Below are positions 1 through 55,206 of a DNA stretch of 55,206 nt, one piece after another. Location of the stretch: positions 1 to 55,206 of the forward strand of contig JAUYKQ010000025.1 in assembly GCA_030699905.1 (NCBI GenBank), written 5' to 3'. The notes below the pieces were generated by a model. It worked only from the letters and a program-made list of their open reading frames with translations, did not search any database and was not told where the DNA came from. The translations under genes were made by a program, and so were the position numbers. How positions within the stretch are numbered: position 1 is the first letter of the stretch; every line of letters starts with the position of its first letter. Source of the DNA: a bacterium (GTDB lineage Bacteria; Patescibacteriota; Minisyncoccia; Phycocordibacterales; GCA-002787175).

Positions 1-22
1 TTCACATTCCATGTGATACGTA
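1..22 (-). repeat. edge of a further rRNA hairpin insertion (E0), truncated by the window
   Basis: tcacattccatgtgat is identical to the right edge of E3 (1836-1851) and close to that of E7. Confidence 0.5.
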
Positions 23-140
23 CCGCCGTTATTTGACCTTCTGGCATTGGTCAAGTGTCACCCCCTATACATCCTCTTTCGAGTTCGCAGGGAGCTGTGT
101 TTTTGATAAACAGTCGCCAGGCATACTTTAGCTGCGGCCC

Positions 141-287
141 AGCGCGCAAAGCGCGCAAATCACAAGTTTGTAAAGTAAAAAGTTTATCAAGTTTATCAAG
201 TAAGAACGGAAAATTTTGTTTTTACTTTATAAACTTTACAACTTTATGAACTTTCAACTTGATGAACTGCGTGCTTTGCACGCCAGG
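141..287 (-). repeat. rRNA hairpin insertion E1 (variable helix-63-like position of domain IV)
   Basis: Clamp gcgcgcaaagcgcgc ... gcgtgctttgcacgc encloses AT-rich arms of aagtttat/aagtaa words. Conserved 23S sequence resumes on both sides. Confidence 0.75.
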
Positions 288-820
288 CAGGCCTTATCGC
301 TAACTTACGGCCGCTTTTTTGCCGAGTTCCTTGGAGACCTCTCACTCGTTCGCCTTACTCTACTCGAGCAGATCACCTGTGTCGGTTTGCGGTACGGTTT
401 TCATATAACTGAAGCTTAGAGGATTTTCTCGGAAGGCTCTTCGCGAAGATTTTCCCCCGAAGGAGAATTTCTCCCGAAAACGCGCATGGTATTAAAACCA
501 GCTCTTCGGATTTTCCTGAAAAGCTACGCTCATTTCAAGAGACGACTAATCCAATAAAGCGCCTCCGCTTGTTTCCTTCGTCCCCCCATCGCATTATATG
601 AAAGTCACGGAATATTAACCGTGTGTCCATCGGGTCCGGCATTCGCCATCCCCTTAGGCCCGACTAACCCTTGGCTGACAATCATCGCCAAGGAAACCTT
701 GATCTTTCGGCGTGCGGGTTTCTCACCCGCATTGTGGTTACTTGTGCCAACATTCTTGCTTCCAAACGCTCCACCATGGGTCACCCCTTTGGCTTCATCG
801 CAGATTGGAATATTCTCCTA

Positions 821-950
821 CCGCGCCTCGCGCAAAGCACGCGAACGCCGATTGTCGCCGATAAGACGCCGATGTTCGCGGATGAAATTCATCCGCGTTA
901 ATCCGCGTTTTATCCGCATATTATCCGCGTTCTTGTGCTTTGCACAAGGC
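821..950 (-). repeat. rRNA hairpin insertion E1b (helix-45-like position)
   Basis: Clamp cgcgcaaagcacgcg ... cttgtgctttgcacaag. Arms are built of cgccgat words on the left and atccgcg words on the right. Confidence 0.7.
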
Positions 951-1189
951 ACCCTCAGTTTCGGTACTACGCTTAGCCCCGATTATCTTCGGCGCAAATT
1001 CTCTTAGCGAGTGAGCTGTTACGCTTTCTTTGAATGATGGCTGCTTCTGAGCCTACATCCTCGCTGTCTTTGAAAATTCACCACCTTGAGATGCACTTAG
1101 CGTAGATTTAGGGACCTTAACTTGAGATCCGGGCTGTTTCCCTTTTGACGAACGGAGCTTAGCCCCCGCCGTCTAACTGCCACACTCTA

Positions 1190-1317
1190 CCGCGCAAAGC
1201 GCGGAAGTTACAAGTTCATCAAGTTTGTAAAGTCTGTAAAGTTTGACGGGGAAATTCCCCTTCCGACTTTATGAACTTTATAACTTTATAACTTTATAAA
1301 CTCCGTGCTTTGCACGG
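1190..1317 (-). repeat. rRNA hairpin insertion E2 (domain II)
   Basis: ccgcgcaaagcgcgg ... ccgtgctttgcacgg clamp. Arms are caagttcatcaagtttgtaaag / ctttatgaactttataactttat. Loop is gacggggaaattcccc. Confidence 0.75.
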
Positions 1318-1696
1318 TTCTTCTGGTATTCGGAGTTTGATAGGTCAAGCGAGCTTTCGCCCTGTCTTAACCTTCCAGTGCTCTACCCCCAAAAGGAACG
1401 TGTGACGCTAACCCAAAAGCTATTTCGGAGAAAACCAGCTATTACCAGATTCGATTAGCTTTTCACTCCTTACCACAGGTCATCCGATAGTATTGCACGG
1501 CTAACCGGTTCGGGCCTCCATCCGCCTTTCGGCGAACTTCACCCTGCCCATGGCAAGCTCATCTGGCTTCGGGTCTTTAGTATACGACAAACGCGCTATT
1601 CACACTCGGTTTCCCTACGGCTCCGTGCTTTAGAGGCACTTAGCCACGCCGCATACTAAAACTCGTTGGCTCATTCTTCAATAGGCACGCCGTGAC

Positions 1697-1860
1697 CGTC
1701 GCATCACGCGAAACGCGAAATCAGTTTATAAAGTAAAAAGTTATAAAGTTCATCAAGTAAGAAAAGCGAGCCTCTAAAATCCGGCATCGGTTTTACTTTA
1801 TGAACTTGCAACTTTATGAACTTGATAAACTTAAATCACATTCCATGTGATGCGGCGGCT
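1697..1860 (-). repeat. rRNA hairpin insertion E3 (helix-25-like position)
   Basis: ccgtcgcatcac ... gtgatgcggcgg stem base, internal mini-hairpins gcgaaacgc and cacattccatgtg, and AT-rich word arms. 142/155 nt identical to E7 by manual alignment. Confidence 0.8.
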
Positions 1861-2163
1861 CCGACTCCTTGTAAGCATATGGTTTCAGGTCTATTTCACT
1901 CCCCTCACCGGGGTTCTTTTCACCTTTCCCTCGCGGTACTAGTTCACTATCGGTCTAAAGAAGTATTTAGCCTTACCGGTTAGTTCCGGCAGATTCCCCC
2001 AAGCCATTCGTGTCTTGAGGTACTCAAGAACAAAAACAAAGAAGTTATTTTGCTTTCATGTACGGGGCTATTACCCTCTGGGGCAGTTCTTTCCAGAACT
2101 TTCCATTAACAAAATAATTTGTAACTTCCCTCGTATAAATACAACGTTTTTGTCTTACAACCC

Positions 2164-2308
2164 CTCGCGCGAAGCGCGCTGAACTCGACACGAATCTACG
2201 AATAGAAGATGCGAATGACACGAATAAAATCAAGTTTTGTTAATTTTATTCGTGTCATTCGTTCTTTACATTCGTGTCATCAGTGTCATGTACAGTGTGC
2301 TTCGCACA
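2164..2308 (-). repeat. rRNA hairpin insertion E4 (uses the cgaata/gcgaat word family)
   Basis: cgcgcgaagcgcgc ... gtgtgcttcgcacaa clamp. Arms are acacgaatctacgaatagaagatgcgaatgacacgaataaaat / attttattcgtgtcattcgttctttacattcgtgt. Confidence 0.75.
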
Positions 2309-2352
2309 AGGTTTGGGCTTCTGCGCTTTCGCTCGCCGCTACTGACGCAATG

Positions 2353-2510
2353 GGCGCGCTCCGCACGCAAGTTACAAGTTGAAAGTTTGAAAGTTGAAAG
2401 TCAAAAGTTGAAAGTCAAAGAAGGACGGAGTCCTTTCTTCACTTTACGAACTTTATGGACTTTTTACTTTATAAACTTTTTACTCTATAAACTGCATGCG
2501 AAGCACGCTT
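2353..2510 (-). repeat. rRNA hairpin insertion E5 (domain I)
   Basis: gcgctccgcacgc ... gcatgcgaagcacgc clamp. Arms are made of gaaagtt/caaaagtt words paired to actttat/aacttt words. Loop is ggacggagtcc. Confidence 0.75.
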
Positions 2511-2552
2511 GTTTTCTTTTCCTCCAGGTACTGAAATGTTTTACTTCCCTGG

Positions 2553-2690
2553 GTGCGCTCGCGCGAAGCGCGAGCAAGTCAAAAGTTCATAAAGTTATAA
2601 AGTTTATAAAGTAAAAACAAAATCTGTCGTTCTTACTTGATAAACTTGATAAACTTTTCACTTTATAACTCGTTCGCGCTTCGCGCGTCT
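2553..2690 (-). repeat. rRNA hairpin insertion E6 (helix-9/10-like position)
   Basis: gcgctcgcgcgaagcgcgagc ... gttcgcgcttcgcgcg clamp. Arms are aaagttcataaagttataaagtttataaagt / acttgataaacttgataaacttttcacttt. Confidence 0.75.
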
Positions 2691-2847
2691 CGTGCAAGCA
2701 CGAGGGGTTTCCCCATTCGGACATCTCCGGATCAAAGGTTGCTAGGCACCTCCCCGAAGCTTATCGCAGCCAAGCTACGTCCTTCATCGCCTTCTTTAGC
2801 CAAGGCATCCACCATATGCTCTTAATTTCCTATTAGGAAACTTGTAT

Positions 2848-3012
2848 CCGTCCGCATCACGCGAAACGCGAAATCAGTTTATAAAGTATAAAGTTATAAG
2901 GTTCATAAAGTAAGAAAAGCGATCCTGCAAAATCCGGAATCGGTCTTACTTTATAAACTTGCAACTTTATGAACTTGATGAACTTAATTCACATCCCATG
3001 TGATGCGGACGG
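2848..3012 (-). repeat. E3-like hairpin element E7 lying just upstream (5') of the mature 23S 5' end
   Basis: ccgtccgcatcac ... gtgatgcggacgg perfect stem base. 2854-3008 is 142/155 identical to 1701-1855. Confidence 0.8.
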
Positions 3013-3646
3013 TTCTTAATCCTGTTACATGGAATCTGAAGCTTTCCGCCACAACGCAGAAAACTCGCACCATCACCAATTAACGCTTTCACATCAACAA
3101 ATTTAGTTTTGAGCGTAAAACAAAGTTTTACAGCCAAAAATCATGAATTTGGGTGAAAGGTTGACTGAAGACGGTATCACTCCACATAACTTTCAATATC
3201 GCGCCAACCAAATTGGCGCGAGTTACCTTTTCCGTTTTCGGCACGCAAGACCCCTCGCATTTGCCGCAACGGGATTAATTTGTCAAAGAGGCAAGCTCTC
3301 TCTGTCAATTACGTTATTCTGTATCCGCTTCGCCGCTCTTTTATAAGAACCGCGGAGCCGACACGGAAAGGGTTCATTTTTAATAAAAAACCGCCCTCTT
3401 GTCGTGAGCGGAATTTAAAGCACAACCAAAGGCACGGGTGCTTTATTTTTTCCGCTTTTTAAATCGGGTAGTCACCATAAAATGTAGCTCCAAGTATATA
3501 CCAACCGTATTTATTGTCAATCTCTTGAATAACCCCACCTATTCTTGTGCTCTCGCGGAAAGAAGCGAGAGAATTTTCAATAAATCAATTTTCAAACAAA
3601 GAAACAAGCAAGGCGGGATGAATATTGACCACGAATTTGATGCATT

Positions 3647-3697
3647 GAAAATTTCGGGATTTGATTGAAAATTGAAAATTGCAAAATTGAAAATTTT
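3647..3697. repeat. half copy of the gaaaattg word element
   Basis: gaaaatttcgggatttgattgaaaattgaaaattgcaaaattgaaaatttt closely matches the right arm of the 6121-6231 hairpin. Confidence 0.6.
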
Positions 3698-3756
3698 CTC
3701 TGTCATTCTGATGACGGAGGATTTAAAAATCCCTCCCCCTTCGGGTACCCAAAGAT

Positions 3757-3784
3757 AAAACCCGCGCCTACGGCGCGGGTTTTA
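3757..3784 (-). terminator. intrinsic terminator (bidirectional shape)
   Basis: acccgcgcc-tacg-ggcgcgggt stem flanked by A-run and T-run, 80 nt downstream of the 3864 stop. Confidence 0.7.
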
Positions 3785-3863
3785 TCTTTGTGATTTTGCA
3801 AACTCCAAACCTTGCTACCACACCAAACATTAGCCCAAGTTAAGAGACAAATCCTTTTACTTC

Positions 3864-4556
3864 TTACTTTTCTCTGGTTGCTATTTCCACCCTTATCTTT
3901 TCTATAAGTTTAGAGGCCGCGTCCTTGCCCCCCAGTCCGAAAGCCAACCCAAACCCCAAAGCCAAGGCCACCACAAATCCCGTAAACAGCGTCTGAACAA
4001 AGGGAGTGGCGACACCGAGATGGAAAAGAGCGATAAGTACGGCAAAAATCCAAATGGCCCACCTTGAAGCCACGCCGATAAAATTCGCGGACTTAACACC
4101 TGCCGCTTGTGCTCCTCCTCTTACTACGCGGTCAACAACGTCGGAAATAACGGCGGCGACCAGAAGAATAAGAACGGCCACTATAACCTGCGGTAGATAA
4201 TTAAGCACTACATTACGCAAGAATTCGTTTACTTGCGTCAATCCCAAAACGTCAAAAGAAGCGACCAAGAACACGACAATGATAAACCATTTTACCAAAC
4301 CGCCGATAAATTCTCCCGAATCAAGCTTAAAACCCGCCCTTTCTATCATCAAGTCAACTTTCGCGCTTTTAAGAGCGGCGTCAACTTTAAGAGCCCTGAT
4401 TATCTGTGACACGACTCTGCCCAAAAGTCCTCCCACCGCCCATCCGATAAGGAAAATGATAATGGCGATGATCAAACTCGGCACAAAATCGGCTACACCC
4501 ATCCAAATATCGCGGAATGAATCTCTCAAAACATCACTCCAAGTTTCTAATGTCAT
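3864..4556 (-). CDS. polytopic membrane protein, conserved-TM-helix-repeat / MscS-like N-terminal type
   Basis: 230-aa ORF with ATG start and repeated hydrophobic helices (IIAIIIFLIGWAVGG, VAVLILLVAAVISD, WAIWIFAVLIALF). Confidence 0.6.
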   Translation of the reverse strand: MTLETWSDVLRDSFRDIWMGVADFVPSLIIAIIIFLIGWAVGGLLGRVVSQIIRALKVDAALKSAKVDLMIERAGFKLDSGEFIGGLVKWFIIVVFLVASFDVLGLTQVNEFLRNVVLNYLPQVIVAVLILLVAAVISDVVDRVVRGGAQAAGVKSANFIGVASRWAIWIFAVLIALFHLGVATPFVQTLFTGFVVALALGFGLAFGLGGKDAASKLIEKIRVEIATREK

Positions 4557-4722
4557 AAAAGTTTGTTTATGTTGTTAGCTGATTGTTAATCTAATACGTC
4601 CGGCTTGCGCCCCGACCTATGGACGTTTTTTTTCCTCCTTCAATTATACCAACAGTTGGACATGTTAAAATAATGAGTGTGGAAAACTCGTATCCGAACG
4701 GCGAACTACGAAAATCCATAAC

Positions 4723-4791
4723 ATAATGCGAACCTACGAACTATTCGAATACTACGAACAAGGAGAACGGTTTCCTTAGTATTCGCATTAT
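4723..4791. repeat. about 69-nt hairpin element (tacgaa/gcgaat words); inverted copy at 27598-27666
   Basis: gcgaatacta...tagtattcgc stem. rc differs from 27598-27666 at about 6 positions. Overlaps the stop codon of the 4788 gene. Confidence 0.7.
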
Positions 4792-5420
4792 ATTCTCTTC
4801 TCATTCAGCCCTATTTTATCCAAAAGCGTCTTATGCGGATAGTCCAAAATATCCCTGATTAACTTGTCATACATTCCAAGGCGGTATTTAAAGTCGTCAG
4901 TCGCAAAAACGGCGAAAGAAAGCTCTTTGCCTATCTCCGCCTCAATATCCTTGATAATGTTTTCCAAAACCTTGTCTTTAATGCGGTCTCCAACAACCAA
5001 AATATCCACTCTGCTGTCAAAATCCCGTATAAAAACTCCCGCCACTACGACAAGTTTAATCTTGCCGGCAAAGTTAAGTTTCCTGACAATCTCTTCGTTT
5101 TTTATAAGCACCGTATATATGAGGAGCTGTTGAAACTGCGAAAGATACGGAAACCCTTTTTTCAAAATCCAGCCATCTTCTCTTTTTTTCCTAAGAACTT
5201 TCTTATTTTCCTTTGTCTGTTCAACCGTCCGTGTAAACACTTTACCCGTTATGAGCCCTGACTTTTTGAGAACAAGAAGTTCGCGTCTGACGGCGCTATC
5301 TCCCAACTTGGCCCTTCGCGCGATATCCTTGCTTGAAAAAGCTGTTTTAGGGTTGAACAAAAACAATCGCATGATTTTTACACGCGCTTCGCTCCCGAAC
5401 AGTTTGCTTAAAATCTCCAT
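4788..5420 (-). CDS. winged-helix DNA-binding protein with small nucleotidyltransferase-like C-terminus
   Basis: ORF-track start (5474) is GTG; first ATG is at 5420 (MEILSKLFGSEARVKIMRLF...DIARRAKLGDSAVRRELLVLKKSGLI). C-terminal RVDILVVGD. Confidence 0.6.
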   Translation of the reverse strand: MEILSKLFGSEARVKIMRLFLFNPKTAFSSKDIARRAKLGDSAVRRELLVLKKSGLITGKVFTRTVEQTKENKKVLRKKREDGWILKKGFPYLSQFQQLLIYTVLIKNEEIVRKLNFAGKIKLVVVAGVFIRDFDSRVDILVVGDRIKDKVLENIIKDIEAEIGKELSFAVFATDDFKYRLGMYDKLIRDILDYPHKTLLDKIGLNEKRI

Positions 5421-5544
5421 AATGCTAAAAACCGCGATTTGTTGAAAAATCGAGAAAATATACCACCAATCCACATATTATATCATTTTTTTAAAATTCC
5501 GCCATGCCCGCCCCGTTAGAAACGAGGGTTTAACAGGACTCGCC

Positions 5545-5596
5545 GAAAAAACAGAAAGCGGGTTTGCTTCGCAAACCCGCTTTCTGTTGTTTTTAT
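5545..5596 (-). terminator. intrinsic terminator after rplL (bidirectional shape)
   Basis: acagaaagcgggtttgc-ttcg-gcaaacccgctttctgt 17-bp stem with flanking A/T runs. Confidence 0.8.
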
Positions 5597-5628
5597 ACAA
5601 TCCCCTCCGGTTCCGGTAACGACCCCCT

Positions 5629-6111
5629 TTACTTCAAAGTCACTTTTCCTCCCGCCTCTTCTATTTTTTTCTTCAGTGCCTCCGCCTCTTCTTTTTTCAT
5701 TCCTTTCTTTAGTTCCGAAGGCGCGGCATCCACCAAGTCCTTCGCCTCCTTAAGACCGAGACCGAGAACTTCTTTAACCGCTTTTATAACCGCGATTTTC
5801 TGGGCTCCCGTTTCCGTGAGTTCAACGTCAAAAACACTCTTCTCTTCCTTTGCCTCGCCTCCTCCTGCGGAGGCGGGCCCTACGGCCACAGCCGCGGCTG
5901 ACACGCCGAATTTCTTTTCCAATAGCTTCACCAGCTCGTTTAGTTCCAAAACCGACATGCTTTCAATCTGCTCAACCAGTTTCTTGAATTTTTCCGGAAT
6001 TTCCACGTTCTCTCCCGAATCTTTGGCTTCCGCGACCGCTTCCGCCACGACCGGAGCTTTCTCACCTTCTTTTTTTTCCTCTGTTTGAGGAACTGTTGTT
6101 GTATCTGACAT
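5629..6111 (-). CDS. rplL: ribosomal protein L7/L12 with about 40-aa acidic N-terminal extension
   Basis: ...[25 protein letters not shown]...[24 protein letters not shown]...GGKVTLK. Track start 6123 is TTG; first ATG is at 6111. Confidence 0.9.
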
Positions 6112-6120
6112 AATGTAATT

Positions 6121-6231
6121 CAATTTTCAATTTTCAATTTTGCAATTTTCATTGAATTTTTCAATATTCAATTTCCAAATTGGAAATTTCGGGATTTGAT
6201 TGAAAATTGATAATTGTAAATTGAAAATTTT
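6121..6231. repeat. about 110-nt hairpin of caattttc/gaaaattg words in the rplJ-rplL spacer
   Basis: Left arm caattttcaattttcaattttgcaattttc, perfect palindrome tttccaaattggaaa at the centre, right arm ttgattgaaaattgataattgtaaattgaaaatttt. Confidence 0.8.
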
Positions 6232-6260
6232 AATCTAAAATCTATTAATATTCTGGCGAT

Positions 6261-6752
6261 TTATGCGGTTTTTTGTTCTGCGACTTTACTAAGAGCTACT
6301 ACCAGCCCCTGTATCGGCGAATTTATGACATTGACAAACATTCCGCGAAGAATTTGAATGGAAGGAATACTGGCTATTTCGGTCATTTCCGCTTTATTCC
6401 TAAACTTCCCTTCAAATATACCGCCGAGAATTGAAATTCTTTCTTCAAACTTTTTCTGGAAAGAATATATCTCGCGCGAGGACGCCACCTCATCAGAGGA
6501 AAAAGCGACCCCGAGCTCCCCTGCAAGTTCCGGAACATCGCCTGAAACTTTGGAGTCGGAAAAAGCGCGTTTGACGAGCGTCTTTTTCGCGACATAGTAT
6601 CCCACACCGACATCACGAAGCTCCTTTCGCATCTTGGTAGCTTCAGAAACATTCAGTCCGTGGAAATTGGCGAAAGTTACGGATTTCGCGTTTTTCAAAA
6701 TATCTCTTAATTTGACTATGACTTCTTCTTTCTTTTGTTTTGTAATAGGCAT
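6261..6752 (-). CDS. rplJ: ribosomal protein L10
   Basis: MPITKQKKEEVIVKLRDILKNAKSVTFANFHGLNVSEATKMRKELR... L10 N-terminal pattern, immediately upstream of rplL. Confidence 0.85.
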   Translation of the reverse strand: MPITKQKKEEVIVKLRDILKNAKSVTFANFHGLNVSEATKMRKELRDVGVGYYVAKKTLVKRAFSDSKVSGDVPELAGELGVAFSSDEVASSREIYSFQKKFEERISILGGIFEGKFRNKAEMTEIASIPSIQILRGMFVNVINSPIQGLVVALSKVAEQKTA

Positions 6753-6760
6753 GAGAGTTA

Positions 6761-6833
6761 TCTCTAATCAATACATAATCAATCACTAATCAATCCCTAA
6801 TTAAGAACCGAATTTTCTCTAATCAGATTTAGA
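6761..6833. repeat. ctaatcaat / cccgaat word element upstream of rplJ
   Basis: tctctaatcaatacataatcaatcactaatcaatccctaatt...ttctctaatcagatttagag. Same words occur at 25967-26013 and 52788-52875. Confidence 0.6.
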
Positions 6834-7158
6834 GCCAGATTCGGGAGCGCATATTCGCATCCAATTCGGGATTATTCGAGTAAACACTTTCGACCTTTTT
6901 AAAGCCAAACTCCGTCCAGAAGGACGGAGCCAAATAGAAATCCGTGCAAAAAAGCACAGAAACCTCGGCAGGATCCTTGCGGATTATTAAAGCTTTCGCT
7001 TCCTGTCCCGAAGCCGACCTTTCGGTCAGCTTCGGGACCCCGACTAACGTCGGGGCTGTCTTTGGCCTTATGAAGGAAACATTACCAAAAACGCGCCCTT
7101 TTGGCAAATTTTGCAATAAGGGCTTTGCGTATTCTGCATTGCCAGCCGATGGGTGGGC

Positions 7159-7242
7159 GTCGCAAGGGAAGTTCCAAAAAAGTGACCGCTCCAAGGGCGC
7201 TTGCCTAGGGCTCAGTCACTTTGTTGGAACTTCCCTTGCGAC
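7159..7242. repeat. MITE-like palindromic element, copy A (diverged outer arms)
   Basis: gtcgcaagggaagttccaaaaaagtgaccgctccaagggcgcttgcctagggctcagtcactttgttggaacttcccttgcgac. Core is shared with 12323, 20038 and 33419. Confidence 0.75.
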
Positions 7243-7279
7243 GCAGAGTCAAAACAGGAGCTCTGTAATTTGAGATATT

Positions 7280-10200
7280 TTATTCGCCATCTGAATCACC
7301 TTCGTCATCTTCCCCTTCCTCTCCATCTTCCTCTGCTTCCTCGTCCTCATCTTCTTCGCCTTTTTTCCCATCTTCTCCTTCACTCCCTTCTTCATCACCA
7401 TCTTCTGTTCCTTCTTCTTTTTCTGTTTCTTCTTCCTCCGCCATACCGGCCCATGGAATAAACAAAACATTTCCGAAAACCACATCTCCCAAACCAGCCG
7501 GATTATCCGTTTCGTGTTTCGGCCCGGACAAATCTCCCCAATCGTTGTTTTTCGCTTCAACCGGTTCATCCGTGGCGGAATAAACGGCCGTTTCATTGGC
7601 GAAAAACTCGCTCCCGCTTATTAAAACTTGACCGCCGTAAACTTCGGCCCCGATACCGTTTCCCGATATATCGCTTTGCTCTACCGAAAGTTTTCCTCCA
7701 TAGATACTGATTCCAACGTTGCTGTACGATATTTCTGAATTTGAAATCTCCGTTTCGCCGTCGTAAATTTCAACCCCTATATCATTTAGAGTAATCTCGC
7801 TATCTTTTATTTCCACGACTCCCCCGTAAACTTCAATGGCCGTACCGGAAAAGTTTTCGGCTTTTATGTCTTCCAGCAAAAGGGTTCCGCCGTCCTCGTT
7901 ATATACTTCAATACCGCTACCTAAACCTCCGGCAAAATAAACGCGGTATATTTCAGCATCGCTTGAATACAGAGCAAGGGCGGCATTGTCCGCAATATTT
8001 TTTATTTCACCGTCTTCAAAATGAAGAGACGAACCTTCATATGCGACAATCACATCTTCTTGCATAATGTCTGAAAAAACCGCTTCCGAAAGGACGAGGG
8101 AACCGCCGTCATAGACGAGAACCGCTTCGTTTTCAATCCTTTCGGCGAAAAATTCGGACACGGAAACTTCGGTCGGACCAGCCACCACCAGCGCATTCTC
8201 GCTGTCAGATACGGAAATATCGGTCGCGGTGAAATAACCACCGTTTAGGAATTCAATGCCCTCTCCCCACTTCAGAGCAATGTGCGACAAAACCGAATCC
8301 TCCGCTTCTTTGTAAACAAGGAATTTCCACGGCTTTACGGCATCAGGAGAAGTGTCGCCGTCGCCATTTGTGTCCCCTCCCGATTCGTCGTCAAATATGG
8401 AAGTCAAAACCACAGGACTTTCTTTTGTCCCTCCAGAAATGAATTTGCCGGAAAGATAAAGAGAAGCGCCAGGAGCGAATTTTATAACTGTTCCCTCTTC
8501 TGCCTGAAAGACAGCGCCGGACAAAACGACCTGATCCTTCGCTATGAGATAAGGCCCTTCCGAAGCGGCGACTCTCACTTCACCCGCGATATGCTCCCCT
8601 TTGTTTATAAGATACGAAACGCTATTTTTAACTCCCGGTGTTCCGTTTACACTGTTCCCTTCGGCGTCTTTTCCCCTACGTATGATTTCAAGATTGTTGC
8701 CCCAATTTTCAGAGTCGGCTCCCGACAAAAAACTGTTTCGTCTTTCCATGGAAAGTTTTCCTGCATTTTCTCCAGCTGTCCATCCGGAATCCGCGTCGGG
8801 AGTGGAATCAAACGTTACGTCATTGAAATTCAGCTCAAGCTTTCCACCTCCGTTTGAAAGAGACCACTGTGACGCCCCGTTTCCGTAAAGCATATCGGGC
8901 GCCACGTCTGAAAAGGGCCCCGTCTCGTCCGTGGCATTTGCCATGCGTCCCAATACGAAATGTGACATAGGAGCAATCTCTCCCGAAAGCTCTATTTCCA
9001 AATCGTCAGAAACAGCTCGGATAGACCAGCCGGATAAATTTATGGAAAACGGCGTATTATTGTAAAGTTCCAGCCACTCGTGCCTTGAATTATCTTCCGT
9101 CCCCATCCATGCCACTTCGTTTATGACTACGGGAGAAGTGAAAACGGAAACTTCCATCGCACTTGTAGTAGACATGTTACCCGCGCCGTCCTCGGCCGAG
9201 ACCGAAACAGAGTGAGAACCGCCGTCTGACAGAGAGGCAACAGTGCTTGTCGCCTCTGTGGAAGAAACCTCCCCGTCAATATTCAAAAAATAATGAGTCA
9301 CGTCGTCTCCGGTAGACGTCCAATGAATATAAACTTCCGTATCAGTCAAAAGACAGCCGTCCTCCGCAAGAGAACTCTCGCAAGCCGGAATATAAATACT
9401 GACTTCCGGTGACTGAGAGTCCACGCTGAAAGAAACAGTCGTCGGATCGGAAACATTGTCGCTCTCGTCCGTTGCAAAAAAAGATATGTCATGTTCACCG
9501 TCTTCAAAAGACAGAGTCAAAGACCAGATGCCACTTTCGGAGACAATGGATGTTTCCGAGTTGAAGCTGTTGCTTACAGTGGTGGCGCCTTCCGCGACAC
9601 CGCTAAATATCAATATCCCGTCTGTAAACACTTCGGAAAAATCCGCCGGCTCCGTGACAGAGGGTGACTCCGGCGGTTTGGTCTCTGAACTTTCCTTGTC
9701 GGTAACGTCTTCAACAGTCAAACTACTCTCGCCTTTTCGGCTTCCTCCGCCGGAGCCACCCGAGAGTCCCGAAAACACCACAGCCACTTCTTTCAAATCT
9801 TGTGACTGCGGGGAAAAAGAAGAGTCGGCCAAAGCGGGCGGATTGTTTTGGCTGTCCAAAACAATCCGCCCGTTTTCACCCCCCGCCTCCGCTACAGCCG
9901 ATACTTCCTCTTCGTCCCCCCTACTGTTATCCACCTCTCGCGAATTAAAAAGCCCCTCCACGTTTTCACCGCTTACTGCGCCTGAGTCGCCTATGTTTTG
10001 AGATGTATTCTGCGCCACTACAGAAGAAGACACTTTGTCAGAAGAGTCCGTGGCTACGGCGGAAGACGCCACCAGTGTTTCAGGGTCAACGTCTTCTAAA
10101 ACGGAAAACAGGAGCTTCCCCGCTCCGGACACCGCCCCTAAAACAGCTCGGCCTGTTTTGTGAGCAACTTTCGCGGAAACCTCCGCAGTTTTCATTACAC

Positions 10201-11140
10201 CACTGCCTATCGCGGTAACCGCTTTTGTTCCTGTTTCGGTTACCACCTCTCCGGTTTTATAAACGGCCTTGGTTGTAACCGAGGCCACTTTGACAGCGCC
10301 CTCCGCCGTGGGGTCAGCTAACGTAAACATTAGACCTGTCGCCTTATGAAAAAAGGACAGCTCCACAGGGTCAATGCATTTCCCTTCCCCATCTCCCCGC
10401 GTCTCAAGTTTTTCCAAAGCCGTTTTTATATCCGAAACGATTCTCCCTCCCTCATACTTTAAATACGTCTCCGAAAAGCTGTGGCCGGAAGGATCGTTTT
10501 CATTTTTTTCAATGGAAACATTCGGTGCCATTATTCCACCTATAAATTTCGCCTCTTTAACCACTTTGGCTATGACTGTGTCGTTGTCGGACGTAATCCA
10601 ACGGCCACCGCCGGCCACCCAACTGGTGGGAGTGGCCACGCTATAGACACCTATAGAGCCGACCGGCACTCCACCGTCTTTGCCCGCCACAGCCGTGTAA
10701 ATACTGTTAGCATAAAAATTGCCCTGTGAATGGGCAACTAAAAGAACCTTTTGAGTTTTAACTTTCTCGCTCGCGTCCCTGAGCATTTCTCTAAAATCGT
10801 AGTCGTCAGACACGCCGTTTTCGTCATCGTAAAGGCCTTGAAGAATGGACTTTGTAATGTCGCCAAACCCAGCCAAGTGGGATGGGTTGTGGAGGTAGTC
10901 AATGGTTACTGGTTCAGACTTAAAAACTTGCGGTAATTGCCGTCTTAAGTTGTCGTTGTTTCTCTTTGCTCCATCTTCGTCAGTGAAAACCCCATTTATT
11001 GTCAAAATTGTATAACCTAAAGAAAAACAACTTTGATTTTGTGCTTGAACGGAATGACCGGGCAACAAAAACAGTATTATGACCGGCAAATACAAACTAA
11101 CTACTAATTCTCTATATTTTCTTGATGGGACGTAAAGCAT
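7280..11140 (-). CDS. 1286-aa secreted multidomain protein: esterase/lipase-like, Ig-like, lamin-tail (LTD) and parallel beta-helix repeats, plus poly-acidic tail
   Basis: Signal peptide LYLPVIILFLLPGHSVQAQ. LLVAHSQGNFY nucleophile elbow. VVINEVAWMGTEDNSRHEWLELYNNTPFSINLSGWSI (LTD). Repeated G(I/V)(E/S)(V/I)YGG beta-helix turns. C-terminal EEEETEKEEGTEDGDEEGSEGEDG... Confidence 0.8.
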   Translation of the reverse strand: MLYVPSRKYRELVVSLYLPVIILFLLPGHSVQAQNQSCFSLGYTILTINGVFTDEDGAKRNNDNLRRQLPQVFKSEPVTIDYLHNPSHLAGFGDITKSILQGLYDDENGVSDDYDFREMLRDASEKVKTQKVLLVAHSQGNFYANSIYTAVAGKDGGVPVGSIGVYSVATPTSWVAGGGRWITSDNDTVIAKVVKEAKFIGGIMAPNVSIEKNENDPSGHSFSETYLKYEGGRIVSDIKTALEKLETRGDGEGKCIDPVELSFFHKATGLMFTLADPTAEGAVKVASVTTKAVYKTGEVVTETGTKAVTAIGSGVMKTAEVSAKVAHKTGRAVLGAVSGAGKLLFSVLEDVDPETLVASSAVATDSSDKVSSSVVAQNTSQNIGDSGAVSGENVEGLFNSREVDNSRGDEEEVSAVAEAGGENGRIVLDSQNNPPALADSSFSPQSQDLKEVAVVFSGLSGGSGGGSRKGESSLTVEDVTDKESSETKPPESPSVTEPADFSEVFTDGILIFSGVAEGATTVSNSFNSETSIVSESGIWSLTLSFEDGEHDISFFATDESDNVSDPTTVSFSVDSQSPEVSIYIPACESSLAEDGCLLTDTEVYIHWTSTGDDVTHYFLNIDGEVSSTEATSTVASLSDGGSHSVSVSAEDGAGNMSTTSAMEVSVFTSPVVINEVAWMGTEDNSRHEWLELYNNTPFSINLSGWSIRAVSDDLEIELSGEIAPMSHFVLGRMANATDETGPFSDVAPDMLYGNGASQWSLSNGGGKLELNFNDVTFDSTPDADSGWTAGENAGKLSMERRNSFLSGADSENWGNNLEIIRRGKDAEGNSVNGTPGVKNSVSYLINKGEHIAGEVRVAASEGPYLIAKDQVVLSGAVFQAEEGTVIKFAPGASLYLSGKFISGGTKESPVVLTSIFDDESGGDTNGDGDTSPDAVKPWKFLVYKEAEDSVLSHIALKWGEGIEFLNGGYFTATDISVSDSENALVVAGPTEVSVSEFFAERIENEAVLVYDGGSLVLSEAVFSDIMQEDVIVAYEGSSLHFEDGEIKNIADNAALALYSSDAEIYRVYFAGGLGSGIEVYNEDGGTLLLEDIKAENFSGTAIEVYGGVVEIKDSEITLNDIGVEIYDGETEISNSEISYSNVGISIYGGKLSVEQSDISGNGIGAEVYGGQVLISGSEFFANETAVYSATDEPVEAKNNDWGDLSGPKHETDNPAGLGDVVFGNVLFIPWAGMAEEEETEKEEGTEDGDEEGSEGEDGKKGEEDEDEEAEEDGEEGEDDEGDSDGE

Positions 11141-11160
11141 GAATTTGTGCAGTGTTTAGA

Positions 11161-11811
11161 CTAATTTTGGAAGTTTGATACGTCAATATCACAGACAGGT
11201 TTAGGAGAGTTAGAATAAGACCCCAAATAGCTGTAGAACTTCTCCTTTACAGTCTTTCTGTAACTATTGTTAAGATGCTTTTCATCGACAAAACTCATGT
11301 ATTCATTAATCTTCTCTAAGTCACTGTAACTCCTGGATGATTCCGGACCTTCCCTGGGGACCATAACATCAGCGATGCAATCACCCGCTCTCGAGTTTTC
11401 TTCAATTACGGCATTTACCGTCCCCTCATTCACCACATCCTGTGTCATCTCCAGCTGGAGCGCAAGAGCATACTGCAAAAGTGCCGCTCTTGTTTTAGCG
11501 GAGTCAGGATATTTATCAAAAATCGCCAGCTCCACATCATCTCTTATTCCATTCCCGTTCGCGTCTATTCCCTCCACCGTATCATCGGCCTCTTCCCCAG
11601 GGTCAGGCGGAAGGTTTTCTCCCATCACATCGGCCAGGGTCAATTTAGTCGCGTGTATCTTCTCCACCTCCCTCTCCGTCCTATCCTCCAAGCCCAAATA
11701 TATGGCCCTGCCTATCACCAAAACAACAAACCCTAATACCAAAATACCTGCCACCCATTTGACTATTTTAATCATAAATTTCATTGTAGCAAAACTTTCT
11801 CCCCCCGCCAT
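11161..11811 (-). CDS. membrane-anchored hypothetical protein (start uncertain: 11811, 11784 or 11775)
   Basis: 216-aa ORF with one N-terminal TM (VKWVAGILVLGFVVLVIGRAIYL). 21 nt downstream of it lies the 7280 gene start. Confidence 0.6.
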   Translation of the reverse strand: MAGGESFATMKFMIKIVKWVAGILVLGFVVLVIGRAIYLGLEDRTEREVEKIHATKLTLADVMGENLPPDPGEEADDTVEGIDANGNGIRDDVELAIFDKYPDSAKTRAALLQYALALQLEMTQDVVNEGTVNAVIEENSRAGDCIADVMVPREGPESSRSYSDLEKINEYMSFVDEKHLNNSYRKTVKEKFYSYLGSYSNSPKPVCDIDVSNFQN

Positions 11812-11880
11812 TCCAAGTGTGGATAACTGATTGTATCAACTACAGAGTGTCAATGTCCACAATGAATGTGCTAAACTTCA

Positions 11881-11913
11881 AAAACGCCTAATACTGGCAG
11901 TATTAGGCGTTTT
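11881..11913 (-). terminator. intrinsic terminator (bidirectional shape)
   Basis: aaaacgcctaatact-ggc-agtattaggcgtttt. Confidence 0.7.
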
Positions 11914-11974
11914 TGCGTTGCTGATATCACTACCAGGTATTGATACAACAGAGCCCGTACCGTATCACAGTTGA

Positions 11975-12002
11975 TTGACGTTATCGGACAATGTAGTAAA
12001 AT
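11975..12002 (+). promoter_or_regulatory. sigma70-like promoter candidate
   Basis: TTGACG (11975-80), 16-nt spacer, TAAAAT (11997-12002). Confidence 0.4.
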
Positions 12003-12008
12003 CTAAAT

Positions 12009-12137
12009 ACACGTTTCTTTTTACGGTTCAGCTAGAGATACGCCACGGCGCGTGTGCGTCGAAAGGCGGTAAAGGCCATGGTATTGCTCATAGAAACGTG
12101 TTCCCGCAGACCGAAAGGTTTGCGGGATTTTTTTAAT
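12009..12137 (+). ncRNA. candidate about 130-nt small RNA (promoter to intrinsic terminator, no ORF)
   Basis: Long-range stem cacgtttct/agaaacgtg. Internal GAAA-capped hairpin gcgtc-gaaa-ggcg. Terminator cccgcagacc-gaaa-ggtttgcggg followed by TTTTTTT at 12105-12137. Confidence 0.35.
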
Positions 12138-12284
12138 TTACCCTGCAATTTCCTTAACGCTCTCTCCCCTCTTTCTTTCAATCTCATAAAATCCCACAGC
12201 CACAAAAACAACAACAGCCAGTCCCAACATGGCCATAAAACCCACTAAAAATTTAAAAAATGTTTTGTTAAAAACTCCGTTCAT
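12138..12284 (-). CDS. possible 48-aa single-TM peptide (below ORF-track cutoff)
   Basis: Manual translation: MNGVFNKTFFKFLVGFMAMLGLAVVVFVAVGFYEIERKRGESVKEIAG*. No obvious SD. Convergent with the candidate sRNA. Confidence 0.3.
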   Translation of the reverse strand: MNGVFNKTFFKFLVGFMAMLGLAVVVFVAVGFYEIERKRGESVKEIAG

Positions 12285-12322
12285 GGTGGATAAACTTACA
12301 AATAGAGCGTACGAATAATTTT

Positions 12323-12451
12323 GAATTACGAAATAAGGCAGGCACCCCCCACGAGGAAAGTCACAAAAAAGTGACTAAGACCGGGCAAGCGCCCTTGGAG
12401 CGGTCACTTTTTGGGGAGCTTTCCGAGTGGGGGGCAGATGTTTCGTAATTC
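12323..12451. repeat. MITE-like palindromic element, copy B (inverted relative to copy D)
   Basis: gaattacgaaata...cccccacgaggaaagtcacaaaaaagtgactaagaccgggcaagcgcccttggagcggtcacttttt...tttcgtaattc. Confidence 0.85.
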
Positions 12452-12616
12452 AAAGATTTGACTAAATTGTAACCCGCCTATTGATTTAATGCCAACTTTT
12501 CGGGCGTAACCCCTCACACCTATCAGAAAGTGGTTTTATTCCTCCTTTTTAAAGGAGGTGTCACATTCTTATGTGACGGAGGATTTCCAAAATCCCTCCC
12601 CCCCCGCGTCCCCTCG

Positions 12617-14821
12617 TTACTCGCCTTTCATTTCTTGAACGGCCTCCACAAAAGCAGGGTCACTATCGAAAACCTCCGGCGCCTCTTTTCTGACTATCTC
12701 GGCCAGTCGCAAAGATTCTTCAAGATCGCCCGTCAAAAAGTTTAATTTCGCAAGTTCATAAACAGCCGTATAGTCATGAGAATCGCCTTCCACCACATCT
12801 TCCATAAAAAACTTGGCCGTCTCCCAGTCCCGCACTCCGATATAATACGGAAGCGCTTGGCCGGCCACCTTTGCGTCACTTGTATAGTATTCAAGACCCT
12901 TGCCCGACTCTTCGGCCGCCCGTTCGCTTTCCCCCATTGCCCTGTATAAATTGGCGATGACGAAATACGGCTCCGGGTCTTTAGGAACCCTGGTTATGTA
13001 TTCTCTCAAAATATCTATCGCTTGCCCATACGCCTCCATTTTTTCCGCCGACGATACGTCCGCCCCTTGTCGTATGAAAATATTGGCCTTCAAAAACCAC
13101 GGCTGACTTCTTTTTGGAGAAATGTTTATGGTTTTTTCTATTATTTCCTCCAAAAACTTTGTGTCTCTTTCCGCTTCCATCGGCGTGAGGTCTAAAACAT
13201 GCGCGAGGTACATGGCCGTGCGACCGTCATAAGGATATTTTTCCAAGTTTTGAGATAAGATTTTCACCGCGTATTCAAAAGCCAAAACCCGCTCATCGCC
13301 GGAGAGCATTGTTACTTGTCTGTCCGTGTACATGGAATATGCCTGATAGCCGTATTCCAAATCAGCGTATGTGTTGAGCGATAGACCCTTTTCAAAATAT
13401 TCCACGGCTTTCCCTACATCAGAAACGTGTTTATTGTATCCCGAAGCCAAAGCAATATTGGCCCGAAGAGGTGTTACAAAAATCGGCAAAACCAAAGACA
13501 AAACCAAAAGTCCCGCGATAGAAGCCAAAACGGCACGTGGACGAAAAACAGACCCTTTTTTGATTTCCTTCTCCTCTGAAAATATAAAGACCGAACCGGT
13601 AAAAACAAACAAGAGCCATAGCGTCATGGCCGTGTCAAAGACAAAGAAATTGTGTATGGAATAGAACATGGCCATTGCCAAGAAAAATATTCCGTTAACA
13701 TCTCCTTTTTTCCACATTTTCCAGCCGAGAAACCCGAGAAGCAGAATAACTCCGCAATAGAAAAACAAACCGAAAATTCCGTACTGCAGTAGATAGTCAA
13801 AAAAAGAATTATGAGACCGGTCAAACCACTGTTCTTTTATTTGAGTGGGGTCGTAGACCTCGTTAAACAAAGGCGCTATATGCTCCGCTCCGTAGCCCAG
13901 TATCGGCTTTTCCGCCACTTTTGGCAAAAAACTTTTCCAAATAAACAGACGGCTTGAAATCGTACTTTCACTTACGGACACAAGAGCCAAACGGCTTATC
14001 GGCTCAAAAGGAATTTTAGCTATCTCCGAGCGGAAAGTGAAAAACGTCCCCCCTAATATGGCAACGGCTACGACAAAAATACGCGCCCAGAAACGGAGTT
14101 TGGGATGAGTCGCCCTGAAACTCGCGTAAATCAAAGCTACCGCGCCTATGATGATAAAAGCCAGCATCGCGCCACGGGTGGCGGTCAGAAATATCACAAT
14201 GGCCTGCAGGAGTGCGCCGCCGTAGGCGGCGCTCTGCCACTTCCCTTTTAGTTCCGTCGCCGTCGCCAAAGTGGCAAAAAACGTCATTCCCAGATACCCC
14301 GCCAGAAACGCGGCGTTGCCAAATGTTCCACCGATACGCCCGCGCGGCTCGTCAACAATCGGGAAATTTATTCCCAAAGAGACCTCCAGCCATTGAACCA
14401 AAGCAAAGACCGCGGTAAGAGTCCCCACCCACGCCACCGTCTTATACAAAACGGAAAGAAACTTTTTATCCGCGTAAAGCACCACAAGGTAAAAAAAACC
14501 GACCGCGGAAAGCAGTGTCAAAAGTCCGTCCCCTCTTTCAAATGTGGACCAGAAACTGTGGTAGAAATCCACGCCCAAAGCCGAAGTCAGAAAAGCCACC
14601 GCGACAAGTCCCGCCGGAATCCAAACAACTTTGTTTTTCAACCTCCCCCAATAAAATTCTCTGCCGGAAAAAACAAGATAGACGAAACAAGCAAAAGCTA
14701 AAACAAAGAGCCCCCTAAAAAGAAGCGTTTTGAGCGTTACGTGCGGAAAAAGCAATCCGTCAACAAAGACAAGCGGTAAAACGACGGGAGCAATAAGCAA
14801 CCAGTGAAAAAAATTATACAT
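12617..14821 (-). CDS. O-antigen ligase/polymerase-like polytopic membrane protein with C-terminal TPR domain
   Basis: 734 aa. About 12 TM helices in the N-terminal 430 aa, then TPR-like repeats (AVEYFEKGLSLN, YRAMGESERAAEESGKGLEYY). Confidence 0.75.
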   Translation of the reverse strand: MYNFFHWLLIAPVVLPLVFVDGLLFPHVTLKTLLFRGLFVLAFACFVYLVFSGREFYWGRLKNKVVWIPAGLVAVAFLTSALGVDFYHSFWSTFERGDGLLTLLSAVGFFYLVVLYADKKFLSVLYKTVAWVGTLTAVFALVQWLEVSLGINFPIVDEPRGRIGGTFGNAAFLAGYLGMTFFATLATATELKGKWQSAAYGGALLQAIVIFLTATRGAMLAFIIIGAVALIYASFRATHPKLRFWARIFVVAVAILGGTFFTFRSEIAKIPFEPISRLALVSVSESTISSRLFIWKSFLPKVAEKPILGYGAEHIAPLFNEVYDPTQIKEQWFDRSHNSFFDYLLQYGIFGLFFYCGVILLLGFLGWKMWKKGDVNGIFFLAMAMFYSIHNFFVFDTAMTLWLLFVFTGSVFIFSEEKEIKKGSVFRPRAVLASIAGLLVLSLVLPIFVTPLRANIALASGYNKHVSDVGKAVEYFEKGLSLNTYADLEYGYQAYSMYTDRQVTMLSGDERVLAFEYAVKILSQNLEKYPYDGRTAMYLAHVLDLTPMEAERDTKFLEEIIEKTINISPKRSQPWFLKANIFIRQGADVSSAEKMEAYGQAIDILREYITRVPKDPEPYFVIANLYRAMGESERAAEESGKGLEYYTSDAKVAGQALPYYIGVRDWETAKFFMEDVVEGDSHDYTAVYELAKLNFLTGDLEESLRLAEIVRKEAPEVFDSDPAFVEAVQEMKGE

Positions 14822-14899
14822 AATCCAAATCTACAAAACAGAACTTATGATTTTTAAAATGCCGCAGGTTCAGGTCTTTAAACACTTCCTTTTATCCGA

Positions 14900-15463
14900 T
14901 TAATACTCCCCCGCTTGCCCCGCCTCCTCTTTTACCGCTTTTATTTCTTCCTCGTTTTCAGGGAAATATCTTTCCAGAAAATTTATCTTTGCGTTGTAAT
15001 AAACCGGTATGGGCTGGGCTTCAATAGCGCGGTCATACGCTTCACGGGCGCTGTCTAACGCCCCGAGCTGAACCATCAAAGCTCCCATATTATTCCAAGC
15101 CAATCCTGAATTTTGAGAATCAATGACAAGCGCTCTGCCCAAGTTTTCATAGGCCTTTTCTCCGTCGCCCAGCGAATCGTACTGGCTTGCCAAGCTTATA
15201 TAAAGTTCGTAGTCCGTGTACTCCCCATTTCCAAAAAGTCCTCTCAATCGCGTGATATTGGCATTGGCTCGCTCTTCAAGTTCTCCCCCGTCCTTGTATG
15301 CCCCTTCAAAGTTCCATGACGAAATAGTGTCAGACGATTTGACGGGATACGGGTGGACAAAAGGCGTTTCCGTTTCAACGTCAGGTTTATTAAATATCCG
15401 AAAACCGATTAGAGCTATAACTACGGCTATAAAAACCCAAATGATAGCATTTTTAGTTTGCAT
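14900..15463 (-). CDS. membrane-anchored TPR-repeat protein
   Basis: N-terminal TM IIWVFIAVVIALIGFRIF. TPR-like YISLASQYDSLGDGEKAYENLGRALVID, MGALMVQLGALDSAREAYDRAIEA. Confidence 0.7.
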   Translation of the reverse strand: MQTKNAIIWVFIAVVIALIGFRIFNKPDVETETPFVHPYPVKSSDTISSWNFEGAYKDGGELEERANANITRLRGLFGNGEYTDYELYISLASQYDSLGDGEKAYENLGRALVIDSQNSGLAWNNMGALMVQLGALDSAREAYDRAIEAQPIPVYYNAKINFLERYFPENEEEIKAVKEEAGQAGEY

Positions 15464-15624
15464 AATTTGATTATATCACAACCGACTTTGGATAAAAACA
15501 ACCCAGTTCTAACTCTAAGTGCAACGCCAATGTGACTGCTCTCACCTCTTATTCATAAATCCTAAATCATAAATCGTATCTCTCGTACCTATCCTTCTTA
15601 ACTAAACTTAATTAAACTTACAAC

Positions 15625-15656
15625 AAAAAACCACACCGTTATGGTGTGGTTTTTTG
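15625..15656 (-). terminator. intrinsic terminator after the surface-protein gene (bidirectional shape)
   Basis: aaaaaaccacacc-gtta-tggtgtggtttttt. Confidence 0.8.
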
Positions 15657-15781
15657 TTTGTTAGACGGAAAGCCCATGGGGCTCTCGTCTATACGTGTCG
15701 GGCCGAAATCCCGACTGGAGGAGAACCGTGAATATTCTTCACGATACCCTTACCAAACCGACTTAGAATCCTGCGGAACGA

Positions 15782-18700
15782 TTACCGATGGTCACCGATG
15801 GTTACCGGCAATGTGTTCACAAGATAGTCGTCAGCCCAGTCATCTGTCGTTACGGCGTGTACGGTAGTTACCGTAGACGAGCGATCAGACCAGACAAACG
15901 AGTGACCTGTGTCGGCTATAGAGCCGGCAATATCAGCGAAGGAATCGGTTACAACGGCTGTAGAGGGTTTCTCTACGCTGATTCGCAAGTGGTCGCCAGT
16001 ACCAACTCCGGTTACAGAACCGCGAAGTTCGTAAGTAGCGGACTCGCCTTTACCGATTTCCTCTTCAGTAGTGCCAGTTCTTGTGCCTACTATGAAGACA
16101 ATATCACCTGTCGTGGCATCAGCCGCGAATGACTCCATCGTACCGGTACCGTCTGTGGCAGTCGTGGTCGCGAAGACACCTGTAACCTGTGTATTTCCTC
16201 TCCACAGCGCCAAGGTCGTGGTAGCTCCTATTTGAACTCCACTGCCTTTGCTGACCTTAAACATAATTTGTTTCCAAGTTATGTCAGCTGCATTATCCGC
16301 TTTTATGGTAACGCGTCCGAGTACCGTTTCGCCAGAGCTCAAAGTTGTCGGTTCATCGCCAGCCGCCGAAATTGTCGGAACGGAATCGCGTACATATACC
16401 GTACCTCTACCAGACGTACCGGCAGAGTTAAGGTCGGCATCGGCGGCTTCATCGTCAACCGTACCAGCCGCGTCAATCGCCTTGAATCCTTCGTCAAAGT
16501 CAATAAGAGCCGAGATTGCTCTACCGGATATATTAGCGCCGGCGTCAGCAAGGGTCGGAATTTTGACATAAACGTCAAGATTCTTTTCTGTGTTTTTCGG
16601 AATTTCAAAGTCCAGACCAGCGAATGTTGATGTGGAATGGGTCTCTGCTGCGCCAGTTGAGACGTCATCAATTCCTCGTGAGGCCTGTCCTCCGTCCCAC
16701 TTTAGAGTTATGGTTTCTACTGAAGTGGCGGCATTGGCAGGAATCTTGATTTTCAACTCTTGAACAGTGAACTGGGAATCCTGCGCTGTAAATCGGAATG
16801 AACCGACTTTAACATCACTTGTTCCCGCAAGAGCGATGTAGTCAGCCGGCGTAGCTCCAGTGTTTGCTGCTACAGTCAAAGTACCTGAACCGAGAGTAAT
16901 TGTCTGAAGAACGAGGTCTGACCCGACAGTGGCTGATTGAGCCGTCATGGCTCCGTTACCACCGGAAGTCGTATCAACCTGCGCTGTCCAAGATCCCGCG
17001 TTGGAACCCGCCTTAAAGTCAGCGTAGACGTCAATTGTCTTGCTTCCGGAAGCGGGAATTGTGAAGTTGACCGAGAAGCCGTTAGAAGTGGAAGGGCTGG
17101 CTTTGGTCGTTCCGAGTTGAGCGCCTGAAGAGCTGTCTTTTAGCATCAAGTTCGTTACAGAAGCTGATTCATCAGAAGAAAGTTCAATAGTAATGGTATT
17201 AACATTGACTCCTTCCGTAGAACCGGCTGCAAGCGTGAATGAACCCACTTTCACATTGTTGCTACCCGCAACGTATGTCTGGTTACCAAATCCTGAAGAT
17301 TTGGAAGCGGTCAAACTGGTGGCGGACATAGTTCTTGAGAATCCTTCTACTTCCGCTACCGCGCTTACCGTGTCGCCGGAATTCATGGCTTCGGTATCAG
17401 CGGCCGCAATAGAGAATCCTACGTCAATTGTAGCAGCAGCAGCGAAGTTGGTAGCGTCGGCCTCTTTGGCATCGCCGTAGATTTCAACTACCATAGTTTC
17501 TCCGGCTCTGGCAATAAACGATGAACCGAATGTAAACTCAGTTCCCGTTTCACTACTAGCCGAACCTACATCCTTTGTAGAGCCAACCTGAACGCCGTTT
17601 ACGAACACTTTGACGTTGTCCATGCCGTCTCCAGCAGTGGTATCAACATCAACAGTGACGGCCTCTATTTTGACATCTTCGCCCGTGGCTCGGACATCAA
17701 ACTTGGACCACAAAACGTTGGTCGCTCCGACTGTTACGTTGCCTGACGGAGAATCCGTGGAACGGCTGACAGAAAGAGATCCGGCGGCAATAGTGTTAGC
17801 ACTGCCGGCGGCGATAGCAAACGAACTGCTTGAGAGAACCGGCTGGCCGAGCTGAATGTCTCTGGCGCGTACGTCCGCGGCGCGACGAATCTGGATGTTG
17901 TAAGTTTCACTTGAACCTTTTACGACATCGGCCGTAACTTTAATTATACGAGTTCCCGTTTCAAGACGAACAGGGCTTGCGGTGAGGTCAAAGGTGGCGC
18001 GCTTGTCAGTAAACTGGCCTACAGCGCTTCCAACCTGTACTCCGTCAATAAAGAGGCGGATGTTTCTAAGGTCTCCGTCCGATGAAGTACCGCGGTTTTC
18101 AAACGCGATTGACTCCAAATTCATTGCGTGAGTTCCAACAACCGCTTGAGTTTCAAAGACACGGACATCGTTTGCGGGATTTTCCGTTCCGCCATCAGGG
18201 CCCGTGTAAGTGAATGTCAAAGTACCGAGCGTGGCGGAAGAAATGGTCTGAATACCGCCGGTTATCGGGAATGTAGCGCTGGAGTCAAGAGTTCCGCTCG
18301 CGCTTACTGAATCCAACTGTACTCCAACCTGCTCTCCGCCTGTTGAGGCGGTGATGTCGGAACGTACGCTGATGGTTACCGTTCCGCCAGCCGGTACTGT
18401 AAAGACACCGTTGGGGTTGTTGTAGCTGAATGCCGTATTGCTTATGCCTGCGGCATCAGTAATACGAGTAGCTCCTTGGAATAGATAGACATTGGAAAGT
18501 GTAGAGTCAGCGGATGTCCCTATTCTCTTGAAGGCAAGGTTCGTAACATTGATAGCAACAGAGGTCGGGTTGGCAAAAGTGAATTTGGCCAACTCGCCAA
18601 CCGCTTGTCCTTGCACAAGTGCTACTCCGAACGGAGAGTCAGGAGCAAGCATTACCTTAAGTCCTGTTCCCGTCGGAGGAGGAGGTGTCGTTCCACCACC

Positions 18701-19237
18701 ATTTGAAGGAGGAGGAGTTGTACCACCACCAAGAGAATTCAAGAAGTCCCTCGTTGCGGGACCTACGTATCCTGTTCCCGAAGAAAGTCCGACAGGGGCG
18801 AGGACTGAAGCGGCATACTTGTTCTGGAACTTGATTACCGCCGTTTTTGTAAGAGCGCCGAAGTAAGTCGTTTCGCTTCCGGGAGAACCGACTCCTGAAG
18901 AAGCGATTCTCGTATCCGCGCTTTGATTCAGAATCATCTGAAGCTGTCTTACATCTTCACCTGAAGACCCTTGCATAAGGTTTCTATTAAATGTGTATCC
19001 TGTCGTTGGTGTGCCTGAAGGCGGCGCTGTCGGAGTTCCCCCCGTCAAAGACGCGTGCACATTATTTATCGTTGTCTGATCGACTCCGAACGACTGAAGA
19101 AGGGCGATGATTGTATTCACCTGATCAGTAGTCAGAGCCGCGCTTGCCGTCTGTACTCCCACCAATGAAAAGGCAAGAGCCAAACCGACAAACCCAGCGA
19201 CAAATTTCTTTGTCTGTGATTTGTATAAATAACTCAT
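15782..19237 (-). CDS. about 1151-aa cell-surface protein: signal/anchor, peptidoglycan-binding domain, many T/S/G/A-rich beta-sandwich repeats
   Basis: Track start 19258 is TTG; ATG at 19237 (MSYLYKSQTKKFVAGFVGLALAFSLVGVQTASA). PG_binding_1-like GSSGEDVRQLQMILNQ...YFGALTKTAVIKFQNKYA. Confidence 0.8.
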   Translation of the reverse strand: MSYLYKSQTKKFVAGFVGLALAFSLVGVQTASAALTTDQVNTIIALLQSFGVDQTTINNVHASLTGGTPTAPPSGTPTTGYTFNRNLMQGSSGEDVRQLQMILNQSADTRIASSGVGSPGSETTYFGALTKTAVIKFQNKYAASVLAPVGLSSGTGYVGPATRDFLNSLGGGTTPPPSNGGGTTPPPPTGTGLKVMLAPDSPFGVALVQGQAVGELAKFTFANPTSVAINVTNLAFKRIGTSADSTLSNVYLFQGATRITDAAGISNTAFSYNNPNGVFTVPAGGTVTISVRSDITASTGGEQVGVQLDSVSASGTLDSSATFPITGGIQTISSATLGTLTFTYTGPDGGTENPANDVRVFETQAVVGTHAMNLESIAFENRGTSSDGDLRNIRLFIDGVQVGSAVGQFTDKRATFDLTASPVRLETGTRIIKVTADVVKGSSETYNIQIRRAADVRARDIQLGQPVLSSSSFAIAAGSANTIAAGSLSVSRSTDSPSGNVTVGATNVLWSKFDVRATGEDVKIEAVTVDVDTTAGDGMDNVKVFVNGVQVGSTKDVGSASSETGTEFTFGSSFIARAGETMVVEIYGDAKEADATNFAAAATIDVGFSIAAADTEAMNSGDTVSAVAEVEGFSRTMSATSLTASKSSGFGNQTYVAGSNNVKVGSFTLAAGSTEGVNVNTITIELSSDESASVTNLMLKDSSSGAQLGTTKASPSTSNGFSVNFTIPASGSKTIDVYADFKAGSNAGSWTAQVDTTSGGNGAMTAQSATVGSDLVLQTITLGSGTLTVAANTGATPADYIALAGTSDVKVGSFRFTAQDSQFTVQELKIKIPANAATSVETITLKWDGGQASRGIDDVSTGAAETHSTSTFAGLDFEIPKNTEKNLDVYVKIPTLADAGANISGRAISALIDFDEGFKAIDAAGTVDDEAADADLNSAGTSGRGTVYVRDSVPTISAAGDEPTTLSSGETVLGRVTIKADNAADITWKQIMFKVSKGSGVQIGATTTLALWRGNTQVTGVFATTTATDGTGTMESFAADATTGDIVFIVGTRTGTTEEEIGKGESATYELRGSVTGVGTGDHLRISVEKPSTAVVTDSFADIAGSIADTGHSFVWSDRSSTVTTVHAVTTDDWADDYLVNTLPVTIGDHR

Positions 19238-19370
19238 AATTTTCTTAATAATTTGCAATCTATACTCCGGGTTACTTTATAAAACATTCGGAGATTTGAA
19301 ATTGCATTTTGTGACAAACCTGATCTTGTAATACCAAGTTCGTCTCTTTTGGCTTTTACGCCGGTCTTTA

Positions 19371-19483
19371 CAGACCTGCTGTGTTGTAGCAATATCCCGA
19401 ATCAGACCCGAATTTAATTCGCGAATATTCGCGAAAAGAATTTAGAAAAAGATTTAGAGACATTACTGCGACACAGCAGATCT
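19371..19483. repeat. long hairpin with cccgaat / ttagag / cgcgaata words in its loop region
   Basis: cagacctgctgtgttgtagcaat (19371-93) pairs with attactgcgacacagcagatctg (19461-83). Confidence 0.6.
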
Positions 19484-20037
19484 GTTTCGACAAAAACCCG
19501 CTTAAGCCGCTTTTAAACTAAACTGCTAATACTAAACTAAACCCACTTCAACACGCACCGAGACCAAGGATGTTTTTATTACAAACTTGGTTCCGACGCA
19601 GTCAACATTAAGACGTGAAGCATATTCTTTCATTACAACCAAATAGGGACATTCTTCCTTGCTGTAAGTTTACGCCATATTCATATTGTCAACGAACCAT
19701 CACAACGCTGTCAGACCATGTAAACAAAAAACTCTCTCGTGTCAGTATTCCAAACATGACAGAGCTGTAAATACAGCTCCCGCATGTTTCAATGAATTAT
19801 ATACCCAGAAATATGGCCTGCCAACAAAATATAATGTGGATAACTTTCCAAAGCACCTCCCGTTTCCTCTTATTTGGTCCCAAAGGAGGGAAAAAGAGGC
19901 CAAAACGTTAGGGTTTCTGAAAAATAACCCATTAAAGCAGTATCGCATATAGGAGGCAAAGAGTCAATTTCAGGCCACTAAATGGGAGGGGGGAGCAAAG
20001 AATGAGATAGGAGATAGGATTTAGGAGATAGGAATTA

Positions 20038-20170
20038 GGAATCACGAAATACGGCAGGCACCCCCAAGAGGAAGTTGCAAAAAAGTGACCGCTCCAAGGG
20101 CGCTTGCCCGGTCTTAGTCACTTTTTTGCGACTTTCCTCTTGGGGGTAAAAAGCGGGTATTTCGTAATTC
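20038..20170. repeat. MITE-like palindromic element, copy C
   Basis: ggaatcacgaaatacggcaggcacccccaagaggaagttgcaaaaaagtgaccgctccaagggcgcttgcccggtcttagtcacttttttgcgactttcctcttggggg...tatttcgtaattc. Confidence 0.85.
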
Positions 20171-20231
20171 ACAGTAGTAATGAAGAATTTAAGGAGGAGA
20201 GAATTTGCAATTTTCTTGCCATTTTACGCGG

Positions 20232-21044
20232 TTACGATAGAGAATATCTGCTCCAACGACGCTCCCCTTCCTTCTTAAGGACACCCTCGCTCACCAAAGA
20301 AAGAAGCTCTCTTTGTATTGTCTTTTCACTGCAACCGGCAATTACTGACGAAAAGTCCTTTACGGTCAAGTTGCTCTTTGTTCCCAGTATTTCCAAGATA
20401 ATATCTCTCCTTCCCCGCTTGCGTTCAACTATTTTCGGCTTTATCGCCATTTGTCCTTTATAAATTTCTTCCGGGCCCGACTGCGTGTTCACCTGTTTTT
20501 TTCTTGACACAAAATCGTTTTGCTGGATATCAAAGTTTTTATCTTTCTCATCTATTTTTCCACCTTCTTCCACATGTCCTTTATGCCCGTCAATTTCAAA
20601 AAAGTCCTTTGCCAAAAATATTCCGCCACGTTCTCCGTCCTCTTCTCCGACACTCAAACCCTTCACGATTCTTTCTATCTCTTGGCTTATTACTTTATAG
20701 TTCATCTCCGAAACGGAACCAGCCAAATATGAAACTTCAAGCAGGGCAGTTATCTCAACAAAGTCCAACAACAAATTTTTGACAGGATCCCCGAACGAGA
20801 TTTTTGGATTGCCTGTTAAGGACAGTGCTTTGGAAATCAGACGCGCCCCGAGATTTCTAATAGTGGTCTTTAGAGGTTCAGTATCGGACATCAGGTTGGT
20901 CACAAGAAACAAAGCGGCCGCAATTTTTTCTGTCTTTTTAAATATGAAAAATAAGTCGCTGTCTTTATGAAACAGCTTAAAAACAAGAGGGTTTAGGCCC
21001 TTATTTACCACACTCACTTGAATAAATTTGTCCTTTTTGTCCAT
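20232..21044 (-). CDS. putative transcription regulator with C-terminal winged helix
   Basis: 270 aa. C-terminus LTVKDFSSVIAGCSEKTIQRELLSLVSEGVLKKEGERRWSRYSL (DeoR/HTH_11-like). Confidence 0.6.
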   Translation of the reverse strand: MDKKDKFIQVSVVNKGLNPLVFKLFHKDSDLFFIFKKTEKIAAALFLVTNLMSDTEPLKTTIRNLGARLISKALSLTGNPKISFGDPVKNLLLDFVEITALLEVSYLAGSVSEMNYKVISQEIERIVKGLSVGEEDGERGGIFLAKDFFEIDGHKGHVEEGGKIDEKDKNFDIQQNDFVSRKKQVNTQSGPEEIYKGQMAIKPKIVERKRGRRDIILEILGTKSNLTVKDFSSVIAGCSEKTIQRELLSLVSEGVLKKEGERRWSRYSLS

Positions 21045-21170
21045 TACTGTTGTCTTTTATATGGCTTGTCCTATATCGCATTTGTCCTTTGTACCTTCTC
21101 AAGGTGTCCTTTATACTCGCCTCTCATCTTTAAAGGACTTTTTCTCTTAAACCCATTATAAGGGACACTC
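21027..21170. promoter_or_regulatory. array of TGTCC(T/A)T(T/A) boxes in the divergent regulator/ftsK promoter region
   Basis: ttgtccttt, ttgtccatt, ttgtcctat, ttgtccttt and gtgtccttt direct, plus inverted aaaggac and aagggaca. Confidence 0.45.
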
Positions 21171-21235
21171 CCTAAAAGTCAAAACTTGGTACGCCTATGA
21201 GCGTCGTTTTTTGATGTCGGCTTTCTACAGCCGTC

Positions 21236-21244
21236 TGGTATAAT
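21236..21244 (+). promoter_or_regulatory. extended -10 (TGgTATAAT) 6 nt before the ftsK ATG, implying a near-leaderless mRNA
   Basis: ctggtataatgtttgtATG. Confidence 0.5.
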
Positions 21245-21250
21245 GTTTGT

Positions 21251-23497
21251 ATGGCTAAGAAAAATAAACGAAAAAAAACCAAGGACTCTGAATTTGAAGA
21301 GGGAGCAAGAGAAGGCACATTACAAGCGATTGTTACCGTTGTCTTTTTTGTGGCCGGAATCTTTCTTATACTGTCGGCTTTTGACAAAGCGGGCATCGTG
21401 GGAAGTCACACTTACAGCTTTTTATCAAAACTTTTAGGCATCGGCTATTTTCTACTGCCTCTCGTACTTTTTATGATGGGAGTCAGTTTCTGGACATATA
21501 TAAAAGAAGGTTTCCCTTTGGTTAAAATAGGCGGAGGGACTCTGTTTCTTCTGGCCGGACTCGGTATTACAAATATCGCTTTTGAAAAAGGAGGCGGAGC
21601 CGTGGGAAACATAATTTCCCTACCCCTTCTTAACTTCTTTGACATATACGCCACTGTGGTTATATTGACAGCCGTTTTTTTAATTTCTCTGCTCGTGATA
21701 TTTGAAACGCGTTTTACCGTCGACCCCATAAGGTCTCTTCTGTCCAAGTTCGGCAGAAAAGAAGACGATTCCTCGGTGGTAACCGAAGAGGAAGAAGAGC
21801 GTATTGATAAAGCCACCAAAGAGGCCGGCTACGATGACGAAGACGGGGAGGAAAAAGAACCGGAGATAAAAAATTCTTTTGCCAAAGAAAAAAAAGCGTC
21901 CGAAGACAGCGAATTTGGTCTTATCGCTCCGTTTAAGGCGATGCACAAAGAGTATAAACCGCCTTCTCTTTCCCTATTGGAAGAAGACAGAGGCAAACCC
22001 GGAGTCGGCGACATCAAAGTCAACGCGACCATAATAAAACGCACTCTTTTGAATTTCGGCATACACGTGGAGATGGATGAAATAACGGTCGGGCCGTCAG
22101 TAACACGGTATGCTTTAAAACCGGCGGAGGGAGTAAAATTGTCCCGCATAGTAGCTTTGCAAAACGACTTGTCTTTGGCCTTGGCCGCCCACCCTCTTCG
22201 CATAGAAGCGCCTATACCGGGCAAAGCTCTTGTCGGCATTGAGATGCCGAACACAACCAAAGCCACTTTAGGTCTGGGAACTCTTTTGAAATCACCCGAC
22301 TATGGCGAATCGGAAAAACCTCTTCTTGTCGGCCTCGGCAAGGGCATATCCGGAAAGGCGCATTTCGCGAACATCGCCAAGATGCCCCACCTTCTCATAG
22401 CAGGCACGACGGGCTCAGGAAAATCTGTAACCATACACGCGCTTATCACTTCCCTTCTGTATCGCAACTCCATGGAGAACTTGAAACTCATAATGATAGA
22501 CCCGAAACGCGTAGAGCTCACTCTTTATAAAAAAATACCTCATCTTTTGACTCCGGTCATTACCGAACCGAAAAAAGCCATTTTGGCTTTGAAATGGGCG
22601 GCAAAAGAAATGGATCGCCGATACGATATATTGGAGTCGGAGTCGGTGCGAGACATTGAGTCCTATCACAAAAACATACTGGAACCGGCTCTGAAGAAGT
22701 CAAGCAAAAAAGACAGCGAGGCAGATGGCGCGAAATTGCCCGAACTTATGCCCTATATTGTCGTGGTCATAGACGAACTGGCGGATATTATGAGCAGTTA
22801 CCCAAGAGAAATGGAGTCAGCCATCGTGCGATTGGCCCAAATGAGTCGCGCCGTGGGAATCCACCTTATTATTTCAACCCAACGTCCGTCCGTGAATGTC
22901 ATTACCGGTCTCATAAAAGCCAACGTGCCGGCGCGCATCGCCCTTCAAGTTTCTTCTCAAATTGACTCAAGAACCATTTTGGACACGGGCGGAGCCGAAA
23001 AACTTCTGGGAGCGGGAGACATGCTGTTCCTTTCGGGAGAAATGGGAAAACCTCTTCGTATACAATCGGCCTTTGTTTCAGAAAATGAAGTTAAAAACGT
23101 AGTGAAATACTTGGCGGAAACATACGCGGACGAAGCCACTCAAGAACTGACTCTTTCCGGCGAGGGAGAAAACACAGGGGCTTCTTCTGATATCTTTAAT
23201 TCCATGAACGAAGATGAGGACATTGACGACAACCTATACGAAGAAGCCCGCCAAGCCATTGTGGCGGCAGGCAAAGCGTCCACTTCATATATTCAACGCA
23301 AACTTCGCGTAGGATATGCCAGAGCCGCCCGCCTCATGGACATGCTGGAGGAAAGAGGCGTTATAGGGCCGGCCGATGGTTCGAGACCCCGTGAGGTCTT
23401 TGACGCTCCGTCGTCTTCAGCCATACCGGAAGAAGTTGACCATTCTCAAGAAAACATTCAACCGGACGAGGACGAAAATCAAAAAACATATGATTAG
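21251..23497 (+). CDS. ftsK: DNA translocase FtsK/SpoIIIE
   Basis: N-terminal TM helices, acidic linker, Walker A AGTTGSGKSV, IVVVIDELADIM, C-terminal gamma wHTH ASTSYIQRKLRVGYARAARLMDMLEERGVIGP. Confidence 0.92.
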   Translation: MAKKNKRKKTKDSEFEEGAREGTLQAIVTVVFFVAGIFLILSAFDKAGIVGSHTYSFLSKLLGIGYFLLPLVLFMMGVSFWTYIKEGFPLVKIGGGTLFLLAGLGITNIAFEKGGGAVGNIISLPLLNFFDIYATVVILTAVFLISLLVIFETRFTVDPIRSLLSKFGRKEDDSSVVTEEEEERIDKATKEAGYDDEDGEEKEPEIKNSFAKEKKASEDSEFGLIAPFKAMHKEYKPPSLSLLEEDRGKPGVGDIKVNATIIKRTLLNFGIHVEMDEITVGPSVTRYALKPAEGVKLSRIVALQNDLSLALAAHPLRIEAPIPGKALVGIEMPNTTKATLGLGTLLKSPDYGESEKPLLVGLGKGISGKAHFANIAKMPHLLIAGTTGSGKSVTIHALITSLLYRNSMENLKLIMIDPKRVELTLYKKIPHLLTPVITEPKKAILALKWAAKEMDRRYDILESESVRDIESYHKNILEPALKKSSKKDSEADGAKLPELMPYIVVVIDELADIMSSYPREMESAIVRLAQMSRAVGIHLIISTQRPSVNVITGLIKANVPARIALQVSSQIDSRTILDTGGAEKLLGAGDMLFLSGEMGKPLRIQSAFVSENEVKNVVKYLAETYADEATQELTLSGEGENTGASSDIFNSMNEDEDIDDNLYEEARQAIVAAGKASTSYIQRKLRVGYARAARLMDMLEERGVIGPADGSRPREVFDAPSSSAIPEEVDHSQENIQPDEDENQKTYD

Positions 23498-23846
23498 GAA
23501 ATTAGGAATCGGTCTCTTGGTATTTGTGGTACTGGCCGTAATCGGCACGGGCTATATGTATTTACGGTCGCTTGATTTCCTACGGGGACCCATTCTTATT
23601 TTGGGCAGTATTCAAAATGGCTCTACTGTTGGCAATTCGTTAGTGGCCGTATCCGGTTCGGTGGAAAATATCGCCTTTCTGACCTTAAACGGCAGGCAGA
23701 TTTTTACCAACGAGGAGGGCTCTTTTCTGGAAAAATTGCTACTCGCCCCCGGCTATAATATAATCACACTTGAAGCCAAAGACAGGTTTGGCAGAGTGAA
23801 AACGGAAAGATTGGAGCTTGTATATGAACCCGAAATTATAAATTAA
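23490..23846 (+). CDS. small membrane-anchored protein, unknown function
   Basis: ATG at 23490 overlaps the ftsK stop by 8 nt. MIRKLGIGLLVFVVLAVIGTGYMYL anchor followed by a beta-rich domain. Confidence 0.6.
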   Translation: MIRKLGIGLLVFVVLAVIGTGYMYLRSLDFLRGPILILGSIQNGSTVGNSLVAVSGSVENIAFLTLNGRQIFTNEEGSFLEKLLLAPGYNIITLEAKDRFGRVKTERLELVYEPEIIN

Positions 23847-23864
23847 CTTCTGAATAACAAAACG

Positions 23865-24914
23865 ATGTCCAAAAAAATCTCACCGAAAAAAGAAACGACG
23901 GAAGAAGCGACGACTTCGCCGTCTTCCTCTCTGCCCCCTTCCCACAAAGAAGTGGACGAGGCTCTTCGCGCCATAAAAACCAAATTCGGAGACGACGCCA
24001 TAATGAAGCTGGGCGAAAAACCGAAGGTGAATGTAAACGCCATTCCCACCGGCTCTATCGGTCTTGACGCCGCTCTCGGAGTGGGAGGCCTTCCTCGCGG
24101 TAGAATTGTTGAAATATTCGGCCCGGAGTCAAGCGGTAAAACCACTTTAGCCCTCCACGTAGTCGCCGAAGCCCAGAAAAAAGGCGGAATATGCGCGTAC
24201 ATTGACGCCGAACACGCCATGGACCCGGAGTACTCCAAGAAGCTCGGAGTGAAAATAGACGAGCTTTTAATATCCCAACCGGATACGGGCGAACAGGCGC
24301 TTGAAATAGTGGAATCGCTTGTCAGGTCGGGGAAAATAGACGTCGTGGTCATTGACTCCGTTGCCGCTCTTACCCCGAAAGACGAAATAGAGGGAGACAT
24401 GGGGCAAAGTCATATGGGAAAGCAGGCGCGACTCATGTCGCAGGCCCTTAGGAAACTTACCGCTATCGTCGCCCGTTCAAAAACCATAGTAATATTTATA
24501 AACCAGATACGTATGCAGATAGGAGTTATGTTTGGTAATCCCGAAACGACCCCTGGCGGTAAGGCGCTTAAGTTTTACACATCCGTGCGCTTGGACGTTC
24601 GCCGTATCGCTCAAATAAAAAAGGGTGAAGAAATAATGGGAGGTCGTGTCCGCGTAAAGGTGGTAAAAAACAAAGTGGCCGCCCCGTTTAGACAGACGGA
24701 ATTTGACCTTATGTATAACGAAGGAATATCTCGCGAAGGCGAACTTATAGCATTGGGCGAAAAGTTTGGTCTTGTTCAAAAAAGCGGAAGCTCTTACTCC
24801 TATGGCGAAGTAAAACTCGGCCGCGGCTACGACTCTACTCGCCAGTTTCTTCGTGACAATGGAAAAATCGCGGAACAGATTCTGAAAGAAATTCTCGCGA
24901 AATTAAAAGAGTAA
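23865..24914 (+). CDS. recA: recombinase RecA
   Basis: [19 protein letters not shown] Walker [47 protein letters not shown]. Confidence 0.95.
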
Positions 24915-24960
24915 CACGATGCGAATTTACTAATTAGACAATTCGAATGACGCGAATAAA
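24915..24960. repeat. left arm of a cgaata-word hairpin that encloses the GxxExxY ORF
   Basis: cacgatgcgaatttactaattagacaattcgaatgacgcgaataaa followed by ATG. Complementary blocks are found in 25351-25399. Confidence 0.7.
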
Positions 24961-25347
24961 ATGGGAGAGGTAGAAAAAATTATACACAAAGAACTCTCGT
25001 ATAGAATTACCGGAATATTATTTAGAACACACAGAGAGCTGGGGAGAATGTGCCGCGAAAGACAATACGGAGATTTGTTAGAAACGCTATTAAAAGAGAG
25101 CAAACTTGAGTACGAGAGAGAAAAGGCGTTGCCGATGGAAAAGCTTGACCGACAAAATACTAATGTGGTAGATTTCTGTATCGACAATAAAATATTGTTG
25201 GATTTAAAGGCCAAGCCATTTGTAACGAAAGAGGACTTCTACCAGATGAGACGTTATCTTGAAGCTGCTGGCTATAATCTCGGTTTAATAGTTAATTTTA
25301 GGAACACCTATCTAAAACCTATCCGCGTCATAAATACGGTTCATTAG
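24961..25347 (+). CDS. GxxExxY-family protein (PD-(D/E)XK-like fold)
   Basis: 128 aa: ...ELGRMCRERQYGDLLETLLKESKLEYEREKALP...VDFCIDNKILLDLKA...RRYLEAAGYNLGLIVNF. Confidence 0.7.
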   Translation: MGEVEKIIHKELSYRITGILFRTHRELGRMCRERQYGDLLETLLKESKLEYEREKALPMEKLDRQNTNVVDFCIDNKILLDLKAKPFVTKEDFYQMRRYLEAAGYNLGLIVNFRNTYLKPIRVINTVH

Positions 25348-25350
25348 CAT

Positions 25351-25399
25351 CATTTTATTCGTAAATTCGAATCCCCTATCCGCAGATTCGCATCGAGTC
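25351..25399. repeat. right arm of the hairpin enclosing the GxxExxY ORF
   Basis: cattttattcgtaaattcgaatcccctatccgcagattcgcatcgagtc. attcgcatc pairs with gatgcgaat (24918-26); cattttattcg pairs with cgaataaaatg (24953-63). Confidence 0.7.
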
Positions 25400-25405
25400 A
25401 CTCCC

Positions 25406-25966
25406 ATGCTTGAATACAACGAAATCCTAAAAGGTAGATTTATCATTTTAGACAAAGCGCCGTATGAGGTTCTTGACGCGCGGATTTTTCGCATGCAACA
25501 GAGAAAACCGGTAAATCAGACCAAGCTCAAAAACATCATAACAGGCAAAGTTACCGAACGTACTTTCGGTCAATCCGAAAAGGCAGAGGAAGCTGATTTG
25601 GAAAAGCGGGAAATAAAATATTTGTACAACAACAAAGGACAGTGGTGGTTTTGCGAAGCCAATGATCCGAGCAAGAGATTTCAACTAAGCGAAGAGCTTT
25701 TGGGCCAGGGCAAAAAATTTCTGAAAGCAAACTCTCTGGTTACCGCCTTGTATTTCAACGAAGAAATAATAGGCGTCAGCCTTCCTATCAAAGTGGAACT
25801 GAAGGTTGTGGAAGCGGCTCCTGCTGTTAAAGGCAATACCGTGCAAGGAGGCACAAAGCAAGTTACGCTTGAAACCGGCGCGACTGTAAACACGCCGATG
25901 TTCGTTAAAGAAGGAGATGTGCTTCGGATAAATACCGAGACGGGAGAATACGTAGAACGTGTGTAA
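25406..25966 (+). CDS. efp: elongation factor P
   Basis: 186 aa, three-domain EF-P pattern: ...APYEVLDARIFRMQQRKPVNQTKLKNIITGK...VKGNTVQGGTKQVTLETGATVNTPMFVKEGDVLRINTETGEYVERV. Confidence 0.9.
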   Translation: MLEYNEILKGRFIILDKAPYEVLDARIFRMQQRKPVNQTKLKNIITGKVTERTFGQSEKAEEADLEKREIKYLYNNKGQWWFCEANDPSKRFQLSEELLGQGKKFLKANSLVTALYFNEEIIGVSLPIKVELKVVEAAPAVKGNTVQGGTKQVTLETGATVNTPMFVKEGDVLRINTETGEYVERV

Positions 25967-26013
25967 AATCACTAATCAATCCCGAATTTTAAACCCAAAT
26001 ACTCCCGAATACT
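25967..26013. repeat. ctaatcaat / cccgaat word element after efp
   Basis: aatcactaatcaatcccgaattttaaacccaaatactcccgaatact. Confidence 0.55.
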
Positions 26014-26048
26014 AAAACCCCTAACGCCTGTGGCGTTAGGGGTTTTTT
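26014..26048. terminator. bidirectional intrinsic terminator between efp and rpsR
   Basis: aaaacccctaacgcc-tgt-ggcgttaggggtttttt. Confidence 0.85.
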
Positions 26049-26092
26049 CGGATAAATTCGTGTTCCCAATTCAAGGTTGATTTGGAATAAAA

Positions 26093-26293
26093 TTATCTGG
26101 CTATGTACGGCAAAAACCCCATAAACCTCGCTCTTTTTACCGTCAAAGCGACAGCTCGCTGATGCTTCGCGCAAAGTTCCGTCCTTTTTCTGCTTAGAAT
26201 CCTGCCATGAGGATTAAGAAACTTTTTTAAAAGCTCCGTGTCTTTGTAGTCCACGTATTTCAAGTTATGTTGAGAGAAAAAACATTGATTCAT
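26093..26293 (-). CDS. rpsR: ribosomal protein S18
   Basis: KYVDYKDTELLKKFLNPHGRILSRKRTELCAKHQRAVALTVKRARFMGFLPY. Confidence 0.9.
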   Translation of the reverse strand: MNQCFFSQHNLKYVDYKDTELLKKFLNPHGRILSRKRTELCAKHQRAVALTVKRARFMGFLPYIAR

Positions 26294-26295
26294 AA

Positions 26296-26448
26296 GTGTG
26301 TAGCGTGTAGCGTGTAGCGTGTAGCGTCAAAATCGTGTAGCGCGAAGCGTATAACGTGTAGCGTCAGAGTATTTCTTTTCCGGCGTTACACGTTACAAGT
26401 TACAAGTTTTAGATTATGGCGTTACAAGCTATACGTTACACGATTAGC
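26296..26448. repeat. about 150-nt hairpin of gtgtagcgt / acgttaca words in the ssb-rpsR spacer
   Basis: gtgtagcgt x4 on the left, gttacacgttacaagttacaag on the right. 26355-26404 is identical to 52126-52175 (50 nt). Confidence 0.85.
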
Positions 26449-26450
26449 GA

Positions 26451-26915
26451 TTAAAATGGTATGTCTTCTGCGTTTATGTCTTCTTCCGGATATTGTATTG
26501 AATCTTCGGCCCCTTTCTCTGTTGCTCCCTTTTCCGGATTGTTTTGAGCGTTGTTATTAGATGGTCCTCCTTGAGTTCTGTTCTGACCGATAGGCCCGAA
26601 CTGCACTCTCTCGGCCACGACTTCCGTGCGATACTTCTTCTGTCCCGTTTGCTTATCGTCCCAGCTTCGTGTCTGCATCCTACCTTCCACGAAAGCGCCG
26701 CTTCCTTTTTTCAAATACTGAGCTGATGTCTCGGCCTGTCTTCCAAAAACCACAACATTATGAAAGTCGGCCTGATCTTGCCAGTTGCCGTTTTGGTCTT
26801 TGTACCGGCGGTTGGTTGCCATGCCAAACGTGGCCACTTTCGTGCCACTTGGCAGTGACTTCAACTCCGGGTCGCGGGTTAGGTTGCCGTATATAAGAGC
26901 TTTGTTTAAATACAT
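26451..26915 (-). CDS. ssb: single-stranded DNA-binding protein
   Basis: MYLNKALIYGNLTRDPELKSLPSGTKVATFGMATNRRYKD...FHNVVVFGRQAE... OB fold, Gly/Asn-rich linker, C-terminal EDIPF. Confidence 0.92.
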   Translation of the reverse strand: MYLNKALIYGNLTRDPELKSLPSGTKVATFGMATNRRYKDQNGNWQDQADFHNVVVFGRQAETSAQYLKKGSGAFVEGRMQTRSWDDKQTGQKKYRTEVVAERVQFGPIGQNRTQGGPSNNNAQNNPEKGATEKGAEDSIQYPEEDINAEDIPF

Positions 26916-26919
26916 ATAC

Positions 26920-27036
26920 TCGATGCTAATTTACGAATAAAAGATGCGAATATGGCGAATTTGGAATCCACGAATGATTTTCTGTCTTCATTTTATTCGC
27001 GTCATTCGTTCTTCTATTCGTATATTCGTGTCGTGT
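26920..27036. repeat. about 115-nt hairpin of cgaata/gcgaat words in the rpsF-ssb spacer
   Basis: cgatgctaatttacgaataaaagatgcgaatatggcgaatttggaatccacgaatg / cattttattcgcgtcattcgttcttctattcgtatattcgtgtcg. Confidence 0.8.
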
Positions 27037-27038
27037 AC

Positions 27039-27506
27039 TTATTCTACCACCAACTCTTCTATGGTTTTATCCAGCTCTTCTTCCGAAATTGGCGATTTTT
27101 CCGCTGGTTTCTTTCTTTCTTCCCTCACCCTTCCCTCTTTTTGCTGAAGGGCTTTAATGGGAGCCATCGTGTTTTCTCTTACCGTCTTTACAACTATAAA
27201 GCGCAAGATATCATTCTGACTTTCAAAGTCATTGCTTATGGAAATCACCGCTTCGCTTGAGGCCTCAAATTTTATCCACCCGAAATAAGCTGAATTGAAA
27301 TCCTGATACTTTCCGGCTATCTGCTTGCGCAGTTTGTACGCCAGATGCATGTTCCTCGGATAATCCTCAGATATTACAACCGCTTTGTGCTTTTCAAGAA
27401 TCGCCTTCAGCTCTCCGAGAGAGACCGCGAGCTTTTCCTCCGGCACAAGCGGTAGGATATGGTAGCCGATTTCATATATTCTCGGCTCCGCTTGTTCGTT
27501 TTCCAT
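27039..27506 (-). CDS. rpsF: ribosomal protein S6 with C-terminal extension
   Basis: YEIGYHILPLVPEEKLAVSLGELKAILEKHKAVVISEDYPRNMHLAYKLRK; canonical rpsF-ssb-rpsR order. Confidence 0.85.
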   Translation of the reverse strand: MENEQAEPRIYEIGYHILPLVPEEKLAVSLGELKAILEKHKAVVISEDYPRNMHLAYKLRKQIAGKYQDFNSAYFGWIKFEASSEAVISISNDFESQNDILRFIVVKTVRENTMAPIKALQQKEGRVREERKKPAEKSPISEEELDKTIEELVVE

Positions 27507-27597
27507 GTTTGTTGAATCTTTACTTGTAATGCCGATACACTACCATTTTTGAGCATGGTTTGCAAACAGAGTATGTATAATCCTAATACTACGAACG

Positions 27598-27666
27598 ATA
27601 TGCGAATACTACAAAAACCGTTCTCCTTGTTCGTAGTATTCGCATAATTCGCAGGTTCGCATTATA
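27598..27666. repeat. about 69-nt hairpin element, inverted copy of 4723-4791
   Basis: atatgcgaatactacaaaaaccgttctccttgttcgtagtattcgcataattcgcaggttcgcattat. Confidence 0.7.
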
Positions 27667-27682
27667 GATTTCGGACCTTGAA

Positions 27683-28642
27683 TTATACCTTGAACATCTG
27701 CCGTGCATTTTTCAAGAGCTGTGCTTGCACGTATTTGAGCGGCATCCCCTTTATCTCCGCTATTCGCTTCACCACCTCCGCTACGTAAATCGGCTCGTTT
27801 CTTTTCCCTCTATGAGGAGCAGGCGTTACATACGGGCAATCGGTTTCCGAAAGAATTCTGTCAATCGGCGCGTATTTTACAAGTTCGTCGTAGTCGCGGG
27901 TGAAAGTGATAACGCCCGTAAAAGATACGTTGAATCCGACATCCAAAATCTCTTTTAGCTCGTCAATTGAGCCGGCAAAGAAGTGGAAATTGCCGCGTGG
28001 AGATGATTTATGATTTACCCTGTGAAATTCGCTAGAAGCGAAAGCCGAAGACGGTTTTTTCACAGGGTTTACGATATATGATTTAAGAATAGAAACCGCG
28101 TCTCTGTAGGCTGAAATCCCCCTCTCCCCCTCTTTGAGGGGGAGATGTCCGGAGGACAGAGGGGGTGCCGGATTTCTCACATGAAGCATAAGCGGCTTTC
28201 CTACTTCAATCGCCAATTCTATCTGCTTCCGGAACGCCTCTTCCTGTTTTTTATGTTCCGTGTTCCATGTTCCATGTTCCATGCGGTAGTAGTCCAATCC
28301 ACACTCCCCTATCCCCACCACTTTCGGGTGCTTTGCCAGATTTTTGTAATACTCGTAATCAAATTCTTCTCCGCGCGAGGTGAACTCTCGGTTCCCTTCC
28401 CCCAGCTCTTTCTCATCATGAAAACTCTTGTCGGTGTGTATCGGGTGCGTTCCGACGATTGCGTAGACGCCTTCTTTATATTTCTCGGCAATCTCCACCG
28501 CTTTTTTGCTCGTATCTTTCTGCGTGCCGACATTTATCATCCACGTATTATTCTCCAAGGCGCGAGAAATAACCTCGTCCCTGTCCGAGTCGTAAGCGGC
28601 AAAGTTTACGTGCGCGTGGCAATCAATAAAAGATGGATTCAT
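27683..28642 (-). CDS. TatD-family metal-dependent hydrolase carrying three in-frame insertions
   Basis: FIDCHAHVNF, GIGECGLDYY, KPLMLHVRN, FHFFAGS, LSETDCPYVTPAPHRGKRNEP. 319 aa versus about 255-260 for canonical TatD. Confidence 0.85.
   Translation of the reverse strand: MNPSFIDCHAHVNFAAYDSDRDEVISRALENNTWMINVGTQKDTSKKAVEIAEKYKEGVYAIVGTHPIHTDKSFHDEKELGEGNREFTSRGEEFDYEYYKNLAKHPKVVGIGECGLDYYRMEHGTWNTEHKKQEEAFRKQIELAIEVGKPLMLHVRNPAPPLSSGHLPLKEGERGISAYRDAVSILKSYIVNPVKKPSSAFASSEFHRVNHKSSPRGNFHFFAGSIDELKEILDVGFNVSFTGVITFTRDYDELVKYAPIDRILSETDCPYVTPAPHRGKRNEPIYVAEVVKRIAEIKGMPLKYVQAQLLKNARQMFKV
28003..28084 (-). repeat. in-frame hairpin insertion 1 in tatD-like CDS
   Basis: atgatttatgatttaccctgtgaaa ... 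tttcacagggtttacgatatatgattt encodes IVNPVKKPSSAFASSEFHRVNHKSS, which has no counterpart in canonical TatD. Confidence 0.7.
28113..28176 (-). repeat. in-frame hairpin insertion 2 in tatD-like CDS
   Basis: gaaatccccctct-ccccctctttgagggggag-...-agagggggtgccggatttc encodes PAPPLSSGHLPLKEGERGIS. Confidence 0.7.
28253..28283 (-). repeat. in-frame gttccatg word array in tatD-like CDS
   Basis: atgttccgtgttccatgttccatgttccatg encodes MEHGTWNTEH. The same array occurs in ileS at 40703-40731. Confidence 0.75.
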
Positions 28643-28821
28643 GATTTATGATTTAAGAATTAGGAATAAGACAAGAAGAGTATAGAATAATCTTTGCGCC
28701 AAAAAAGACAACTTGCGTCATTTCTGCAAAAGCACATAGCTCTGGAGCATTGTCTTATTTGACTCGCATTGTAGATTCCACAAACACGGTTCTAAGAAAC
28801 AATGTTGGCTGTCCGCATTAA

Positions 28822-29376
28822 TTATTCAGAACCATACACCTGAGACATAATGGTGCAAGAAGAACCAGCTACATATACACAAGAATCATACCAATTACAA
28901 GTAGGGTATTGCGAGGATTGGCATGTGGTGCCGTTTGGATAACTACCCGTACGCGCGAGTGGCTGGCTTTCAAACCATAAAACTCGCAAAGCATATCTAG
29001 TGCCACCGGAATCGTAATATTGATATTGTTTTTGTGGGTATGACGGGTCAGTCGGTACTTGTACCATAAAATTATTATTTTTCAATTCATTTGAAAAACA
29101 GTCCGTTCCTGTAATGGTTACAGTGCCACATTTTGGATAAAATCCAAATTTATCGTAGTAAAACTGAATTGCAGTATTAATTTGTCGTAAATCGGAAAGT
29201 CTCCGCGCATCCCTCGCCTTCTCTCTCGCACTGTTTAATGACGACAAAACCACCGACGACAGCAGGCCTATGATGGCTATCACCACTAAAAGTTCTATTA
29301 AAGTGAACCCGCCTGAAATTTTCTGACGAAAATTTTGGCGGGTGAACCCTCGCTTTACATTTTTTTCATTACTCAT
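28822..29376 (-). CDS. type IV pilin / pseudopilin-like protein
   Basis: Prepilin leader then GFTLIELLVVIAIIGLLSSVVL. Track start 29391 is GTG; first ATG is at 29376. Confidence 0.8.
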   Translation of the reverse strand: MSNEKNVKRGFTRQNFRQKISGGFTLIELLVVIAIIGLLSSVVLSSLNSAREKARDARRLSDLRQINTAIQFYYDKFGFYPKCGTVTITGTDCFSNELKNNNFMVQVPTDPSYPQKQYQYYDSGGTRYALRVLWFESQPLARTGSYPNGTTCQSSQYPTCNWYDSCVYVAGSSCTIMSQVYGSE

Positions 29377-29481
29377 ATAAAAATTCAGCACCTATGTCTG
29401 CCTCTATGATTCTACCACAATCTGACTATCCCATGAGAAAGATAATCGTTTATGAAGTTTATTGTCCCTGTCCCCATTTGG

Positions 29482-30930
29482 CTATTTGCGCGGAAACAGC
29501 GGTTCTGCCGGCGACTTGTTTGACCTGACCAAATCCTTTATCTTTTCCGATGTCTCGGGAAGTATCGGCGAGAGCATTTCAGCAATCTCATAGACCCCAA
29601 CAACCAATTCGGCGATAATCCGCTTTGCTTTTTCCGGCTCTGATTTGACCAATTTAAATGGTTCCGTTTCTTGTATCTTCTGATCGGTTTTTGAAATGTG
29701 TTCCCATACAATGTCCGCAACTTTTTTTATGTTGTACTCATCCATCGCTTTTATGTATTCTTTCGGAAATTTGTATTTGTTTGCAGTATCAGCATATTCA
29801 TTCGCAGTATTCGGATTATATTGCTCAGCCATCTTCATCACGCGACTTACAAGATTGCCGATGCCATTGGCCAAATCGGCGTTGTAGGCCTCTTTGAATT
29901 TTTCAAGAGTGATATCTCCGTCTTCAAAAGGCGAAATGTGCCGAGCCAAATAATAACGCACTGCTTCGGCTCCGTATTCGTCTATGAGTGTCTTCGGGTC
30001 AATGACGTTTCCAAGGGTCTTGCTCATCTTCTTGCCACCGGAAGTAATAAATCCATGCACCAAAATTGCGCGAGGAAGTGGCAGTCCCACAGAAAGAAGC
30101 ATCCCCGGCCAAATGGCGGCGTGGAAACGCAGAATGTCTTTGCCTATAACATGGACATCGGCCGGCCAAAACTTGTCATATAAAGCGCGGTCTTCTCTGC
30201 CAAAACCGAGAGCGCTTACATAATTTACAAGAGCATCGCACCAAACATACATTTTCTGGCTCGGGTCGTCCGGCACGGGAATGCCAACCGAGACCTTATC
30301 AGAGGGCCTCGAGAAACTCACATCTTCCAATCCCCTTTCCAGTAAGGCCACGATTTCATTTCTGCGCGTTTCTGGAATAATTTTAAGTTCGCCGCTTTCT
30401 ATTTTTTCCTTGATTTTCAGAGTATATTTTGAAAGCTTGAAAAAATAATTTTCTTCTTTGACAACTTGCGGCTCTTCGTTATGGTCAGGACATTTTCCGT
30501 CAATTAAGTCCTTTTCCATAACAAATGCTTCATGCCCCACGCAGTACAAACCTTCATAAGAGCGTTTTTCAATATCTCCGGCCGAGGCAAGTTTTTTCCA
30601 AAACTCCACCGCTCCCGGCCAATGCGCCTTTTCGTCCGACGTCCGAATAAACTGGTCATAAGAAATATCCAAATCGGCAAAAAGGCGTTTGAAATTTTCT
30701 GAAATCTCGTCTAAATATTCCTTGGTCTCTTTTGTCGCTTTCTTGGCCGCCTTTGCCACTTTTTCCGCGTTCTCGTCCGAGCCGGTCAAAAAGTAGGTTT
30801 CTTTCCCCGCCAGACGACTGTACCGCGCCAAAACATCCGCCAGAGTGGTGGTGTAGGCGTGTCCCAAATGCAAATTCGCGTTAGGATAAAAAATCGGGAC
30901 AGTAATGTAAAAAGTGTTCTTTTGTAACAT
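29482..30930 (-). CDS. metG: methionyl-tRNA synthetase (short form)
   Basis: PIFYPNANLHLGHAYTT (HIGH) and GGKKMSKTLGNVIDP (KMSKS). Confidence 0.9.
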   Translation of the reverse strand: MLQKNTFYITVPIFYPNANLHLGHAYTTTLADVLARYSRLAGKETYFLTGSDENAEKVAKAAKKATKETKEYLDEISENFKRLFADLDISYDQFIRTSDEKAHWPGAVEFWKKLASAGDIEKRSYEGLYCVGHEAFVMEKDLIDGKCPDHNEEPQVVKEENYFFKLSKYTLKIKEKIESGELKIIPETRRNEIVALLERGLEDVSFSRPSDKVSVGIPVPDDPSQKMYVWCDALVNYVSALGFGREDRALYDKFWPADVHVIGKDILRFHAAIWPGMLLSVGLPLPRAILVHGFITSGGKKMSKTLGNVIDPKTLIDEYGAEAVRYYLARHISPFEDGDITLEKFKEAYNADLANGIGNLVSRVMKMAEQYNPNTANEYADTANKYKFPKEYIKAMDEYNIKKVADIVWEHISKTDQKIQETEPFKLVKSEPEKAKRIIAELVVGVYEIAEMLSPILPETSEKIKDLVRSNKSPAEPLFPRK

Positions 30931-30965
30931 GGAAAAACTCTAACAGAGTGGCAAAGTAAAATCAA

Positions 30966-32084
30966 TTATTTCACCATTTCAGGAATTTCCTTTGCCTTTT
31001 TTTTCTCCGCGTCTTCAAACAGCTCCATAAGTGTCGCCGCCAATGGAACAGATAATATAAGTCCCAAAAACCCCGCCAACTTGGCTCCGACAATCAAAGC
31101 GATTATAACGATAATGGGTGGCACACCGATGATTTTCCGAACCACGAGCGGATAAATCAAATGATTCTCAAATTGTTGGATTATAAGATATAAACCGACC
31201 GCCAAGAGAGCCAAAGACACTCCGCCATCTATGTACGCCACCGCCACTGCCGGTATGGCCGCCAGTATCGGGCCGAAAAGTGGAATTATTTCAAAAATGC
31301 CGGCAAGTACTCCGAAAAACATGGCGTTTCTGACACCAAGAATAGTGAGACCGAGATAAACCAAAACACCGACAAGAACAGCAAGCAAAAGCTGTCCCTG
31401 CAACCAATATCCGATTTTGAGTTGTACCCTCTGCCAAAGACCTATGACATACTTTTCATGGTTGCGAGGAGTTACGACTTGCAAAAATTTAGCTATTCCG
31501 TTTTCCTGGACCGCAAGATAAAAAGACAAAACGATAATCAGAATAAAACTCAATATCCCTCCGAAAATTACGCTTACCGTCTGGACAAAACCCTCGGAAA
31601 CATTACTGATGGCTCGGCTTAACGTGGAGACCACCTCTCTTATTGAAAGAGCTCCGGAAAAACTTCTGACGGCTATTTCCGACTCAACGATACCTCTGGA
31701 AAGTCCTTCCGCAAATTGTCTCTCTCCTTCCAAACTGTCGCTTGACAGTCCGAGAGGGTCCCAAAGAGACACCGAATCAATATATCTCGGAACTTCCGAA
31801 ATCAAACCTGATGTTTCTTTGAGAAAAGTCGGCACAAAAGAATAGAAAAGACCGACAAATATTCCGGCGCAAGAGGCGTATATGAGAAGCACCGACAAAA
31901 GTCGCGACAGTCCGCGCCGGCGCAAAAACAGAGCCATCGGTTCAATGGCAGAGGCGATAAGGGTAGCGGTCAAAACCACAAGAACCAAATCACGCACTAC
32001 GTACAGTATAAAAAACAGGAAAATCACCGCGATGGCCTTGATAATAGTGCCTGAAGTTATTGTAATAGAGATGTTTCTATCCAT
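30966..32084 (-). CDS. AI-2E family transporter (PerM/UPF0118-like)
   Basis: 372 aa, about 8 TM helices, pattern ...FGVLAGIFEIIPLFGPILAAIPAVAVA... Confidence 0.75.
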   Translation of the reverse strand: MDRNISITITSGTIIKAIAVIFLFFILYVVRDLVLVVLTATLIASAIEPMALFLRRRGLSRLLSVLLIYASCAGIFVGLFYSFVPTFLKETSGLISEVPRYIDSVSLWDPLGLSSDSLEGERQFAEGLSRGIVESEIAVRSFSGALSIREVVSTLSRAISNVSEGFVQTVSVIFGGILSFILIIVLSFYLAVQENGIAKFLQVVTPRNHEKYVIGLWQRVQLKIGYWLQGQLLLAVLVGVLVYLGLTILGVRNAMFFGVLAGIFEIIPLFGPILAAIPAVAVAYIDGGVSLALLAVGLYLIIQQFENHLIYPLVVRKIIGVPPIIVIIALIVGAKLAGFLGLILSVPLAATLMELFEDAEKKKAKEIPEMVK

Positions 32085-32105
32085 TCCAATATGATACCAC
32101 CTTGT

Positions 32106-33374
32106 TTAGAAATGAAGAATGTCTTCAAACTCTTTGGTTTCCTCATAAGGCCCTATCACTGCCATATTGAGTTTTTCATTCTTGAAAATGTCTTTTGCCA
32201 AGTCGTAAACATGGCCGGCGTTAACCGCGTTTATTTCCGCGACAGCTTCCTCCGGTTTTTTTAATTCTTTTTTTAGGACCTCCTGGTATCCGTAATAATC
32301 GGCAAGAGAATCAGACGATTCAAGCGACAATAAAAAATTGCCCGTAAGATAGTCCTTGGCTTTTTTAACTTCTTCGTCTTCAACGGTGTTTTCTTTGATT
32401 TTTTTAAACTCGCCTAAAATCGCCTCAATGACTTCTTTGATTTTTCCGTGCTGGACTCCCGCCGATACGGCCAAGTATCCGTGGTCTGTATAGGCGTCCG
32501 TTTCGGCGCGAACATAATATGCCGCCCCCATTTCCTCCCTGACTTTTTGGAAAAGCCGAGAACTCATGCCTCCGCCCAAAATAGCGGTTAAAACTTTCAA
32601 TGTGGCATTGCGTTTATCATAAACATCAAAAGTTCTGGCGCCGATGACAACATGGGACTGATCTGTTTTTTTGTACGACGCGCAAACGGCCGGAGATGCC
32701 TGCAGTTCTTCCACTTTTGTTTTTTTATGTTTCTCTCCAGCGCTTATGGCGGTAAATTTTTCCATAACGGCGTTTTTGGCCGCTTCTTCGTCAATGTTTC
32801 CGCAGATGAGAACTGTCGTGGCGCCTGAAACATAGTTTCTCTCCCGATATTCAGCTAATGCGTCTCTGGTTGTGGCTTTTACCGTCTCTTTCGTCCCCAC
32901 TATATTCCACCCCGCCGGCTGGTCTCCATATAAAACTTCAAAAAATAATTCTCCCACTTTTCTTTGAGGCAAATCCTCATACATGTTTATCTCCTCTATT
33001 ATCACTCCCTTTTCTTTTTCAATTTCTTTTTCGGGCAATGTGGGATTCAAATACAAGTCAGAAACAATGTCCAGAATTTTGTCTTTGTGCTTGTAATCCG
33101 CCTTGGCGAAATAGCCGGTAAATTCATGCGAGGTAAAAGCATTGCATTGTGAGCCGATAGAGTCAAGCTCTTTCGCTATATGTAGCGCCGTTGGCCGCGC
33201 CCCGGTGCCCTTAAAACACATATGCTCCAAAAAATGCGAAATACCGCTTATGTCTTTGCTCTCGTATTTAGAACCTGCTTCCACCAGTACCATGACTGTT
33301 ACCGTCGGATTGTCCTTCATGGGGACCGTGATAAGTCGCAGGCCGTTTGATAAAATTGTTTTATTAAATTTCAT
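32106..33374 (-). CDS. M16 (pitrilysin/insulinase) family zinc peptidase
   Basis: GISHFLEHMCFKGT (HxxEH zinc motif), 422 aa. Confidence 0.85.
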   Translation of the reverse strand: MKFNKTILSNGLRLITVPMKDNPTVTVMVLVEAGSKYESKDISGISHFLEHMCFKGTGARPTALHIAKELDSIGSQCNAFTSHEFTGYFAKADYKHKDKILDIVSDLYLNPTLPEKEIEKEKGVIIEEINMYEDLPQRKVGELFFEVLYGDQPAGWNIVGTKETVKATTRDALAEYRERNYVSGATTVLICGNIDEEAAKNAVMEKFTAISAGEKHKKTKVEELQASPAVCASYKKTDQSHVVIGARTFDVYDKRNATLKVLTAILGGGMSSRLFQKVREEMGAAYYVRAETDAYTDHGYLAVSAGVQHGKIKEVIEAILGEFKKIKENTVEDEEVKKAKDYLTGNFLLSLESSDSLADYYGYQEVLKKELKKPEEAVAEINAVNAGHVYDLAKDIFKNEKLNMAVIGPYEETKEFEDILHF

Positions 33375-33418
33375 ATGAAAGAATGATTGAAAACTCCAAT
33401 ATGAACTTAAGATACTGT

Positions 33419-33553
33419 GAATTACGAAACACTTGCTTACCCCCCCACTCGGAAAGCTCCCAAAAAAGTGACCGCTCCAAGGGCGCTTGCCCGGGGCTCA
33501 GTCACTTTTTTGTGACTTTCCTCGTGGGGGGGCGTCTGCCGTATTTCGTAATT
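33419..33553. repeat. MITE-like palindromic element, copy D (most complete)
   Basis: gaattacgaaacacttgcttacccccccactcggaaagctcccaaaaaagtgaccgctccaagggcgcttgcccggggctcagtcacttttttgtgactttcctcgtgggggggcgtctgccgtatttcgtaatt. Confidence 0.85.
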
Positions 33554-33603
33554 AAAGATAAGATAAGCACAGATTAACATGGATTTAAAAACGGACAAAC
33601 ACA

Positions 33604-33621
33604 AAGGCCCCGAAGGGCCTT
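33604..33621 (-). terminator. short stem-loop after the 33628 gene
   Basis: aaggccc-cgaa-gggcctt, with a T-rich tract on the minus strand. Confidence 0.5.
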
Positions 33622-33627
33622 GAAAAG

Positions 33628-34092
33628 CTAAATGTCGAAACCAAGGAATGTAGGATTTTTTATATCCACTTTCCTACGTACCGTCCGTTGACTCTTTAAA
33701 CAGAGGCATCTTTCCGTCGTGTCAAGGATTAAGAAATCTTCACACGGTAAAATTTGCCCGTATCGCTGGTCAGGAATCTTCGCCACCTCAAGACAAGTAG
33801 CGACGTTAGGCACTTTTTCCGGCGGGTCTCTGGAAATCAGAAGCTCCGGAGCCAAAATCCGCACGGCGTTTATGTCTTTGGGCTCCAAGGGAACCTGAAA
33901 CACAACTGTTTTTAGATTTTTTTCACCACCCAAAATCAGACGTCCGTCCGAAAACAGACGGAAGATTCCGTGTGAAAAAAAATGTTGAGCCCTTTGTGTG
34001 GCCCATGTTGTGAGATCATTTACCCGCGCGTCACCTGAATGCGGGCTGTATTGAATACGTACATTGAATCGGATATTAAATTTTGCTTTCAT
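33628..34092 (-). CDS. hypothetical protein, no recognisable motif
   Basis: 154-aa ORF with ATG start and its own stem-loop downstream. Confidence 0.5.
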   Translation of the reverse strand: MKAKFNIRFNVRIQYSPHSGDARVNDLTTWATQRAQHFFSHGIFRLFSDGRLILGGEKNLKTVVFQVPLEPKDINAVRILAPELLISRDPPEKVPNVATCLEVAKIPDQRYGQILPCEDFLILDTTERCLCLKSQRTVRRKVDIKNPTFLGFDI

Positions 34093-34205
34093 CTACCCTA
34101 AAGATACACTTTCTATTCCCCATGTCAAAAGAATGTATTAGTCCGCCACCAACAAGGGAAGTTGGGGAATAGGTAAATCACAAAAAGGCGCCTGACCTGA
34201 AATAT

Positions 34206-34231
34206 AAAATGTAGACGATCGTCTGCATTTT
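34206..34231 (-). terminator. intrinsic terminator after glyQS
   Basis: aaaatgtagacgatcgtctgcatttt (palindrome gacgatcgtc at the centre). Confidence 0.65.
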
Positions 34232-34270
34232 ATTGACGGAACAAACCGTACACAATATTACACATTTTAG

Positions 34271-35602
34271 TTATTTCGTCACGAGTTTTGATATATGTGC
34301 TGAAAGTTCGTTTACCCCCACCCTCTCCTGCTCTCCAGTATCGCGGTCTCTTACGGTGACATCGTGTTTTTCAAGCGAATCAAAATCAACAGTTACGCAA
34401 AACGGCGTACCGATTTCGTCTTGCCTGCGGTAGCGCTTGCCGATGTTTCCGTTGTCGTCAAAGGCAATCATGGAGCATGGAACTTGTAGCATAGAGCATA
34501 AATCCTTACGGACTTCCCTCGCCTTTTCCACCAGTTCCGGTTTATTTTTAAGAAGAGGAAAGACGGCTACTTTAACGGGAGCAAGCGCCGGTTTTAATTT
34601 CAAGTAGGCGCGAATCTCGCCGTTCATTTCATCTTCGGTGTAGGCGCTGGAAAGGACAGCGAGCACAGTCCTGTCAACCCCAAGAGATGGTTCAATAACG
34701 TGGGGCAAAAACGGCTCACCGCCGCCCTCTTCGCGATACGTCAAATCAACACCGCTTGAAGAGGCGTGGTTTTGCAAATCATAGTCAGTGCGATAAGCCA
34801 GTCCGTACAATTCTTTTCTGCCAAAAGGAAAATCGTATTCAAAATCAATGGTCCGTTTTGAATAGTGCGCTCTTTCGGAATCTGCCACTTCAAGCTCGTA
34901 CACTTTTTCCTTAGGTAAACCGATTTTTTCTATCCAGCTGTTCATTAGTTTTCGCCACTCTTCAAACTCGCCCTTCCAGTCGTCCGGACGAACAAAATAC
35001 TCAACCTCCATTTGCTCAAACTCTCTGGCGCGAAAAAGAAAATCTCTCGGAGAAATTTCGTTTCTAAATGCCTTGCCCATCTGTGCTATTCCAAAAGGCA
35101 ATTTTGGATGGAAAGAGTCAGAAACGTTTTTGAAATTTGTAAAAATGCCCTGGGCGGTTTCGGGACGCAGATATGATACCGATTCGCTATCTTCAGAAGC
35201 TCCGACATGGGTTTTAAACATCATGTTAAACTGTCTTTCTGCTCCGAGTGTCCCCCCACAATCAAAACACTTGTCTTTGTTTTCAAGCTGGTCAATTCTA
35301 AATTTCTTTTTGCATTTTGAACATTCCACCATCGGGTCAGAAAATCCGCCAACATGTCCGCTGGCCTCCAAAACTTTTTGACTGGTTAGGGTAGCCGCGT
35401 CAATTCCATACATATTTTCTCTATCCGTAACAAACATCTCCCACCACAAGTTTTTTATGTTATTTTTCAGCGCAAGACCGTAAGGTCCGTAATCCCAAAA
35501 CCCCGAAAAACCGCCGTATATTTCGGACGCGGGATACACAAACCCCCTTCTCTTGCAAAGTGAGACGATTTTTTCCATTTGGTTATTTTTCTCTTCTTTC
35601 AT
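34271..35602 (-). CDS. glyQS: glycyl-tRNA synthetase, alpha2 (GlyQS) type
   Basis: GKAFRNEISPRDFLFRAREFEQMEVEYF (class II motif 2), GVDRTVLAVL (motif 3 region), anticodon-binding IGKRYRRQDEIGTPFCVTVD. Confidence 0.9.
   Translation of the reverse strand: MKEEKNNQMEKIVSLCKRRGFVYPASEIYGGFSGFWDYGPYGLALKNNIKNLWWEMFVTDRENMYGIDAATLTSQKVLEASGHVGGFSDPMVECSKCKKKFRIDQLENKDKCFDCGGTLGAERQFNMMFKTHVGASEDSESVSYLRPETAQGIFTNFKNVSDSFHPKLPFGIAQMGKAFRNEISPRDFLFRAREFEQMEVEYFVRPDDWKGEFEEWRKLMNSWIEKIGLPKEKVYELEVADSERAHYSKRTIDFEYDFPFGRKELYGLAYRTDYDLQNHASSSGVDLTYREEGGGEPFLPHVIEPSLGVDRTVLAVLSSAYTEDEMNGEIRAYLKLKPALAPVKVAVFPLLKNKPELVEKAREVRKDLCSMLQVPCSMIAFDDNGNIGKRYRRQDEIGTPFCVTVDFDSLEKHDVTVRDRDTGEQERVGVNELSAHISKLVTK
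34469..34499 (-). repeat. probable in-frame word patch in glyQS
   Basis: catggagcatggaacttgtagcatagagcat encodes CSMLQVPCSM directly before the conserved DDNGNIGKRYRR block. Confidence 0.45.
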
Positions 35603-35659
35603 ATTTTTATTCTGCGGTTTTTCTTATGTTCCACGTTTCGTGTTTCGTGTTACACGATA

Positions 35660-37612
35660 TTACTCTATTACCACTCCTTGCCCTCGCCCGAAGGCGGGAT
35701 CAGCGGAAAGTTCTGTTGTTATAGGTCCGCCTGCTGTCGCGCTTAAACGCGCGCCTGTAAATTTATCGTCACCTGTCACTTCCGCCACACTCATAAGAGT
35801 GGGAGTGGAACCTACCTGACTTGAACTCGGCTCCAAGGAAATCTGAAAAGTCATTTCTTTTACCGGCTTGGAATATCCGGCTTGAGCCGAAACATCTCCA
35901 GCCCTCCAAATCACCTGCCCGCTTACCGGATTATATGACAGTTCTCCTTCAGAAGCGTTCGGACTGCCTATCCATTTTACATAAGACGGCAGATTGGCCG
36001 AAACAGTAACATTTCCAGCGTCGTTTGAAGTGTTCGTCAAAGTCCACACTACAGTATATGTGGTTTCTTGGTCAACTTTTGGAGGTATAGGACCACTGTT
36101 TACCAACACCCCCGTATGATAGAGCGCTCGAGAATACAATCCCAAAACGGAAGACACTTTCACTTCCCTGTTTATGGAGGTCGTCGTTATTTGCGGGACT
36201 TGATTTTCACCCACTCTGTTTCCTTCCGCGCTTACTTCCACCAAAAGCTCCGGATTTTTTATAGAAGCCACCGCGTCCGCCACTCCCACGGTGCTGAAAG
36301 TGAAGCTGACCCTACCGCTATCCCCGGGATTTAGGATGTCAAAATCACGGCTGTTGGTCTGGTCCCATATTATTGAATTGTCGGACGAACGGTAAAAACC
36401 TCCTTCCGCGTCTACGGAACCTTTTTTTATCGCCGGGCCGGAAAGTTTTGCGATTATTTTCGCTCCGGTTATTTTATCGGGCGTGTTGTTTCTCCACATA
36501 ACATCGGCTCTTATTATTTTCCCACTGTCCGCCACGTATCCCCTACCCGTATCGCCATTTAAAGAAAGTTCAAGTCCGATAAAAGGTTTTTCTATGGCTA
36601 TTTCTTTTGAAGCGGTCAGGAAAGGAATTCCTATAAATCTTGCGTCATTTTTATCAGCCGTTCCTATGGTGAAACGGAAGATGCGGACTTCTTCGTCTTG
36701 GCCTTCTATTTTGCCCGTCAACCGAATGATCTGTTTGGCGTTGGGTTTTAAATCTCCGATGTTCCAAGTGTTTTCACCGACAGATGGTTTTGGCACAGCC
36801 GATTCAAAAACAAAGCCAAAAGGATACTCGGCTTTCAAAAGTAGATTCTTGATATCGGAAGTTGAATTAGAAAAAATATTTACGGTAAACTCCGTTTTCT
36901 GACCACTGCTCACTGTCCCCACGGAATCCACTGTTACTGAAACGGGAGAAGAATTTATTATCACTTCATACAGTTTACTTTTTTTTACCAAAGCATTGGA
37001 ACCTCGGACGCGATACTCGGTAGATATTGCTATCTCTTTCCTCTGTCCTTCTTCTCCAAAAAGGACTGCCGATATTTTTTTACTGGACGACTGTCCCGGC
37101 TCTATATTTCCCAAAAGCTCCCTGTATCTCGTGAGTTCTTTTGTTACGTCTTTCGGGTCACGCGAACCTTCCGGATATTCTATAAGAAGATAAGTGGACT
37201 CCAGCGCCACGTTGTTCTGATTTTCAACGGACACTTCAAAAGACATCTCTTCCCCGCCACTTACGGAAACCGGCCCGATGATGTTTATACCAACGTTCTC
37301 CGACTTAATGAGATTGCCACCGGATAGAAACATGAAAACAGCCACAGACAAAGAAGCGACAAAAAATATTGCCGCTGTCATAAAGAGCTTGGCCGCGCCA
37401 GACAGTTTTTTTGGAACTCTTGCCATCTGTTCGTCTAACCCGCTTAAATCGCCATCTCCGCTTTTCCATTCGTCCGCAATTTCAACGTTGTGCTTTTTGA
37501 ATTTCCCGCTATGGGAATGCACGTCGCCCGTGGCATGGTTTCTGGAATAGATATGCTCTTTTAAGCCCTCTATTTTATCCTTTTCGGAATCGTTACCATT
37601 TAAAGGAAGCAT
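35660..37612 (-). CDS. single-pass membrane protein with repeated beta-sandwich (CARDB/DUF11-like) domains
   Basis: The track N-terminus (to 37693) reads through a repeat element. ATG at 37612 (MLPLNGNDSEK...). TM is LFMTAAIFFVASLSVAVFMFL. Confidence 0.7.
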   Translation of the reverse strand: MLPLNGNDSEKDKIEGLKEHIYSRNHATGDVHSHSGKFKKHNVEIADEWKSGDGDLSGLDEQMARVPKKLSGAAKLFMTAAIFFVASLSVAVFMFLSGGNLIKSENVGINIIGPVSVSGGEEMSFEVSVENQNNVALESTYLLIEYPEGSRDPKDVTKELTRYRELLGNIEPGQSSSKKISAVLFGEEGQRKEIAISTEYRVRGSNALVKKSKLYEVIINSSPVSVTVDSVGTVSSGQKTEFTVNIFSNSTSDIKNLLLKAEYPFGFVFESAVPKPSVGENTWNIGDLKPNAKQIIRLTGKIEGQDEEVRIFRFTIGTADKNDARFIGIPFLTASKEIAIEKPFIGLELSLNGDTGRGYVADSGKIIRADVMWRNNTPDKITGAKIIAKLSGPAIKKGSVDAEGGFYRSSDNSIIWDQTNSRDFDILNPGDSGRVSFTFSTVGVADAVASIKNPELLVEVSAEGNRVGENQVPQITTTSINREVKVSSVLGLYSRALYHTGVLVNSGPIPPKVDQETTYTVVWTLTNTSNDAGNVTVSANLPSYVKWIGSPNASEGELSYNPVSGQVIWRAGDVSAQAGYSKPVKEMTFQISLEPSSSQVGSTPTLMSVAEVTGDDKFTGARLSATAGGPITTELSADPAFGRGQGVVIE

Positions 37613-37653
37613 CGGTAAATTATAGCACAGCGAAAAAGTTATTAGAATATCTT

Positions 37654-37694
37654 GAATTACGAAATACGGCAGGCGTCCCCCGAGGAAAGTCACA
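37654..37694. repeat. MITE-like element, truncated half copy E abutting the recO stop codon
   Basis: gaattacgaaatacggcaggcgtcccccgaggaaagtcaca equals one arm of copies B and D. Confidence 0.7.
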
Positions 37695-38280
37695 GATGAC
37701 TTTCTCTAAGCGCTCTGTTTATTTCTCCCAACGCCGTCTTTCTCACTCCTGCCATTTGAGAGACGACCTCTTCTGAAAAGAACGGACTTTCCACAAAACC
37801 CCCGATTTCTTTAGAGTCCCCTATGTAACCGAGACAATGCAGAATTCTAAGCACCGCTATGGTTTCCACGTTCAACAGCCGACTTCGGGAAAGCGCGGAT
37901 TCTTTTATAAAATTAAATGTCTCCTCAAGAACGGAAAAAAGACGCTCGTTTTTTTCTTCCCCGTAAAGTAACCTCCGCAAAAGACCGAAAATTCGCGCGC
38001 ATACAAAAAGGGCATCTTTGTTTGTAAAAAAACAGTCGTAAAAATTCACCATTTGCTCCGCCCCCGTTATTCTCCATGTGTCTTTGCCCCGAACCAAAGA
38101 AATGTGAGAAAAAGAAAATTCCCGCAAATGCCCCCGCAGTTTGGAATCCGTCCTTCTGACGCTTTGAGCGGATGCCCACAACATCCCAAGCTCTCTCGTA
38201 AAAATCAAAAACGTGGCATTCGCTTCTTTAACCGTCGCCACTTTTATCACAAAAGCGTCTGTGTGATGTATGTGATACAT
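37690..38280 (-). CDS. recO: DNA repair protein RecO
   Basis: N-terminal OB-fold pattern DAFVIKVATVKEANATFLIFTRELGMLWASAQSVRR..SKLRGHL, then VLRILHCLGYIG helical domain. Confidence 0.75.
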   Translation of the reverse strand: MYHIHHTDAFVIKVATVKEANATFLIFTRELGMLWASAQSVRRTDSKLRGHLREFSFSHISLVRGKDTWRITGAEQMVNFYDCFFTNKDALFVCARIFGLLRRLLYGEEKNERLFSVLEETFNFIKESALSRSRLLNVETIAVLRILHCLGYIGDSKEIGGFVESPFFSEEVVSQMAGVRKTALGEINRALRESHL

Positions 38281-38372
38281 AAAAAACTTAAAGTTTGAAA
38301 TGTGAAGTGAAAAGTTAAAAAGAAACCCGTGACGCTTGCGCGAGACGGGTGGTTGTTGGGAGGGGCGACGTG

Positions 38373-38537
38373 CTACCGAGGAGATAGCAAACTGTACGCG
38401 ACCGTAAAAACGGCCACCGCGTTTGCTAACAAAATCAAGAGTCGCCAGTGTTTCGCCACTGTCCTGCCGTTTCTGTCAAAGCGCCAGTTTAGCCATACGG
38501 CGCCAGTCCAAACCAGCAAAGGTACTATTGTTTTCAT
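38373..38537 (-). CDS. possible 54-aa two-TM peptide (below ORF-track cutoff)
   Basis: Manual translation: MKTIVPLLVWTGAVWLNWRFDRNGRTVAKHWRLLILLANAVAVFTVAYSLLSPR*. No clear SD. Confidence 0.3.
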   Translation of the reverse strand: MKTIVPLLVWTGAVWLNWRFDRNGRTVAKHWRLLILLANAVAVFTVAYSLLSPR

Positions 38538-38644
38538 AATTAACCAGCCGTCATATTACCACACTTTTGTATATTTTGCATACCAAAAATAAAGCGCGCC
38601 AAAATGATTGGACGCGCTGTGATACGACTGTGAAAATCCCTCGA

Positions 38645-40055
38645 TCACAAAATCGGTTCAGGAAGGTATTCGATTACTTCCTTCGGAAACTTTCTCGTGA
38701 CTTCGGAGATTTTTGCATAAACCCGCGTGACTTGGTCTTCGGCCAGTCCGTGATCGGGACGAAGAAGTTCTTCAATTTTCTCACGGTTTAGAGGGAAGTC
38801 GTCATCCTCGGAAAGTTTATGAACAAACCGATTGTCACCTCCACCCCTGACCTCTCTGACCGCCGAGAGGGCGTGTTTTTTGATCAGGCCATGAGCCCTC
38901 TCTCTGCCCATTCCCTTCTTCACCGCCTCCATAAGAAAGCGCGTGCTGGAAAGAAACGGAAGGTAATGCTCCAGCTCCTTTTCTATCACTCCCTGAAAGA
39001 TTTCCATCTCTTTCAAAACGGTAAGGGCAGATTCGCACATGCCGTCGTAAGCGAAAAAAACTCCCGGAAAAACGACACGGCGCACCACCGAACAGCTCAC
39101 GTCTCCCTCAAGCCATTGGTCCCCGACAAGCCGACTGACCATGTCTTGGAAACCACAAAGGACATTGAGAAGTCCGCAGATGCGTTCGGATGTGCGACTG
39201 TTGACCTTGAGCGGTTGAGGCCGTTTGGCCTTCCTTGAATCCTTCATGGAGAAGCTCGTGTCCGGCCATGAGACGGATCATTTTGGCAAAATTGCCGAGA
39301 GCGGACCCCATCTGTACCAAAACACTCACTACTTCAAAGTCAAGCGAGCGCGGATAGACCTGTCCCGTGCTGTCCAAAACCCGAGAGAATCCGAGATGCT
39401 CCATGATTTTTCTCTCAAACGCCTCCACTTTTTCAGCACTGCCCAAAAGATGGAGCATATCCTGTTGTGTTCCCATGGCGCCTTTTATCCCCCGTAGAGG
39501 ATAGTTGGCGACGAGATGTTCCAGCCGATCAAATCCGATGAGAAGCTCCTCCGCCAAAGTGGCAAAGCGTTTGCCGAGCGTGGTTGTCTGCCCGGGGACA
39601 TTGTGGGAGCGCCCACAGATATCCAAGGTTTTAAAATAGAGCGAGTTTAATCCGAAACCATAAAGTACCGCTACGGTACGCTCTCTCGCATGAAGCAGTG
39701 ACCGGCGAATCTGAAACTGTTCAATATTGTCAGTCAGTTCGCGAGACGTGAAGCCCTGATGAATGAGTTCGTAACCGGCCAAGGTGTTGAATTCATCAAT
39801 ACGGGCTTTGACATCTTGTCTTGTGGTAATCTCTCGATATCTAATAGAGCCGAGATGAACTAATTCCACCACCCTCTCATACGCCACGATGGCTTCTTCC
39901 GGAATCGCAAGGCCGAGGTCTTTCTGGGCTTTGAGAGTAGCGACCCAAAGTCGCCGTTCCAACTTGATTTTCTCCTCTTCTCCCCAGCGGTTTACCAGAG
40001 GCGTGCTCGCGTAGCGAGCCGCCAGCACATCTTTTAAAGGAACTTTTGCTTCCAT
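38645..40055 (-). pseudogene. purB: adenylosuccinate lyase, split into two overlapping ORFs by a frameshift at the signature loop
   Basis: ORF 39108-40055 carries the N-terminal and central fumarate-lyase-fold blocks up to ...MAGHELLHEGFKEGQ. ORF 38645-39247 resumes in another frame at KVNSRTSERICGL... and continues to the ADSL C-terminal domain. Confidence 0.6.
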
Positions 40056-40218
40056 AATTTCTTCCTTTCCGTAGTTTTCTGTTTGTCTTTCTTTTTTTTC
40101 TTACCAACCTGCTTTGATACTACTTTTTTACCAAAAAAAAGCAAATGTCGTTTTTTTAAAACGACGCATGAAGAACATAATTAGGGTTAAGCAATTGCCG
40201 GTTTTGCCGGTTGTTTAT

Positions 40219-43200
40219 CTATATGTCAAGCGAGAAAAAGAGATTTTCTATAGCAATGTTTTCCGTCGCCACGTCTTCAAAACTCATATCCTTAAGTCCC
40301 GCCGTTTTCTGAATTTCACTTTTATTTTTTTCAAGAAACGCTTTGCCTGTATCATCGGCCTTGACTTTTAGCACGACAGAATCGCTCGGGTTTAGCCCTT
40401 TCTTTTTGCGTAAATCCTGCACGGCGCGGATGAATTCCCGCACCGTTCCCTCCTCCTTAAGCTTTGGCGTTATTTCCGTATCAATCTCCACTTCTCCGGA
40501 AATCGTGTCGTCCAAAACAACCTCTTTTACATTCACCTCGTCTTTCACAAGGTTTATCATTTGCTCGTCTCCGACTTTAAACTTTAAACTTTTAACTTTT
40601 AACTTGTTTAGCGGCTGTCTCACTTTTATACTCGCTTTCGCTCTCTGCTCCAGTGCCAGCGAAACAATCCTTCTCACCTCTTCCATATCTTCAAGCATTT
40701 TTGTTCCATGTTCCATGTTCCATGTTCCATGTTTCGGCCATTCTTCCAGATGCACGCTTTTATCATGTAGCGTGTAGCATGTATCGTGTAGCGACTGATA
40801 CAAATGTTCGGCAAAAAACGGTGTAAACGGCGCCAAAAGTTTTGATAGTTCTATCAAGACATGTCGCAGAGTTGTCAGAGCTTCTTTGTCCCCCTCCTTT
40901 ATGCGGTCACGCGAACGCCGAAGATACCACTGCGACAGATCGCCGATAAATTCACGTATCGCTCTTGCCGGCTCAAGAAGCTTGTAATTATCAAGCCCTT
41001 CAGTTACTTCCCCAACCAGTTGACCCAACCTCGCGAGAACCCATTTGTCCAAAACATGCCCCTTCTCGGATGTTGCATGTTCCATGTTGTGTGTTCCATC
41101 TTTTGAATACAAAAGATAAAACTGCAGAACATTATCGGCGAGGTTAAACACCTTCTTCACTATCTCGTCCACCGTCTTTTCATCATAATTTTTCGCTTCC
41201 CCCGGCTGATTGACCGAGTACATCCAAAAACGCAAAGCGTCCGCTCCGTATTTTTCCATCTGCTCCTTTGGGTCAATAACGTTGCCGAGCGACTTGCTCA
41301 TCTTTTTACCCTTGGCTTCCAAAAGATGGCCGAGAGAAATGACGTTTTTGTAAGCCGCTCCTTTGCCCATCAAAACGCCGATTGCGTGCAAAGTGTAAAA
41401 CCATCCGCGCGTTTGGTCTATCGCCTCGCAAATATAATCGGCCGGATACCCCTTTTCATCTATGTAGTCCTTGTTTTTAAAAGGGTAATGGTCCTCCGCA
41501 AAAGGCATGGCACCCGAATCAAACCAAACGTCCATGACCTCTTTGACTCTTTTCATCTCGCCTCCGCATTTACAAATTAAAGAAATTTCGTCTACGCGAG
41601 GTTTGTGCGGGTCCAGTTCTTTACCGGTCGAGTTGTCAACATAGACGAAAGACGCCTCGGCGTATCCCCCCAAAAGCCCGCGTTTAAAAGTCCTTCTTTC
41701 TTGCCACAAATTCGTAACCTCCTGAAGCGACAAATTTTTCAAATAGCGCAAAAGAAAAATAAGAGGCCCTTCGTGGGACACTATGGCCACTGTTTCGCCT
41801 TTGTGCTTTTCCAAAATCTCGCGAACAAAATCAGACATTCTGTCTTCCACCTGCTTCCAGCTCTCCCCCGTCTGCCCTCTTGGAGTGAGGTAATACTTTT
41901 CATCAGGAAGACCGTTGTAGTCAAGACGATTTCTATTTATGAGAGAGTCCTGAGGTTCTTTGCCGTCCCATTGCCCGCTTTTTACCTCCCAAAGACGGTC
42001 GTCCAAAATGTTTTTGATTTTAATATTTTCCGCCACAATGTCTGCCGTTTCTCGAGCGCGTAAGACAGGAGATGAATACAAAGCATCAACGCCAAGCGCC
42101 GCCAGTTTCTTGCCCGCTTCTTTGGCTTGCTTTTTGCCCTCTTTTGTCAGAGGATATTTATCTCTTTCGCTGTCAAAAATACCGTCAATGTTTTTCTGGC
42201 TCTCTCCGTGGCGCAAAAGTATCAAACGAGTCAAAGGCCTGCCCGCTCCCAACTTAAATATTTCTTCAAATGACCCAACGACCCGCGTTTTTCCGCATCC
42301 CTTCTGCTTGCTATCGGTTTTTTGTAACTCTTCACCTTCAAAAATCTTAAATTCCGAACCTGAAATCTTGCCCGTTTGGATTTGCGGACAAATCCAAACG
42401 GGCAAAGGCGTTCCCCAATACCTCTCTCTTGAAATAGCCCAATCCTTTATATCCTTCAGCCACTCTCCAAACCTGCCCTCTTTTATATATTCCGGCTCCC
42501 AGTTTATTTTTTTATTTTCCTTTACGAGTTTGTCTTTTATTTTTTTGTCGGACATTTTTATATACCAAGAGTCCCGGGCGAAATATATAAGCGCGCTATG
42601 GCATCGCCAACAGTGAGGATAGCTATGCTCATATTTTTCTTTCGCGAAGAGAAGTCCGCGATGAGCCAAGTCCTTTATTATCTCCACGTCCGTACTTTCG
42701 GTCTTCACTTGTTTGCCCGAGAGAAACCCTGTTTCCTTCTTGAAAGTACCGTCTTCATTTACCAAATGATACTTGGGTAGCCCTTCTTTTGTTCCCAACT
42801 GAAAGTCGTCTTGTCCGTACATAACCGCCGTGTGCACGATTCCCGTGCCGTCTTCTGTCGTAACAAAATCCGCCGAATAAACCTTGAAAGCAGGATTTAG
42901 GGCTTCAGGATTTAGGGCTTTAGCAAGAAATGGATACAGAGGTTCGTATTCAAGTCCGACTAATTCCCCTCCCGTAAATTCCTCAATGATTTCGAACTCT
43001 TTATCTTTTAGAACATTCCCTATCCTCTCTTTTGCCAGTATGTATTCTTCCTTTATTCCTGATTCTTGATTCGTAATTCCGATCCGAACATATGTTATGT
43101 TCGGATTTACCGCAAGAGCCACATTCCCCGGCAATGTCCACGGCGTGGTCGTCCAAGCCAACATATAAGTTGGTTTGCCATTTTGAATTTTTAATTTTGA

Positions 43201-43863
43201 ATTTATTTCGGATTTCGGATTTCGGATTTGGAATTTCGCCGTTATCGACAAGTCCTTGACTGTCTCATATCCTTGAGCCAACTCGTGTGACGAAAGCGCC
43301 GTCCCGCATCTCGGGCACCACGGCACTACTTTGTAGTCCTTATACAAAAGCCCCTGCTCGTCTATTTTCTTTACTATGTTCCAAACCGATTCTATATAAT
43401 ACGGCTTGTAGGTAACATACGGGTGTTCCAAGTCAATCCAATAGCCCACCCTCTCCGTAAATTCTTCCCATTCGCGCACGTATTTCCAAACGCTCTCTTT
43501 GCATTTTTGATTGAACTTTTCAACGCCATACTCTTCAACTTCTTTTTTTGACTTAAGCCCGAGTTCTTTTTCCACCTGTATTTCAACAGGCAGTCCATGA
43601 GTATCCCAACCGCCTTTTCTCCGCACGTAAAAGCCACGCATTGTTTTGTATCGCGGTATGGCATCTTTAAACGCTCGGGACTCCAAGTGGTGAATTCCCG
43701 GCTTGCCATTGGCGGTAGGAGGCCCTTCGTAAAAAATGAATTCCTTGCCGGAGTCCTTGTTTTTTTCAAGAGTTTTTTCAAAAATACGGTTTTCCCTCCA
43801 CAACTCCAGTATTTCTTGCTCCTTTTTTGCCCTTTCCGAGCGGACATCTTTTTTGTCAGTCAT
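40219..43863 (-). CDS. ileS: isoleucyl-tRNA synthetase (type 2-like) with a nested histidine-phosphatase domain and several word-repeat insertions
   Basis: PPTANGKPGIHH (HIGH), TTPWTLPGN, ISRERYWGTPLPVW, VMDVWFDSG, GKKMSKSLGNVIDP (KMSKS). ATG at 43863 (MTDKKDVRSE...). Confidence 0.9.
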   Translation of the reverse strand: MTDKKDVRSERAKKEQEILELWRENRIFEKTLEKNKDSGKEFIFYEGPPTANGKPGIHHLESRAFKDAIPRYKTMRGFYVRRKGGWDTHGLPVEIQVEKELGLKSKKEVEEYGVEKFNQKCKESVWKYVREWEEFTERVGYWIDLEHPYVTYKPYYIESVWNIVKKIDEQGLLYKDYKVVPWCPRCGTALSSHELAQGYETVKDLSITAKFQIRNPKSEINSKLKIQNGKPTYMLAWTTTPWTLPGNVALAVNPNITYVRIGITNQESGIKEEYILAKERIGNVLKDKEFEIIEEFTGGELVGLEYEPLYPFLAKALNPEALNPAFKVYSADFVTTEDGTGIVHTAVMYGQDDFQLGTKEGLPKYHLVNEDGTFKKETGFLSGKQVKTESTDVEIIKDLAHRGLLFAKEKYEHSYPHCWRCHSALIYFARDSWYIKMSDKKIKDKLVKENKKINWEPEYIKEGRFGEWLKDIKDWAISRERYWGTPLPVWICPQIQTGKISGSEFKIFEGEELQKTDSKQKGCGKTRVVGSFEEIFKLGAGRPLTRLILLRHGESQKNIDGIFDSERDKYPLTKEGKKQAKEAGKKLAALGVDALYSSPVLRARETADIVAENIKIKNILDDRLWEVKSGQWDGKEPQDSLINRNRLDYNGLPDEKYYLTPRGQTGESWKQVEDRMSDFVREILEKHKGETVAIVSHEGPLIFLLRYLKNLSLQEVTNLWQERRTFKRGLLGGYAEASFVYVDNSTGKELDPHKPRVDEISLICKCGGEMKRVKEVMDVWFDSGAMPFAEDHYPFKNKDYIDEKGYPADYICEAIDQTRGWFYTLHAIGVLMGKGAAYKNVISLGHLLEAKGKKMSKSLGNVIDPKEQMEKYGADALRFWMYSVNQPGEAKNYDEKTVDEIVKKVFNLADNVLQFYLLYSKDGTHNMEHATSEKGHVLDKWVLARLGQLVGEVTEGLDNYKLLEPARAIREFIGDLSQWYLRRSRDRIKEGDKEALTTLRHVLIELSKLLAPFTPFFAEHLYQSLHDTCYTLHDKSVHLEEWPKHGTWNMEHGTKMLEDMEEVRRIVSLALEQRAKASIKVRQPLNKLKVKSLKFKVGDEQMINLVKDEVNVKEVVLDDTISGEVEIDTEITPKLKEEGTVREFIRAVQDLRKKKGLNPSDSVVLKVKADDTGKAFLEKNKSEIQKTAGLKDMSFEDVATENIAIENLFFSLDI
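40575..40606 (-). repeat. in-frame word patch in ileS (aactttaa words)
   Basis: ctttaaactttaaacttttaacttttaacttg encodes KLKVKSLKFKV. Confidence 0.55.
40703..40731 (-). repeat. in-frame gttccatg x4 array in ileS
   Basis: gttccatgttccatgttccatgttccatg encodes HGTWNMEHGT. Confidence 0.75.
40764..40793 (-). repeat. in-frame gtgtagcg-family word patch in ileS
   Basis: catgtagcgtgtagcatgtatcgtgtagcg encodes HDTCYTLHD. Same words as the intergenic hairpins at 26296 and 52104. Confidence 0.7.
41072..41100 (-). repeat. in-frame gttccatg-like patch in ileS
   Basis: gttgcatgttccatgttgtgtgttccatc encodes DGTHNMEHAT. Confidence 0.6.
41620..42235 (-). other. histidine phosphatase (PGAM / His_Phos_1-like) domain nested inside ileS
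   Basis: TRLILLRHGESQKN (RHG), YSSPVLRARETADIV, VAIVSHEGPLIFLL. Canonical IleRS sequence lies on both sides, with no stop codons. Confidence 0.75.
42367..42407 (-). repeat. 17-bp perfect hairpin inside ileS
   Basis: ttgcccgtttggatttg-cgga-caaatccaaacgggcaa. The mRNA-sense 5' arm encodes conserved LPVWIC; the 3' arm encodes the non-canonical QIQTGK. Confidence 0.85.
42891..42924 (-). repeat. in-frame tandem duplication/word patch in ileS
   Basis: caggatttagggcttcaggatttagggctttagc encodes KALNPEALNPA (tandem ALNPE/ALNPA). Confidence 0.65.
43181..43238 (-). repeat. in-frame word patch in ileS (cggattt / gaatttt words)
   Basis: ttttgaatttttaattttgaatttatttcggatttcggatttcggatttggaatttcg encodes NPKSEINSKLKIQNGK. 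Confidence 0.65.
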
Positions 43864-43969
43864 ATATAGACAGTTTAAGGTATTTTCGGCCTTTTTCCAA
43901 ACGTGTACACCGGCCATGAACAACAAACCGTATGCCAATGGAACCACAGTGTTCGTTTCAGCGCAAACT

Positions 43970-45058
43970 TTACTTCACCGCGTAATTTAGCGCGGCGAAT
44001 TCGTATTGTTCAATAAAAAGTTCTTTGAACGACACTAATGAATTGAGTTCGTAGAAAACAAGCATCGCTTCCCTGTATTCGTTCTCGTCCGCGCTTCTAT
44101 ATGAGAGTGGCGCACGACCGTGAGCGAGAAGAATGGCGTTTGCCATAAGCCGCGATGTTCTCTTGTTACCATCTTCAAATGGCTGAATATAACTTAAACC
44201 CAAAAGGGCAACCATGGCCTTTGCGCACGGTTCAGTCATTCTTAGAACGGCAAGCGAAAGCGCCTCCACCGCTTCCGCGATCTGATAACCGTTATCAAGC
44301 GGCCGATATTTTGACCCGAGCACTCCGACAGGTTTCAAGCGAAATCCGAAACCGACACCCAAATCTTTTACCAGTATCTCGTGAATCTTTTCCAAATTAG
44401 CGCGAGTAAGCGTCTGAAATTCTTTTGCGTTTTCGTGGACGAAATAAAAAGCGTCTTTATGATTTAGTATCATTCTTGCCTCTGCCCTGTCGTGTCCCGG
44501 TGCTTCCTTGTTTTCCAGAATCAGTTTTTCCGTATCAAGAAGCGTATAGGTATTGCCTTCTATTTTTGACGACTTCCACGACAGTTCAATAACAAGCCTT
44601 TCCAGTTCTTTTTTTCTTATCGCCTCGGGAAGGTCTGCCGTCCGCCCTTCGTACTCGGCCGTTGATTTATTAAAAGAGGCGAGTTCGTTATCCGAGAAAA
44701 TGTCATTTGGCATCTCCGAAAAAAGGTTGAAATTGTAGCCGGAAAGTCCGAAACGCTTGTCGGGGTCAGAGGCGCAATACGACCCTGCGTCCACTTCCGC
44801 AAAAAGCCTCCCCACAACGGATATTTCATACGCTGTCGACCTGCCTTTGCCGACAGGTCTTAAAAGCCCGGTTCCTGCCATTTCCGACAGTGTTCTTTTG
44901 ACAGTAACGAGTGAAGTGCTATCCCCCTGTTTGAGTAATTCATCACGCACAAAAGAGGACCGGACCGACCGGTTTTTCAAGAAAATGGACAGGATTTTTT
45001 GTTGTTTTTGGCTTATTTTTAGCACAATCGTATCATTTAGACCTTCTAATCGTATCAT
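43970..45058 (-). CDS. Fic/DOC-family protein with N-terminal wHTH and a degenerate active-site motif
   Basis: Fic core reads IQPFEDGNKRTSRLMA instead of HPFx(D/E)GNGRxxR. N-terminal inhibitory-helix-like SSKIEGN. Track start 45076 is TTG; ATG is at 45058. Confidence 0.75.
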   Translation of the reverse strand: MIRLEGLNDTIVLKISQKQQKILSIFLKNRSVRSSFVRDELLKQGDSTSLVTVKRTLSEMAGTGLLRPVGKGRSTAYEISVVGRLFAEVDAGSYCASDPDKRFGLSGYNFNLFSEMPNDIFSDNELASFNKSTAEYEGRTADLPEAIRKKELERLVIELSWKSSKIEGNTYTLLDTEKLILENKEAPGHDRAEARMILNHKDAFYFVHENAKEFQTLTRANLEKIHEILVKDLGVGFGFRLKPVGVLGSKYRPLDNGYQIAEAVEALSLAVLRMTEPCAKAMVALLGLSYIQPFEDGNKRTSRLMANAILLAHGRAPLSYRSADENEYREAMLVFYELNSLVSFKELFIEQYEFAALNYAVK

Positions 45059-45112
45059 TTTGATACGATTAAGCAAACTCCTTATTCACAGCAGTACGAC
45101 TGCTGTGAATCA

Positions 45113-46834
45113 TTACATCTTCTCCGGCGTCTTAATACCGAGAAGCCATAGCCCGTTTTTCATCACTTGAGCAAAAGCGGCTGTCAGGGCAACCTTGTAA
45201 GGAGAAGACGGGTCGCCTTTGTCCACTATTTTTTCTTTGGCGTACCAAGAATTGAACTGGCTCGCCAATTCAGTGAGGTAAGTGACAAGATGGTGTGGGG
45301 CGTATTCTTCCCCCGCCCTTTCCACCACTTCCGGAAATCTAATCAGCATCCTGTCCACCGCTCCCGCTTTTCCTTCCATTTTTAAATCGGAAATCTCAAA
45401 TCCTAAATCTTCTTCGTCTGCTTTCTTCATCACCGCCTTCGCTCGCACATAGGAATATTGCAAATACGGGCCCGAATCCCCTTCAAAAGAAACCGATTTT
45501 TCAAAATCAAAAACAATATCTCCTCCTATGGCTTGTCGCAGTATGGAATACTTTATTGCTCCGACCGCGATAATTTCAGATGTTTCTTCTCTTTTTTCTT
45601 CAGAAAAATCTCGTTCTTTCATTTTTTCCTTAACCAAATTCTTAACCTGCTTCAAAAGCGCCTCGCCTGTTATGACATTTCCTTTTCGCGAAGACATCTT
45701 ACCCTCTGCAAAACGCATCATCCCATGACTTATATGCGTGGTCTTCCGTCCAATTTTCTCATCTACTTCGCGCAAGGCGGAGAGCACAACCTTAAAATAA
45801 TCGTCCTGTTCGCTTGCGGTTACAATTATAGACCTTTCAAGGTTTTCGTGACGTTTAAATTTTTCCGTGTTTAAACCCATCTCTTTGGCTTCGTATGTAG
45901 GCAACCCCTTTGAAGTCACAAAGACCCTTTTATGCAGTCCTCTTTTCTCACCATCAAATATGACGGCTCCTTCGCTTTCTTCAAATACTCCTTTTTTCAA
46001 AAACTCCAGCGTTATTTCCTTTCCTCTGCCCGCCACTTCACTTTCAAAAATGTATTCATCAAATTTTGTGCCCAAAACGGCGTAAAGTTCTTCAAAATGT
46101 TCCAAGCTCCATGTTCGGCCTTTTTCATATATTTTATTCGCTTCCGCGTCTGACTTTTCATAAAGAATTTTGTTTAGCGCGTCTATTTCGGCTTTATCTT
46201 CCTTGGAATTCTCATAAGCATTGGAACCGAATACATACGCTTCGCCCAAAAAAGCGGTTTTTTCCGACAACGAGTCGCTGTCTTTCGGAACGCTGTCAAG
46301 TTTATTTTTGTATCCCCAAACAGCTTTTGCGATATGAAGTCCCGTGTCGCTCGGGTAGCACATTCTCACGACCTTCGCTCCGGAAAACTCCGTCAAACGG
46401 GAGATGGATTCTCCTATGGCATTACTCATCAAATGCCCGATATGAAACGGCTTGAAAATATTAGGGTCGGTGTATTCCACCATTACTTTTTCATCCACAA
46501 GATGCTCACTTTTTCCAAACCCTTCTTTTTCCTCCAAAATATCTGTTACGCCAAGGGCAAAAACTTTTGGTTTTAGATGGAAGTTTATAAATCCCGCTCC
46601 CGCCACCTCTGCTTTTTCCACTTCTTCGGGCTGATTTGCAGTGACACGCTCTACCAAATCATTCGCGAGCTCCCGCGGACTTTTGCCGACCTTCTTTGCG
46701 TAAACAAGCGCCGCGTTTGTGGCGTAGTCCCCATGCGCCAAATCAGCCGGATGGGTGATGATTATTTCGCCTGCCGATATTCCGAGTTCGGCCAGAGCTG
46801 ATTTTATTTGTAAAATTATTTTTTCCTTTATCAT
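45113..46834 (-). CDS. argS: arginyl-tRNA synthetase
   Basis: DPNIFKPFHIGHLMSNAIGES (HIGH), GKMSSRKGNVI (KMSK-like), C-terminal DALR anticodon-binding domain. Confidence 0.9.
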   Translation of the reverse strand: MIKEKIILQIKSALAELGISAGEIIITHPADLAHGDYATNAALVYAKKVGKSPRELANDLVERVTANQPEEVEKAEVAGAGFINFHLKPKVFALGVTDILEEKEGFGKSEHLVDEKVMVEYTDPNIFKPFHIGHLMSNAIGESISRLTEFSGAKVVRMCYPSDTGLHIAKAVWGYKNKLDSVPKDSDSLSEKTAFLGEAYVFGSNAYENSKEDKAEIDALNKILYEKSDAEANKIYEKGRTWSLEHFEELYAVLGTKFDEYIFESEVAGRGKEITLEFLKKGVFEESEGAVIFDGEKRGLHKRVFVTSKGLPTYEAKEMGLNTEKFKRHENLERSIIVTASEQDDYFKVVLSALREVDEKIGRKTTHISHGMMRFAEGKMSSRKGNVITGEALLKQVKNLVKEKMKERDFSEEKREETSEIIAVGAIKYSILRQAIGGDIVFDFEKSVSFEGDSGPYLQYSYVRAKAVMKKADEEDLGFEISDLKMEGKAGAVDRMLIRFPEVVERAGEEYAPHHLVTYLTELASQFNSWYAKEKIVDKGDPSSPYKVALTAAFAQVMKNGLWLLGIKTPEKM

Positions 46835-47460
46835 AGGTTCGTAATCTCCCTAATTATTCCGGCCAACTCTTTCTTTACGACTTCCGGCTCTGCGTTCGCG
46901 TCAACTATTTTGTGTTCAACCCTCTTGGAAAATTCAAAATATCCTTCTTTTGTGCGTCTGTGAAAATCTATTTCTCTTTCATCAAAGTGGCTCTTGACTT
47001 CTGTTTTCCTGCTTATCCGTCTTATTCCTTCTTCAACTTCAACATCCAACATTATATAGATATCGGGTTTAAAGTCGCGAAGATAGACCTCTCTTGTTTC
47101 CCAAAATAAATCTTTCAAATGCCACGCCTCTTGTCCGCAAATTTGAAAAGCGTATGTTGAAGAATCAAATCTGTCAGATATTACGTTTACTCCCGCTTCA
47201 AGGGCAGGTAAAATTTTTCGCTTCATATGCTCATGCCTGCCCGCCCAAGCAAGAGCAAATTGAGTTTCGGCTGTGGCAAATATCGCGTCTTTGTCAATCA
47301 TCAAGTTTCTTATTTTTTCTGAAAACGGCGTTCCGCCCGGTTCGCGAGTGAAAATAAAATTATCGGACGGAAGCTCTTTGGCAAGCAAATTCACCATAAG
47401 CGATTTCCCCGCCCCATCGCATCCGTCTATCACGATGAATTTTCCCCGCTTTTCGTTCAT
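46831..47460 (-). CDS. tmk: thymidylate kinase
   Basis: GKFIVIDGCDGAGKS P-loop, ISDRFDSSTYAFQ. 4-nt overlap with the argS start. Confidence 0.9.
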   Translation of the reverse strand: MNEKRGKFIVIDGCDGAGKSLMVNLLAKELPSDNFIFTREPGGTPFSEKIRNLMIDKDAIFATAETQFALAWAGRHEHMKRKILPALEAGVNVISDRFDSSTYAFQICGQEAWHLKDLFWETREVYLRDFKPDIYIMLDVEVEEGIRRISRKTEVKSHFDEREIDFHRRTKEGYFEFSKRVEHKIVDANAEPEVVKKELAGIIREITNL

Positions 47461-47535
47461 GTGATAATCCTACTGTTTAAATGAAAAAAAGAAAAGCGTC
47501 CAGACAAAAGTTGTGGACGCTTGAAGAAAGTGTAC

Positions 47536-47718
47536 CTATTGGGGTTTTTTGTTTGGAGCCGGTTTTTCTTTTTCTCGCCTCTTTAATTCTGTTGTGCGCA
47601 ACCTGTTGCGCTCTGCTGTTTTGGCCTCCTGGTCGGCCAAAATTCGCCGGCGCCGACTTTCTTCCAAGCCAGACCGGACAGATTCTATGCCGGTTCTTTT
47701 ATAAATTCTCGCTTTCAT
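47536..47718 (-). CDS. small highly basic protein, unknown function
   Basis: 60 aa, with strong SD (AAGGAG 4 nt upstream of the ATG). MKARIYKRTGIESVRSGLEESRRRRILADQEAKTAERNRL... Confidence 0.55.
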   Translation of the reverse strand: MKARIYKRTGIESVRSGLEESRRRRILADQEAKTAERNRLRTTELKRREKEKPAPNKKPQ

Positions 47719-47799
47719 TGTGCTCCTTAGATTTTATGTTCACCTCAACTTCTCACTTTCCTAAGTGTATCAGACACACCAAAAATTTCTACTGGAAAT

Positions 47800-49020
47800 T
47801 TATGAGCGCAAAATTTTATCTATTTTTTTGGCAATCAATCGCATATCTTTTTCTTTCTTTCCGCGCGTGGTTTCCGCCGCAGTTCCCAGCCGAATGCCGG
47901 AAGGGTCAACTGGTTTTCGGGTATCAAACGGAATAGTATTTTCATTAACGATAATTCCGGCTCGTTCCAGTTTGTCCGCCGCTTCGCGCCCACCGATACC
48001 TTTCCCGCCCTGCCATACGTCAACGCGCAGAAGATGCGTCTCTGTCCCTCCCTCCACAATTCTCCAACCGAGCTTGGCTAATTCGTCCGACAGAGCTTCT
48101 GCGTTCTTCACTACCTGCGTAGCGTATTTCTTGAATGCCGGCGTATCGGCTTCTTTGAGGGCGACGGCCACCGCCGCGATAGCGTTGAAATGAGGGCCCC
48201 CAAAAAGACCGGGAATGATAATCTTGTCTATTTTCTTATCCAACTCACGCTCATCCTTTCGCGTAAATATCATGGCCGAACGAGGACCTCTAAGCGTCTT
48301 ATGCGTCGTCGTGGTTACGATATCGGCATAAGCAAAAGGCGACGGATAAACCTTGCCGGCAACAAGCCCGGCGAAATGAGACATATCCACCATTAAGTAC
48401 GCTTTCTTTCCACTTTGCTCAGGGTAAACCACCGCATCGGCAATTTCTCTAAATTTCTTAAAATCAACAATATGAGCGTACGCGGTAAATCCCGCAACGA
48501 TGATATTCGGTTGATTTGAAACGGCGATTTTTTTGACTTCTTCATAATCAAGTCGTTCGTCTGTTTTACTGACGCCATACGGCACTTGCGTCCAGAACTT
48601 TCCCGTCATGGATACCGGCTGACCATGCGTGAGATGCCCGCCATGGGAAAGCGTCATGCCCATAATTTTACCTTTCGTGGTCGGCTGTTGGTTGTCGGCT
48701 GTCGGTGGCAAAAGCGCCGAATACACGGCGAAATTTGCAGGAGAGCCGGAAAGCGGCTGAACGTTTACACCCCACTCGTCTTCGCTTAGACCGAAAAGTT
48801 TGAGAGCTCGTTTTCTGGCAAGGTTTTCAATCTCATCCACCACCGCGCATCCGCGATAATAGCGCCTGCCAGGATACCCTTCCCCGTACTTGTCGGTAAG
48901 CTCGCTTCCTAAGGCGGCAAGCACGTCTTTTGAAACGTAATTCTCCGAAGCGATTAAATTTATCACTCCCTTCTGCCGCTTTTTTTCAGCATCAATTAGT
49001 TTTTTTATTTGTTTGTCCAT
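47800..49020 (-). CDS. glyA: serine hydroxymethyltransferase with two short in-frame insertions
   Basis: ATG at 49020 (MDKQIKKLIDAEKKRQ). LIASENY, HGGHLTHG, VTTTTHKTLRGPR (PLP lysine). Confidence 0.9.
   Translation of the reverse strand: MDKQIKKLIDAEKKRQKGVINLIASENYVSKDVLAALGSELTDKYGEGYPGRRYYRGCAVVDEIENLARKRALKLFGLSEDEWGVNVQPLSGSPANFAVYSALLPPTADNQQPTTKGKIMGMTLSHGGHLTHGQPVSMTGKFWTQVPYGVSKTDERLDYEEVKKIAVSNQPNIIVAGFTAYAHIVDFKKFREIADAVVYPEQSGKKAYLMVDMSHFAGLVAGKVYPSPFAYADIVTTTTHKTLRGPRSAMIFTRKDERELDKKIDKIIIPGLFGGPHFNAIAAVAVALKEADTPAFKKYATQVVKNAEALSDELAKLGWRIVEGGTETHLLRVDVWQGGKGIGGREAADKLERAGIIVNENTIPFDTRKPVDPSGIRLGTAAETTRGKKEKDMRLIAKKIDKILRS
48681..48708 (-). repeat. in-frame word patch in glyA
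   Basis: tcggctgttggttgtcggctgtcggtgg encodes PPTADNQQPT, inserted into the conserved ALL.PGD..LGM block. Confidence 0.6.
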
Positions 49021-49292
49021 AGAAATATAATGTGAATCCACGAATAATATGCGAATACTACGAACGCGCGAACCGATAAGGGGGTTACAACATAACAGGG
49101 TGAAAATTAATGTTTCCAAATTGTACCACCAAAGGGCAAAAAGAAAAGATGGTCTATTATCGCAAAAAGGTGCACTGAGTATATTCATTTTTTGTGAAGT
49201 TTCTGCGTACACCCTCCGTCCACGACACTGGATTCGGCGGCACGTGTCCGTAAACTCGTACTGATTCACCTACTACCACATGTAATATATCA

Positions 49293-49329
49293 CGAAAAAT
49301 CCCCAAGTTTTCTGCAATAAAACTTGGGG
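49293..49329 (-). terminator. intrinsic terminator after the GC-rich ORF
   Basis: ccccaagtttt-ctgcaat-aaaacttgggg, followed on the minus strand by ATTTTT. Confidence 0.7.
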
Positions 49330-49381
49330 ATGTGGACTAAATCCAAAGGGTCTAAAAGACCCAAGTGGATAAGTCCGAGGA

Positions 49382-49993
49382 CTAACTTGCGAGCACCGCC
49401 ACCCGATCGTGACGATCGAACCCGTAATCGAGCCAGCAGTAGTACAGGTTCCACTCCGCACCGTCGCGGTAGAGAAACCTCACGCAACGGCCACCGTCCG
49501 AGTGGCGGAAAACCGTTTTTGGAAAAACGATCACATTCACGTCGCACGGAAGATACTTCCAGTTTTCTGGCTTTGAGTAGAAATCGAACGCGCAAGCGTT
49601 CATCGAGTCGAGTTTGTTAGCCCGAGCGATGAATTCTTTGCAATCGATATTTTCTTCGCCATCTTCGAGCACCTGTGCGGTTGTGAGTCGTGCCGGGTCA
49701 ACGATGCCACAAGGAGTGTGTTCAATGATCGGGTTTTGCTTATCCGCCCAGTCGGGGATTTCCGGCTGGACGTTGCAGTTGATGAAACTCTTGACGAGCT
49801 CCAACGCCTGCTGAAGCAAAGCGAGGACGCCGTTAACATTAAGGATTCCTTTGAGGAACCTCTGGCGTAGTTCGCTTTCGCGACGGGTGTAGGTTTCCAC
49901 CTGTTGGGCGGTGGGTTTCTGGTTTTTCCGATCGTCTGTAACAATTTTCGTCGTCATAACAATCTTCTTTTTTTGTTTGCCCGATGTTTTCAC
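49382..49993 (-). CDS. GC-rich orphan protein; C-terminus related to that of 53897-54700 (start GTG 49993 or ATG 49957)
   Basis: 203-aa ORF. C-terminus VIVFPKTVFRHSDGGRCVRFLYRDGAEWNLYYCWLDYGFDRHDRVAVL. Confidence 0.55.
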   Translation of the reverse strand: MKTSGKQKKKIVMTTKIVTDDRKNQKPTAQQVETYTRRESELRQRFLKGILNVNGVLALLQQALELVKSFINCNVQPEIPDWADKQNPIIEHTPCGIVDPARLTTAQVLEDGEENIDCKEFIARANKLDSMNACAFDFYSKPENWKYLPCDVNVIVFPKTVFRHSDGGRCVRFLYRDGAEWNLYYCWLDYGFDRHDRVAVLAS

Positions 49994-50248
49994 AGCGGGC
50001 GGTTTTTGTTTTTTACTAGAACCACCACATTAGTAGTCATAGCCCTCATCCGCGGAAATCAGCGTTTTACTTGCCCCGTTGCCGTCTTCGGCCTTTCGGG
50101 GTCTGCATTTCTTTCTGCACTCATCCGCGTATAGGGGCTATGACCACTCGCCTACCTTCGTTAAAACTTCGGCAAGACAAAGCAAGTCTTATCAAAAAAC
50201 TATACCTTCTATTTTATAGTATACACCTAAACGTCATATTTGTCAACA

Positions 50249-50271
50249 TACACACATTTTGGACGGCCGTC
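50249..50271. promoter_or_regulatory. 23-nt box abutting the -10 of the PaaX-like gene; repeated in its terminator
   Basis: tacacacattttggacggccgtc is also present at 50899-50921. Confidence 0.5.
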
Positions 50272-50277
50272 TATAAT
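50272..50277 (+). promoter_or_regulatory. -10 TATAAT, 6 nt before the ATG (near-leaderless)
   Basis: gtcTATAATgagtgtATG. Confidence 0.45.
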
Positions 50278-50283
50278 GAGTGT

Positions 50284-50853
50284 ATGGGCAGAATAGAAGA
50301 AAATTCAAAGCGGAAAAATCGCAAAGGGGAAATTCAAAAAATGATACTTGGAAGCATCGCGGCAGTGGGAATTGTCGGCACGGCGCTTGTAGCACCAAAT
50401 GTCTTGGGAGCGATGGCCAAACTCGGAATCATAAGCACTAAAAGGCAGAGAGAAGTGGTAAATCGCGCTCGCACTCGCCTGCTTGAAAGGGGCTTGCTTT
50501 GCCAAAATAAGAATGGCTTTCTTGAAATCACGAAGGCCGGAGAGGAAAAACTGCGCCAGCTGAAACTCGCCGACTTTAAACTTAACAAGCCGAAAAAATG
50601 GGACAAGAAATGGAGGATACTTATATTTGACATAAAAGAATGCCGGCGGAAAACCCGCAACCAATTACGACAAACTCTTCGCCTTATAGGATTTGAAAAG
50701 TTGCAACAGAGCGTTTGGGTATATCCTTATGACTGTGAGGATCTTATCGCTCTTTTAAAAGCCGACTTTATGATTGGAAAAGATATGCTCTATATTATAG
50801 CGGATGAAATAGAGGGTAGCGGCCGACTCAAAAAAATCTTTAACTTAGAGTAA
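50284..50853 (+). CDS. PaaX-like transcription regulator (wHTH plus PaaX_C-like domain)
   Basis: VVNRARTRLLERGLLCQNKNGFLEITKAGEEKL, then KKWDKKWRILIFDIKECRRKTRNQLRQTLRLIGFEKLQQSVWVYPYD. Confidence 0.65.
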   Translation: MGRIEENSKRKNRKGEIQKMILGSIAAVGIVGTALVAPNVLGAMAKLGIISTKRQREVVNRARTRLLERGLLCQNKNGFLEITKAGEEKLRQLKLADFKLNKPKKWDKKWRILIFDIKECRRKTRNQLRQTLRLIGFEKLQQSVWVYPYDCEDLIALLKADFMIGKDMLYIIADEIEGSGRLKKIFNLE

Positions 50854-50893
50854 AAGTTGAATTGAATAAAAACGGTAACTCCCATGTTTCTCA

Positions 50894-50945
50894 CCCCCTA
50901 CACACATTTTGGACGGCCGTCCAAAATGTGTGTAGGGGGGTTTTC
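50894..50945 (+). terminator. intrinsic terminator formed by a perfect 46-nt palindrome
   Basis: ccccctacacacattttggacgg|ccgtccaaaatgtgtgtaggggg followed by gttttc. Confidence 0.75.
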
Positions 50946-51130
50946 GGTAAGAATTTCCACGAGTAAGCTCCGTGAGTAAACTCCGCATATAAGCACTTAC
51001 AGCTTATTGCTAAAAAGTATCACTTTTAGCAATAAGCATCGCTTCTCCATGAATTTATGGAGTTTCTACGCCAAACCCACACAGCGCAAACTGTGCGCCA
51101 GAAGTTTACAATCCAACCGTGAGAATTTTT

Positions 51131-52102
51131 TTAGGACTTGCTTGCCGTGCGGTCTTTTTCATCAAACCCTCCGGCAACTGTCATCTCTCCTTTTAGGCGC
51201 GGGTGAGAGTCATAGTTTTCAAGAGTTACTAATTCGGGCTTGAATGTTTCCAAGCTTTTCACTTCATCGTTTATGACAAGACGAGGGAAAGGTTTTGGCT
51301 CCCGAGTTATCTGCTCTTTCACCTGTTCAATATGGTTTTCGTAAATATGAGCATCGCCGAAAGTGTGGACAAATTCTCCGGGTTCATATCCGCATATTTT
51401 CGCCACGATCATAGTTAAAGCGGAATAACTTGCGATATTGAATGGGACCCCGAGAAACATATCCGCGCTTCGCTGATAAAGTTGGCAGGACAATTTATTG
51501 CCGGCAACGTTAAAATGAAAAAGAATGTGGCAAAGCGGAAAAGAAAGCGCTTCGCCCGGTCGGGCCATGGCGTAAAGATAAGTCGGATTCCAAGCGGAAA
51601 GAATGGCGTGCTTGCGTTCCGGATAATTCTTCAGAGTGTTTATAACCCATGCAAGCTGGTCTATTTTCCTTCCATCATCGCTCGCCGTCCATGCCCTCCA
51701 CTGCTCTCCGTATATGTGAGGTAGCTCGCCGTGTTCTTTGGCAAACTCATCGTCGGTTTTTATCTTATCAACAAATTCTTCAAGAGAAAGAATCGGCAGT
51801 TCGCCTTTGTCCGATTTTTTCTTGTAAATTTTGTAAGGATAATCGTTCCATATCGGCACTTTATTATCCACCAAATATTTTATATTTGTCTGCCCCGACA
51901 TAAACCAGTAAAGCTCGTGAAGGATGCTGTTCCATGGTACTTTTTTGGTTGTCAAAAGAGGAAAACCCTTTGACAAGTCAAACCTGATTTGCCTTCCAAA
52001 GACGCTCACAAGCCCTATGCCGGTATTGTGGTCGTGCTTTAAGACACCGTTTTCTAAGATGTCCTTGAGAAGATTTAAATATTGTTGTTCGGGGTGAAGC
52101 AT
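51131..52102 (-). CDS. thyA: thymidylate synthase ThyA
   Basis: WNPTYLYAMARPGEALSFPLCHILFHFNV (catalytic Cys region), LYQRSADMFLGVPFNIASYSALT, GDAHIYENH. Confidence 0.9.
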   Translation of the reverse strand: MLHPEQQYLNLLKDILENGVLKHDHNTGIGLVSVFGRQIRFDLSKGFPLLTTKKVPWNSILHELYWFMSGQTNIKYLVDNKVPIWNDYPYKIYKKKSDKGELPILSLEEFVDKIKTDDEFAKEHGELPHIYGEQWRAWTASDDGRKIDQLAWVINTLKNYPERKHAILSAWNPTYLYAMARPGEALSFPLCHILFHFNVAGNKLSCQLYQRSADMFLGVPFNIASYSALTMIVAKICGYEPGEFVHTFGDAHIYENHIEQVKEQITREPKPFPRLVINDEVKSLETFKPELVTLENYDSHPRLKGEMTVAGGFDEKDRTASKS

Positions 52103-52103
52103 G

Positions 52104-52212
52104 GCGTATAGCGTGAAGCGTGTAGCGTGTAGCGTCAGAGTATTTCTTTTCCGGCGTTACACGTTACAAGTTACACGTTGTATATTATGGCGTTACAAGT
52201 TACATGTTTTGC
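52104..52212. repeat. about 110-nt gtgtagcgt / acgttaca hairpin in the dcd-thyA spacer
   Basis: Shares a 50-nt identical core (52126-52175) with 26355-26404. Confidence 0.85.
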
Positions 52213-52215
52213 GAA

Positions 52216-52779
52216 TCATTTCTTCTTCCGAGAAGAAATGATTCTCGGCGGGATATATCCAACCCTGTTGTTGCCGTTATACCGCCCCGTCTCGCGATAA
52301 TTTTGCTCGGTTTGGCTTGAGAGTGGCGAGAATGTGAGCTGGGCGATGGACATGCCGGGGCGAAGTATTATCGGCACATTGTTTAGGTTGCAAAGTTCAA
52401 GCGCGACATTTAGGAAGTGTCCGGGGTTTATAAGGGCGGCCGAATTGTGGACCAAAAGACCGATGCGAGCCAGAGACGACTTGCCGTTTACTTCAATAAG
52501 ATAGTGGTCAGAACCGAAATATTCTTTGGAATAGCCGAGAAGAGAAACGCCCGGATGAAGCACGAAAGCGTCGCCGTCTTTGATATTGACTTCGCGGGTC
52601 TTAGGGAAGACCTTGTTAACAGGGTCAATAAAAGTGGTGGTATGCGAGTCGGTAACGATAAATTTGCCCGCCAGAGTAATGTCATAGCTTGCCGGCTGAA
52701 GCTTCCCAACGTCAAAAGGCCTAAGCGTAATGTGCTTTTCCTTGACGGCTTTTTTGATGTCGGTATCTGATAAAAACAT
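52216..52779 (-). CDS. dcd: dCTP deaminase (dUTPase superfamily)
   Basis: MFLSDTDIKKAVKEKHITLRPFDVGKLQPASYDITLAGKF...GKSSLARIGLLVH. Confidence 0.88.
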   Translation of the reverse strand: MFLSDTDIKKAVKEKHITLRPFDVGKLQPASYDITLAGKFIVTDSHTTTFIDPVNKVFPKTREVNIKDGDAFVLHPGVSLLGYSKEYFGSDHYLIEVNGKSSLARIGLLVHNSAALINPGHFLNVALELCNLNNVPIILRPGMSIAQLTFSPLSSQTEQNYRETGRYNGNNRVGYIPPRIISSRKKK

Positions 52780-52787
52780 GGCTTTTA

Positions 52788-52875
52788 TTCTCTAATCAAT
52801 CCCGAATCTCTGTCCCTAATCTTCTCGAATCCTCATTCGGGTTATTCGGGTTTTAAATTAGAGATTGATTAGTGA
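52788..52875. repeat. ctaatcaat / cccgaat word hairpin in the CYTH-dcd spacer
   Basis: ctctaatcaatcccgaat...attcgggttattcggg...attagagattgattag. Confidence 0.7.
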
Positions 52876-53610
52876 CTATTCAATAGTAAAAACTTTGTCC
52901 GTTCCATAATACTCCGCCCAGTGCTCATTGTAAAACTCAAACATCCGCTCCAACCTGTCCTGTGCGAGTTCTTCGACTCCGATTTCTCCCATAAAATCCC
53001 TTATTTCTTTTTCAATCATCTTTACATCATCGCCCTCTTTGCCTGATTTCTCAAATTCAGCCAAATAGCCGTAACCGGCATTTTTATCTATGGTTATCTG
53101 CATATTGTGGGTCTTGCTTTCATACTCCTCCCTCTCGCGCGACCACTTGGCTTGATAAGTAAGACCGGCATCCAAAAGGATTTTATCAAGTTCGTCTAAT
53201 GTTTTAAAAACTTCTTCTTGAAACTCAACCCTGGAAACGCCGTTTGCGCTTGTATCGTCGCCTACGGACGCTTTCATTACAAAGTACACTTTACCGTCCG
53301 CATCCCTCGTACGTATGGAAACCTTTTTTCCTTCCTCGCAAATCTTTTTAAGAGCTTCTTTTTTATCTTCGGCGACAAGAGGTCCGATAATTTCGCACAC
53401 CTTACTCAAGATTTTCCCCCCATTCGCATGAGCGGCATTCGTGGCTGCCGCAATCCCTTGCGCAGCTTGGGATGGCACATTGAAGTAATGATTGAGCTGT
53501 TTATGCTCCCCTTTTTTTGTGAGGGACTTATCCTTTTCGGCAAGCTTTTTTTTGGCCTCTTCGGCTCTTTCTTTGGAACCGAGAAGGGATTTTATTTCTA
53601 TTTCATACAT
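52876..53610 (-). CDS. CYTH-domain protein (CyaB/ThTPase-like triphosphate tunnel enzyme)
   Basis: ATG at 53610: MYEIEIKSLLG (ExExK motif). The upstream part of the track ORF is GC-rich read-through. Confidence 0.7.
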   Translation of the reverse strand: MYEIEIKSLLGSKERAEEAKKKLAEKDKSLTKKGEHKQLNHYFNVPSQAAQGIAAATNAAHANGGKILSKVCEIIGPLVAEDKKEALKKICEEGKKVSIRTRDADGKVYFVMKASVGDDTSANGVSRVEFQEEVFKTLDELDKILLDAGLTYQAKWSREREEYESKTHNMQITIDKNAGYGYLAEFEKSGKEGDDVKMIEKEIRDFMGEIGVEELAQDRLERMFEFYNEHWAEYYGTDKVFTIE

Positions 53611-53612
53611 AA

Positions 53613-53689
53613 CACGACACGAATAAAATACATGAGTATTATAAGCTGATTTGAGGGTTGTGGAAAGACTGGCACGACACGAATAAAAT
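53613..53689 (-). promoter_or_regulatory. 17-nt perfect direct repeats bracketing a TATAAT -10
   Basis: cacgacacgaataaaat at 53613-29 and at 53673-89. rc of 53638-43 is TATAAT. Confidence 0.45.
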
Positions 53690-53834
53690 TGAAGAAGGGA
53701 CGGGCTGGATTGCCACACTGCGTTCGCAATGACGGAGAGAGCGACAAAAGCAAAAGAGTGGATTGGCTGGTTTCCAACGCGCCACCCGTATGGCGTGTTG
53801 AAATGGCTGTATAGAGCGGTATAAATGGATAATA

Positions 53835-53870
53835 AAACCCGCCTTTCGCGAAGCACGCGAAAGGCGGGTT
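53835..53870 (-). terminator. intrinsic terminator after the second GC-rich ORF
   Basis: aaacccgcctttcgcg-aagca-cgcgaaaggcgggtt, with TTTTATT on the minus strand. Confidence 0.8.
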
Positions 53871-53896
53871 GGAAACTAACTGTACAGACGGAGCAA

Positions 53897-54700
53897 CTAT
53901 CCCCTCTTTTCTTCAAGGACAATTGCCTCGCGGAAGCCGCAGTGGGCACACTCGTTGTCGTCATCGTAACGGCCGAAGAACACCCAGCTATCGCCCGCAT
54001 GCCAGGAGCCGCACGCGACGCGACCGCCAACCGGAAAAGTGTTTTCCGGAAACACCGTCGCGGTCACTCCGGGGTCCAGAAACTGCTTTTCTACTTCATA
54101 TAGCAGTCCCTGACCTATGCCGTATCCGCGCAGGTGAAGCGGACGCGTTTGACGACCGCTGAACCAGTGCCGCGCGTACTTCGGCGGAAGTCCCATCGTT
54201 GCCGGTGTTGGCGTCGGCGAGCGCTCCATGAGAGAGAGCGTCGTTCCTTCGGCGATTGCGCCGGTGGACTCTCCGACATCGGTCCCTCCCCAGACGATGA
54301 GATTTTGCGCTTTGAGAACTTCCACCATCTGCCAGTTGGTAAGCCCTGCCGGATCGAAAATCGGCAGAATATGTTTCCATGGAAGCCGGGCCGGCAACGC
54401 AAACATCTCCCGAAGATTTACCGTCATGCCGAGATACTTCTCGGTAAACTGCTCCGCATGGCCAAGCCACGCAAAGCAGTCCGTTTCTTCAATCGGATAG
54501 CCCGTAATCTCAACGGGAACCGCCGGAATCGGAATGGTACCCGGAAGTACGAAGCCATACTTAAATGCTGGTGCTACTTCTTGTTTTTGCGCAAGGTAGT
54601 ATTTTTCCACCTCCTCTGTTAATCCCGCTACGCAGACTTGGCTTGCAACAAGCAGAGTAAAGTCGTGCGTTGATTTTCTGATTAAGGGTTCCGTAGACAT
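53897..54700 (-). CDS. GC-rich orphan protein; C-terminus related to that of 49382-49993
   Basis: 267 aa, ATG with AAAGGAA SD. C-terminus TVFPENTFPVGGRVACGSWHAGDSWVFFGRYDDDNECAHCGFREAIVL. Confidence 0.6.
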   Translation of the reverse strand: MSTEPLIRKSTHDFTLLVASQVCVAGLTEEVEKYYLAQKQEVAPAFKYGFVLPGTIPIPAVPVEITGYPIEETDCFAWLGHAEQFTEKYLGMTVNLREMFALPARLPWKHILPIFDPAGLTNWQMVEVLKAQNLIVWGGTDVGESTGAIAEGTTLSLMERSPTPTPATMGLPPKYARHWFSGRQTRPLHLRGYGIGQGLLYEVEKQFLDPGVTATVFPENTFPVGGRVACGSWHAGDSWVFFGRYDDDNECAHCGFREAIVLEEKRG

Positions 54701-54821
54701 ACGGGTTCCTTTCTTTTTTGATTTTCCTGTGAAGAACAGTTCAAACGGTGCGTATTTGCGCCGTTTTCTGTCCGAAAATATCTTACCACACCTATCGCCA
54801 ATTCGTCAATCTTGCAAAATG

Positions 54822-54849
54822 CTGAAAGTATGAAATACTGAAAGTATGA
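54822..54849 (+). promoter_or_regulatory. 12-nt perfect direct repeat at the antitoxin start (possible operator)
   Basis: ctgaaagtatga at 54822-33 and at 54838-49. Confidence 0.35.
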
Positions 54850-55079
54850 GAAATATCATAAACATCAACGAACGCGGGACGCTTACGCTCCCTAAAGCTC
54901 TGCGAAAAAAGCTCGGCATAAGCGGCGAAGGGCAGGTCATTGCCGAAGAAACGAGCGATGGTGTCGTGCTTAAAGCGGGAGCGGCTTTCCCTATTGAAAT
55001 CTATACCGACGAGCGTATCGCGGAATTTCAGAAGAATAACGAGGAAGCGCTTAAAAAGTTCTCGCTCAAGAAGCGATGA
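54846..55079 (+). CDS. AbrB/SpoVT-fold antitoxin (VapB-like)
   Basis: RGTLTLPKALRKKLGISGEGQVIAEETSDGVVLK. ATGA overlap with the next ORF. Confidence 0.75.
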   Translation: MRNIININERGTLTLPKALRKKLGISGEGQVIAEETSDGVVLKAGAAFPIEIYTDERIAEFQKNNEEALKKFSLKKR

Positions 55080-55206
55080 GAGTGTTTTTGGACGCGAATA
55101 TCCTATTTTCCGCCGCGATGCCAAAAAGTCGCATCGGGGGTTTAGTGCGCCTCGCCAAGCGCCATGCGACTCTGCTTACCAATTCATACGCGGCAGAAGA
55201 GGCACG
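55076..55206 (+). CDS. PIN-domain toxin (VapC-like), N-terminal fragment cut by the window end
   Basis: Manual translation: MRVFLDANILFSAAMPKSRIGGLVRLAKRHATLLTNSYAAEEA... Confidence 0.6.
   Translation, partial: MRVFLDANILFSAAMPKSRIGGLVRLAKRHATLLTNSYAAEEA

Follow-up and report, generated by a model that had tools for sequence, protein, structure and literature searches.

Short ORF-less inserts have been reported at sites known for intervening sequences (IVS) in the 23S rRNA genes of CPR bacteria (Tsurumaki et al. 2024, PMC11270868). They measure 100-170 nt, form one long stem, replace terminal loops of 23S helices (helices 25 and 45 included), occur sporadically among relatives and have similar copies in different helices. 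Dispersed heptanucleotide repeats, in which short arrays of one 7-nt unit occupy many loci per genome and often adjoin start or stop codons, include the cyanobacterial STRR, TAACTGA in Beggiatoaceae (PMC4679880), and GGGAATC in Xanthomonas and GGGGAYT in Nostoc (PMC4692102). Template switching can create RNA hairpins by copying adjacent sequence as its reverse complement (Mönttinen & Löytynoja 2022, PMC8794818), and hairpin repeat families invade intergenic regions in the compact genomes of sponge and other mitochondria, with no recognisable transposase (PMC2800124). The DNA analysed here, a whole stretch of 55,206 nt referred to as the window, resembles each of these systems in part. It differs from the mitochondrial elements in genome type, and its word-array arms and heptamer coding arrays are not known from them. 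The best reading is that the window combines known kinds, namely IVS, dispersed heptamer repeats and template-switch hairpins, rather than holding one new mobile element. The host is a tiny uncultured CPR bacterium (class Paceibacteria) in which Shine-Dalgarno sequences are few and TATAAT stands immediately 5' of several ATGs.

Arrays and hairpins are both in excess in the window (Table 1). TRF finds 69 merged tandem arrays (1956 nt) vs 8.8±2.8 in 30 dinucleotide shuffles, including 26 arrays of period 7 and 13 of period 9 (1.3 each when shuffled), and 30 hairpins score at least 42, compared with 0.6 in shuffles; the preliminary description was right that word arrays exceed composition-matched chance. 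Within coding sequences, 12 period-7 arrays stand against 0.58±0.8 under codon shuffling, and enrichment there is limited to periods 7, 14 and 21. Pairs of arrays with the same heptamer number 13 among 26 arrays, where 0.42 are expected and the maximum in 5000 draws was 5. That low-complexity sequence arising by chance, or faulty assembly, accounts for the pattern is extremely improbable. AT-rich words inflate background similarity, the nulls for k-mer sharing are noisy and the contig begins within a repeat copy, but this explanation is refuted by the 8- to 50-fold enrichment over shuffles, by the reading frame kept by arrays in conserved enzymes, by positions 3718-5461 (one hairpin included), which are 100% identical in contigs of two other sequencing runs, and by homologous hairpins and arrays in the independent assemblies L081, L087 and L098. 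The pattern itself is genuine and common across this CPR group.

Table 1. Repeat-bearing features of the window by position (nt); model positions are those of the Rfam LSU model
Position	Strand	Feature	Details
1-2835	-	23S rRNA gene	model positions 1-1902; cut by window start
1-30	-	family-1 insert, start only	model position 1902; contig end cuts the rest; CGUAUCACAUGGAAUGUGAA
137-288	-	family-1 insert, 152 nt	~model position 1745; AAGUUNAUN-word stem and GC clamp; dG -67 to -70 kcal/mol
825-950	-	hairpin insert, helix 45 loop (classic IVS site)	model position 1218; words ACGCGGAUA/AUCGGCG; dG -78 to -83
1189-1318	-	family-1 insert, helix 38 tip	model positions 921-943; 150 nt in place of 22 model positions
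1696-1858	-	family-1 insert, helix 25 loop (classic IVS site)	model position 583
2163-2311	-	hairpin insert, CGAAU/ACACGAAU words	~model position 283
2354-2508	-	family-1-type insert, AAGUUGAAAGUC words	~model position 225; absent from L098
2560-2687	-	family-1 insert	~model position 160; absent from L098
2848-3012	-	family-1 hairpin, 23S leader	13 nt upstream of 23S 5' end
3567-3700		intergenic ATTGAAA-word arrays and hairpin	paralogue of rplJ/rplL spacer element
4715-4790		intergenic tacgaa-word element	91% complementary to 27600-27665
6119-6233		rplJ/rplL spacer hairpin	ATTGAAA/TTCAATT heptamers; ends ~9 nt before rplL ATG
19370-19485		intergenic hairpin	words CCCGAAT/ATTCGCGAAT
26296-26448		ssb/rpsR spacer hairpin	arms of GTGTAGC and CGTTACA heptamers; occupies entire spacer
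26920-27036		rpsF/ssb spacer hairpin	CGAAU words; homologous to rRNA insert 2163-2311
27573-27669		tatD/rpsF spacer hairpin	words tacgaa/gcgaat
28003-28133	-	TatD, two small arrays (28003-28017, 28117-28133)	within window-specific loop insertions
28253-28283	-	TatD (GGAACAT)4.4 array	in frame; encodes RMEHGTWNTEH
29780-29814	-	MetRS word patch PNTANEYADTAN	variable region; no net insertion vs closest relatives
34469-34499	-	GlyRS weak heptamer array	net +4 aa vs relatives
40574-40793	-	IleRS, three in-frame heptamer arrays	40574-40605 (KLKVKSLKFKV); 40702-40733 (GGAACAT array, KHGTWNMEHGT); 40764-40793 (GCTACAC array, LHDTCYTLHD)
41070-41099	-	IleRS GGAACAT-type array	in frame; hypervariable loop, ~aa 950
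42301-42405	-	IleRS inverted duplication and insertion	17-nt perfect inverted repeat, 4-nt loop, at 42368-42405
42891-43238	-	IleRS N-terminal arrays	42891-42920 (15-mer x2), 43051-43079, 43180-43204, 43205-43238
48680-48706	-	SHMT (AGCCGAC) array	in frame; 9-10 aa insertion, window only
52104-52212		dcd/thyA spacer hairpin	ends 1 nt before thyA ATG
52784-52880		weaker hairpin upstream of dcd	words CTAATCAAT/CCCGAAT

Since the 23S gene spans just model positions 1-1902, about 930 nt of it are extra. Seven hairpin inserts in it, each 126-163 nt long, are complete and one more is cut at the window edge, in agreement with the at least eight insertions described previously; the copy at 2848-3012 belongs to the leader, outside mature 23S. 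The inserts all lie at helix tips, H25 and H45 among them, and for all eight rRNA hairpins the sense strand of the rRNA gives the better fold. These hairpins are of the IVS type, and RNase III would most probably remove them from the precursor and so fragment the 23S rRNA. Unlike described IVS, at least eight are packed into model positions 1-1902 of a single gene with a further copy in the leader, words of 8-9 nt repeat quasi-periodically along their stems, and one is homologous to an mRNA-spacer hairpin. Eukaryotic expansion segments, which Hancock and Dover reportedly attributed to 'compensatory slippage', likewise have simple-sequence motifs on both helix arms at variable sites, and H25, H38, H45 and H63 hold such segments in eukaryotes as well; expansion segments are retained in the mature rRNA, where the window inserts would probably be excised, and are not known from mRNA spacers.

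Which rRNA sites are occupied by hairpins varies between relatives. For example, L098 lacks most of the window inserts, its only occupied sites being ~283 and H25, and at ~283 it has a family-1 hairpin where the window has a CGAAU-type insert; the L098 copies are 84% identical to each other, vs 78% between the H25 copies of L098 and the window. The leader hairpin is missing in L098 and found in L087, whose 156-nt hairpin is 90-94% identical to the window copies (94% to the H25 insert, which is itself 92-93% identical to the window's leader copy), against a background of ~68% identity in coding DNA and 27-80% in proteins. That a hairpin should be 94% identical between genomes whose proteins are ~60% identical can be accounted for by horizontal transfer of a mobile element, or by strong functional constraint, no less readily than by the mutational reading favoured below. 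The hairpins may be mobile elements of a non-autonomous kind (MITE, REP or IVS-like), dependent on a transposase or nuclease whose gene lies elsewhere in the genome, for instance a hairpin-recognising Y1 enzyme (IS200/IS605, RAYT-type), with the coding arrays as unrelated microsatellites or decayed remnants. We regard this as possible, if unlikely. It is consistent with dispersed copies that are 90-94% identical and have sharp similarity boundaries, with hairpins far better kept between genomes than the surrounding genes, and with the variable rRNA occupancy, including different families at one site in two genomes. Both assemblies also break within copies, which indicates multiple copies, and in relative L085 a Y1_Tnp gene adjoins the rplL region. 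Against it, the restriction of family 1 to rRNA helix tips and the leader would be odd for a general transposon, the 5' motif of the rRNA hairpins has no matches in JGI metagenome contigs or viral contigs, and no transposase domain occurs in 40 scanned ORFs of the 55 kb window, where none had been seen before.

Hairpins had also been described in five spacers between co-transcribed genes; all five were found, the one at 52784-52880 being weaker, with related segments at 6757-6834 and 25962-26013. The dcd/thyA hairpin is a paralogue of 26334-26437 (90% identical, with an identical loop), and relative to it the ssb/rpsR copy is longer by 34 nt of GTGTAGC units, matched by an extension of the opposite arm. 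Paralogous hairpins differ mainly in unit number, and neither of these two copies shows a visible target-site duplication or conserved termini; both points argue against mobile elements. The same two hairpins fold far better antisense to the flanking genes (26296-26448 best on the + strand), a strand asymmetry expected of elements recognised as single-stranded DNA; slippage and template switching do not predict it.

Between the end of a spacer hairpin and the ATG that follows (in rpsR, ssb, thyA, dcd and rplL) there are 1-9 nt. This placement, along with the rarity of Shine-Dalgarno sequences and the TATAAT directly 5' of several ATGs, is what would be expected if the hairpins were selected functional RNA modules, that is, sites for RNase III or another nuclease that mature or fragment 23S and cut polycistronic mRNAs just 5' of the next start to give near-leaderless mRNAs, the words serving as recognition signal. 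We consider this improbable. The leader copy, so close to the 23S 5' end and conserved at 90-94% in L087, and the sense-strand folding of the rRNA hairpins fit such a role, as do the ssb/rpsR and rplJ/rplL hairpins, which recur with other words at the same positions in some relatives. In most relatives, however, the rplJ/rplL, rpsF/ssb, ssb/rpsR and dcd/thyA spacers are short and unstructured (5-47 nt for rpsF/ssb in 15 of 17; 34-72 nt for dcd/thyA in seven) and most rRNA inserts are missing, so that the modules are dispensable. Moreover, 26296-26448 and 52104-52212 are much weaker in the mRNA sense, there is only one compensatory pair among three hairpin copies compared, and the coding arrays are left unaddressed.

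The coding patches are of a different kind. In-frame arrays are present in TatD, IleRS, SHMT, GlyRS and MetRS, as the preliminary description had it, but they are not hairpins: their folding z-scores range from -2.3 to +1.9, whereas those of the hairpins in spacers and rRNA lie between -4 and -10. They are one-armed heptamer arrays of 15-35 nt in variable loops, with a net insertion of 0-10 aa, and the proposal that one process writes hairpins into all three contexts was too strong. No ORF of the window contains a whole palindromic element in frame, confirming the suspicion that Rickettsia palindromic elements (RPEs) are a poor fit. RPEs (PMC10969869) are ~150-bp elements inserted whole and in frame that encode a conserved peptide; what the window shares with them is palindromic repeats in a reduced genome, intact conserved genes and extra peptide segments in enzymes. 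Compared with dispersed heptanucleotide repeats, there are several units per genome here, complementary arrays pair into hairpins, and many arrays are in frame in conserved enzymes, at the same loop sites class-wide.

Whether these segments are insertions relative to orthologues, as had been claimed, depends on the case. Those in SHMT and at aa 522-549 of IleRS are specific to the window, whereas several other coding arrays occur at the same sites in many relatives and are therefore not recent insertions. For instance, the TatD WNMEH patch is not recent, because L081, a relative with 61% identity in TatD, carries the identical 26 nt at that site. Of 81 genomes, 46 have heptamer arrays in IleRS, 78 arrays in all, which are concentrated in the same hypervariable loops and built from each genome's own words; in the N-terminal loops, too, relatives bear their own arrays. 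The TatD loop insertions (aa 163-173 and 196-211) have pLDDT below 50 in an AF2 model, which agrees with the expectation that coding insertions lie in loops.

Sharing of words across contexts is family-specific, not global. The single vocabulary proposed earlier survives in three links: rRNA insert 2163-2311 resembles the rpsF/ssb spacer hairpin in both arms and in the same orientation (Smith-Waterman z = 17.8), the spacer pair 26296-26448 and 52104-52212 matches IleRS 40764-40793 (z = 12), and TatD and IleRS share the GGAACAT array (z = 11). Beyond these, the dominant rRNA word family (AAGTTTATA type) has no nhmmer matches outside rRNA, and hairpin 10-mers show no overall enrichment in coding sequences (151 and 142 shared vs 164 and 187 under noisy nulls). 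Within genomes, heptamers are shared by 11 pairs vs 4.4±2.1 (P ~0.007).

What the three contexts have in common is most likely not a single element but a way of mutating, by slippage, template switching and some copying between loci. As the best reading of the whole, to which we give about even credence, slippage, template switching and inter-locus copying would be filtered by selection: the replication and repair regime of the host would build and copy short repeats freely, and selection would set the sites where they survive. Slippage of 7-9 nt units may have produced the observed tandem arrays; many bacteria are reported to favour heptamers. Fold-back or inter-strand template switching would then write the reverse complement of adjacent sequence, arrays included, and so make a hairpin in one event. 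Whole hairpins, and at times arrays alone, would be copied to other loci and between genomes, giving the copies that are seen; this step is needed because the recurrence of one heptamer at unrelated loci is more than slippage by itself can explain. Purifying selection would finally spare copies only at sites where a long stem in the RNA, or a handful of added residues, is harmless, which may be loops at the ends of 23S helices, entire spacers of co-transcribed genes in a genome with few Shine-Dalgarno sequences and, provided that array length is a multiple of three, surface loops of proteins. We infer a template-switch origin for the long word-arm hairpins; the window itself contains one clear event, in IleRS. 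There, arm 1 of the inverted repeat at 42368-42405 consists of the conserved LPVWIC codons and arm 2 begins a 28-aa insertion (aa 522-549) that is missing from 80 of 80 relatives. This is a template-switch signature in agreement with the published one (PMC8794818), with the difference that the event lies inside a coding sequence and is read through in frame.

Tandem arrays of short words and the hairpins found with them are more than chance would produce. Tandem Repeats Finder returned 69 merged arrays spanning 1956 nt, where 30 shuffles of the window that preserved dinucleotides gave 8.8±2.8, with an excess at periods 7 (26 vs. 1.3), 9 (13 vs. 1.3) and 14, and a custom-written inverted-repeat scan, used in place of an absolute MFE scan that missed AT-rich hairpins, found 30 hairpins with scores of ≥42 where shuffles gave 0.6, so that the word arrays singled out in the preliminary description do exceed a shuffled expectation. 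Under codon shuffling, coding sequences are enriched in periods 7, 14 and 21 alone (12 period-7 arrays vs. 0.58±0.8), with periods 8-9 at background (3 vs. 2.8). Units are also reused: 26 window arrays form 13 same-class pairs against 0.42 expected, five heptamer classes each occurring at 2-3 positions. Period-7 arrays are likewise enriched at many loci of the 80 relatives, with genome-specific units, and recurrence of a heptamer at unlinked loci of one genome is also seen in each of the relatives L009, L056, L067 and L025. With a period-7 excess and one unit at unlinked loci, the window arrays have the properties of dispersed heptanucleotide repeats of the STRR/TAACTGA type. The word hairpins had no counterpart in Rfam, even with the threshold relaxed to E ≤ 0.5. 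Ordinary terminators were rejected as an identity for the word hairpins, since the window has separate short, mostly GC-rich hairpins that read as canonical terminators.

The contig (55.2 kb, ~45% GC) carries nearly every gene on the minus strand. Searches with IleRS, TatD, L10 and MscS assign it to the class Paceibacteria of the CPR, and the records nearest to it are labelled Taylorbacteria, Nomurabacteria or Paceibacterota; the best relatives' proteins are just 58-70% identical (64-70% for the closest homologues of TatD, L10 and MscS), and no database record was found for the window ssb. The gene map, based on Pfam scans of 40 ORFs, includes MscS, rplL, rplJ and large surface proteins, ftsK, recA, efp, rpsR-ssb-rpsF, TatD, MetRS and GlyRS, and IleRS, ArgRS, tmk, SHMT, thyA and dcd; no rnc gene lies within the window. 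Positions 3718-5461, including a hairpin at 4715-4790, are 100% identical to short contigs from the public runs SRR13727534 and SRR26726065, so both the organism and this hairpin have been sampled independently. L096 and L097, at 100% identity, are the only same-organism contigs, and the relatives' loci L081 and L082 are identical to each other.

The 2835 nt of 23S rRNA cover just positions 1-1902 of the bacterial LSU model, and the extra sequence sits in hairpin-loop columns of the Rfam alignments. The claim of at least eight insertions in this gene is borne out by eight such sites. Each insert is a single long imperfect stem (46-59 base pairs, dG -59 to -83 kcal/mol; hairpin size 126-165 nt), clamped at its base by GC-rich sequence (GCGCGAAGCGCG or GUGCAAAGCAC type) and otherwise AU-rich and composed of 8-9 nt words, and the rRNA sense folds better than the antisense in 8/8. 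A leader copy (2848-3012) lies 13 nt upstream of the 23S 5' end and is 92-93% identical to the helix-25 insert. A profile of six 23S hairpins finds just the window rRNA region and one relative's leader, indicating that this family (family 1) is restricted to rRNA; covariation among three copies amounts to one compensatory pair only, too few to argue from. The 5' motif of the rRNA hairpins had 0 matches in JGI metagenome contigs, and the rRNA hairpin motif had 0 in viral contigs; (GGAACAT)n had 7 in viral contigs.

Two relatives bear on the history of these inserts. The L087 contig (GCA_030689285.1), syntenic with the window (proteins 27-80%, coding DNA ~68% identical), terminates within the 23S leader, in a hairpin sharing 94% identity with the window helix-25 copy, with unalignable flanks. 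The contig end L098 (GCA_040384205.1), covering model positions 1-1430, has family-1 hairpins in that range only at about 283 and in helix 25, and is without inserts at the leader, about 160, about 225, H38 and H45. At site 283 the window has a CGAAU-word family where L098 has family 1, and identity is 84% between the two copies in L098 but just 78% between the L098 and window copies in helix 25. Family 1, on this pattern of occupancy and identity, gains, loses and homogenises copies within genomes. The 23S inserts are not conserved rRNA segments, a possibility that the preliminary description had left to comparison with relatives.

Classic 23S intervening sequences (IVSs) are located in helices 9, 25 and 45, where the insert replaces the terminal loop, and are excised from the precursor by RNase III with no religation, leaving a fragmented 23S. 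The window inserts likewise replace helix terminal loops (including those of H25 and H45), each forms one extended stem-loop with no functional ORF, and their occurrence is sporadic among related genomes, as the comparison of L098 with the window shows; the rRNA part has all of the IVS properties that could be tested. RNase III would probably excise the 23S inserts. Short ORF-less inserts at known IVS sites have been reported in CPR 23S genes (PMC11270868), and the window inserts fit these.

Positions and sizes of the rRNA inserts, spacers and hairpin families (nt of the window unless stated; for 23S inserts, 'to' marks a change in length)
Feature	Position	Window	Relatives
23S rRNA gene	1-2835	minus strand	
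23S insert	model position about 160	9 to 110 nt	
23S insert	model position about 225	8 to 160 nt	
23S insert	model position about 283	5 to 132 nt	
23S insert	model position 583	helix 25	
23S insert	model positions 921-943	22 to 150 nt; helix 38 tip	
23S insert	model position 1218	helix 45	
23S insert	model position about 1745		
23S insert	model position 1902	interrupted by contig end	
rplJ/rplL spacer	hairpin 6119-6233	148 nt	L088 17, L085 24, L098 73 nt
ssb/rpsR spacer	hairpin 26296-26448	157 nt	2-48 nt in 9/13
rpsF/ssb spacer	hairpin 26920-27036	123 nt	5-47 nt in 15/17
dcd/thyA spacer	hairpin 52104-52212	113 nt	34-72 nt in 7/7
GC-rich hairpin family	7157-7244, 12345-12434, 20039-20170, 33420-33553	37648-37686 partial	
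Mini-hairpin run	12506-12602, 3704-3740		L087 839-934
Hairpins read as canonical terminators	5546-5592, 11879-11915, 15622-15658, 26014-46		
L035 hairpin family			L035 2040-2179, 2634-2732, 20895-21009, 22545-22663

Hairpins also occupy the whole spacers of co-directional genes at the junctions named in the preliminary description (rplJ/rplL, rpsF/ssb, ssb/rpsR, dcd/thyA and upstream of dcd), stopping 1-9 nt short of the next ATG. Since most relatives have short, unstructured spacers at these junctions, the window hairpins are derived insertions that recur sporadically; the L087 rplJ/rplL spacer (~160 nt) has a hairpin of different words. The hairpins at ssb/rpsR and dcd/thyA are paralogues (90% identity) that have a common loop and differ by extra GTGTAGC units. 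With one G:U pair per heptamer on the + strand, both are much more stable on this strand, which is antisense to their neighbouring genes, than in the mRNA sense (-70 vs. -43 kcal/mol and -44 vs. -22 kcal/mol, respectively), a strand preference opposite to that of the rRNA hairpins. The placement just before start codons speaks for the hairpins being selected processing modules and the weaker folding in the mRNA sense speaks against it; we regard this role as unlikely. If the spacer hairpins were processing sites, this would bear on how internal operon genes are translated without much Shine-Dalgarno use. A role in restoring SD-to-AUG spacing was dropped, Shine-Dalgarno sequences being almost absent from the genome. 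The rpsF/ssb hairpin is homologous to the rRNA insert 2163-2311 in both arms and in the same orientation, and this homology is the sole solid link between the rRNA and mRNA contexts. A hairpin of 100-140 nt peculiar to the relative L035 occurs there at least four times, with arms of AATTTCT/AATTACC heptamer arrays; the architecture is that of the window spacer hairpins and the words differ.

In-frame patches had also been described in TatD, IleRS and SHMT and, as probable, in GlyRS and MetRS, in the same vocabulary as the rRNA and spacer hairpins. The patches are indeed tandem heptamer arrays (15-35 nt) that keep the reading frame, but they show no folding (z-scores between -2.3 and +1.9), and no word-array hairpin lies inside any CDS of the window. 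A global hairpin vocabulary in coding sequence was rejected, as hairpin 9-11-mers are not enriched in CDS; what stands of the shared vocabulary, beyond the rpsF/ssb homology, is particular words, namely GTGTAGC, common to IleRS and the ssb/rpsR and dcd/thyA spacers, and GGAACAT, common to TatD and two IleRS sites. Set against 80 IleRS relatives, the IleRS insertions at aa 249-252, 522-549, 672-679 and 1057-1059 are specific to the window. SHMT has gained 9-10 aa and GlyRS 4 aa, and MetRS shows no gain over its closest relatives. In TatD, two insertions lie in loops and are disordered in the AF2 model, and the WNMEH array begins a helix. L081, with a TatD of 61% identity, has this array unchanged over 26 nt, its one imperfect unit included, and two other TatD homologues retain ATGGAACAT twice at the array site; the array is old or maintained rather than recent.

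Across the class, IleRS contains 78 heptamer arrays in 46/81 genomes, clustering at the same loops about aa 238, 290, 823, 950, 1073, 1115 and 1230. Words are shared at one site between genomes (68 pairs vs. 27±5.7) and between sites within a genome (11 vs. 4.4±2.1, P about 0.007), as with FKIQDSR, present three times in L009, and LEAKSDKLEAS, present twice in L067. Both excesses imply that arrays persist in the same loops from genome to genome and that, inside a genome, words pass between them.

The Rickettsia palindromic element (RPE) is ~150 bp long and enters ORFs whole and in frame, where it encodes a conserved peptide. RPE families belong to Rickettsia, and the window host is a Paceibacteria CPR bacterium. 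With no CDS word-array hairpin, patches that do not fold and a net 0-10 aa added, the window patches do not match this definition, as anticipated. Multiple dispersed near-identical copies, as in MITEs, are present (90-93% within the window, 94% in L087). That a transposase encoded elsewhere in the genome moves the hairpins has to be judged on these copies together with the ends of two spacer copies, where no direct repeat is visible, the ends of the rRNA copies, which merge into host helices, and the 40 window ORFs, in which Pfam scans found no transposase domain, as had been noted beforehand; we consider it rather unlikely.

A second repeat family in the window comprises GC-rich hairpins (88-134 nt, core AAAAGTGACCGCTCCAAGGGCGCTTGCC) that are 97-98% identical, always lie 3' of a minus-strand gene, and are absent from all relatives' loci and JGI metagenome contigs. 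In addition, a run of three mini-hairpins (CCTCCTTTTTAAAGGAGG, GTCACATTCTTATGTGAC, GGAGGATTTAAAAATCCCTCC) is 88% identical between the window and L087, where coding DNA is ~68% identical; nothing in Rfam matches the run, which may represent either a small RNA or a terminator module under conservation. L085, the relative with the closest L10 (64%), has a hairpin-flanked Y1 transposase gene (PF01797) at 12900-13439, just downstream of its rplJ-rplL region.

One IleRS insertion offers a view of how hairpins may arise. At 42368-42405, a loop of 4 nt separates the conserved LPVWIC codons from their perfect reverse complement (17/17 nt), and this inverted copy opens a 28-aa insertion that 80/80 relatives lack. 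Template switching during replication has been described as leaving just such an inverted copy (PMC8794818), and the segment reads as a template-switch event; the long word-arm hairpins lie outside what it shows. A hairpin of 14 perfect base pairs that spans the stop codon of dcd (52213-52244) and a 21-bp near-perfect hairpin in a 1286-aa surface-protein gene (9831-9876) may also be template-switch products. A heptamer preference in bacterial slippage was noted earlier (PMC4679880, PMC4692102). The IleRS event and this preference lead us to favour a four-step model in which slippage would build arrays, template switching would make hairpin arms, copying between loci, at times between genomes, would spread both, and selection would let them persist in the tips of helices, at gene junctions and in surface loops. 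It seems very doubtful that Paceibacteria have an active genome-wide mechanism, perhaps enzyme- or RNA/ssDNA-templated, that installs and homogenises genome-specific 7-9 nt words at rRNA helix tips, gene junctions and protein loops, with hairpin modules passing horizontally between lineages; were such machinery real, rRNA expansion, operon punctuation and enzyme loops would all be written by one system.

New here are the density of inserts in one 23S gene and their stems made of word arrays, a hairpin family that an operon spacer has in common with rRNA, and heptamer arrays lying in frame at loop sites of aaRS genes that are conserved across a CPR class. These findings would join rRNA IVSs, dispersed heptamer repeats and lineage-specific enzyme loop insertions in one clade, with sequence partly shared, and would provide a concrete source for the unexplained short inserts behind unusual CPR rRNA genes. 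They would also offer a natural system for watching hairpins arise by template switching and lengthen by slippage over hundreds of available genomes. We would like to caution that fast-turnover repeats in CPR 23S/16S genes and aaRS alignments can lead phylogeny, the design of primers and assembly astray; the assemblies of both the window and L087 break inside rRNA-type hairpins.

Shine-Dalgarno sequences are absent from most genes (e.g., start regions 15464-15490 and 21225-21250) and TATAAT lies 6-10 nt upstream of ATG in several, which suggests leaderless or near-leaderless mRNAs. Upstream of rplJ, 6907-7005 (minus strand) weakly resembles the L10 ribosomal protein leader family of Rfam (31.5 bits, E = 0.24); it falls within ORF 6829-7194, which has no Pfam match and is probably not a gene. 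The IleRS (40219-43947) carries a His_Phos_1 histidine-phosphatase domain at aa 575-747, upstream of KMSKS (~aa 881), and as this segment aligns in 80/80 Paceibacteria relatives, the insertion is clade-wide in an essential synthetase.

Follow-up and report, generated by a model that had tools for sequence, protein, structure and literature searches.

The window, as we call the whole 55,206-nt stretch of DNA analysed here, begins with a bacterial 23S rRNA gene, of which the 5′ two-thirds occupy positions 1-2835 on the minus strand. The Rfam model LSU_rRNA_bacteria (RF02541) matches it with 1308 bits over model positions 1-1902 of 2925, corresponding to E. coli positions about 1-1868, and the gene is cut at its 3′ end by window position 1. 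In a BLAST comparison its blocks are colinear with E. coli rrlH and break solely at the sites of insertions, namely eight ORF-less hairpins of 128-164 nt each. Together the inserts account for 1,032 nt of the 2,835 nt, with a GC content of 0.407 (41%), while the 23S core without them measures 1,803 nt and has a GC content of 0.491 (49%). Judged by its sequence affinities, the host is an uncultured member of the Paceibacterota (CPR), an ultra-small bacterium; the closest L10 and MscS-like proteins are found in Parcubacteria/Paceibacterota MAGs (62-70% identity), and the gene order L10-L12...23S is common to the window and Parcubacteria/Paceibacterota relatives.

Insert sites and hairpin anatomy

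A preliminary description of this DNA had recognised the 23S rRNA gene and given coordinates for eight inserts, placing two of them at H25 and H45, the classical sites of intervening sequences (IVSs), and the others in variable helices. The Rfam score and the colinearity with rrlH bear out the gene, and the covariance-model alignment opens large unaligned insertions where that description put them. The model and the E. coli mapping also agree on the helices: besides the tips of H25 and H45, the inserts occupy the tips of H10 and H15 and the H11/H13 linker in domain I, an internal loop at the base of H38 in domain II, and the tips of H63 and H68 in domain IV. Occupancy was judged from the spacing of conserved anchors across about 30 23S genes of Paceibacterota. 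In these relatives the sites hold short loops or unrelated inserts, each site being empty in most and filled in some; the H38 site is occupied in the window alone among the roughly 30 compared.

All inserts lie on the minus strand and are taken here from the 5′ end of the gene. The first (2553-2690) sits in the terminal loop of H10, at E. coli about 160-166 ([110] in the covariance-model alignment), where the anchors are 159 nt apart versus 42-57 in relatives; its minimum free energy (MFE, in kcal/mol throughout) is -63.3, with z = -8.4. The H11/H13 linker insert (2353-2510) enters a single-stranded segment after E. coli about 227 and appears in the alignment as [160] following GGAAAAGAAA; spacing is 168 nt versus 16 in E. 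coli and 14 relatives (MFE -66.9, z = -9.0). At the tip of H15, E. coli about 277, lies the insert at 2164-2308 ([132] in the alignment), built from the word family GACACGAAT, with a regional spacing of 225 nt versus 96-98 (MFE -74.6, z = -10.4). The H25 insert (1697-1860), at the tip near E. coli 545, takes up about 133 explicit insert columns of the covariance model and widens the region to 253 nt versus 98-104 (MFE -65.8, z = -7.4). The H38 insert (1190-1317) branches off the 3′-strand internal loop at the base of the helix, at E. coli about 929-933; sequence comparison places it between CCAGAAGAA and TAGAGTGTGGCAG, and the alignment of the H38 region gives [150]. Here the spacing is 223 nt versus 94-96 in E. 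coli and in all 27 relatives measured (MFE -60.2, z = -9.3), and the tip of H38 is undisturbed by the basal insert. The H45 insert (821-950), at the tip near E. coli 1174, is composed of the word family GCGGAT / ATCGGC and shows a spacing of 212 nt versus 103-111 (MFE -83.3, z = -10.9). At the tip of H63, E. coli about 1730, the insert at 141-287 ([127] in the alignment) raises the spacing to 177 nt versus 43-53. Only the start of the H68 insert (1-22) is present, being cut by the window edge; the alignment shows it opening within the terminal GCAA loop of H68 (E. coli 1869-1872). Its TATCACATGGAATGTGAA matches CATCACATGGAATGTGAT of the H25 insert, its clamp is the same as in the H25 insert and in the leader copy described below, and the site is also filled in the relatives L085 and L059.

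Each insert folds as a single long hairpin, with MFE values of -60 to -83 kcal/mol and z scores of -7.4 to -10.9 relative to shuffled sequences. At the DNA level each is a palindrome, set into the loop of a surface helix or taking its place. Its parts follow in order: the host stem leads into a GC-rich mini-palindrome clamp, then into long AT-rich arms of tandem 7-9-nt words, and finally into a small asymmetric loop. The palindromic GC clamps and the absence of ORFs, both noted in the preliminary description, are confirmed, as all 16 insert ends form a GC-rich mini-hairpin (4-7 bp, 3-nt loop) and the longest stop-free run in any insert is 52 codons, with no intron model match either. Searching the inserts against Rfam at E <= 1 returned no family except microRNA-hairpin noise. 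For group I and group II introns, positions 1-3100 gave no match to Intron_gpI or to a group II model even at E <= 1; the same search recovers group I introns in the relatives L053 and L059. Among arm-arm mismatches, G-U pairs outnumber A-C pairs by 36 to 25, an excess that is not significant (p = 0.2), so the hairpins give no clear hint that the rRNA-sense transcript is under selection.

The hairpin occurs in full a ninth time in the 5′ leader (2848-3012, minus strand), where 13 nt separate its end from the start of the 23S. This copy is 92% identical over 156 nt to the H25 insert (1700-1855), with a global identity of 0.91, and folds with an MFE of -74.9 (z = -10.3). The preliminary description was silent on this leader copy and on the mutual kinship of the copies. 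Farther upstream, about 650 nt from the 23S 5′ end, a consensus scan finds a promoter-like site (3493-3520, minus strand; TTGACA, 16 nt, TATACT; 11 of 12 matches), from which we infer that a separate 23S transcription unit, containing all the inserts, may start here; a terminator-like bidirectional hairpin (3750-3790) stands between this site and the upstream gene. The main word family gives 34 word hits, grouped in nine elements, within positions 1-3012, and scattered single word hits with no element in positions 3013-55206. Beyond the rRNA unit, the 55-kb window has just one sequence clearly related to an rRNA insert, an intergenic tandem-word hairpin (26916-27038), which has words in common with the H15 insert (BLAST, 91% over 45 nt and 96% over 24 nt). 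Another tandem-word hairpin, made of TTTTCAA words, lies between the L10 and L12 genes (6119-6236). Both its arms resemble those of the H25/H68 insert of L085, with colinear matches of 89% over 38 nt and 94% over 32 nt, and homology between the two is likely but, in low-complexity sequence, not certain.

Kinship of the inserts within and between genomes

On sequence comparison, the inserts are paralogues that are kept alike inside one genome. For example, the H63 insert is an inverted H10 insert: compared with the reverse complement, identity is 80% overall and 91% over the central 94 nt, a match that includes the asymmetric loop, versus 68% in the same orientation. The leader, H25 and H68 copies of the window are likewise similar to one another, as are the H10, H25 and H45 inserts of L059, and in the closest relative, L085, the H25 and H68 inserts are 99.4% identical over 161 nt. 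Among the relatives compared, no cross-site insert matches were found between different genomes, and no cross-genome insert matches were found beyond close relatives. The H25 clamp, CATCACA...TGTGATG, is the sole part that recurs across genomes, the arms being genome-specific.

Relatives also show what such stems can contain and where else they can occur. Inside the H25 insert of L037 is a gene for 23S_rRNA_IVP (Pfam E = 1.4e-24), and the tandem-word arms of this insert match the ORF-less H45 hairpin of the same genome in two colinear stretches (89% over 35 nt, 95% over 21 nt). Other relatives have GIY-YIG ORFs within the same type of stem at H15, H25 and H63. L059 has a large insertion in its peptidyl-transferase region, at E. 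coli 2593, and this insertion begins with a copy of that genome's own hairpin family. At the H11/H13 linker, an extension of 68-114 nt with conserved sequence is present in many relatives.

Excision or retention in the RNA

The inserts are IVSs of the type found in bacterial 23S rRNA, in the dense form typical of CPR bacteria. IVSs are additional 23S stems of 100-200 nt that are removed by RNase III (PMC8708148), and the inserts resemble them in size, in their single extended stem, in their patchy occurrence among relatives and in their position at surface helix tips including H25 and H45, with the H11/H13 linker and the internal site at the base of H38 as exceptions. Through L037 they are also kin to IVSs that carry 23S_rRNA_IVP, and are themselves ORF-less. 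With the short insertions known from CPR bacteria they have in common a CPR host, a length of at least 100 bp relative to E. coli and below 200 bp, and the lack of an intron model or ORF. In a survey of CPR bacteria, short ORF-less, non-intron insertions in 23S genes are considered probable RNase III IVSs, and CPR rRNA insertions are reported to be cut out of transcripts (PMC11270868). The preliminary description had set the inserts against the endonuclease-encoding introns of CPR bacteria; they are indeed ORF-less, but the contrast was overstated, since short ORF-less CPR insertions had already been reported (PMC11270868).

The best overall explanation, which we hold to be probable without great assurance, is that these IVSs were copied at the DNA level and are cut out by an RNase III-like enzyme. 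On our analysis, the inserts are probably removed by RNase III, leaving the 23S in at least nine fragments. The 23S would be transcribed from its own promoter with every hairpin included, and a double-strand-specific endonuclease, most likely RNase III, would cleave each AT-rich stem, the leader copy included, with no religation afterwards. The mature 23S would then comprise at least nine pieces in its first ~1,870 positions (about 145, 42, 44, 303, 379, 239, 533 and 118 nt, plus the rest), which may stay associated through the host helices and GC clamps, or else the clamp mini-hairpins may cap the new RNA ends. The leader copy and the L059 copy at E. coli 2593 mean that the element is present where removal is obligatory. 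Counting against full excision are the two very small pieces of 42 and 44 nt, and we know of no fragmentation this extensive described for a bacterial 23S. No RNase III gene was found in the 55-kb window.

It is possible, though a good deal less probable, that the hairpins are instead retained as expansion segments, projecting as 15-20-nm rods on the solvent side of an enlarged, eukaryote-like large subunit. All sites are surface-variable regions. Moreover, we take H25, H45 and H63 to be the sites of the eukaryotic ES7L, ES15L and ES27L, the 3′ strand of H38 to be that of ES12L and H10 to be the location of ITS2, and count these in favour of retention. The tandem words on both arms also recall the 'compensatory slippage' of eukaryotic expansion segments reportedly described by Hancock and Dover in 1990. 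The conserved H11/H13 linker extension of relatives looks, from its sequence, like a retained expansion segment, so retention would seem to occur within the clade. Where random insertions leave the E. coli 23S functional, they fall at the sites of expansion segments (PMC2441807), and E. coli ribosomes tolerate unprocessed IVSs and are functional with them, so excision is dispensable for function (PMC8708148). However, the same-site conservation among related taxa that is expected of expansion segments is not seen: apart from the H25 clamp, no insert has sequence conserved with relatives at the same site, and the presence of inserts differs among genomes. The same element occurs in the leader and in the E. 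coli 2593 insertion of L059, where retention is impossible, and the same stem family flanks the IVP gene of L037. Retention would also cost a very small cell ~35% extra rRNA. The preliminary description had allowed for either fate of the inserts; on our analysis, the evidence leans to excision over retention.

Proposed spread of the palindrome and its place among known systems

That the inserts are copies of one another, one of them in the leader, points to copying or conversion of a palindromic element at the DNA level. Several steps may have contributed. Words could slip, and inverted duplication with arm-to-arm correction could act inside the palindrome; recombination between the arms could flip its centre, and ectopic gene conversion or copying could carry it among sites of the rRNA unit. 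Both H25 and H68 are filled in the window and in L085, with similar clamps and genome-specific arms, and concerted evolution of old inserts therefore fits better than fresh insertions.

A more far-reaching reading, which we consider rather unlikely, is that of a self-propagating palindrome family confined to the rRNA unit and copied or converted among helix tips, leader and introns, its members being perhaps miniature forms of GIY-YIG or IVP IVSs. The LSU rRNA would then exist in at least ten pieces, with a 5.8S-like 5′ fragment and two pieces of ~43 nt, or would bear expansion segments; if it is cut, the fragments would be capped at their ends, or clamped to one another, by the nested GC mini-hairpins. 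We are more sceptical still that the hairpins are miniature non-autonomous mobile elements (MITE-like), moved into rRNA loops by a nuclease encoded elsewhere, such as the GIY-YIG enzymes of relatives; this would concern their spread and fits either fate of the RNA. Near-identical copies at different sites and in both orientations, palindromic ends, and the sharing of stems inside a genome by ORF-bearing (GIY-YIG, IVP) and ORF-less versions all accord with such mobility, as do the partial relatives of the H15 insert in intergenic DNA and the presence, between L10 and L12 in the window, of words from the L085 arms. However, comparison with the empty sites of relatives revealed no consistent target-site duplication or direct repeat at insert boundaries, the main word family has nine copies in the 3-kb rRNA unit and none in the other 52 kb, and the inverted copy can be explained by arm-arm recombination. 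Comparable palindromic repeats of 100-160 bp, which form hairpins as RNA, are the Neisseria Correia elements, whose hairpins RNase III cleaves, and the Rickettsia palindromic elements (RPEs), which are found within genes, RNA genes included. These repeats are genome-wide, with defined ends and target duplications, whereas the main family here is bound to the rRNA unit within the 55 kb and has no evident target duplication.

Two further readings are highly improbable. An assembly artefact or a decaying rRNA pseudogene might be suspected, as the contig ends within a repeat copy (window position 1) and copies 91-92% identical could mislead an assembler, but the conserved blocks are intact, keep their order and score highly against the covariance model, every copy has unique rRNA flanks, and independent assemblies of relatives have the same architecture at the same sites (e.g., L084-L087, four of one relative). 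The other reading takes the inserts for self-splicing introns, removed with ligation of the flanks. Group I introns are common in CPR 23S genes (PMC11270868), and L053 and L059 have them, but no intron model matches the inserts even at E <= 1, and simple hairpins of 128-164 nt are too small for an intron core. The inserts also lie at variable helix tips, while the introns of CPR bacteria are concentrated in conserved parts towards the 3′ end (PMC11270868).

Like eukaryotic expansion segments, the inserts occupy surface sites and have simple repeated motifs on both helix arms; those segments are retained and lineage-conserved, whereas the inserts are genome-specific and have copies in removed parts of transcripts as well. 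Naturally fragmented LSU rRNAs are known from the eukaryotic 5.8S/28S pair, Euglena and trypanosomatids. Should all inserts be excised, the 23S would resemble these in its many pieces and in a first fragment (~145 nt, ending in H10) comparable to 5.8S rRNA, although the spacers here are simple hairpins and the fragmentation is predicted. The classical IVSs of Salmonella, Yersinia, Campylobacter, alpha-proteobacteria, Leptospira and Coxiella are likewise AT-rich stems of ~100-200 nt at helix tips, notably H25 and H45, patchy among relatives and with an optional 23S_rRNA_IVP gene; RNase III excises them without ligation (PMC8708148; PMC11270868), and excision of the inserts in the window is proposed by analogy. 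Unlike the classical cases, the window has at least eight inserts per gene plus a leader copy, adds the sites H10, H11/H13 linker, H15, H38 base, H63 and H68, and has copies that are paralogous across sites, with arms of tandem words. The short uncharacterised insertions of CPR bacteria (Brown et al. 2015; Tsurumaki et al. 2024, PMC11270868) belong to the same host group and class: at least 100 bp relative to E. coli, below 200 bp, without intron model or ORF, and located where conservation is lower, at the tops or bases of stem-loops. The survey reports insertions in 82% of CPR 23S genes and up to 16 in one rRNA gene; the parts of it consulted contain no description of nested palindromic clamps, tandem-word arms, within-genome paralogy, orientation flips, a leader copy or intergenic relatives (PMC11270868).

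The phenomenon itself is not new, the window being a dense example of IVSs already catalogued in CPR 23S genes (Tsurumaki 2024). What is new is the paralogy of the inserts, the same within-genome sharing in relatives, and the tandem-word stem that flanks an IVP gene in one relative. In practice, assemblies break at such inserts, as the contig here does, and rRNA annotation and primer design for CPR bacteria fail on them. As for the biology of these bacteria, one palindrome recurs at eight helix sites and in the leader, and relatives have it around genes for IVP and GIY-YIG proteins. Its likeness within genomes and difference between them ties together three subjects that are mostly handled apart: the IVSs of bacteria, insertions in CPR rRNA, and the growth of expansion segments by slippage. 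The locus thus offers a compact, well-resolved case of length gain in rRNA surface helices. Excision at every site would leave a bacterial 23S rRNA in more pieces than any other that we know to have been described, and a natural counterpart of the division into 5.8S and 28S; retention would give a bacterial ribosome with large expansion segments.

The 23S gene and its insert sites

The bacterial LSU model of Rfam matches window positions 2835 to 1 on the minus strand (1308 bits), covers model positions 1 to 1902 of 2925 and stops at the window edge. The covariance-model alignment leaves large unaligned blocks at the coordinates of the preliminary description, and BLAST against E. coli rrlH returns ten colinear conserved blocks that are interrupted at the insert sites only, which together bear out a 23S gene with large inserts at eight sites. 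Inserts were placed from these BLAST blocks and from anchor distances; pairwise MAFFT alignment against E. coli misplaced the 5' inserts. All on the minus strand, they occupy the terminal loop of H10 (E. coli ~160-166; window 2553-2690), the H11/H13 linker (after E. coli ~227; 2353-2510), the tips of H15 (~277; 2164-2308) and H25 (~545; 1697-1860), the 3'-strand internal loop at the base of H38, with the tip of that helix intact (~929-933; 1190-1317), the tips of H45 (~1174; 821-950) and H63 (~1730; 141-287), and the GCAA loop of H68 (1869-1872; 1-22, where the copy is cut). All eight sites of the preliminary list are confirmed; missing from it is a ninth full hairpin, in the leader (2848-3012, minus strand), whose end is 13 nt short of the 23S 5' end. 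Together the inserts make up 1,032 nt at 40.7% GC, against 1,803 nt at 49.1% GC for the 23S core. Each folds as one long hairpin, with an MFE of -60 to -83 kcal/mol and a z-score of -7.4 to -10.9, and the absence of ORFs holds, the longest stop-free run within any insert being at most 52 codons. An Rfam search of the hairpins at E <= 1 yielded no more than noise from plant and animal microRNA precursors, and sliding-window MFE values across the window lacked the specificity needed to list hairpins. As a reading of the structure, the preliminary interpretation is correct.

Genes in the window include those for L10, L7/L12, RecA, FtsK, several aminoacyl-tRNA synthetases and typical CPR surface proteins; neither a 16S gene nor tRNA genes were found in it. 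The best L10 relatives are Parcubacteria/Paceibacterota MAGs (52-62% identity) and the closest MscS-like protein, at 70%, is from a Crystal Geyser Parcubacteria MAG, with no closer relatives by either protein in the collections searched. An exact-protein look-up for further sequence of this genome gave only two Logan contigs of 1-1.7 kb, and scanning metagenomes for a 20-mer of the element gave no match. The MscS-like protein of the window is present in the read sets SRR13727534 and SRR26726065. The arrangement with 23S downstream of L10-L12 is conserved: of 80 related Paceibacterota loci, 44 have a 23S gene there, in a few cases on the opposite strand. No 16S gene is linked to 23S in the window (2836-3520) or in related loci L008-L083, and many relatives' contigs stop inside 23S. 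A strong promoter-like site (TTGACA, 16 nt, TATACT) lies ~650 nt upstream of 23S and is preceded by a terminator-like hairpin closing the upstream gene, from which 23S appears to be its own transcription unit.

Two further features of the window can be recorded here. The isoleucyl-tRNA synthetase (40219-43947, minus strand; 1242 aa) contains a complete histidine-phosphatase domain (His_Phos_1, residues 575-747, E = 2.7e-40) between its catalytic and anticodon-binding parts. The other feature is a structured intergenic repeat with copies at four places, 7140-7262 (+), 12310-12445 (-), 20030-20182 (+) and 33408-33562 (+), with an invariant core AAAAAAGTGACCGCTCCAAGGGCGCTTGCC...AGTCACTTTTTTG within a longer stem; five of its pairs stay paired through changes on both sides, and it has no Rfam match at gathering score.

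The same sites in relatives

Distances between conserved anchors, measured in the 23S genes of about 30 relatives, give each insert site a short baseline that is the same as or near that of E. coli. Enlargement is seen at all sites but H38, each time in a scattered minority of the relatives; at H38 the distance is 94-96 nt in all 27 relatives measured, against 223 nt in the window. An empty site is a plain tetraloop hairpin, the loop of which is replaced by the insert in the window. Many relatives' inserts are built alike, from a clamp of GC-rich mini-palindromes and AT-rich tandem-word arms, the arm words varying between genomes. In related locus L037 a larger H25 insert encodes a 23S_rRNA_IVP protein, a type encoded in some intervening sequences, and small GIY-YIG nucleases of 87-98 aa are found in larger inserts at H25 (L013), H63 (L037) and H15 (L027). 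These ORFs are located in the loops of long inverted repeats; the ORF-type copy at H10 of L037 is apparently truncated. Mid-sized inserts of 245-430 nt also occur (L071 at H45, L029 at the H12 site and H45, L053 at H63), and their short ORFs of 27-77 codons have no Pfam match, two of them resembling small hydrophobic peptides.

An H11/H13 linker extension of another kind, 68-114 nt long and conserved in sequence (…GGAACTTTCTTTCTG…CCATTAC…CAGGAAGAAGGTTCTTGCGATTCCCT), is present in many Kaiserbacteria-like relatives (L010, L021, L029, L034, L049, L052, L053, L063, L065, L071, L078 and L083). It is likely a retained lineage-specific expansion segment.

Copies, clamps and tandem words

Several inserts are copies of one another. 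The copies in the leader and at H25 share 91-92% identity, and the cut H68 copy opens with their clamp. The H63 insert is an inverted counterpart of the H10 insert: against the reverse complement of the latter it is 80% identical overall and 91% identical across the central 94 nt, a stretch that takes in the non-palindromic loop, compared with 68% when both are read in one orientation. This inverted pair was rejected as proof of transposition, because recombination between the arms can flip the centre of a palindrome without it. The H12 and H38 inserts have TTTATAAAGT-type words in common, and the H15 and H45 inserts are made from other words. When inserts of all genomes were compared all-against-all by BLAST, cross-site matches were confined to single genomes, namely the window and L059 (H10, H25 and H45), and no match joined different sites of different genomes. 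In the closest relative, represented by four independent assemblies (L084/L085 among them), the inserts at H25 and H68 share 99.4% identity over 161 nt (L085 11426-11596 and 12973-13133). Both sites are filled in the window species and in this relative, with similar clamps (CATCACA...TGTGATG) and species-specific arms, the pattern expected for concerted evolution of old inserts. In L037 both arms are common to the IVP-carrying H25 insert and an ORF-less H45 hairpin. In L059 a further copy is found at the start of a large insertion in the conserved peptidyl-transferase region (E. coli 2593), near which a group I intron was detected.

The self-palindromic GC clamp of the preliminary description is found at every insert end and takes the form of a short, GC-rich hairpin whose loop has 3 nt, for example GCGUGC-AAA-GCACGC (5' end) and GCGCGC-UUU-GCGCGC (3' end). 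The two ends are mutually reverse-complementary and can thus pair locally as two mini-hairpins or together as a 15-18-bp clamp. In the H45 insert one pair is altered on both sides, such that the local hairpin is kept and the long-range pair is lost. The 57-nt H45 insert of L085 (12230-12287) consists of the clamp layer alone, and its H15 insert (10979-11120) has similar clamps plus AT-rich arms, which suggests growth by nesting, from loop to clamp hairpin to a long hairpin in the clamp loop. In a test for selection specific to the RNA strand, transition mismatches between the arms comprised 36 G-U and 25 A-C, a difference that is not significant (p = 0.2), so upkeep of the palindromes seems to take place mainly at the DNA level. 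In 8 of 8 folds the sense strand gives a more stable structure than the antisense strand, which alone is weak evidence for RNA-strand selection.

All nine elements of the main word family lie in 1-3012 and none in the other 52 kb of the window; partial intergenic relatives exist for the H15 type only (26932-27033 and 24944-24962). In the window, both arms of the hairpin in the L10-L12 spacer are similar to the arm words of the L085 element, and the two are likely, not certainly, homologous, since the hairpin's sequence is of low complexity. The window is rich in tandem 7-9-nt words and spacer hairpins built from them, with words even in frame within IleRS, so short-word slippage, the raw material, is a general property of this genome. 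The in-frame 7-nt words of IleRS (40574-40605, 40702-40793, 41070-41099 and 43180-43238), such as TGTTCCA, TGTAGCG, ACTTTAA and ATTTCGG, give short repetitive peptide stretches (for example HGTWNMEHGT) and recur in intergenic hairpins elsewhere in the window; tandem words are also found at 28253-28283, 34469-34499 and 35635-35651. Spacer hairpins with complementary tandem-word arms (GTGTAGC/GTTACAC, TTTTCAA/TTGAAAA, CGAAC..., TCACTAATCAATCCCGAAT...) share the building principle of the rRNA inserts and lie at 26298-26440 and 52092-52215; 6119-6236 and 3644-3701; 4700-4787 and 27600-27665; 6753-6835, 25967-26013 and 52780-52875; and 19395-19460, several of them forming small repeat families with 90-91% identity between copies. 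In several relatives, word tracts stand directly 5' of start codons in the ribosomal-protein operon, as upstream of L12 in L032, L053, L008 and L056; in L059 a 34-nt piece of its own rRNA hairpin family (9963-9996, 88% identity) lies just upstream of L10.

Identity, fate in RNA and spread

The inserts are 23S intervening sequences of the short, ORF-less, non-intron class, as judged from their anatomy, sites, size and patchy distribution and from their link to inserts that bear an IVP gene. This class is already catalogued in CPR bacteria, where insertions are present in 82% of 23S genes, with a maximum of 16 in one rRNA gene (PMC11270868). In classical intervening sequences, stems of 100-200 nt are cut out by RNase III, and ribosomes function with or without their removal (PMC8708148). 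By analogy, the inserts are probably excised from the RNA, a reading favoured by the leader copy and the copy inside the excised L059 insertion, both of which place the element in discarded parts of the transcript. Excision would leave at least nine fragments (~145, 42, 44, 303, 379, 239, 533 and 118 nt plus the rest), and the GC clamps might then join neighbouring pieces or fold back and cap the new ends. Retention as expansion segments, for which the conserved H11/H13 extension of relatives offers a precedent and which would suit sites that tolerate insertions in E. coli (PMC2441807), is the less likely outcome.

How the inserts spread is best accounted for by slippage of words, by flips of the palindrome's centre and by ectopic conversion between sites of the rRNA unit. 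Nuclease-driven, MITE-like movement of the hairpins is possible, but it would have proceeded without target duplications, none being consistent when inserts were compared by eye with empty sites, and without dispersed copies of the main word family in the 55 kb of the window. Readings of the locus as an intron, a pseudogene or a chimera were rejected.

The phenomenon is thus a member of a kind already known. Within the portion of the literature available to us, the paralogy of inserts within a genome, the flip in orientation, the copy in the leader and the nesting of clamps appear undescribed, as do insert sites at the H38 base and the H68 tip. Whether the inserts are excised or retained, either outcome would be notable for a bacterium.

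Follow-up and report, generated by a model that had tools for sequence, protein, structure and literature searches.

A putative mobile hairpin cassette carrying a GxxExxY-family gene between recA and efp of a patescibacterium

Introduction

Certain bacterial 23S rRNA genes, such as those of Leptospira and Coxiella burnetii, carry intervening sequences (IVSs): their terminal inverted repeats pair into a long stem whose loop contains an ORF of ~120 aa for the four-helix-bundle protein S23p. These IVSs are sporadically distributed, and their ORF has long been suspected of a role in mobility. In the Coxiella IVS, three GACAGAT heptamers precede the ORF start, and how ORF-bearing rRNA IVSs originate and move has been asked since the 1990s (PMC4990558). 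The rRNA genes of CPR contain short ORF-less insertions, which have been catalogued as uncharacterized (PMC11270868). Other systems relevant to this work include the REP/REPIN repeats with their RAYT genes, MITEs such as Correia (nemis) and ERIC, the Rickettsia palindromic elements, and homing endonuclease genes. RAYT is a Y1 (HUH) transposase of the IS200/IS605 type, and I-Ssp6803I is a homing endonuclease with the PD-(D/E)XK fold. The transcript hairpins of Correia elements serve as RNase III substrates (PMC10969869).

Here, we describe an insert between recA and efp in a 55,206-nt stretch of patescibacterial DNA (the whole of it is referred to below as the window), where an ORF of the GxxExxY (PDDEXK_3) family, listed with the function “Unknown” in a family survey (PMC3424549), is enclosed by inverted arms. 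With a probability of roughly 55%, we read this insert as a copy of a mobile, IVS-like palindromic cassette that has miniature derivatives and encodes a predicted GxxExxY nuclease. The cassette family, representing small hairpin-forming selfish DNA, is apparently undescribed.

Like the ORF-bearing 23S IVSs, the cassette has terminal inverted repeats that make a long stem, a small ORF in the loop, short tandem words ahead of the ORF start, and a sporadic distribution, and an ORF-less member of its family is found in the loop of a 23S hairpin. Unlike in these IVSs, the ORF codes for a predicted PD-(D/E)XK nuclease and not for S23p, the ORF-bearing copy is located between protein-coding genes, the site in 23S lies outside helices 9, 25, and 45, and the arms are regular arrays of 9- to 10-nt words with conserved termini. 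Similarly to the REP/RAYT systems, inverted copies of a short palindromic repeat native to the genome enclose a gene of low copy number, numerous units devoid of an ORF are scattered over intergenic spacers, and the repeat sequence matches the resident gene genome by genome. In contrast to RAYT, the cassette gene encodes a 125-aa protein of the PD-(D/E)XK type that matches only PF13366 and no Y1/HUH domain; the arms overlap the coding sequence, and units have entered genes for rRNA and proteins as well. Short palindromic units with terminal inverted repeats, dispersed in multiple copies in operon spacers, are typical of MITEs (and TIR transposons in general) and of the Rickettsia palindromic elements, with which the cassette family also shares in-frame insertion into a protein gene (in its case, galactokinase). 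Unlike MITEs, the cassette shows no visible target-site duplication and has no known DDE transposase parent, and the family includes an ORF-bearing parent form that encodes the predicted nuclease. As with homing endonuclease genes, a small, co-oriented gene for a predicted nuclease is wedged at highly conserved genes (nusG-rplK, recA-efp, and rRNA) and appears to be present or absent at the same site; however, homing endonuclease genes are not known to have either the inverted-repeat bracket or families of miniature hairpins elsewhere.

Results and Discussion

The ORF between recA and efp and its predicted product

The ORF of 128 aa (positions 24961 to 25347, plus strand), identified from HMM matches, conserved residues, and an AF2 model, lies between a recA-like gene (23865 to 24914) and an efp-like gene (25406 to 25966). 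A sequence-only reading of this DNA had assigned it to the GxxExxY/PD-(D/E)XK proteins and proposed a comparison with HMMs, which supported the assignment: the protein matches TIGR04256 (GxxExxY) over residues 11 to 122 with 68.5 bits (cut-off, 35) and PF13366 (PDDEXK_3), its sole match among the families, with 70.6 bits (cut-off, 22). Residues E33, D71, D81, and K83 are invariant among 33 homologs, with Y36 also conserved, and these four align with E28, D68, E78, and K80 of the classical GxxExxY proteins (hhalign, 99.2%). The eponymous G-x-x-E-x-x-Y motif is incomplete: E33 and Y36 are kept, and the G position is occupied by M30. This position is F, M, Y, or H across the Patescibacteria clade (LGRMCRERQY in the window protein versus LGNGFLEPVY in the classical version). 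Judging from these alignments, the missing Gly is a clade variant that leaves the HMM-based membership in the family unaffected.

The AF2 model (pLDDT, 87.8) has the order alpha-alpha-beta-beta-beta-alpha-beta-beta, and a Foldseek search with it retrieved only PD-(D/E)XK nucleases, with weak scores (E values from 5e-3 to 0.5), including Cas4, SSO0001, Hjc, and a splicing endonuclease. The protein is predicted from the alignments and the model to be a minimal PD-(D/E)XK nuclease with an intact D...D-x-K site. A sequence search of the PDB and a comparison with the PADLOC library of defense systems yielded no matches, and the single PHROG match was weak and to an entry with no function assigned in PHROG. 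No further GxxExxY copies or pseudogenes were detected by tblastn within the window. The family itself is large: the Patescibacteria-type PDDEXK_3/GxxExxY profile matched 4,357 clusters at 50% identity, and a search with the Treponema-type version gave at least 7,994 matches at E ≤ 1e-5 (8,000 candidates scored). Alignments of the homologs show a protein under strong purifying selection with its predicted catalytic residues retained; copies at the nusG-rplK junction have a mean protein identity of 0.60, the same as that of the adjacent L11 fragment.

Inverted arms around the ORF

The ORF is bracketed by a left arm, or 5' terminal inverted repeat (24909 to 24963, plus strand), delimited by arm alignment, fold, and terminus type, and a right arm, or 3' terminal inverted repeat (25348 to 25403, plus strand), delimited by arm alignment and fold. 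The outer tip of the left arm, GAGTAAC, overlaps the recA stop codon TAA (24912 to 24914) and is followed by the terminus CGATGCGAAT (24917 to 24926); the words of this arm are CGAAT (24922 to 24926), CTAAT (24930 to 24934), and two more CGAAT (24944 to 24948 and 24953 to 24957), and the ATG of the ORF (24961 to 24963) forms its inner end. The right arm consists of CATTTTATTCG (25351 to 25361), ATTCGAAT (25365 to 25372), and the terminus ATTCGCATCG (25386 to 25395), with the outer tip AGTCACTC running to 25403 and the efp ATG at 25406.

The sequence-only reading had described three complementary blocks in arms of 46 to 49 nt, and all three are present. In the outer pair, GATGCGAAT (24918 to 24926) faces ATTCGCATC, which is located at 25386 to 25394 and not, as had been given, one position further downstream; in the middle pair, ATTCGAAT at 24941 to 24948 faces 25365 to 25372; in the inner pair, CGAATAAAATG (24953 to 24963) faces CATTTTATTCG (25351 to 25361) with 11 matches out of 11. 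The start codon is indeed part of the left arm, and the innermost right block does begin 3 nt downstream of the stop codon (TAG, 25345 to 25347). The bracket of arms of about 50 nt was described correctly, but it extends further out: the outermost inverted repeat, GAGTAACACGATGCGAAT (24909 to 24926) versus ATTCGCATCGAGTCACTC (25386 to 25403), is 89% complementary and spans the recA stop codon.

An alignment of the left arm with the reverse complement of the right arm has 41 matches in 55 columns. With a short linker between them, the arms have a folding energy of -43.9 kcal/mol in RNA (z = -7.35, a value reached in 0 of 200 shuffles) and of -24.4 kcal/mol in DNA (z = -5.9), and the arm-arm stem that closes the ORF is retained in the minimum free energy structure of the full 506-nt transcript. 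As in IVSs, terminal complementary sequences form a stable predicted stem with the ORF in its loop, and the flanking inverted-repeat score is the highest among all window ORFs of 50 to 220 aa. The individual blocks are short (8 to 11 nt) and the spacers AT-rich, which would be in line with a chance or low-complexity coincidence. Such a coincidence has a negligible probability, as it is refuted by the z-score of the fold, by the excess of word arrays in the window (5 forward and 9 reverse versus about 0.5 and 0.6 in shuffles), and by the repetition of the pattern in about 150 independent loci.

ORF-less miniatures in the 23S rRNA gene and between rpsF and ssb

The ORF-less family member that had been suspected in the 23S gene was found as a 132-nt insert (2170 to 2301, minus strand; recognized by alignment, fold, and match to the LSU model), which replaces the 5-nt apical loop of a domain I hairpin (about positions 274 to 297 of the Rfam LSU model), outside the classical IVS sites in helices 25 and 45 (and helix 9). 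In the plus-strand reading, it has the structure CGACACGAAT cta CGAAT agaagatg CGAAT gaca CGAAT aaaa / loop / tttt ATTCG tgtc ATTCG ... ATTCG tgtc, and the insert with its flanks (window positions 2150 to 2320) folds at -80 kcal/mol. Over 40 nt, this miniature shares 95% identity with a right arm that belongs to a GxxExxY cassette from a different MAG (L012). The same 23S gene has three further inserts with a different vocabulary.

The second miniature, detected by word scan and alignment in the spacer between rpsF and ssb (26921 to 27033, minus strand), reads CGACACGAAT ata CGAAT agaagaa CGAAT gacg CGAAT aaaATG aagacagaaaatc ATTCG..ATTCG..ATTCG..ATTCG taa ATTAGCATCG on the minus strand. It retains the CGAATAAAATG start along with an end of the type ATTCGTAA...GCATCG, and it has preserved the start-codon and stop-codon blocks of an ORF-bearing cassette. 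Aligned together, the ORF-deleted cassette, the 23S insert, and the rpsF-ssb spacer have a mean column identity of 70% and share their ends, which upholds the earlier suggestion of a single repeat family. These two best miniatures of the window have CGACAC ends and show greater similarity to one another than to the resident CGATGC-ended cassette; by their sequences, they may have come from another cassette copy or from self-propagation.

The presence of the same arms in a 23S gene, where they must be either tolerated or removed, raises the question of whether GxxExxY could be an RNA endonuclease that recognizes and removes word hairpins from rRNA and mRNA, that is, an IVS-removal enzyme encoded within its own substrate. 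The strong conservation of the protein would suit such a role, and the PD-(D/E)XK fold includes tRNA-splicing endonucleases, which are among the weak Foldseek matches. Still, the top structural matches, all of them weak (E ≥ 5e-3), are to nucleases acting on DNA (Cas4, lambda-exonuclease-like, and Hjc), known IVSs are removed by the host RNase III (PMC4990558), and three of the inserts in this very 23S gene use a different vocabulary, all of which makes an RNA-excising function rather improbable.

Association of the arms with the gene in other genomes

In a comparison set of 81 GxxExxY loci from Patescibacteria, CGAAT words outnumber ATTCG words 182 to 24 upstream of the ORF, and the ratio is reversed downstream of it (224 ATTCG versus 19 CGAAT); the densities are 28 per kb for CGAAT upstream and 21 per kb for ATTCG downstream, compared with a background of ~1 per kb. 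In the common architecture, the nuclease gene lies between arms of 2 to 4 words, with (N4-5)CGAAT in the left arm and its inverse in the right one. Duplexes between the two arms of a locus have a mean energy of -43.2 kcal/mol, versus -25.0 for shuffles and -33.3 for arms taken from different loci (P = 4e-11). The terminus CGAYRCNAAT is found in 36 of the 81 cassettes, which are related, and the ends CGAYRC.../...GYRTCG covary within an element: the terminal YR dinucleotides agree in 25 of 36 elements, with 10.2 expected. Three copies in three different contexts (L001, L003, and L004) all have the form CGACACyAAT..ACGA-ATG ... TCG-TAA-TTAGTGTCG. In most copies, the start and stop codons are within the arms, and the words belong to the coding sequence at both ends; in others, these codons are outside, so the arms are a nucleotide-level feature.

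When 645 ORFs of 80 to 200 aa were ranked blindly by their flanking inverted repeats, the top 12 all belonged to the GxxExxY family, as did roughly 70 of the top 80. The bracket extends to the classical version of the family: 75 classical GxxExxY loci score 25.9 versus 16.6 for cross-locus pairs (P = 1e-8), and their arms are also word arrays, e.g., CCCACAGATTACACAGATTACACAAATT, with Treponema-type words such as CACGGAT and CACAGAT. A GxxExxY copy on a Treponema plasmid is likewise bracketed. The Persicobacter copy (L093) has direct AATCC words on both sides and no inverted arms; therefore, the bracket is not universal. In line with a dependence on host transcription, co-orientation with the gene was seen for the upstream neighbor at 70 of 72 loci and for the downstream one at 60 of 71.

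ORF-less copies follow the same pattern. In four genomes (L068, L044, L013, and L012), an ORF-less copy with near-identical, genome-specific arms is found within 2 kb of the GxxExxY copy, in agreement with the earlier proposal that the ORF-less hairpins are miniature relatives of the ORF-bearing form. L159 and L112 contain tandem and expanded word arrays, and L142 has in-frame insertions of the family in a galactokinase gene. These comparisons show that miniatures with the same, genome-specific arms have built up within operon spacers and an rRNA hairpin loop and also, in other genomes, as in-frame inserts of protein genes.

The arms could have been there first, with a free nuclease gene inserted into the loop of a preexisting recA-efp hairpin and the word hairpins being native products of slippage or self-templated repair. 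In favor of this, word hairpins of several vocabularies occur in nearly every spacer of the window; in the relative L088, the recA-efp spacer contains a hairpin of another kind; and ORF-less hairpins carry the ATG of the ORF exactly at the apex. Against such a capture, the same termini and words accompany the gene across unrelated surroundings and across many families, most copies have words within the coding sequence at both ends, Spirochaete-type genes are bracketed as well, and bracketing among the 645 small ORFs is a specific trait of GxxExxY and IVP. The gene-linked termini and the blind ranking largely refute this scenario, which appears very improbable. On the comparative evidence, the arms belong to the gene and not to the site, and these comparisons show the arms and the ORF to be inherited and relocated as a unit, with the arms kept mutually complementary within each cassette. 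The outcome that the sequence-only reading would have taken against itself, other GxxExxY copies without arms and a recA-efp ORF conserved in the relatives, was not observed: other copies carry arms, and the syntenic relative L088 has no ORF at this site.

Signals at the RNA level

A different interpretation confines the arms to a role in RNA. They would form a processing or insulating hairpin, an RNase III-type substrate similar to IVSs and Correia elements, around a nuclease that is useful to the host and unrelated to the repeats; the hairpin would excise the nuclease mRNA from the recA-efp transcript or silence the nuclease, and the miniatures would be regulatory or terminator-like hairpins. 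Such a device is consistent with the RNA stem, predicted to be strong, in which the AUG is hidden, the co-orientation of the cassettes within operons, the tolerance of the same arms by 23S rRNA, and the conservation of the protein, which equals that of L11; in addition, the stem of the Coxiella IVS, with its heptamer words before the ORF, is cut by RNase III (PMC4990558), and Correia terminal inverted repeats are RNase III sites (PMC10969869). However, the complementarity of the arms is strand-symmetric. Their transition mismatches on the sense strand comprise 104 of the G.U type versus 167 of the A.C type, and the duplex energies of sense and antisense arms do not differ; RNA-specific covariation, and with it selection for the stem in the sense RNA, is therefore unsupported. 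An RNA device would also leave unexplained the identical arm pairs at new loci, at in-frame sites, and in an rRNA gene, as well as the fact that the arms follow the ORF from one genomic context to another. We consider it unlikely that the arms act solely in RNA; being compatible with a DNA-level element, such a function could be additional rather than alternative.

The idea that the right terminus provides a translation signal for the downstream gene was dropped, as no Shine-Dalgarno sequence or other shared motif was seen before the start codons of the genome. A scan for promoters and terminators gave nothing above the shuffles.

Mobility and inheritance

The nearest homologs of the window ORF (69 to 73% identity) are found in other surroundings, namely, at nusG-rplK, beside a VTT-domain gene, and in a T4SS-like cluster. 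The syntenic relative L088, whose RecA is 86% identical, has recA-efp without the cassette and with a different hairpin there; the closest RecA relatives are 86 to 89% identical, and L088 is too distant to define the exact insertion boundaries. Direct repeats were not seen next to the ends of the window copy or of those in L001, L003, L010, L012, and L013; as a test for target-site duplication this is weak, since no close relative supplied a true empty site. No recently duplicated ORF-bearing copies were seen, and in Logan contigs from three groundwater runs that cover the cassette at ~20x depth there was no joint skipping it. The sequencing runs that contain the cassette sequence are exclusively DNA metagenomes. 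The nusG-rplK junction houses 20 of the 81 copies, whose divergence follows that of NusG about as well as that of L11 does; many of the cassettes may therefore be of old age and have been passed on vertically instead of being actively mobile.

Possible mechanism and wider implications

In the mobile-cassette reading, the arms would pair in read-through transcripts, closing the ORF into a loop, and the insertion would behave like an rRNA IVS, as a self-contained hairpin, which would account for its tolerance in rRNA as well as amid co-oriented genes that stand close together. The pairing would bury the start codon of the nuclease and keep its expression low. The nuclease, in turn, might recognize the word arrays, or the hairpin or cruciform formed by them, and make the DNA break by which the cassette and, in trans, its miniatures spread; one possible route would be homing, with conserved housekeeping junctions as the targets. 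Candidates for the chemistry of movement are cut-and-paste, homing, and template copying. We infer the role of the protein as a trans-acting factor on the arms from its association with them; to our knowledge, there is no precedent for a 128-aa PD-(D/E)XK protein acting as a lone transposase.

A complication for the mobile-cassette reading is that, in the sampled loci, genes for the four-helix-bundle protein 23S_rRNA_IVP (PF05635) located outside rRNA reside in analogous hairpins with a different vocabulary. Since this protein is not a nuclease, the nuclease is not required for the architecture. Given the several other vocabularies in the genome with no ORF in view, some general process could be what generates word hairpins. 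The earlier statement that both GxxExxY and four-helix-bundle proteins are encoded within 23S IVSs finds confirmation for the latter, the only ones that searchable papers on 23S IVSs document there (S23p/IVP; PMC4990558, PMC11270868), and none for GxxExxY, which was located inside a 23S gene in none of about 165 loci sampled.

A tentative generalization, which we find conceivable but would not yet favor, is that bacterial rRNA IVSs are the visible part of cross-phylum “word-hairpin” cassettes, in which two small, mutually unrelated proteins, the PD-(D/E)XK GxxExxY nuclease and the four-helix-bundle 23S_rRNA_IVP/bAvd-like protein, would each be housed in, and specify or propagate, their own family of hairpin repeats of 7- to 10-nt words, with these repeats spreading not only into rRNA loops and operon spacers but even into coding genes. 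If true, this would be a REP/RAYT-like partnership with entirely different proteins and would explain the origin of rRNA IVSs and of many rRNA “expansions” of CPR. Were GxxExxY the resident nuclease of hairpin cassettes, its own arms would offer a testable substrate for the family, IVSs, MITE-like hairpins, and in-frame palindromic insertions would come into one framework, and the family would be a source of compact sequence- or structure-specific nucleases for study. Misannotations would be explained as well, including gene calls fused to downstream genes and N- and C-terminal protein tails such as MNxNDTN and IRVIRANS, which would be translated repeat words.

Other word arrays in the window

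Nearly all spacers of the window contain a word hairpin in one of several vocabularies, the others having no ORF in view. Word scans revealed an array of four CGAAT words followed by ATTCG/ATTAG words upstream of rplJ (6753 to 6885, minus strand); a 121-aa ORF over it (6829 to 7194) has no family match and is probably spurious. The same scans found a short CCGAAT/ATTCG word palindrome, cccgaatcagacccgaatttaATTCGCGAATATTCGCGAA (19398 to 19431, no strand assigned), and a small CCCGAAT/ATTCGGG hairpin flanked by CTAATCAAT words (52793 to 52852, no strand assigned) in the spacer between a dCTP-deaminase-like gene and its neighbor. A CGAAC/CGAAT-word subfamily, ATAATGCGAACCTACGAACTATTCGAATACTACGAACAAGGAGAACGGTTT..TAGTATTCGCAT, is represented by two near-identical copies on opposite strands (4727 to 4795, plus strand, and 27590 to 27660, minus strand). 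Finally, the region from 53600 to 53700 (minus strand) has two solo right ends, ttttATTCGTGTCGTG, at a distance of 60 nt from each other, and an ATG follows directly after the second.

The GxxExxY protein and its arms

The window, a contig of 55 kb, derives from a groundwater bacterium of Parcubacteria/Paceibacterota type. Its ORF between recA (23865-24914) and efp (25406-25966), at 24961-25347 on the strand of both neighbors, encodes a 128-aa protein that matches TIGR04256 GxxExxY (68.5 bits, cut-off 35) and PF13366 PDDEXK_3 (70.6 bits, cut-off 22), confirming the family assignment of the sequence-only reading. The function of PDDEXK_3 is given as "Unknown" (PMC3424549). Residues E33, D71, D81, and K83, invariant in 33 homologs, correspond to E28, D68, E78, and K80 of classical GxxExxY proteins (profile-profile alignment, 99.2%), which leaves the predicted D...(D/E)xK nuclease site complete. 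This clade has another residue in place of the eponymous glycine. The AlphaFold model (pLDDT 87.8) matches only PD-(D/E)XK nucleases in the PDB, all weakly (Cas4, SSO0001, Hjc, tRNA-splicing endonuclease, and R2 RLE), and a sequence search of the PDB found no solved relative. That the protein is a dedicated RNA endonuclease, an activity represented among these matches alongside Hjc and Cas4, appears improbable.

All three complementary blocks earlier described around this ORF were recovered, one of them with its coordinate shifted by 1 nt. An outer inverted repeat (24909-24926 and 25386-25403) extends beyond them and spans the recA stop codon, a position that would fit loss of the final recA codons to the insertion. 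The left arm and the reverse complement of the right arm agree in 41 of 55 columns. Connected through a linker, the two arms reach -43.9 kcal/mol when folded as RNA (z -7.35, with none of 200 shuffles as low) and -24.4 kcal/mol as DNA (z -5.9). In the minimum free energy structure of the 506-nt RNA, the arm-arm stem is retained and closes around the ORF, whose AUG is paired. Such a hairpin would render insertions harmless at the RNA level and could restrain translation of the predicted nuclease. Arms serving solely as an RNA-processing device would fit such folding, but this is rather unlikely; comparison of arm mismatches gave no support for sense-RNA covariation between the arms.

Association of the arms with the gene family

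Homologs of the window protein with 60-73% identity are found at the nusG-rplK junction, downstream of a VTT-domain gene, and in a T4SS-like cluster, and share the flanks CGACACyAAT..CGAAT..CGAAT..[ORF]..ATTCG..ATTCG..TAA-TTAGTGTCG. Across 81 loci from Patescibacteria, the 80 nt upstream of the conserved core contain 182 CGAAT words versus 24 ATTCG, and the 130 nt downstream contain 224 ATTCG versus 19 CGAAT (28 and 21 words per kb, respectively, against ∼1 per kb elsewhere in these loci); in some clades, CGAAT is replaced by CTAAT, CAAAT, or CCGAAT. Arm-arm duplexes have a mean energy of -43.2 kcal/mol, whereas shuffles reach -25.0 and pairs of arms from different loci -33.3 (p 4e-11), so the two arms of an element match beyond their common vocabulary. 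The canonical ends CGAYRCNAAT and ATTNGYRTCG were detected in 36 of the 81 loci, and the variable YR pair is identical at both ends in 25 of those 36 (10.2 expected).

Copies differ in where their start and stop codons fall with respect to the arms. In most of them, unlike the window cassette with its arms outside the ORF, the words are translated: the N-terminal M-N-x-N-D-T-N corresponds to aatCCGAATgatACGAAT and the C-terminal P-I-R-V-I-R-x-N-S to ATTCGtgtcATTCG..AATTCG. This variation marks the arms as a feature at the nucleotide level, as supported by a blind screen of 645 ATG-initiated ORFs of 80-200 aa from ∼165 loci, ranked by flanking inverted-repeat score, in which GxxExxY genes occupied all 12 top ranks and roughly 70 of the top 80. 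In the window, too, the GxxExxY ORF has the best flanking inverted repeat among ORFs of 50-220 aa, and a chance bracket can be practically discounted. Full-text literature searches found no description of a bracket around GxxExxY/PDDEXK_3 genes.

Some cassettes in the sampled loci lack a stop codon (L042, L043, and also L052, L056, L060, and L079), and their reading frame continues across the right arm into the gene that follows. The following gene of L042 and L043 is pilin-like, and the junction lies just upstream of the prepilin motif (K/R)GFT(I/M)VELLV, so that prepilin peptidase could cut off the predicted nuclease as a giant leader. The fusion partner in L060, judged by eye, resembles dihydrofolate reductase. 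Such fusions of GxxExxY with a downstream gene account for many database "proteins" of 270-650 aa.

Brackets are also found outside Patescibacteria, as in the plasmid copy of Treponema saccharophilum (CACACGGATTCG..GCAAAATCT / AGATTTTCCGAATCCGTG). In 75 classical GxxExxY metagenome loci, flank complementarity was 25.9 versus 16.6 in cross-locus controls (p 1e-8), and 10 of the 75 exceeded the 99th percentile; their arms, too, are arrays of 9-10-nt words (e.g., GTCCGCGGATTACGCGGATTTACACGGATT and CCCACAGATTACACAGATTACACAAATT). The bracket is not universal among GxxExxY genes: a Persicobacter copy has direct words only, and some loci, such as L112, carry complete hairpins on each side of the gene.

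Apart from GxxExxY genes, the blind screen gave strong flanking repeats for only a few ORFs, which encode PF05635 23S_rRNA_IVP four-helix-bundle proteins. These bAvd-like genes lie outside rRNA (L073, 4091-4441, E 1e-32; L084, 4455-4811, E 3e-41; L045, 3632-4012, E 1e-14), and their hairpin vocabularies (TTGCTGGTA/TACCAGC, CTAGCCA/CTAGTGG, and CCAAT/ATTGG) differ from the CGAAT-type GxxExxY arms within the same loci. A non-nuclease cargo has the same bracket architecture, which is a weak point of a reading in which the nuclease spreads the arms. In the Coxiella IVS, which carries an IVP-type protein, RNase III cuts a terminal stem of 28 bp, and three GACAGAT heptamers precede the ORF (PMC4990558).

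ORF-less derivatives

The ORF-less copies in the window include a miniature within the 23S rRNA gene (about 2170-2301) and another in the rpsF-ssb spacer (26921-27033). Aligned with the ORF-deleted recA-efp cassette, these two show 70% mean column identity and the common ends CACGAyrCGAAT...ATTnGyrTCGAGT, which bears out the earlier placement of the 23S insert in the cassette's family. The rpsF-ssb miniature retains the cassette blocks CGAATAAAATG and ATTCGTAA-ATTAGCATCG and so looks like an internal deletion of an ORF-bearing cassette. Over a 40-nt stretch, the 23S insert shares 95% identity with the right arm of a GxxExxY cassette from another MAG. Arrays of at least two words number 5 (CGAAT) and 9 (ATTCG) in the window, versus about 0.5 and 0.6 in shuffles.

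Elsewhere, L068, L044, L013, and L012 each carry an ORF-less copy less than 2 kb from the gene, with near-identical, genome-specific arms. L159 (1900-2290) contains tandem ∼60-nt miniature hairpins of 3 CGAAT and 3 ATTCG words each, separated by mutually similar ∼45-nt spacers, and in L112 (80-560) an arm adjoining classical GxxExxY genes has grown to 18 words. CGAAT-word insertions interrupt a galactokinase (GHMP kinase) gene in frame at two places (L142, 143-1471), and one of the two is a complete hairpin. Their TNTNSTNNTNN...-like translations (..TNTNRTNDTN.. and ..TNTNSTNNTNNKVNTDGRINEHESHKSNEYSYNSSNS..) recall Rickettsia palindromic elements. Operons, rRNA, and coding sequence thus all tolerate the arm-ORF unit or its derivatives.

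Distribution, descent, and affinities

A database search found no close relatives of the window genome (best RecA match, 86-89% identical). In the sampled locus L088, genes are arranged as in the window (ftsK, a glucodextranase-B-like gene, recA, efp, and rpsR/ssb/rpsF), and the comparison of recA-efp spacers proposed with the sequence-only reading shows the GxxExxY ORF to be absent there; its 106-nt spacer holds a different hairpin with GTTACA words. RecA ends in ..LKE* in the window and in ..LKENM*, two residues longer, in L088. Capture of the gene by a native hairpin would start from such an ORF-less spacer and is very improbable; relocated homologs share their flanks. The conserved unit consists of word-built inverted arms and a predicted nuclease ORF, with ORF-less derivatives and variable presence.

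The nusG-rplK site is occupied by 20 of 81 cassettes. In these copies, mean GxxExxY identity (0.60) equals that of the neighboring L11 fragment, and divergence tracks that of NusG (rho 0.34 for GxxExxY, 0.37 for L11), which points to strong purifying selection and considerable vertical inheritance. The closest homologs of the window copy occupy other genomic contexts, so relocation occurs as well. Many copies may be ancient; no target duplications were seen at the cassette ends of the inspected junctions. The upstream neighbor runs in the same direction as the cassette in 70 of 72 loci, the downstream neighbor in 60 of 71.

On the favored reading, the predicted nuclease would act on the arms or on empty sites and thereby spread the family, similarly to REP/RAYT or MITE/autonomous-element pairs. 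A mobility role for the IVS ORF goes back to Ralph and McClelland (cited in PMC4990558). The survey of CPR rRNA insertions names LAGLIDADG, GIY-YIG, and 23S_rRNA_IVP ORFs and calls short ORF-less insertions "uncharacterized"; neither its distribution section nor term searches of its text turned up inverted repeats, hairpins, or PDDEXK (PMC11270868). Given this literature, the cassette is placed among IVS-like, REP/RAYT-like palindromic elements.

Other word hairpins in the window

Almost all intergenic spacers of this genome are word arrays or word hairpins. The 23S rRNA gene (1-2835, minus strand) has three further long inserts (about 2560-2680, 2353-2513, and 1700-1832, the last probably in helix 25, near position 583 of the LSU model) with ATAAAGT/ACTTTAT-type hairpins, in stretches folding at -62 to -69 kcal/mol; this vocabulary recurs in the 5' flank (2880-2990). 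Hairpins of GTGTAGCG repeats followed by CGTTACA(C/A)G repeats (26375-26450, 52103-52215, and also 35603-35659) show consistent G.T pairing on the plus strand. A large hairpin repeat of ∼150 nt (GAATTACGAAATA..GGCAGGCACCCCCCACGAGGAAAGTCACAAAAAAGTGAC ... GTCACTTTTT..TTTCGTAATTC) is present in three copies (about 12300-12460, 20060-20200, and 33400-33560) and matches no Rfam family at the gathering threshold. Low-complexity spacers consist of AATTGAAAATTG words (3669-3700 and 6120-6250) or TAGGAGATAGGA words (20010-20050 and 28643-28670).

No Shine-Dalgarno-like motif precedes start codons anywhere in the window. For several genes, a TATAAT-like box lies no more than about 10 nt from the ATG, suggesting mRNAs with no leader or a very short one. 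Three mechanically called ORFs are probably spurious: 6829-7194 (minus strand) covers a word array upstream of rplJ, 5564-6088 (plus strand) overlaps the L7/L12 gene (5629-6123, minus strand) in antisense, and 2237-2614 (plus strand) lies within the 23S gene.

Follow-up and report, generated by a model that had tools for sequence, protein, structure and literature searches.

Small palindromic repeats that lie in frame in unrelated housekeeping genes, and that are translated at fold-compatible positions, have been described as Rickettsia palindromic elements (RPEs; reviewed in PMC10969869). Bacterial MITEs such as Correia, ERIC and the QMITEs of Coxiella are non-coding elements with terminal inverted repeats and target duplications, which are mainly intergenic and occasionally form in-frame fusions with host ORFs (PMC10969869, PMC5896051), and REPs, which bear GTAG or CGTC as a tag, are moved by Y1 (tyrosine HUH-type) transposases and leave no target duplication (PMC3733652). 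Among tandem repeats, heptamers have been reported as the commonest class of long simple-sequence repeat (SSR) in many prokaryotes, possibly owing to polymerase slippage (PMC4679880, PMC4692102), and the TAACTGA heptamers of Beggiatoaceae, Cyanobacteria and Bacteroidetes occur in few copies each at many loci, often upstream of start codons (PMC4679880). Besides, in-ORF tandem repeats of the Borg extrachromosomal elements give rise to new disordered protein segments while leaving the frame intact (PMC9879509). No literature on in-frame palindromic inserts in Patescibacteria was found among the open-access papers. Here we compare with these systems a housekeeping TatD gene of an uncultured, ultra-small member of the Patescibacteria, which carries both tandem arrays and hairpins and is situated in an analysed stretch of 55,206 nucleotides, hereafter the window.

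The gene, located at 27683..28642 on the minus strand, is intact and encodes a TatD-family metal-dependent hydrolase of 319 aa, residues 6-318 of which match the complete PF01026 (TatD_DNase) profile (1-253/253) with E=2.7e-69. All canonical TatD blocks named in the initial annotation (HAHVNF, GECGLDYY, LHVRN, FHFFAG and ETDCPY..PHRG) are present in the ORF translation, and every column invariant across 28 orthologues including the query is preserved, among them the metal-binding and catalytic residues H9, H11, E113, H154, H220 and D268 (HxH, Glu, two His, Asp). An AF2 model of the protein (pLDDT 84.5) superposes on 1j6o, 6l25, 2gzx, 1xwy and 1yix with target-normalised TM-scores (TMt) of 0.85-0.90 and E-values down to 2.5e-23, and thereby predicts the TIM-barrel fold of the solved TatD/YcfH structures. 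The gene order MetRS-TatD-S6-SSB is conserved, and no intrinsic terminators or promoters were found inside the gene. Judged from sequence and model together, the query gene is best read as a working TatD hydrolase.

Three segments of this gene, here R1, R2 and R3, had been flagged as inserts accounting for a protein about 60 aa longer than usual. That figure stands against the solved TatD/YcfH structures, which measure 253-265 aa, whereas against compact Patescibacteria orthologues of 277 aa the excess is 42 aa. All 42 residues fall within the three segments (+4, +15 and +23), while about 18 of the roughly 60 belong to a conserved, clade-wide segment at residues ~70-90 that had not been listed. 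The segments were delimited by alignment with 27 orthologues and by nucleotide comparison with five relatives (L040-L044); they are gaps relative to the solved TatD sequences, and they fall in low-confidence loops of the TatD-like barrel in the AF2 model. As claimed, none of them introduces a stop or a frameshift. The alignment identifies them as additions to the TatD core that are repetitive at the DNA level, not as conserved parts of the subfamily lacking DNA-level repeat structure in relatives; R1 is found in some other members of the subfamily, yet the relatives keep its heptamer periodicity in their DNA. In TatD genes from other Patescibacteria, the same few loops hold hairpin or word inserts of different sequence. 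Compared at the nucleotide level, the three segments comprise four events, two of them tandem arrays ancestral to a clade and two of them hairpins specific to the query lineage. R2 and the inner part of R3 are present on the query contig alone among thousands of homologues. Peptides predicted to span the insert junctions are NPAPPLSSGHLPLK, SYIVNPVK, KPSSAFASSEFHR, EFHRVNHK and MEHGTWNTEHK.

R1 (28253..28283, minus strand) was annotated as an array of the 8-mer gttccatg encoding MEHGTWNTEH. The tandem array and its peptide (residues 121-130) were borne out by TRF and translation, while the word had to be corrected to the 7-mer ATGTTCC, which on the coding strand reads (ATGGAAC)x4.4 (period 7, 4.4 copies, 91% matches), and the array forms no hairpin (z = -1.7). 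In the AF2 model it occupies the loop that follows strand 108-114, and it represents a net gain of 4 aa over compact orthologues and of 6 aa over S. aureus YcfH. The same four-unit array occupies this site in L040-L043, while L044 carries the different word ATTAGGA/ATTATGA; the heptamer word at this site is a different one in the closest relative by amino-acid identity. Between lineages the unit number is constant (4) and the words differ, and the central residues vary (G/E/K and T/G/V/S) with the DNA period kept. At the nucleotide level, 21-27 of 30 positions of R1 are identical among five lineages, although 4-fold sites are saturated (0.30-0.46 identity), and such conservation, too strong for drifting junk DNA, requires ongoing homogenisation, recurrent gain or selection. 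The idea that the arrays grow in 21-nt steps was unsupported, the net gains being +4 and +5 codons.

The outer part of R3 is a second heptamer array. Its downstream half on the coding strand (28001..28017, minus strand; TRF period 7 at 28003-28017) consists of AAATCAT units encoding VNHKSS, and its upstream half (28068..28085, minus strand) reads AAATCAT ATATCGT, a direct repeat (D3) that was compared with the relatives and begins within the conserved ILKSY codons. Together the halves amount to (AAATCAT)~4, and arrays in the same register are found in L040-L044; both R1 and the outer R3 array are common to related Taylorbacteria-like TatD genes. A pure (AAATCAT)n tract would produce TAA, and in TatD the unit from which this stop would arise carries a mutation. 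The initial annotation had also stated that the atgattta word recurs just outside the gene, which is correct: ATGATTTATGATTTA is repeated exactly at 28641-28655, within a leader array (28641..28662, minus strand) of two AAATCAT units followed by related words, which lies directly 5' of the ATG and overlaps the start codon. L040 and L043 have an equivalent array ahead of their start codons, whereas L041, L042 and L044 have none. In three lineages the variable base of the leader word is the same as that of the internal array, which hints at a role at the RNA or DNA level, or at conversion between the two sites. This co-variation concerns one base in three lineages.

Heptamer arrays are not confined to TatD. 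Eight strong period-7 arrays were counted in the 55-kb window against none in shuffles, 7 being the sole enriched repeat period, and 274 kb from relatives contained 27 period-7 arrays versus 8, 3 and 0 for periods 5, 6 and 8-11. Word patterns gave 11 and 14 matches in the window, where 2.4 and 1.4 were expected, and a small vocabulary of words is reused across loci. With 7-nt tandem units in at least 3 copies and in excess over chance, the arrays are thus heptanucleotide SSRs. They resemble the cyanobacterial STRR and the TAACTGA repeats in having few copies at many loci, often near start codons; those repeats, however, are essentially intergenic, and TAACTGA contains stops, whereas the arrays described here belong to a Patescibacteria host, use several words and also lie in frame inside IleRS and GlyRS as well as TatD, in all three phases. 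The Borg repeats have units divisible by three and yield perfect amino-acid repeats, while a 7-nt unit gives a peptide super-period of 7 codons and shifts the frame upon a change of one or two units.

One may ask whether the arrays, and possibly the hairpins, act as nucleic acid and are selected binding sites, in-gene copies included; the binder could be a DNA-binding protein, or a cold-shock/S1-like single-strand-binding regulator with one molecule per 7 nt. The conservation of R1 nucleotides at saturated synonymous divergence is in keeping with such a role, as are the leader arrays that abut the ATG in the query, L040 and L043 with a word matching the internal array, and the recurrence of few words across loci. 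An intergenic (GTGTAGC)n-loop-(GTTACAC)n element, present in two copies that each abut a start codon, points the same way, and a similar proposal was made for the TAACTGA heptamers upstream of start codons in Beggiatoaceae (PMC4679880). We nevertheless regard this explanation as rather unlikely: the words differ by lineage, that of the closest relative at the R1 site being unrelated, three of the five relatives have no leader array, the leader/internal agreement is that of a single base, no candidate binding protein was found, and the arrays are depleted in coding DNA, with only ~5 of 15 in real genes compared with an ORF coverage of 83%.

It is also conceivable that the inserted peptides are adaptive, for instance as flexible loops that gate the active site or recruit a partner, with the repeats being no more than their origin. 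R1 and R2 follow the strands bearing the metal ligands E113 and H154, which by TIM-barrel topology places them on the catalytic face, and R1-like MEHxxWNxEH peptides occur in at least 6 orthologues. A peptide resembling that of R1, HGTWNMEHGT, is also found in IleRS, a further point in favour. Against adaptation, reuse of one DNA word is what brings such peptides into unrelated enzymes. Moreover, the loops are predicted to be disordered (pLDDT <50), R2 and the inner R3 occur in a single lineage out of thousands of homologues, R1 changes its central residues while its DNA period stays, and other lineages have unrelated sequences in the same loops. Adaptive loops are thus quite unlikely in our estimation.

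The inner part of R3 is of the other kind. Within R3 (28003-28084) only the interior is inverted, where CCCTGTGAAA and TTTCACAGGG form a 10-bp perfect terminal inverted repeat (10+10 nt); the outer atgattt words are direct repeats of the heptamer array, which the hairpin interrupts. This R3-inner element is a 50-nt three-way-junction hairpin (28018..28067) with two inner mini-hairpins (fold z = -6.6/-6.2), which encodes (N)PVKKPSSAFASSEFHR(V) in frame and is flanked by TTTA on the left (28014..28017) and on the right (28068..28071). Deletion of the element together with one TTTA copy restores AAA TCA TAT ATC GTA AAT CAT AAA TCA TCT (KSYIVNHKSS), an empty site that equals the orthologous L040/L041 sequence in both sequence and length and keeps the heptamer register; R3-inner is absent in all TatD relatives compared. 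Since 50 and 4 nt add up to 54 nt, the reading frame is kept. The element is thus nested, with a 4-nt target-site duplication, in an older heptamer array.

R3-inner is one of a family of three-way-junction hairpins, of which metagenomes contain at least 110 distinct members; these lie on more than 100 independent contigs, with 29-71% G+C. A covariance model (labelled R1) built from 30 metagenome members with the query left out scores R3-inner at 41.4 bits (E=6e-10). The stem CCCTGTGAAATA is conserved, its 10-nt terminal repeat being the family's search pattern itself; beyond this repeat, a flanking T-A pair is present in 27 of 30 aligned members and an A-U pair at the next position in 18 of 30. 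The inner hairpins covary, with 96.8% of cells in the inner helices paired and a covariation score of 0.392 versus 0.02-0.07 in slid controls. Exact 4-nt flanking repeats of at least 10 different 4-mers were found for 29-30 of 114-118 distinct members, against ~2.8 expected, while ~71% of members have no recognisable duplication and none above background was seen beyond extended stems. In-frame copies split Pfam domains of a cysteine desulfurase (Aminotran_5), an RNase HI (RNase_H) and a histidine kinase (HisKA); in all three of these confirmed in-gene copies the insert has a length divisible by 3 and contains no stop, and desulfurase orthologues without the insert provide an empty site at the protein level. 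Furthermore, one CRISPR-like array contains filled and empty repeats side by side. Family lengths favour 2 mod 3, which becomes a preference for 3n once the duplication is added, and 84% of copies have no stop in one reading phase, compared with 58-60% in controls; these biases suggest adaptation to coding sequence rather than pure accident.

The 54-nt insert in TatD lies between identical codons (GTA AAx ... GTA AAx) and encloses a stable hairpin, an arrangement that recalls translational bypassing, as in phage T4 gene 60 and the mitochondrial 'byp' elements, where known gaps span a size range that includes 54 nt. The hairpins might accordingly be skipped by programmed bypassing, or cut from the mRNA, instead of being translated. 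We consider this very improbable, as the insert has no stop after the putative take-off codon and no frame break that would prevent read-through. Bypassing would not require what is seen in TatD and in the three other in-gene copies, namely lengths that are multiples of 3 without stops, and the 3n-length and open-frame biases of the family are as expected for copies that are read through. There was also no Rfam ribozyme or intron match to the hairpins: Rfam 15 gave no match at the window hairpins at E<=10 and nothing at the elements of 20 element-bearing metagenome loci at E<=1. A hammerhead ribozyme was dismissed on the almost complete lack of an unpaired core at the junction and of the CUGANGA/GAAA motifs. 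The likeness of the stem (GTGAAAT/ATTTCAC) to a parS half-site extends over only 7 nt and was taken as a coincidence, and in the open-access literature the 12-mer stem matches only primer sequences.

With MITEs the 50-nt family shares terminal inverted repeats, target duplications, the absence of a coding gene, and a mostly intergenic location with occasional in-frame fusions; R3-inner itself shows terminal inverted repeats, a target duplication of fixed length and an empty orthologous site. Correia, RUP and RPE elements measure about 100-150 bp, well above 50 nt. In addition, where a decayed transposase remnant might lie, the interior of the 50-nt element has two mini-hairpins whose covariation implies selection on a folded single strand. 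An autonomous partner with the same ends was not found in the family loci examined, nor was a parent insertion sequence: clustering of 456 neighbouring ORFs gave no recurrent gene family and no transposase, and no distant end pairs in family loci enclosed a transposase. One candidate autonomous element (L050) was rejected as a chance match, as it resembles a eukaryotic transposon whose subterminal repeats read TGTGAAA. With REPs and IS200/IS605-derived palindromes the 50-nt family has in common that they are extragenic palindromes, short, structured and numerous, but neither REP tag occurs at either end of the 50-nt element, and many of its copies have 4-nt duplications. Like RPEs, it is an in-frame palindrome in housekeeping genes of bacteria with reduced genomes, in TatD here and in the Aminotran_5, RNase_H and HisKA genes elsewhere. 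RPEs, in contrast, form Rickettsia-specific families of about 100-150 bp with high copy numbers per genome, whereas the window holds one clear copy of a 50-nt three-way junction with 4-nt duplications, so that, with its different size and host, the element is treated as an RPE analogue rather than as a member. Some metagenome contigs carry 2-4 copies; the covariance model found no copies in 267 kb from TatD relatives, and the family pattern none in viral contigs.

R2 (28115..28171, minus strand) is a GC-rich palindromic segment of 57 nt encoding PAPPLSSGHLPLKEGERGI (residues 158-176, with pLDDT <50 at 163-172), which stands in place of the 12-nt GSGR of relatives (NGSGRS at this site) and represents a net gain of 45 nt. 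The inverted repeat originally annotated at 28113-28176, which includes flanking GAAAT/ATTTC, proved real: inverted repeats I3, I6 and I12 give 19-nt arms of 74% complementarity, with a perfect inner 10-bp stem (28123-28132/28136-28145) and a perfect outer stem of 8 bp, and the segment folds into an outer stem with two inner hairpins (z = -3.3). R2 is the best non-self match in the window to the three-way-junction model, a weak look-alike whose score is not significant (12 bits, E=0.31). No flanking duplication was detected, and no family match in the loci compared. A viral scan returned simple hairpins only, at the chance expectation for a 16-base pattern. Its shape is similar to that of the 50-nt element.

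That R2 and the inner R3 occur on one contig, together with the proneness of repeats to misassembly, raises the question of an assembly error or a decaying pseudogene. Little credence can be given to either, since R1 and the outer R3 recur in five independent assemblies, 319 codons remain in frame with every invariant residue kept, the MetRS-TatD-S6-SSB synteny is conserved, and the 50-nt element has a family on over a hundred independent contigs and a clean 4-nt duplication here.

Taken together, we consider it likely that repetitive DNA accumulated by two processes in three surface loops of a working TatD and is translated there as a passenger tolerated in permissive loops. The heptamer arrays are long simple-sequence repeats of a type abundant in the query genome and its relatives, probably arising and homogenising by replication slippage or by recombination between arrays. 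A unit of 7 nt is not divisible by three, so that successive units are read in every phase, and within genes only words without stops, or units that have mutated, can persist. The 50-nt element would have inserted, in a manner resembling transposition, into an AT-rich array already in place, with a duplication of 4 bp (TTTA); it was presumably mobilised by a transposase acting in trans, and R2 is perhaps also a small hairpin element. Repeats that shift the frame, bring in stops or disrupt the barrel would be removed by selection, which leaves them visible only in permissive loops, hence the apparent hot spots. The inserts are presumably translated as extra peptide, and most likely they are passengers, neutral or slightly deleterious, and have no function in TatD. 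Several observations count against this reading: the close conservation of R1, the agreement between leader and internal words, the single clear copy of the hairpin family in the window with none in 267 kb from relatives, the lack of any transposase in the family loci examined, the ~71% of members with no recognisable duplication, the coding-compatible biases of the family, and R2, which has neither a flanking duplication nor a family match in the loci compared.

Compared with homologues, proteins of Patescibacteria frequently have extra length and a more 'gappy' alignment, and the present case shows, at nucleotide resolution, one source of such extra length, translated repeats in permissive loops. 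In our analysis the inserts are best read as selfish or mutational DNA, like RPEs, and the in-frame palindromes known from Rickettsia have a counterpart here in a very different group of bacteria with reduced genomes. Alignments, domain calls and structure predictions all suffer from inserts of this kind, and the persistence of 7-nt-unit arrays in essential genes needs explaining, as any one-unit slip shifts the frame. For the 50-nt family, a search pattern and a covariance model are now available. We tentatively propose, while leaning slightly towards doubt, that this hairpin is an ultra-small mobile element not described before, which occurs in many lineages of uncultured bacteria and is built for tolerance inside genes. 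If so, a 50-nt element would colonise loops of essential proteins and even CRISPR repeats, and together with self-homogenising heptamer arrays it would make the proteomes of Patescibacteria a showcase of loop evolution driven by selfish DNA.

The TatD gene (27683..28642, minus strand) encodes a protein of 319 aa, which Pfam TatD_DNase matches end to end in a profile search (E=2.7e-69). Every residue invariant in a 28-sequence alignment is kept, including the HxH, Glu, His, His and Asp positions, and the AlphaFold model (mean pLDDT 84.5) gave target-normalised TM-scores of 0.85-0.90 against solved TatD/YcfH structures. On the full Pfam match, the invariant residues and the structural match taken together, the enzyme looks intact at the level of sequence and model. 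Among thousands of homologues, the best were Patescibacteria TatD proteins, where named from Candidatus Taylorbacteria or Paceibacterota, with identities of at most 64% and mostly 277-300 aa long. The gene order MetRS, TatD, S6, SSB is that of the syntenic relative L043, plus one extra gene; this pilin-like gene (28822-29391, minus strand), which encodes a type IV pilin N-terminal methylation motif (PF07963), separates MetRS from TatD, and these two are adjacent in L043. The TatD-S6 spacer (27583-27660) is a long hairpin of ACGAAT/GCGAAT-type words, its arms (27600-27615 and 27630-27645) being 94% complementary, and words like these also code for inserts (e.g. DTNPRMGSNDTN) in the TatD of other lineages.

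The initial annotation had proposed three in-frame hairpin or word insertions in this protein, together making it about 60 aa longer than usual, and all three segments are located where it had placed them. The excess holds against solved structures (about 55-65 aa, part of which is a clade-wide conserved, non-repetitive 18-aa segment at residues ~70-90), but falls to 42 aa against the compact orthologue P0005 (277 aa), with +4, +15 and +23 aa in the first, second and third segments. The predicted structure agrees with a loop location, as each insert lies between a barrel strand and a helix: R1 (residues 121-130) between strand 108-114 and helix 126-147, R2 (residues 158-176) between strand 151-154 and helix 178-191, and R3 (residues 192-216) between helix 178-191 and strand 217-220, with pLDDT below 50 at R2 and R3. 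By barrel topology, R1 and R2 would face the catalytic side and R3 the opposite one. Hairpin or word inserts unrelated to these are present in the TatD genes of other Patescibacteria, at the same few loops and two more; TTCTCTAATTCGCGCGAATTAGAGAA, encoding FSNSRELEN, occupies one loop (after ELGEG) in four lineages (L004, L008, L011 and L013), and in the L007 gene the loop after core column 209 holds a three-way junction whose stem is CCTGTTAGAGGC/GCCTCTAACGGG.

R1 (28253-28283) had been described as an array of the 8-mer gttccatg; the tandem array stands, but its unit is 7 nt (ATGTTCC; 4.4 copies, 91% matches). It does not fold into a hairpin (z = -1.7). We compared the nucleotide sequence of the query gene with those of five relatives (L040-L044). 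R1 of the query reads ATGGAAC ATGGAAC ATGGAAC ACGGAAC, and the same site holds four units of this word with scattered changes in L040-L043, and four units of an unrelated word, ATTAGGA/ATTATGA, in L044, the closest relative by amino-acid identity (0.74). The outer array of R3 (28001-28017 and 28068-28085) consists of about four AAATCAT-like units in all six genes, beginning within conserved ILKSY codons; an unaltered (AAATCAT)n run would bring in TAA, and each lineage compared has a mutation in the unit that would create it. Despite saturation of four-fold degenerate sites between the query and the relatives' TatD genes (0.30-0.46 identity), R1 is identical at 21-27 of 30 positions among the five lineages having the same word, which makes the array younger than the genes, or else homogenised or under constraint. 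The atgattta word was also said to continue just outside the gene, and ATGATTTATGATTTA indeed recurs exactly at 28641-28655, spanning the start codon. Heptamers stand directly 5' of the start codon (28641-28662) in the query, L040 and L043, with no obvious Shine-Dalgarno-like sequence at the leader arrays of these three; the array is absent upstream of TatD in L041, L042 and L044. Where it is present, the variable base of its word (A, C, T) is that of the same lineage's internal ILKSY array.

Period 7 is special in the query genome. Under strict criteria, the window contains eight period-7 arrays versus none in shuffles and almost none of other periods, and 274 kb from relatives contain 27, versus 8 of period 5, 3 of period 6 and none of periods 8-11. 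Arrays are under-represented in coding DNA. Among the long simple-sequence repeats of prokaryotes, those with a heptanucleotide unit form a known class, for which polymerase slippage has been proposed as the source (PMC4679880). The IleRS gene (40219-43869, minus strand) contains six or more arrays of heptamers or other short periods; one, encoding HGTWNMEHGT, uses R1's ATGGAAC word, others encode LHDTCYTLHD, KLKVKSLKFKV and IRNPKSEINSKLKIQN, and several coincide with gaps or variable stretches relative to a solved IleRS. Inserted in the same protein, within a ~250-aa segment missing from solved IleRS structures, is also an entire histidine-phosphatase domain at residues 549-721 (about 41700-42230; Pfam His_Phos_1, E=2.6e-40). 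In GlyRS (34271-35602, minus strand), a degenerate copy of the ATGGAAC-type array (34469-34499) separates the class II core from the anticodon-binding domain; its reading phase is a different one and gives CSMLQVPCSM. An intergenic composite element occurs twice (26294-26440 and 52104-52210), laid out as (GTGTAGC)n, GTCAGAGTATTTCTTTTCCGGC and (GTTACAC/GTTACAA)n; its two arrays come close to complementing each other, G-T pairs occurring on the plus strand, and in both copies the first array abuts CAT, the would-be ATG start of a minus-strand gene.

The third segment (28003-28084) holds a strong hairpin, as annotated (z = -6.6), but inversion is confined to 10+10 nt inside it, and the atgattt words further out are direct repeats. 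Relatives read KSYIVNH(K/G)S where the query reads KSYIVN-PVKKPSSAFASSEFHRVN-HKSS. Of the 54 additional nt, 50 form an element (28018-28067) and 4 are a second TTTA copy; removal of all 54 returns the orthologous sequence, length and heptamer register. A metagenome scan for two 10-nt arms with a 20-50 nt gap yielded at least 120 stretches, and the same pattern had no matches in 2.9 million viral contigs. Features outside the search pattern recur among the matches listed: a stem prolonged to CCCTGTGAAATA/TATTTCACAGGG, a modal length of 50 nt, and an interior that usually folds into two mini-hairpins, each with a C-G-closed loop of 3 nt. The inner helices of 30 members covary strongly, with double changes in 11 of 11 inner pairs, 96.8% of cells paired and a score of 0.392 versus 0.02-0.07 with slid partners; a covariance model from which the query had been left out recognises the query's element at 41.4 bits (E=6e-10). 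Flanking direct repeats of exactly 4 nt accompany 29-30 of 114-118 distinct members among the matches listed (~2.8 expected), comprising at least ten different tetranucleotides, and this excess is the signature of a putative staggered-cut transposition. No linked transposase was found among neighbouring genes and distant end pairs of the metagenome loci. Some 30 members form a second class, in which the stem is lengthened by 4-6 bp (e.g. TTTA...TGAA, including a G-T pair) in place of direct repeats.

Most copies among the matches listed are intergenic, with neither a preferred neighbouring gene nor a terminator-typical orientation pattern. At least three lie in frame within Pfam domains, namely a cysteine desulfurase (Paceibacterota, with orthologues without the 28 aa), an RNase HI and a histidine kinase on a GC-rich contig. 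One metagenome locus, L096, carries a CRISPR-like array (1-640) whose 36-nt repeat, ATCTACAAAAGTAGAAATCTTATAGGACTTCTAAG, we take to resemble Cas12a repeats; a 52-nt three-way-junction element occupies the same position in 4 of 7 repeats, beside empty ones. Member lengths favour 2 mod 3 (45 of 84 clusters of L045-L164, p=4e-4), so that element plus duplication makes a multiple of three, and 84% of these copies have no stop in one reading phase (PCE...ISQG), counted on both strands, versus 58-60% in composition-matched controls. The TatD copy uses the other open phase. No link to an Rfam family was found for the window and 20 metagenome loci, nor any paper on the element in the open-access literature.

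R2 (28115-28171; 28113-28176 with flanks) is, as first described, an inverted repeat; it is GC-rich, contains an inner stem of 10 perfect bp and has a better fold than shuffles (z = -3.3). Relatives have N-GSGR-S (12 nt) at this site, and the query 57 nt encoding PAPPLSSGHLPLKEGERGI. Its outer stem and two inner hairpins share the shape of the 50-nt element, and R2 is the best non-self match of the family model in the whole window; at 12 bits (E=0.31), this is no evidence of membership. Its middle (TCC TCC GGA CAT) may be a remnant of the native GSGR codons, which may be flanked by two palindrome halves, including a duplicated octamer. This layout would fit snap-back (template-switch) synthesis and an old, decayed element equally well. 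No duplication flanks R2, and neither the loci compared nor the viral scan yielded a family for it.

Taken singly, none of the kinds involved is new: in-frame palindromic elements, MITEs and heptamer repeats have all been described before. So far as searched, their co-occurrence in Patescibacteria housekeeping genes, the 7-nt unit inside essential genes, and the 50-nt three-way-junction family with 4-nt duplications appear new. Pure neutrality sits badly with three points: R1 is conserved, the leader array matches, and the design of the hairpin family is compatible with coding. These points keep alive a nucleic-acid-level function of the heptamer arrays and an adapted lifestyle of the hairpin. 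As explanations of the inserts, bypass or excision, adaptive loops and artefact have a lower probability. The simplest account is random or AT-targeted entry with selective removal, in which repetitive DNA of two kinds would enter genes at random or at AT-rich targets, and selection would remove insertions that shift the frame, add a stop or disturb the barrel. Rickettsia palindromic elements are alike, as in-gene repeats that remain after selective removal and survive where selection permits (PMC10969869). The insertions that survive in Patescibacteria genes would then mark permissive loops.
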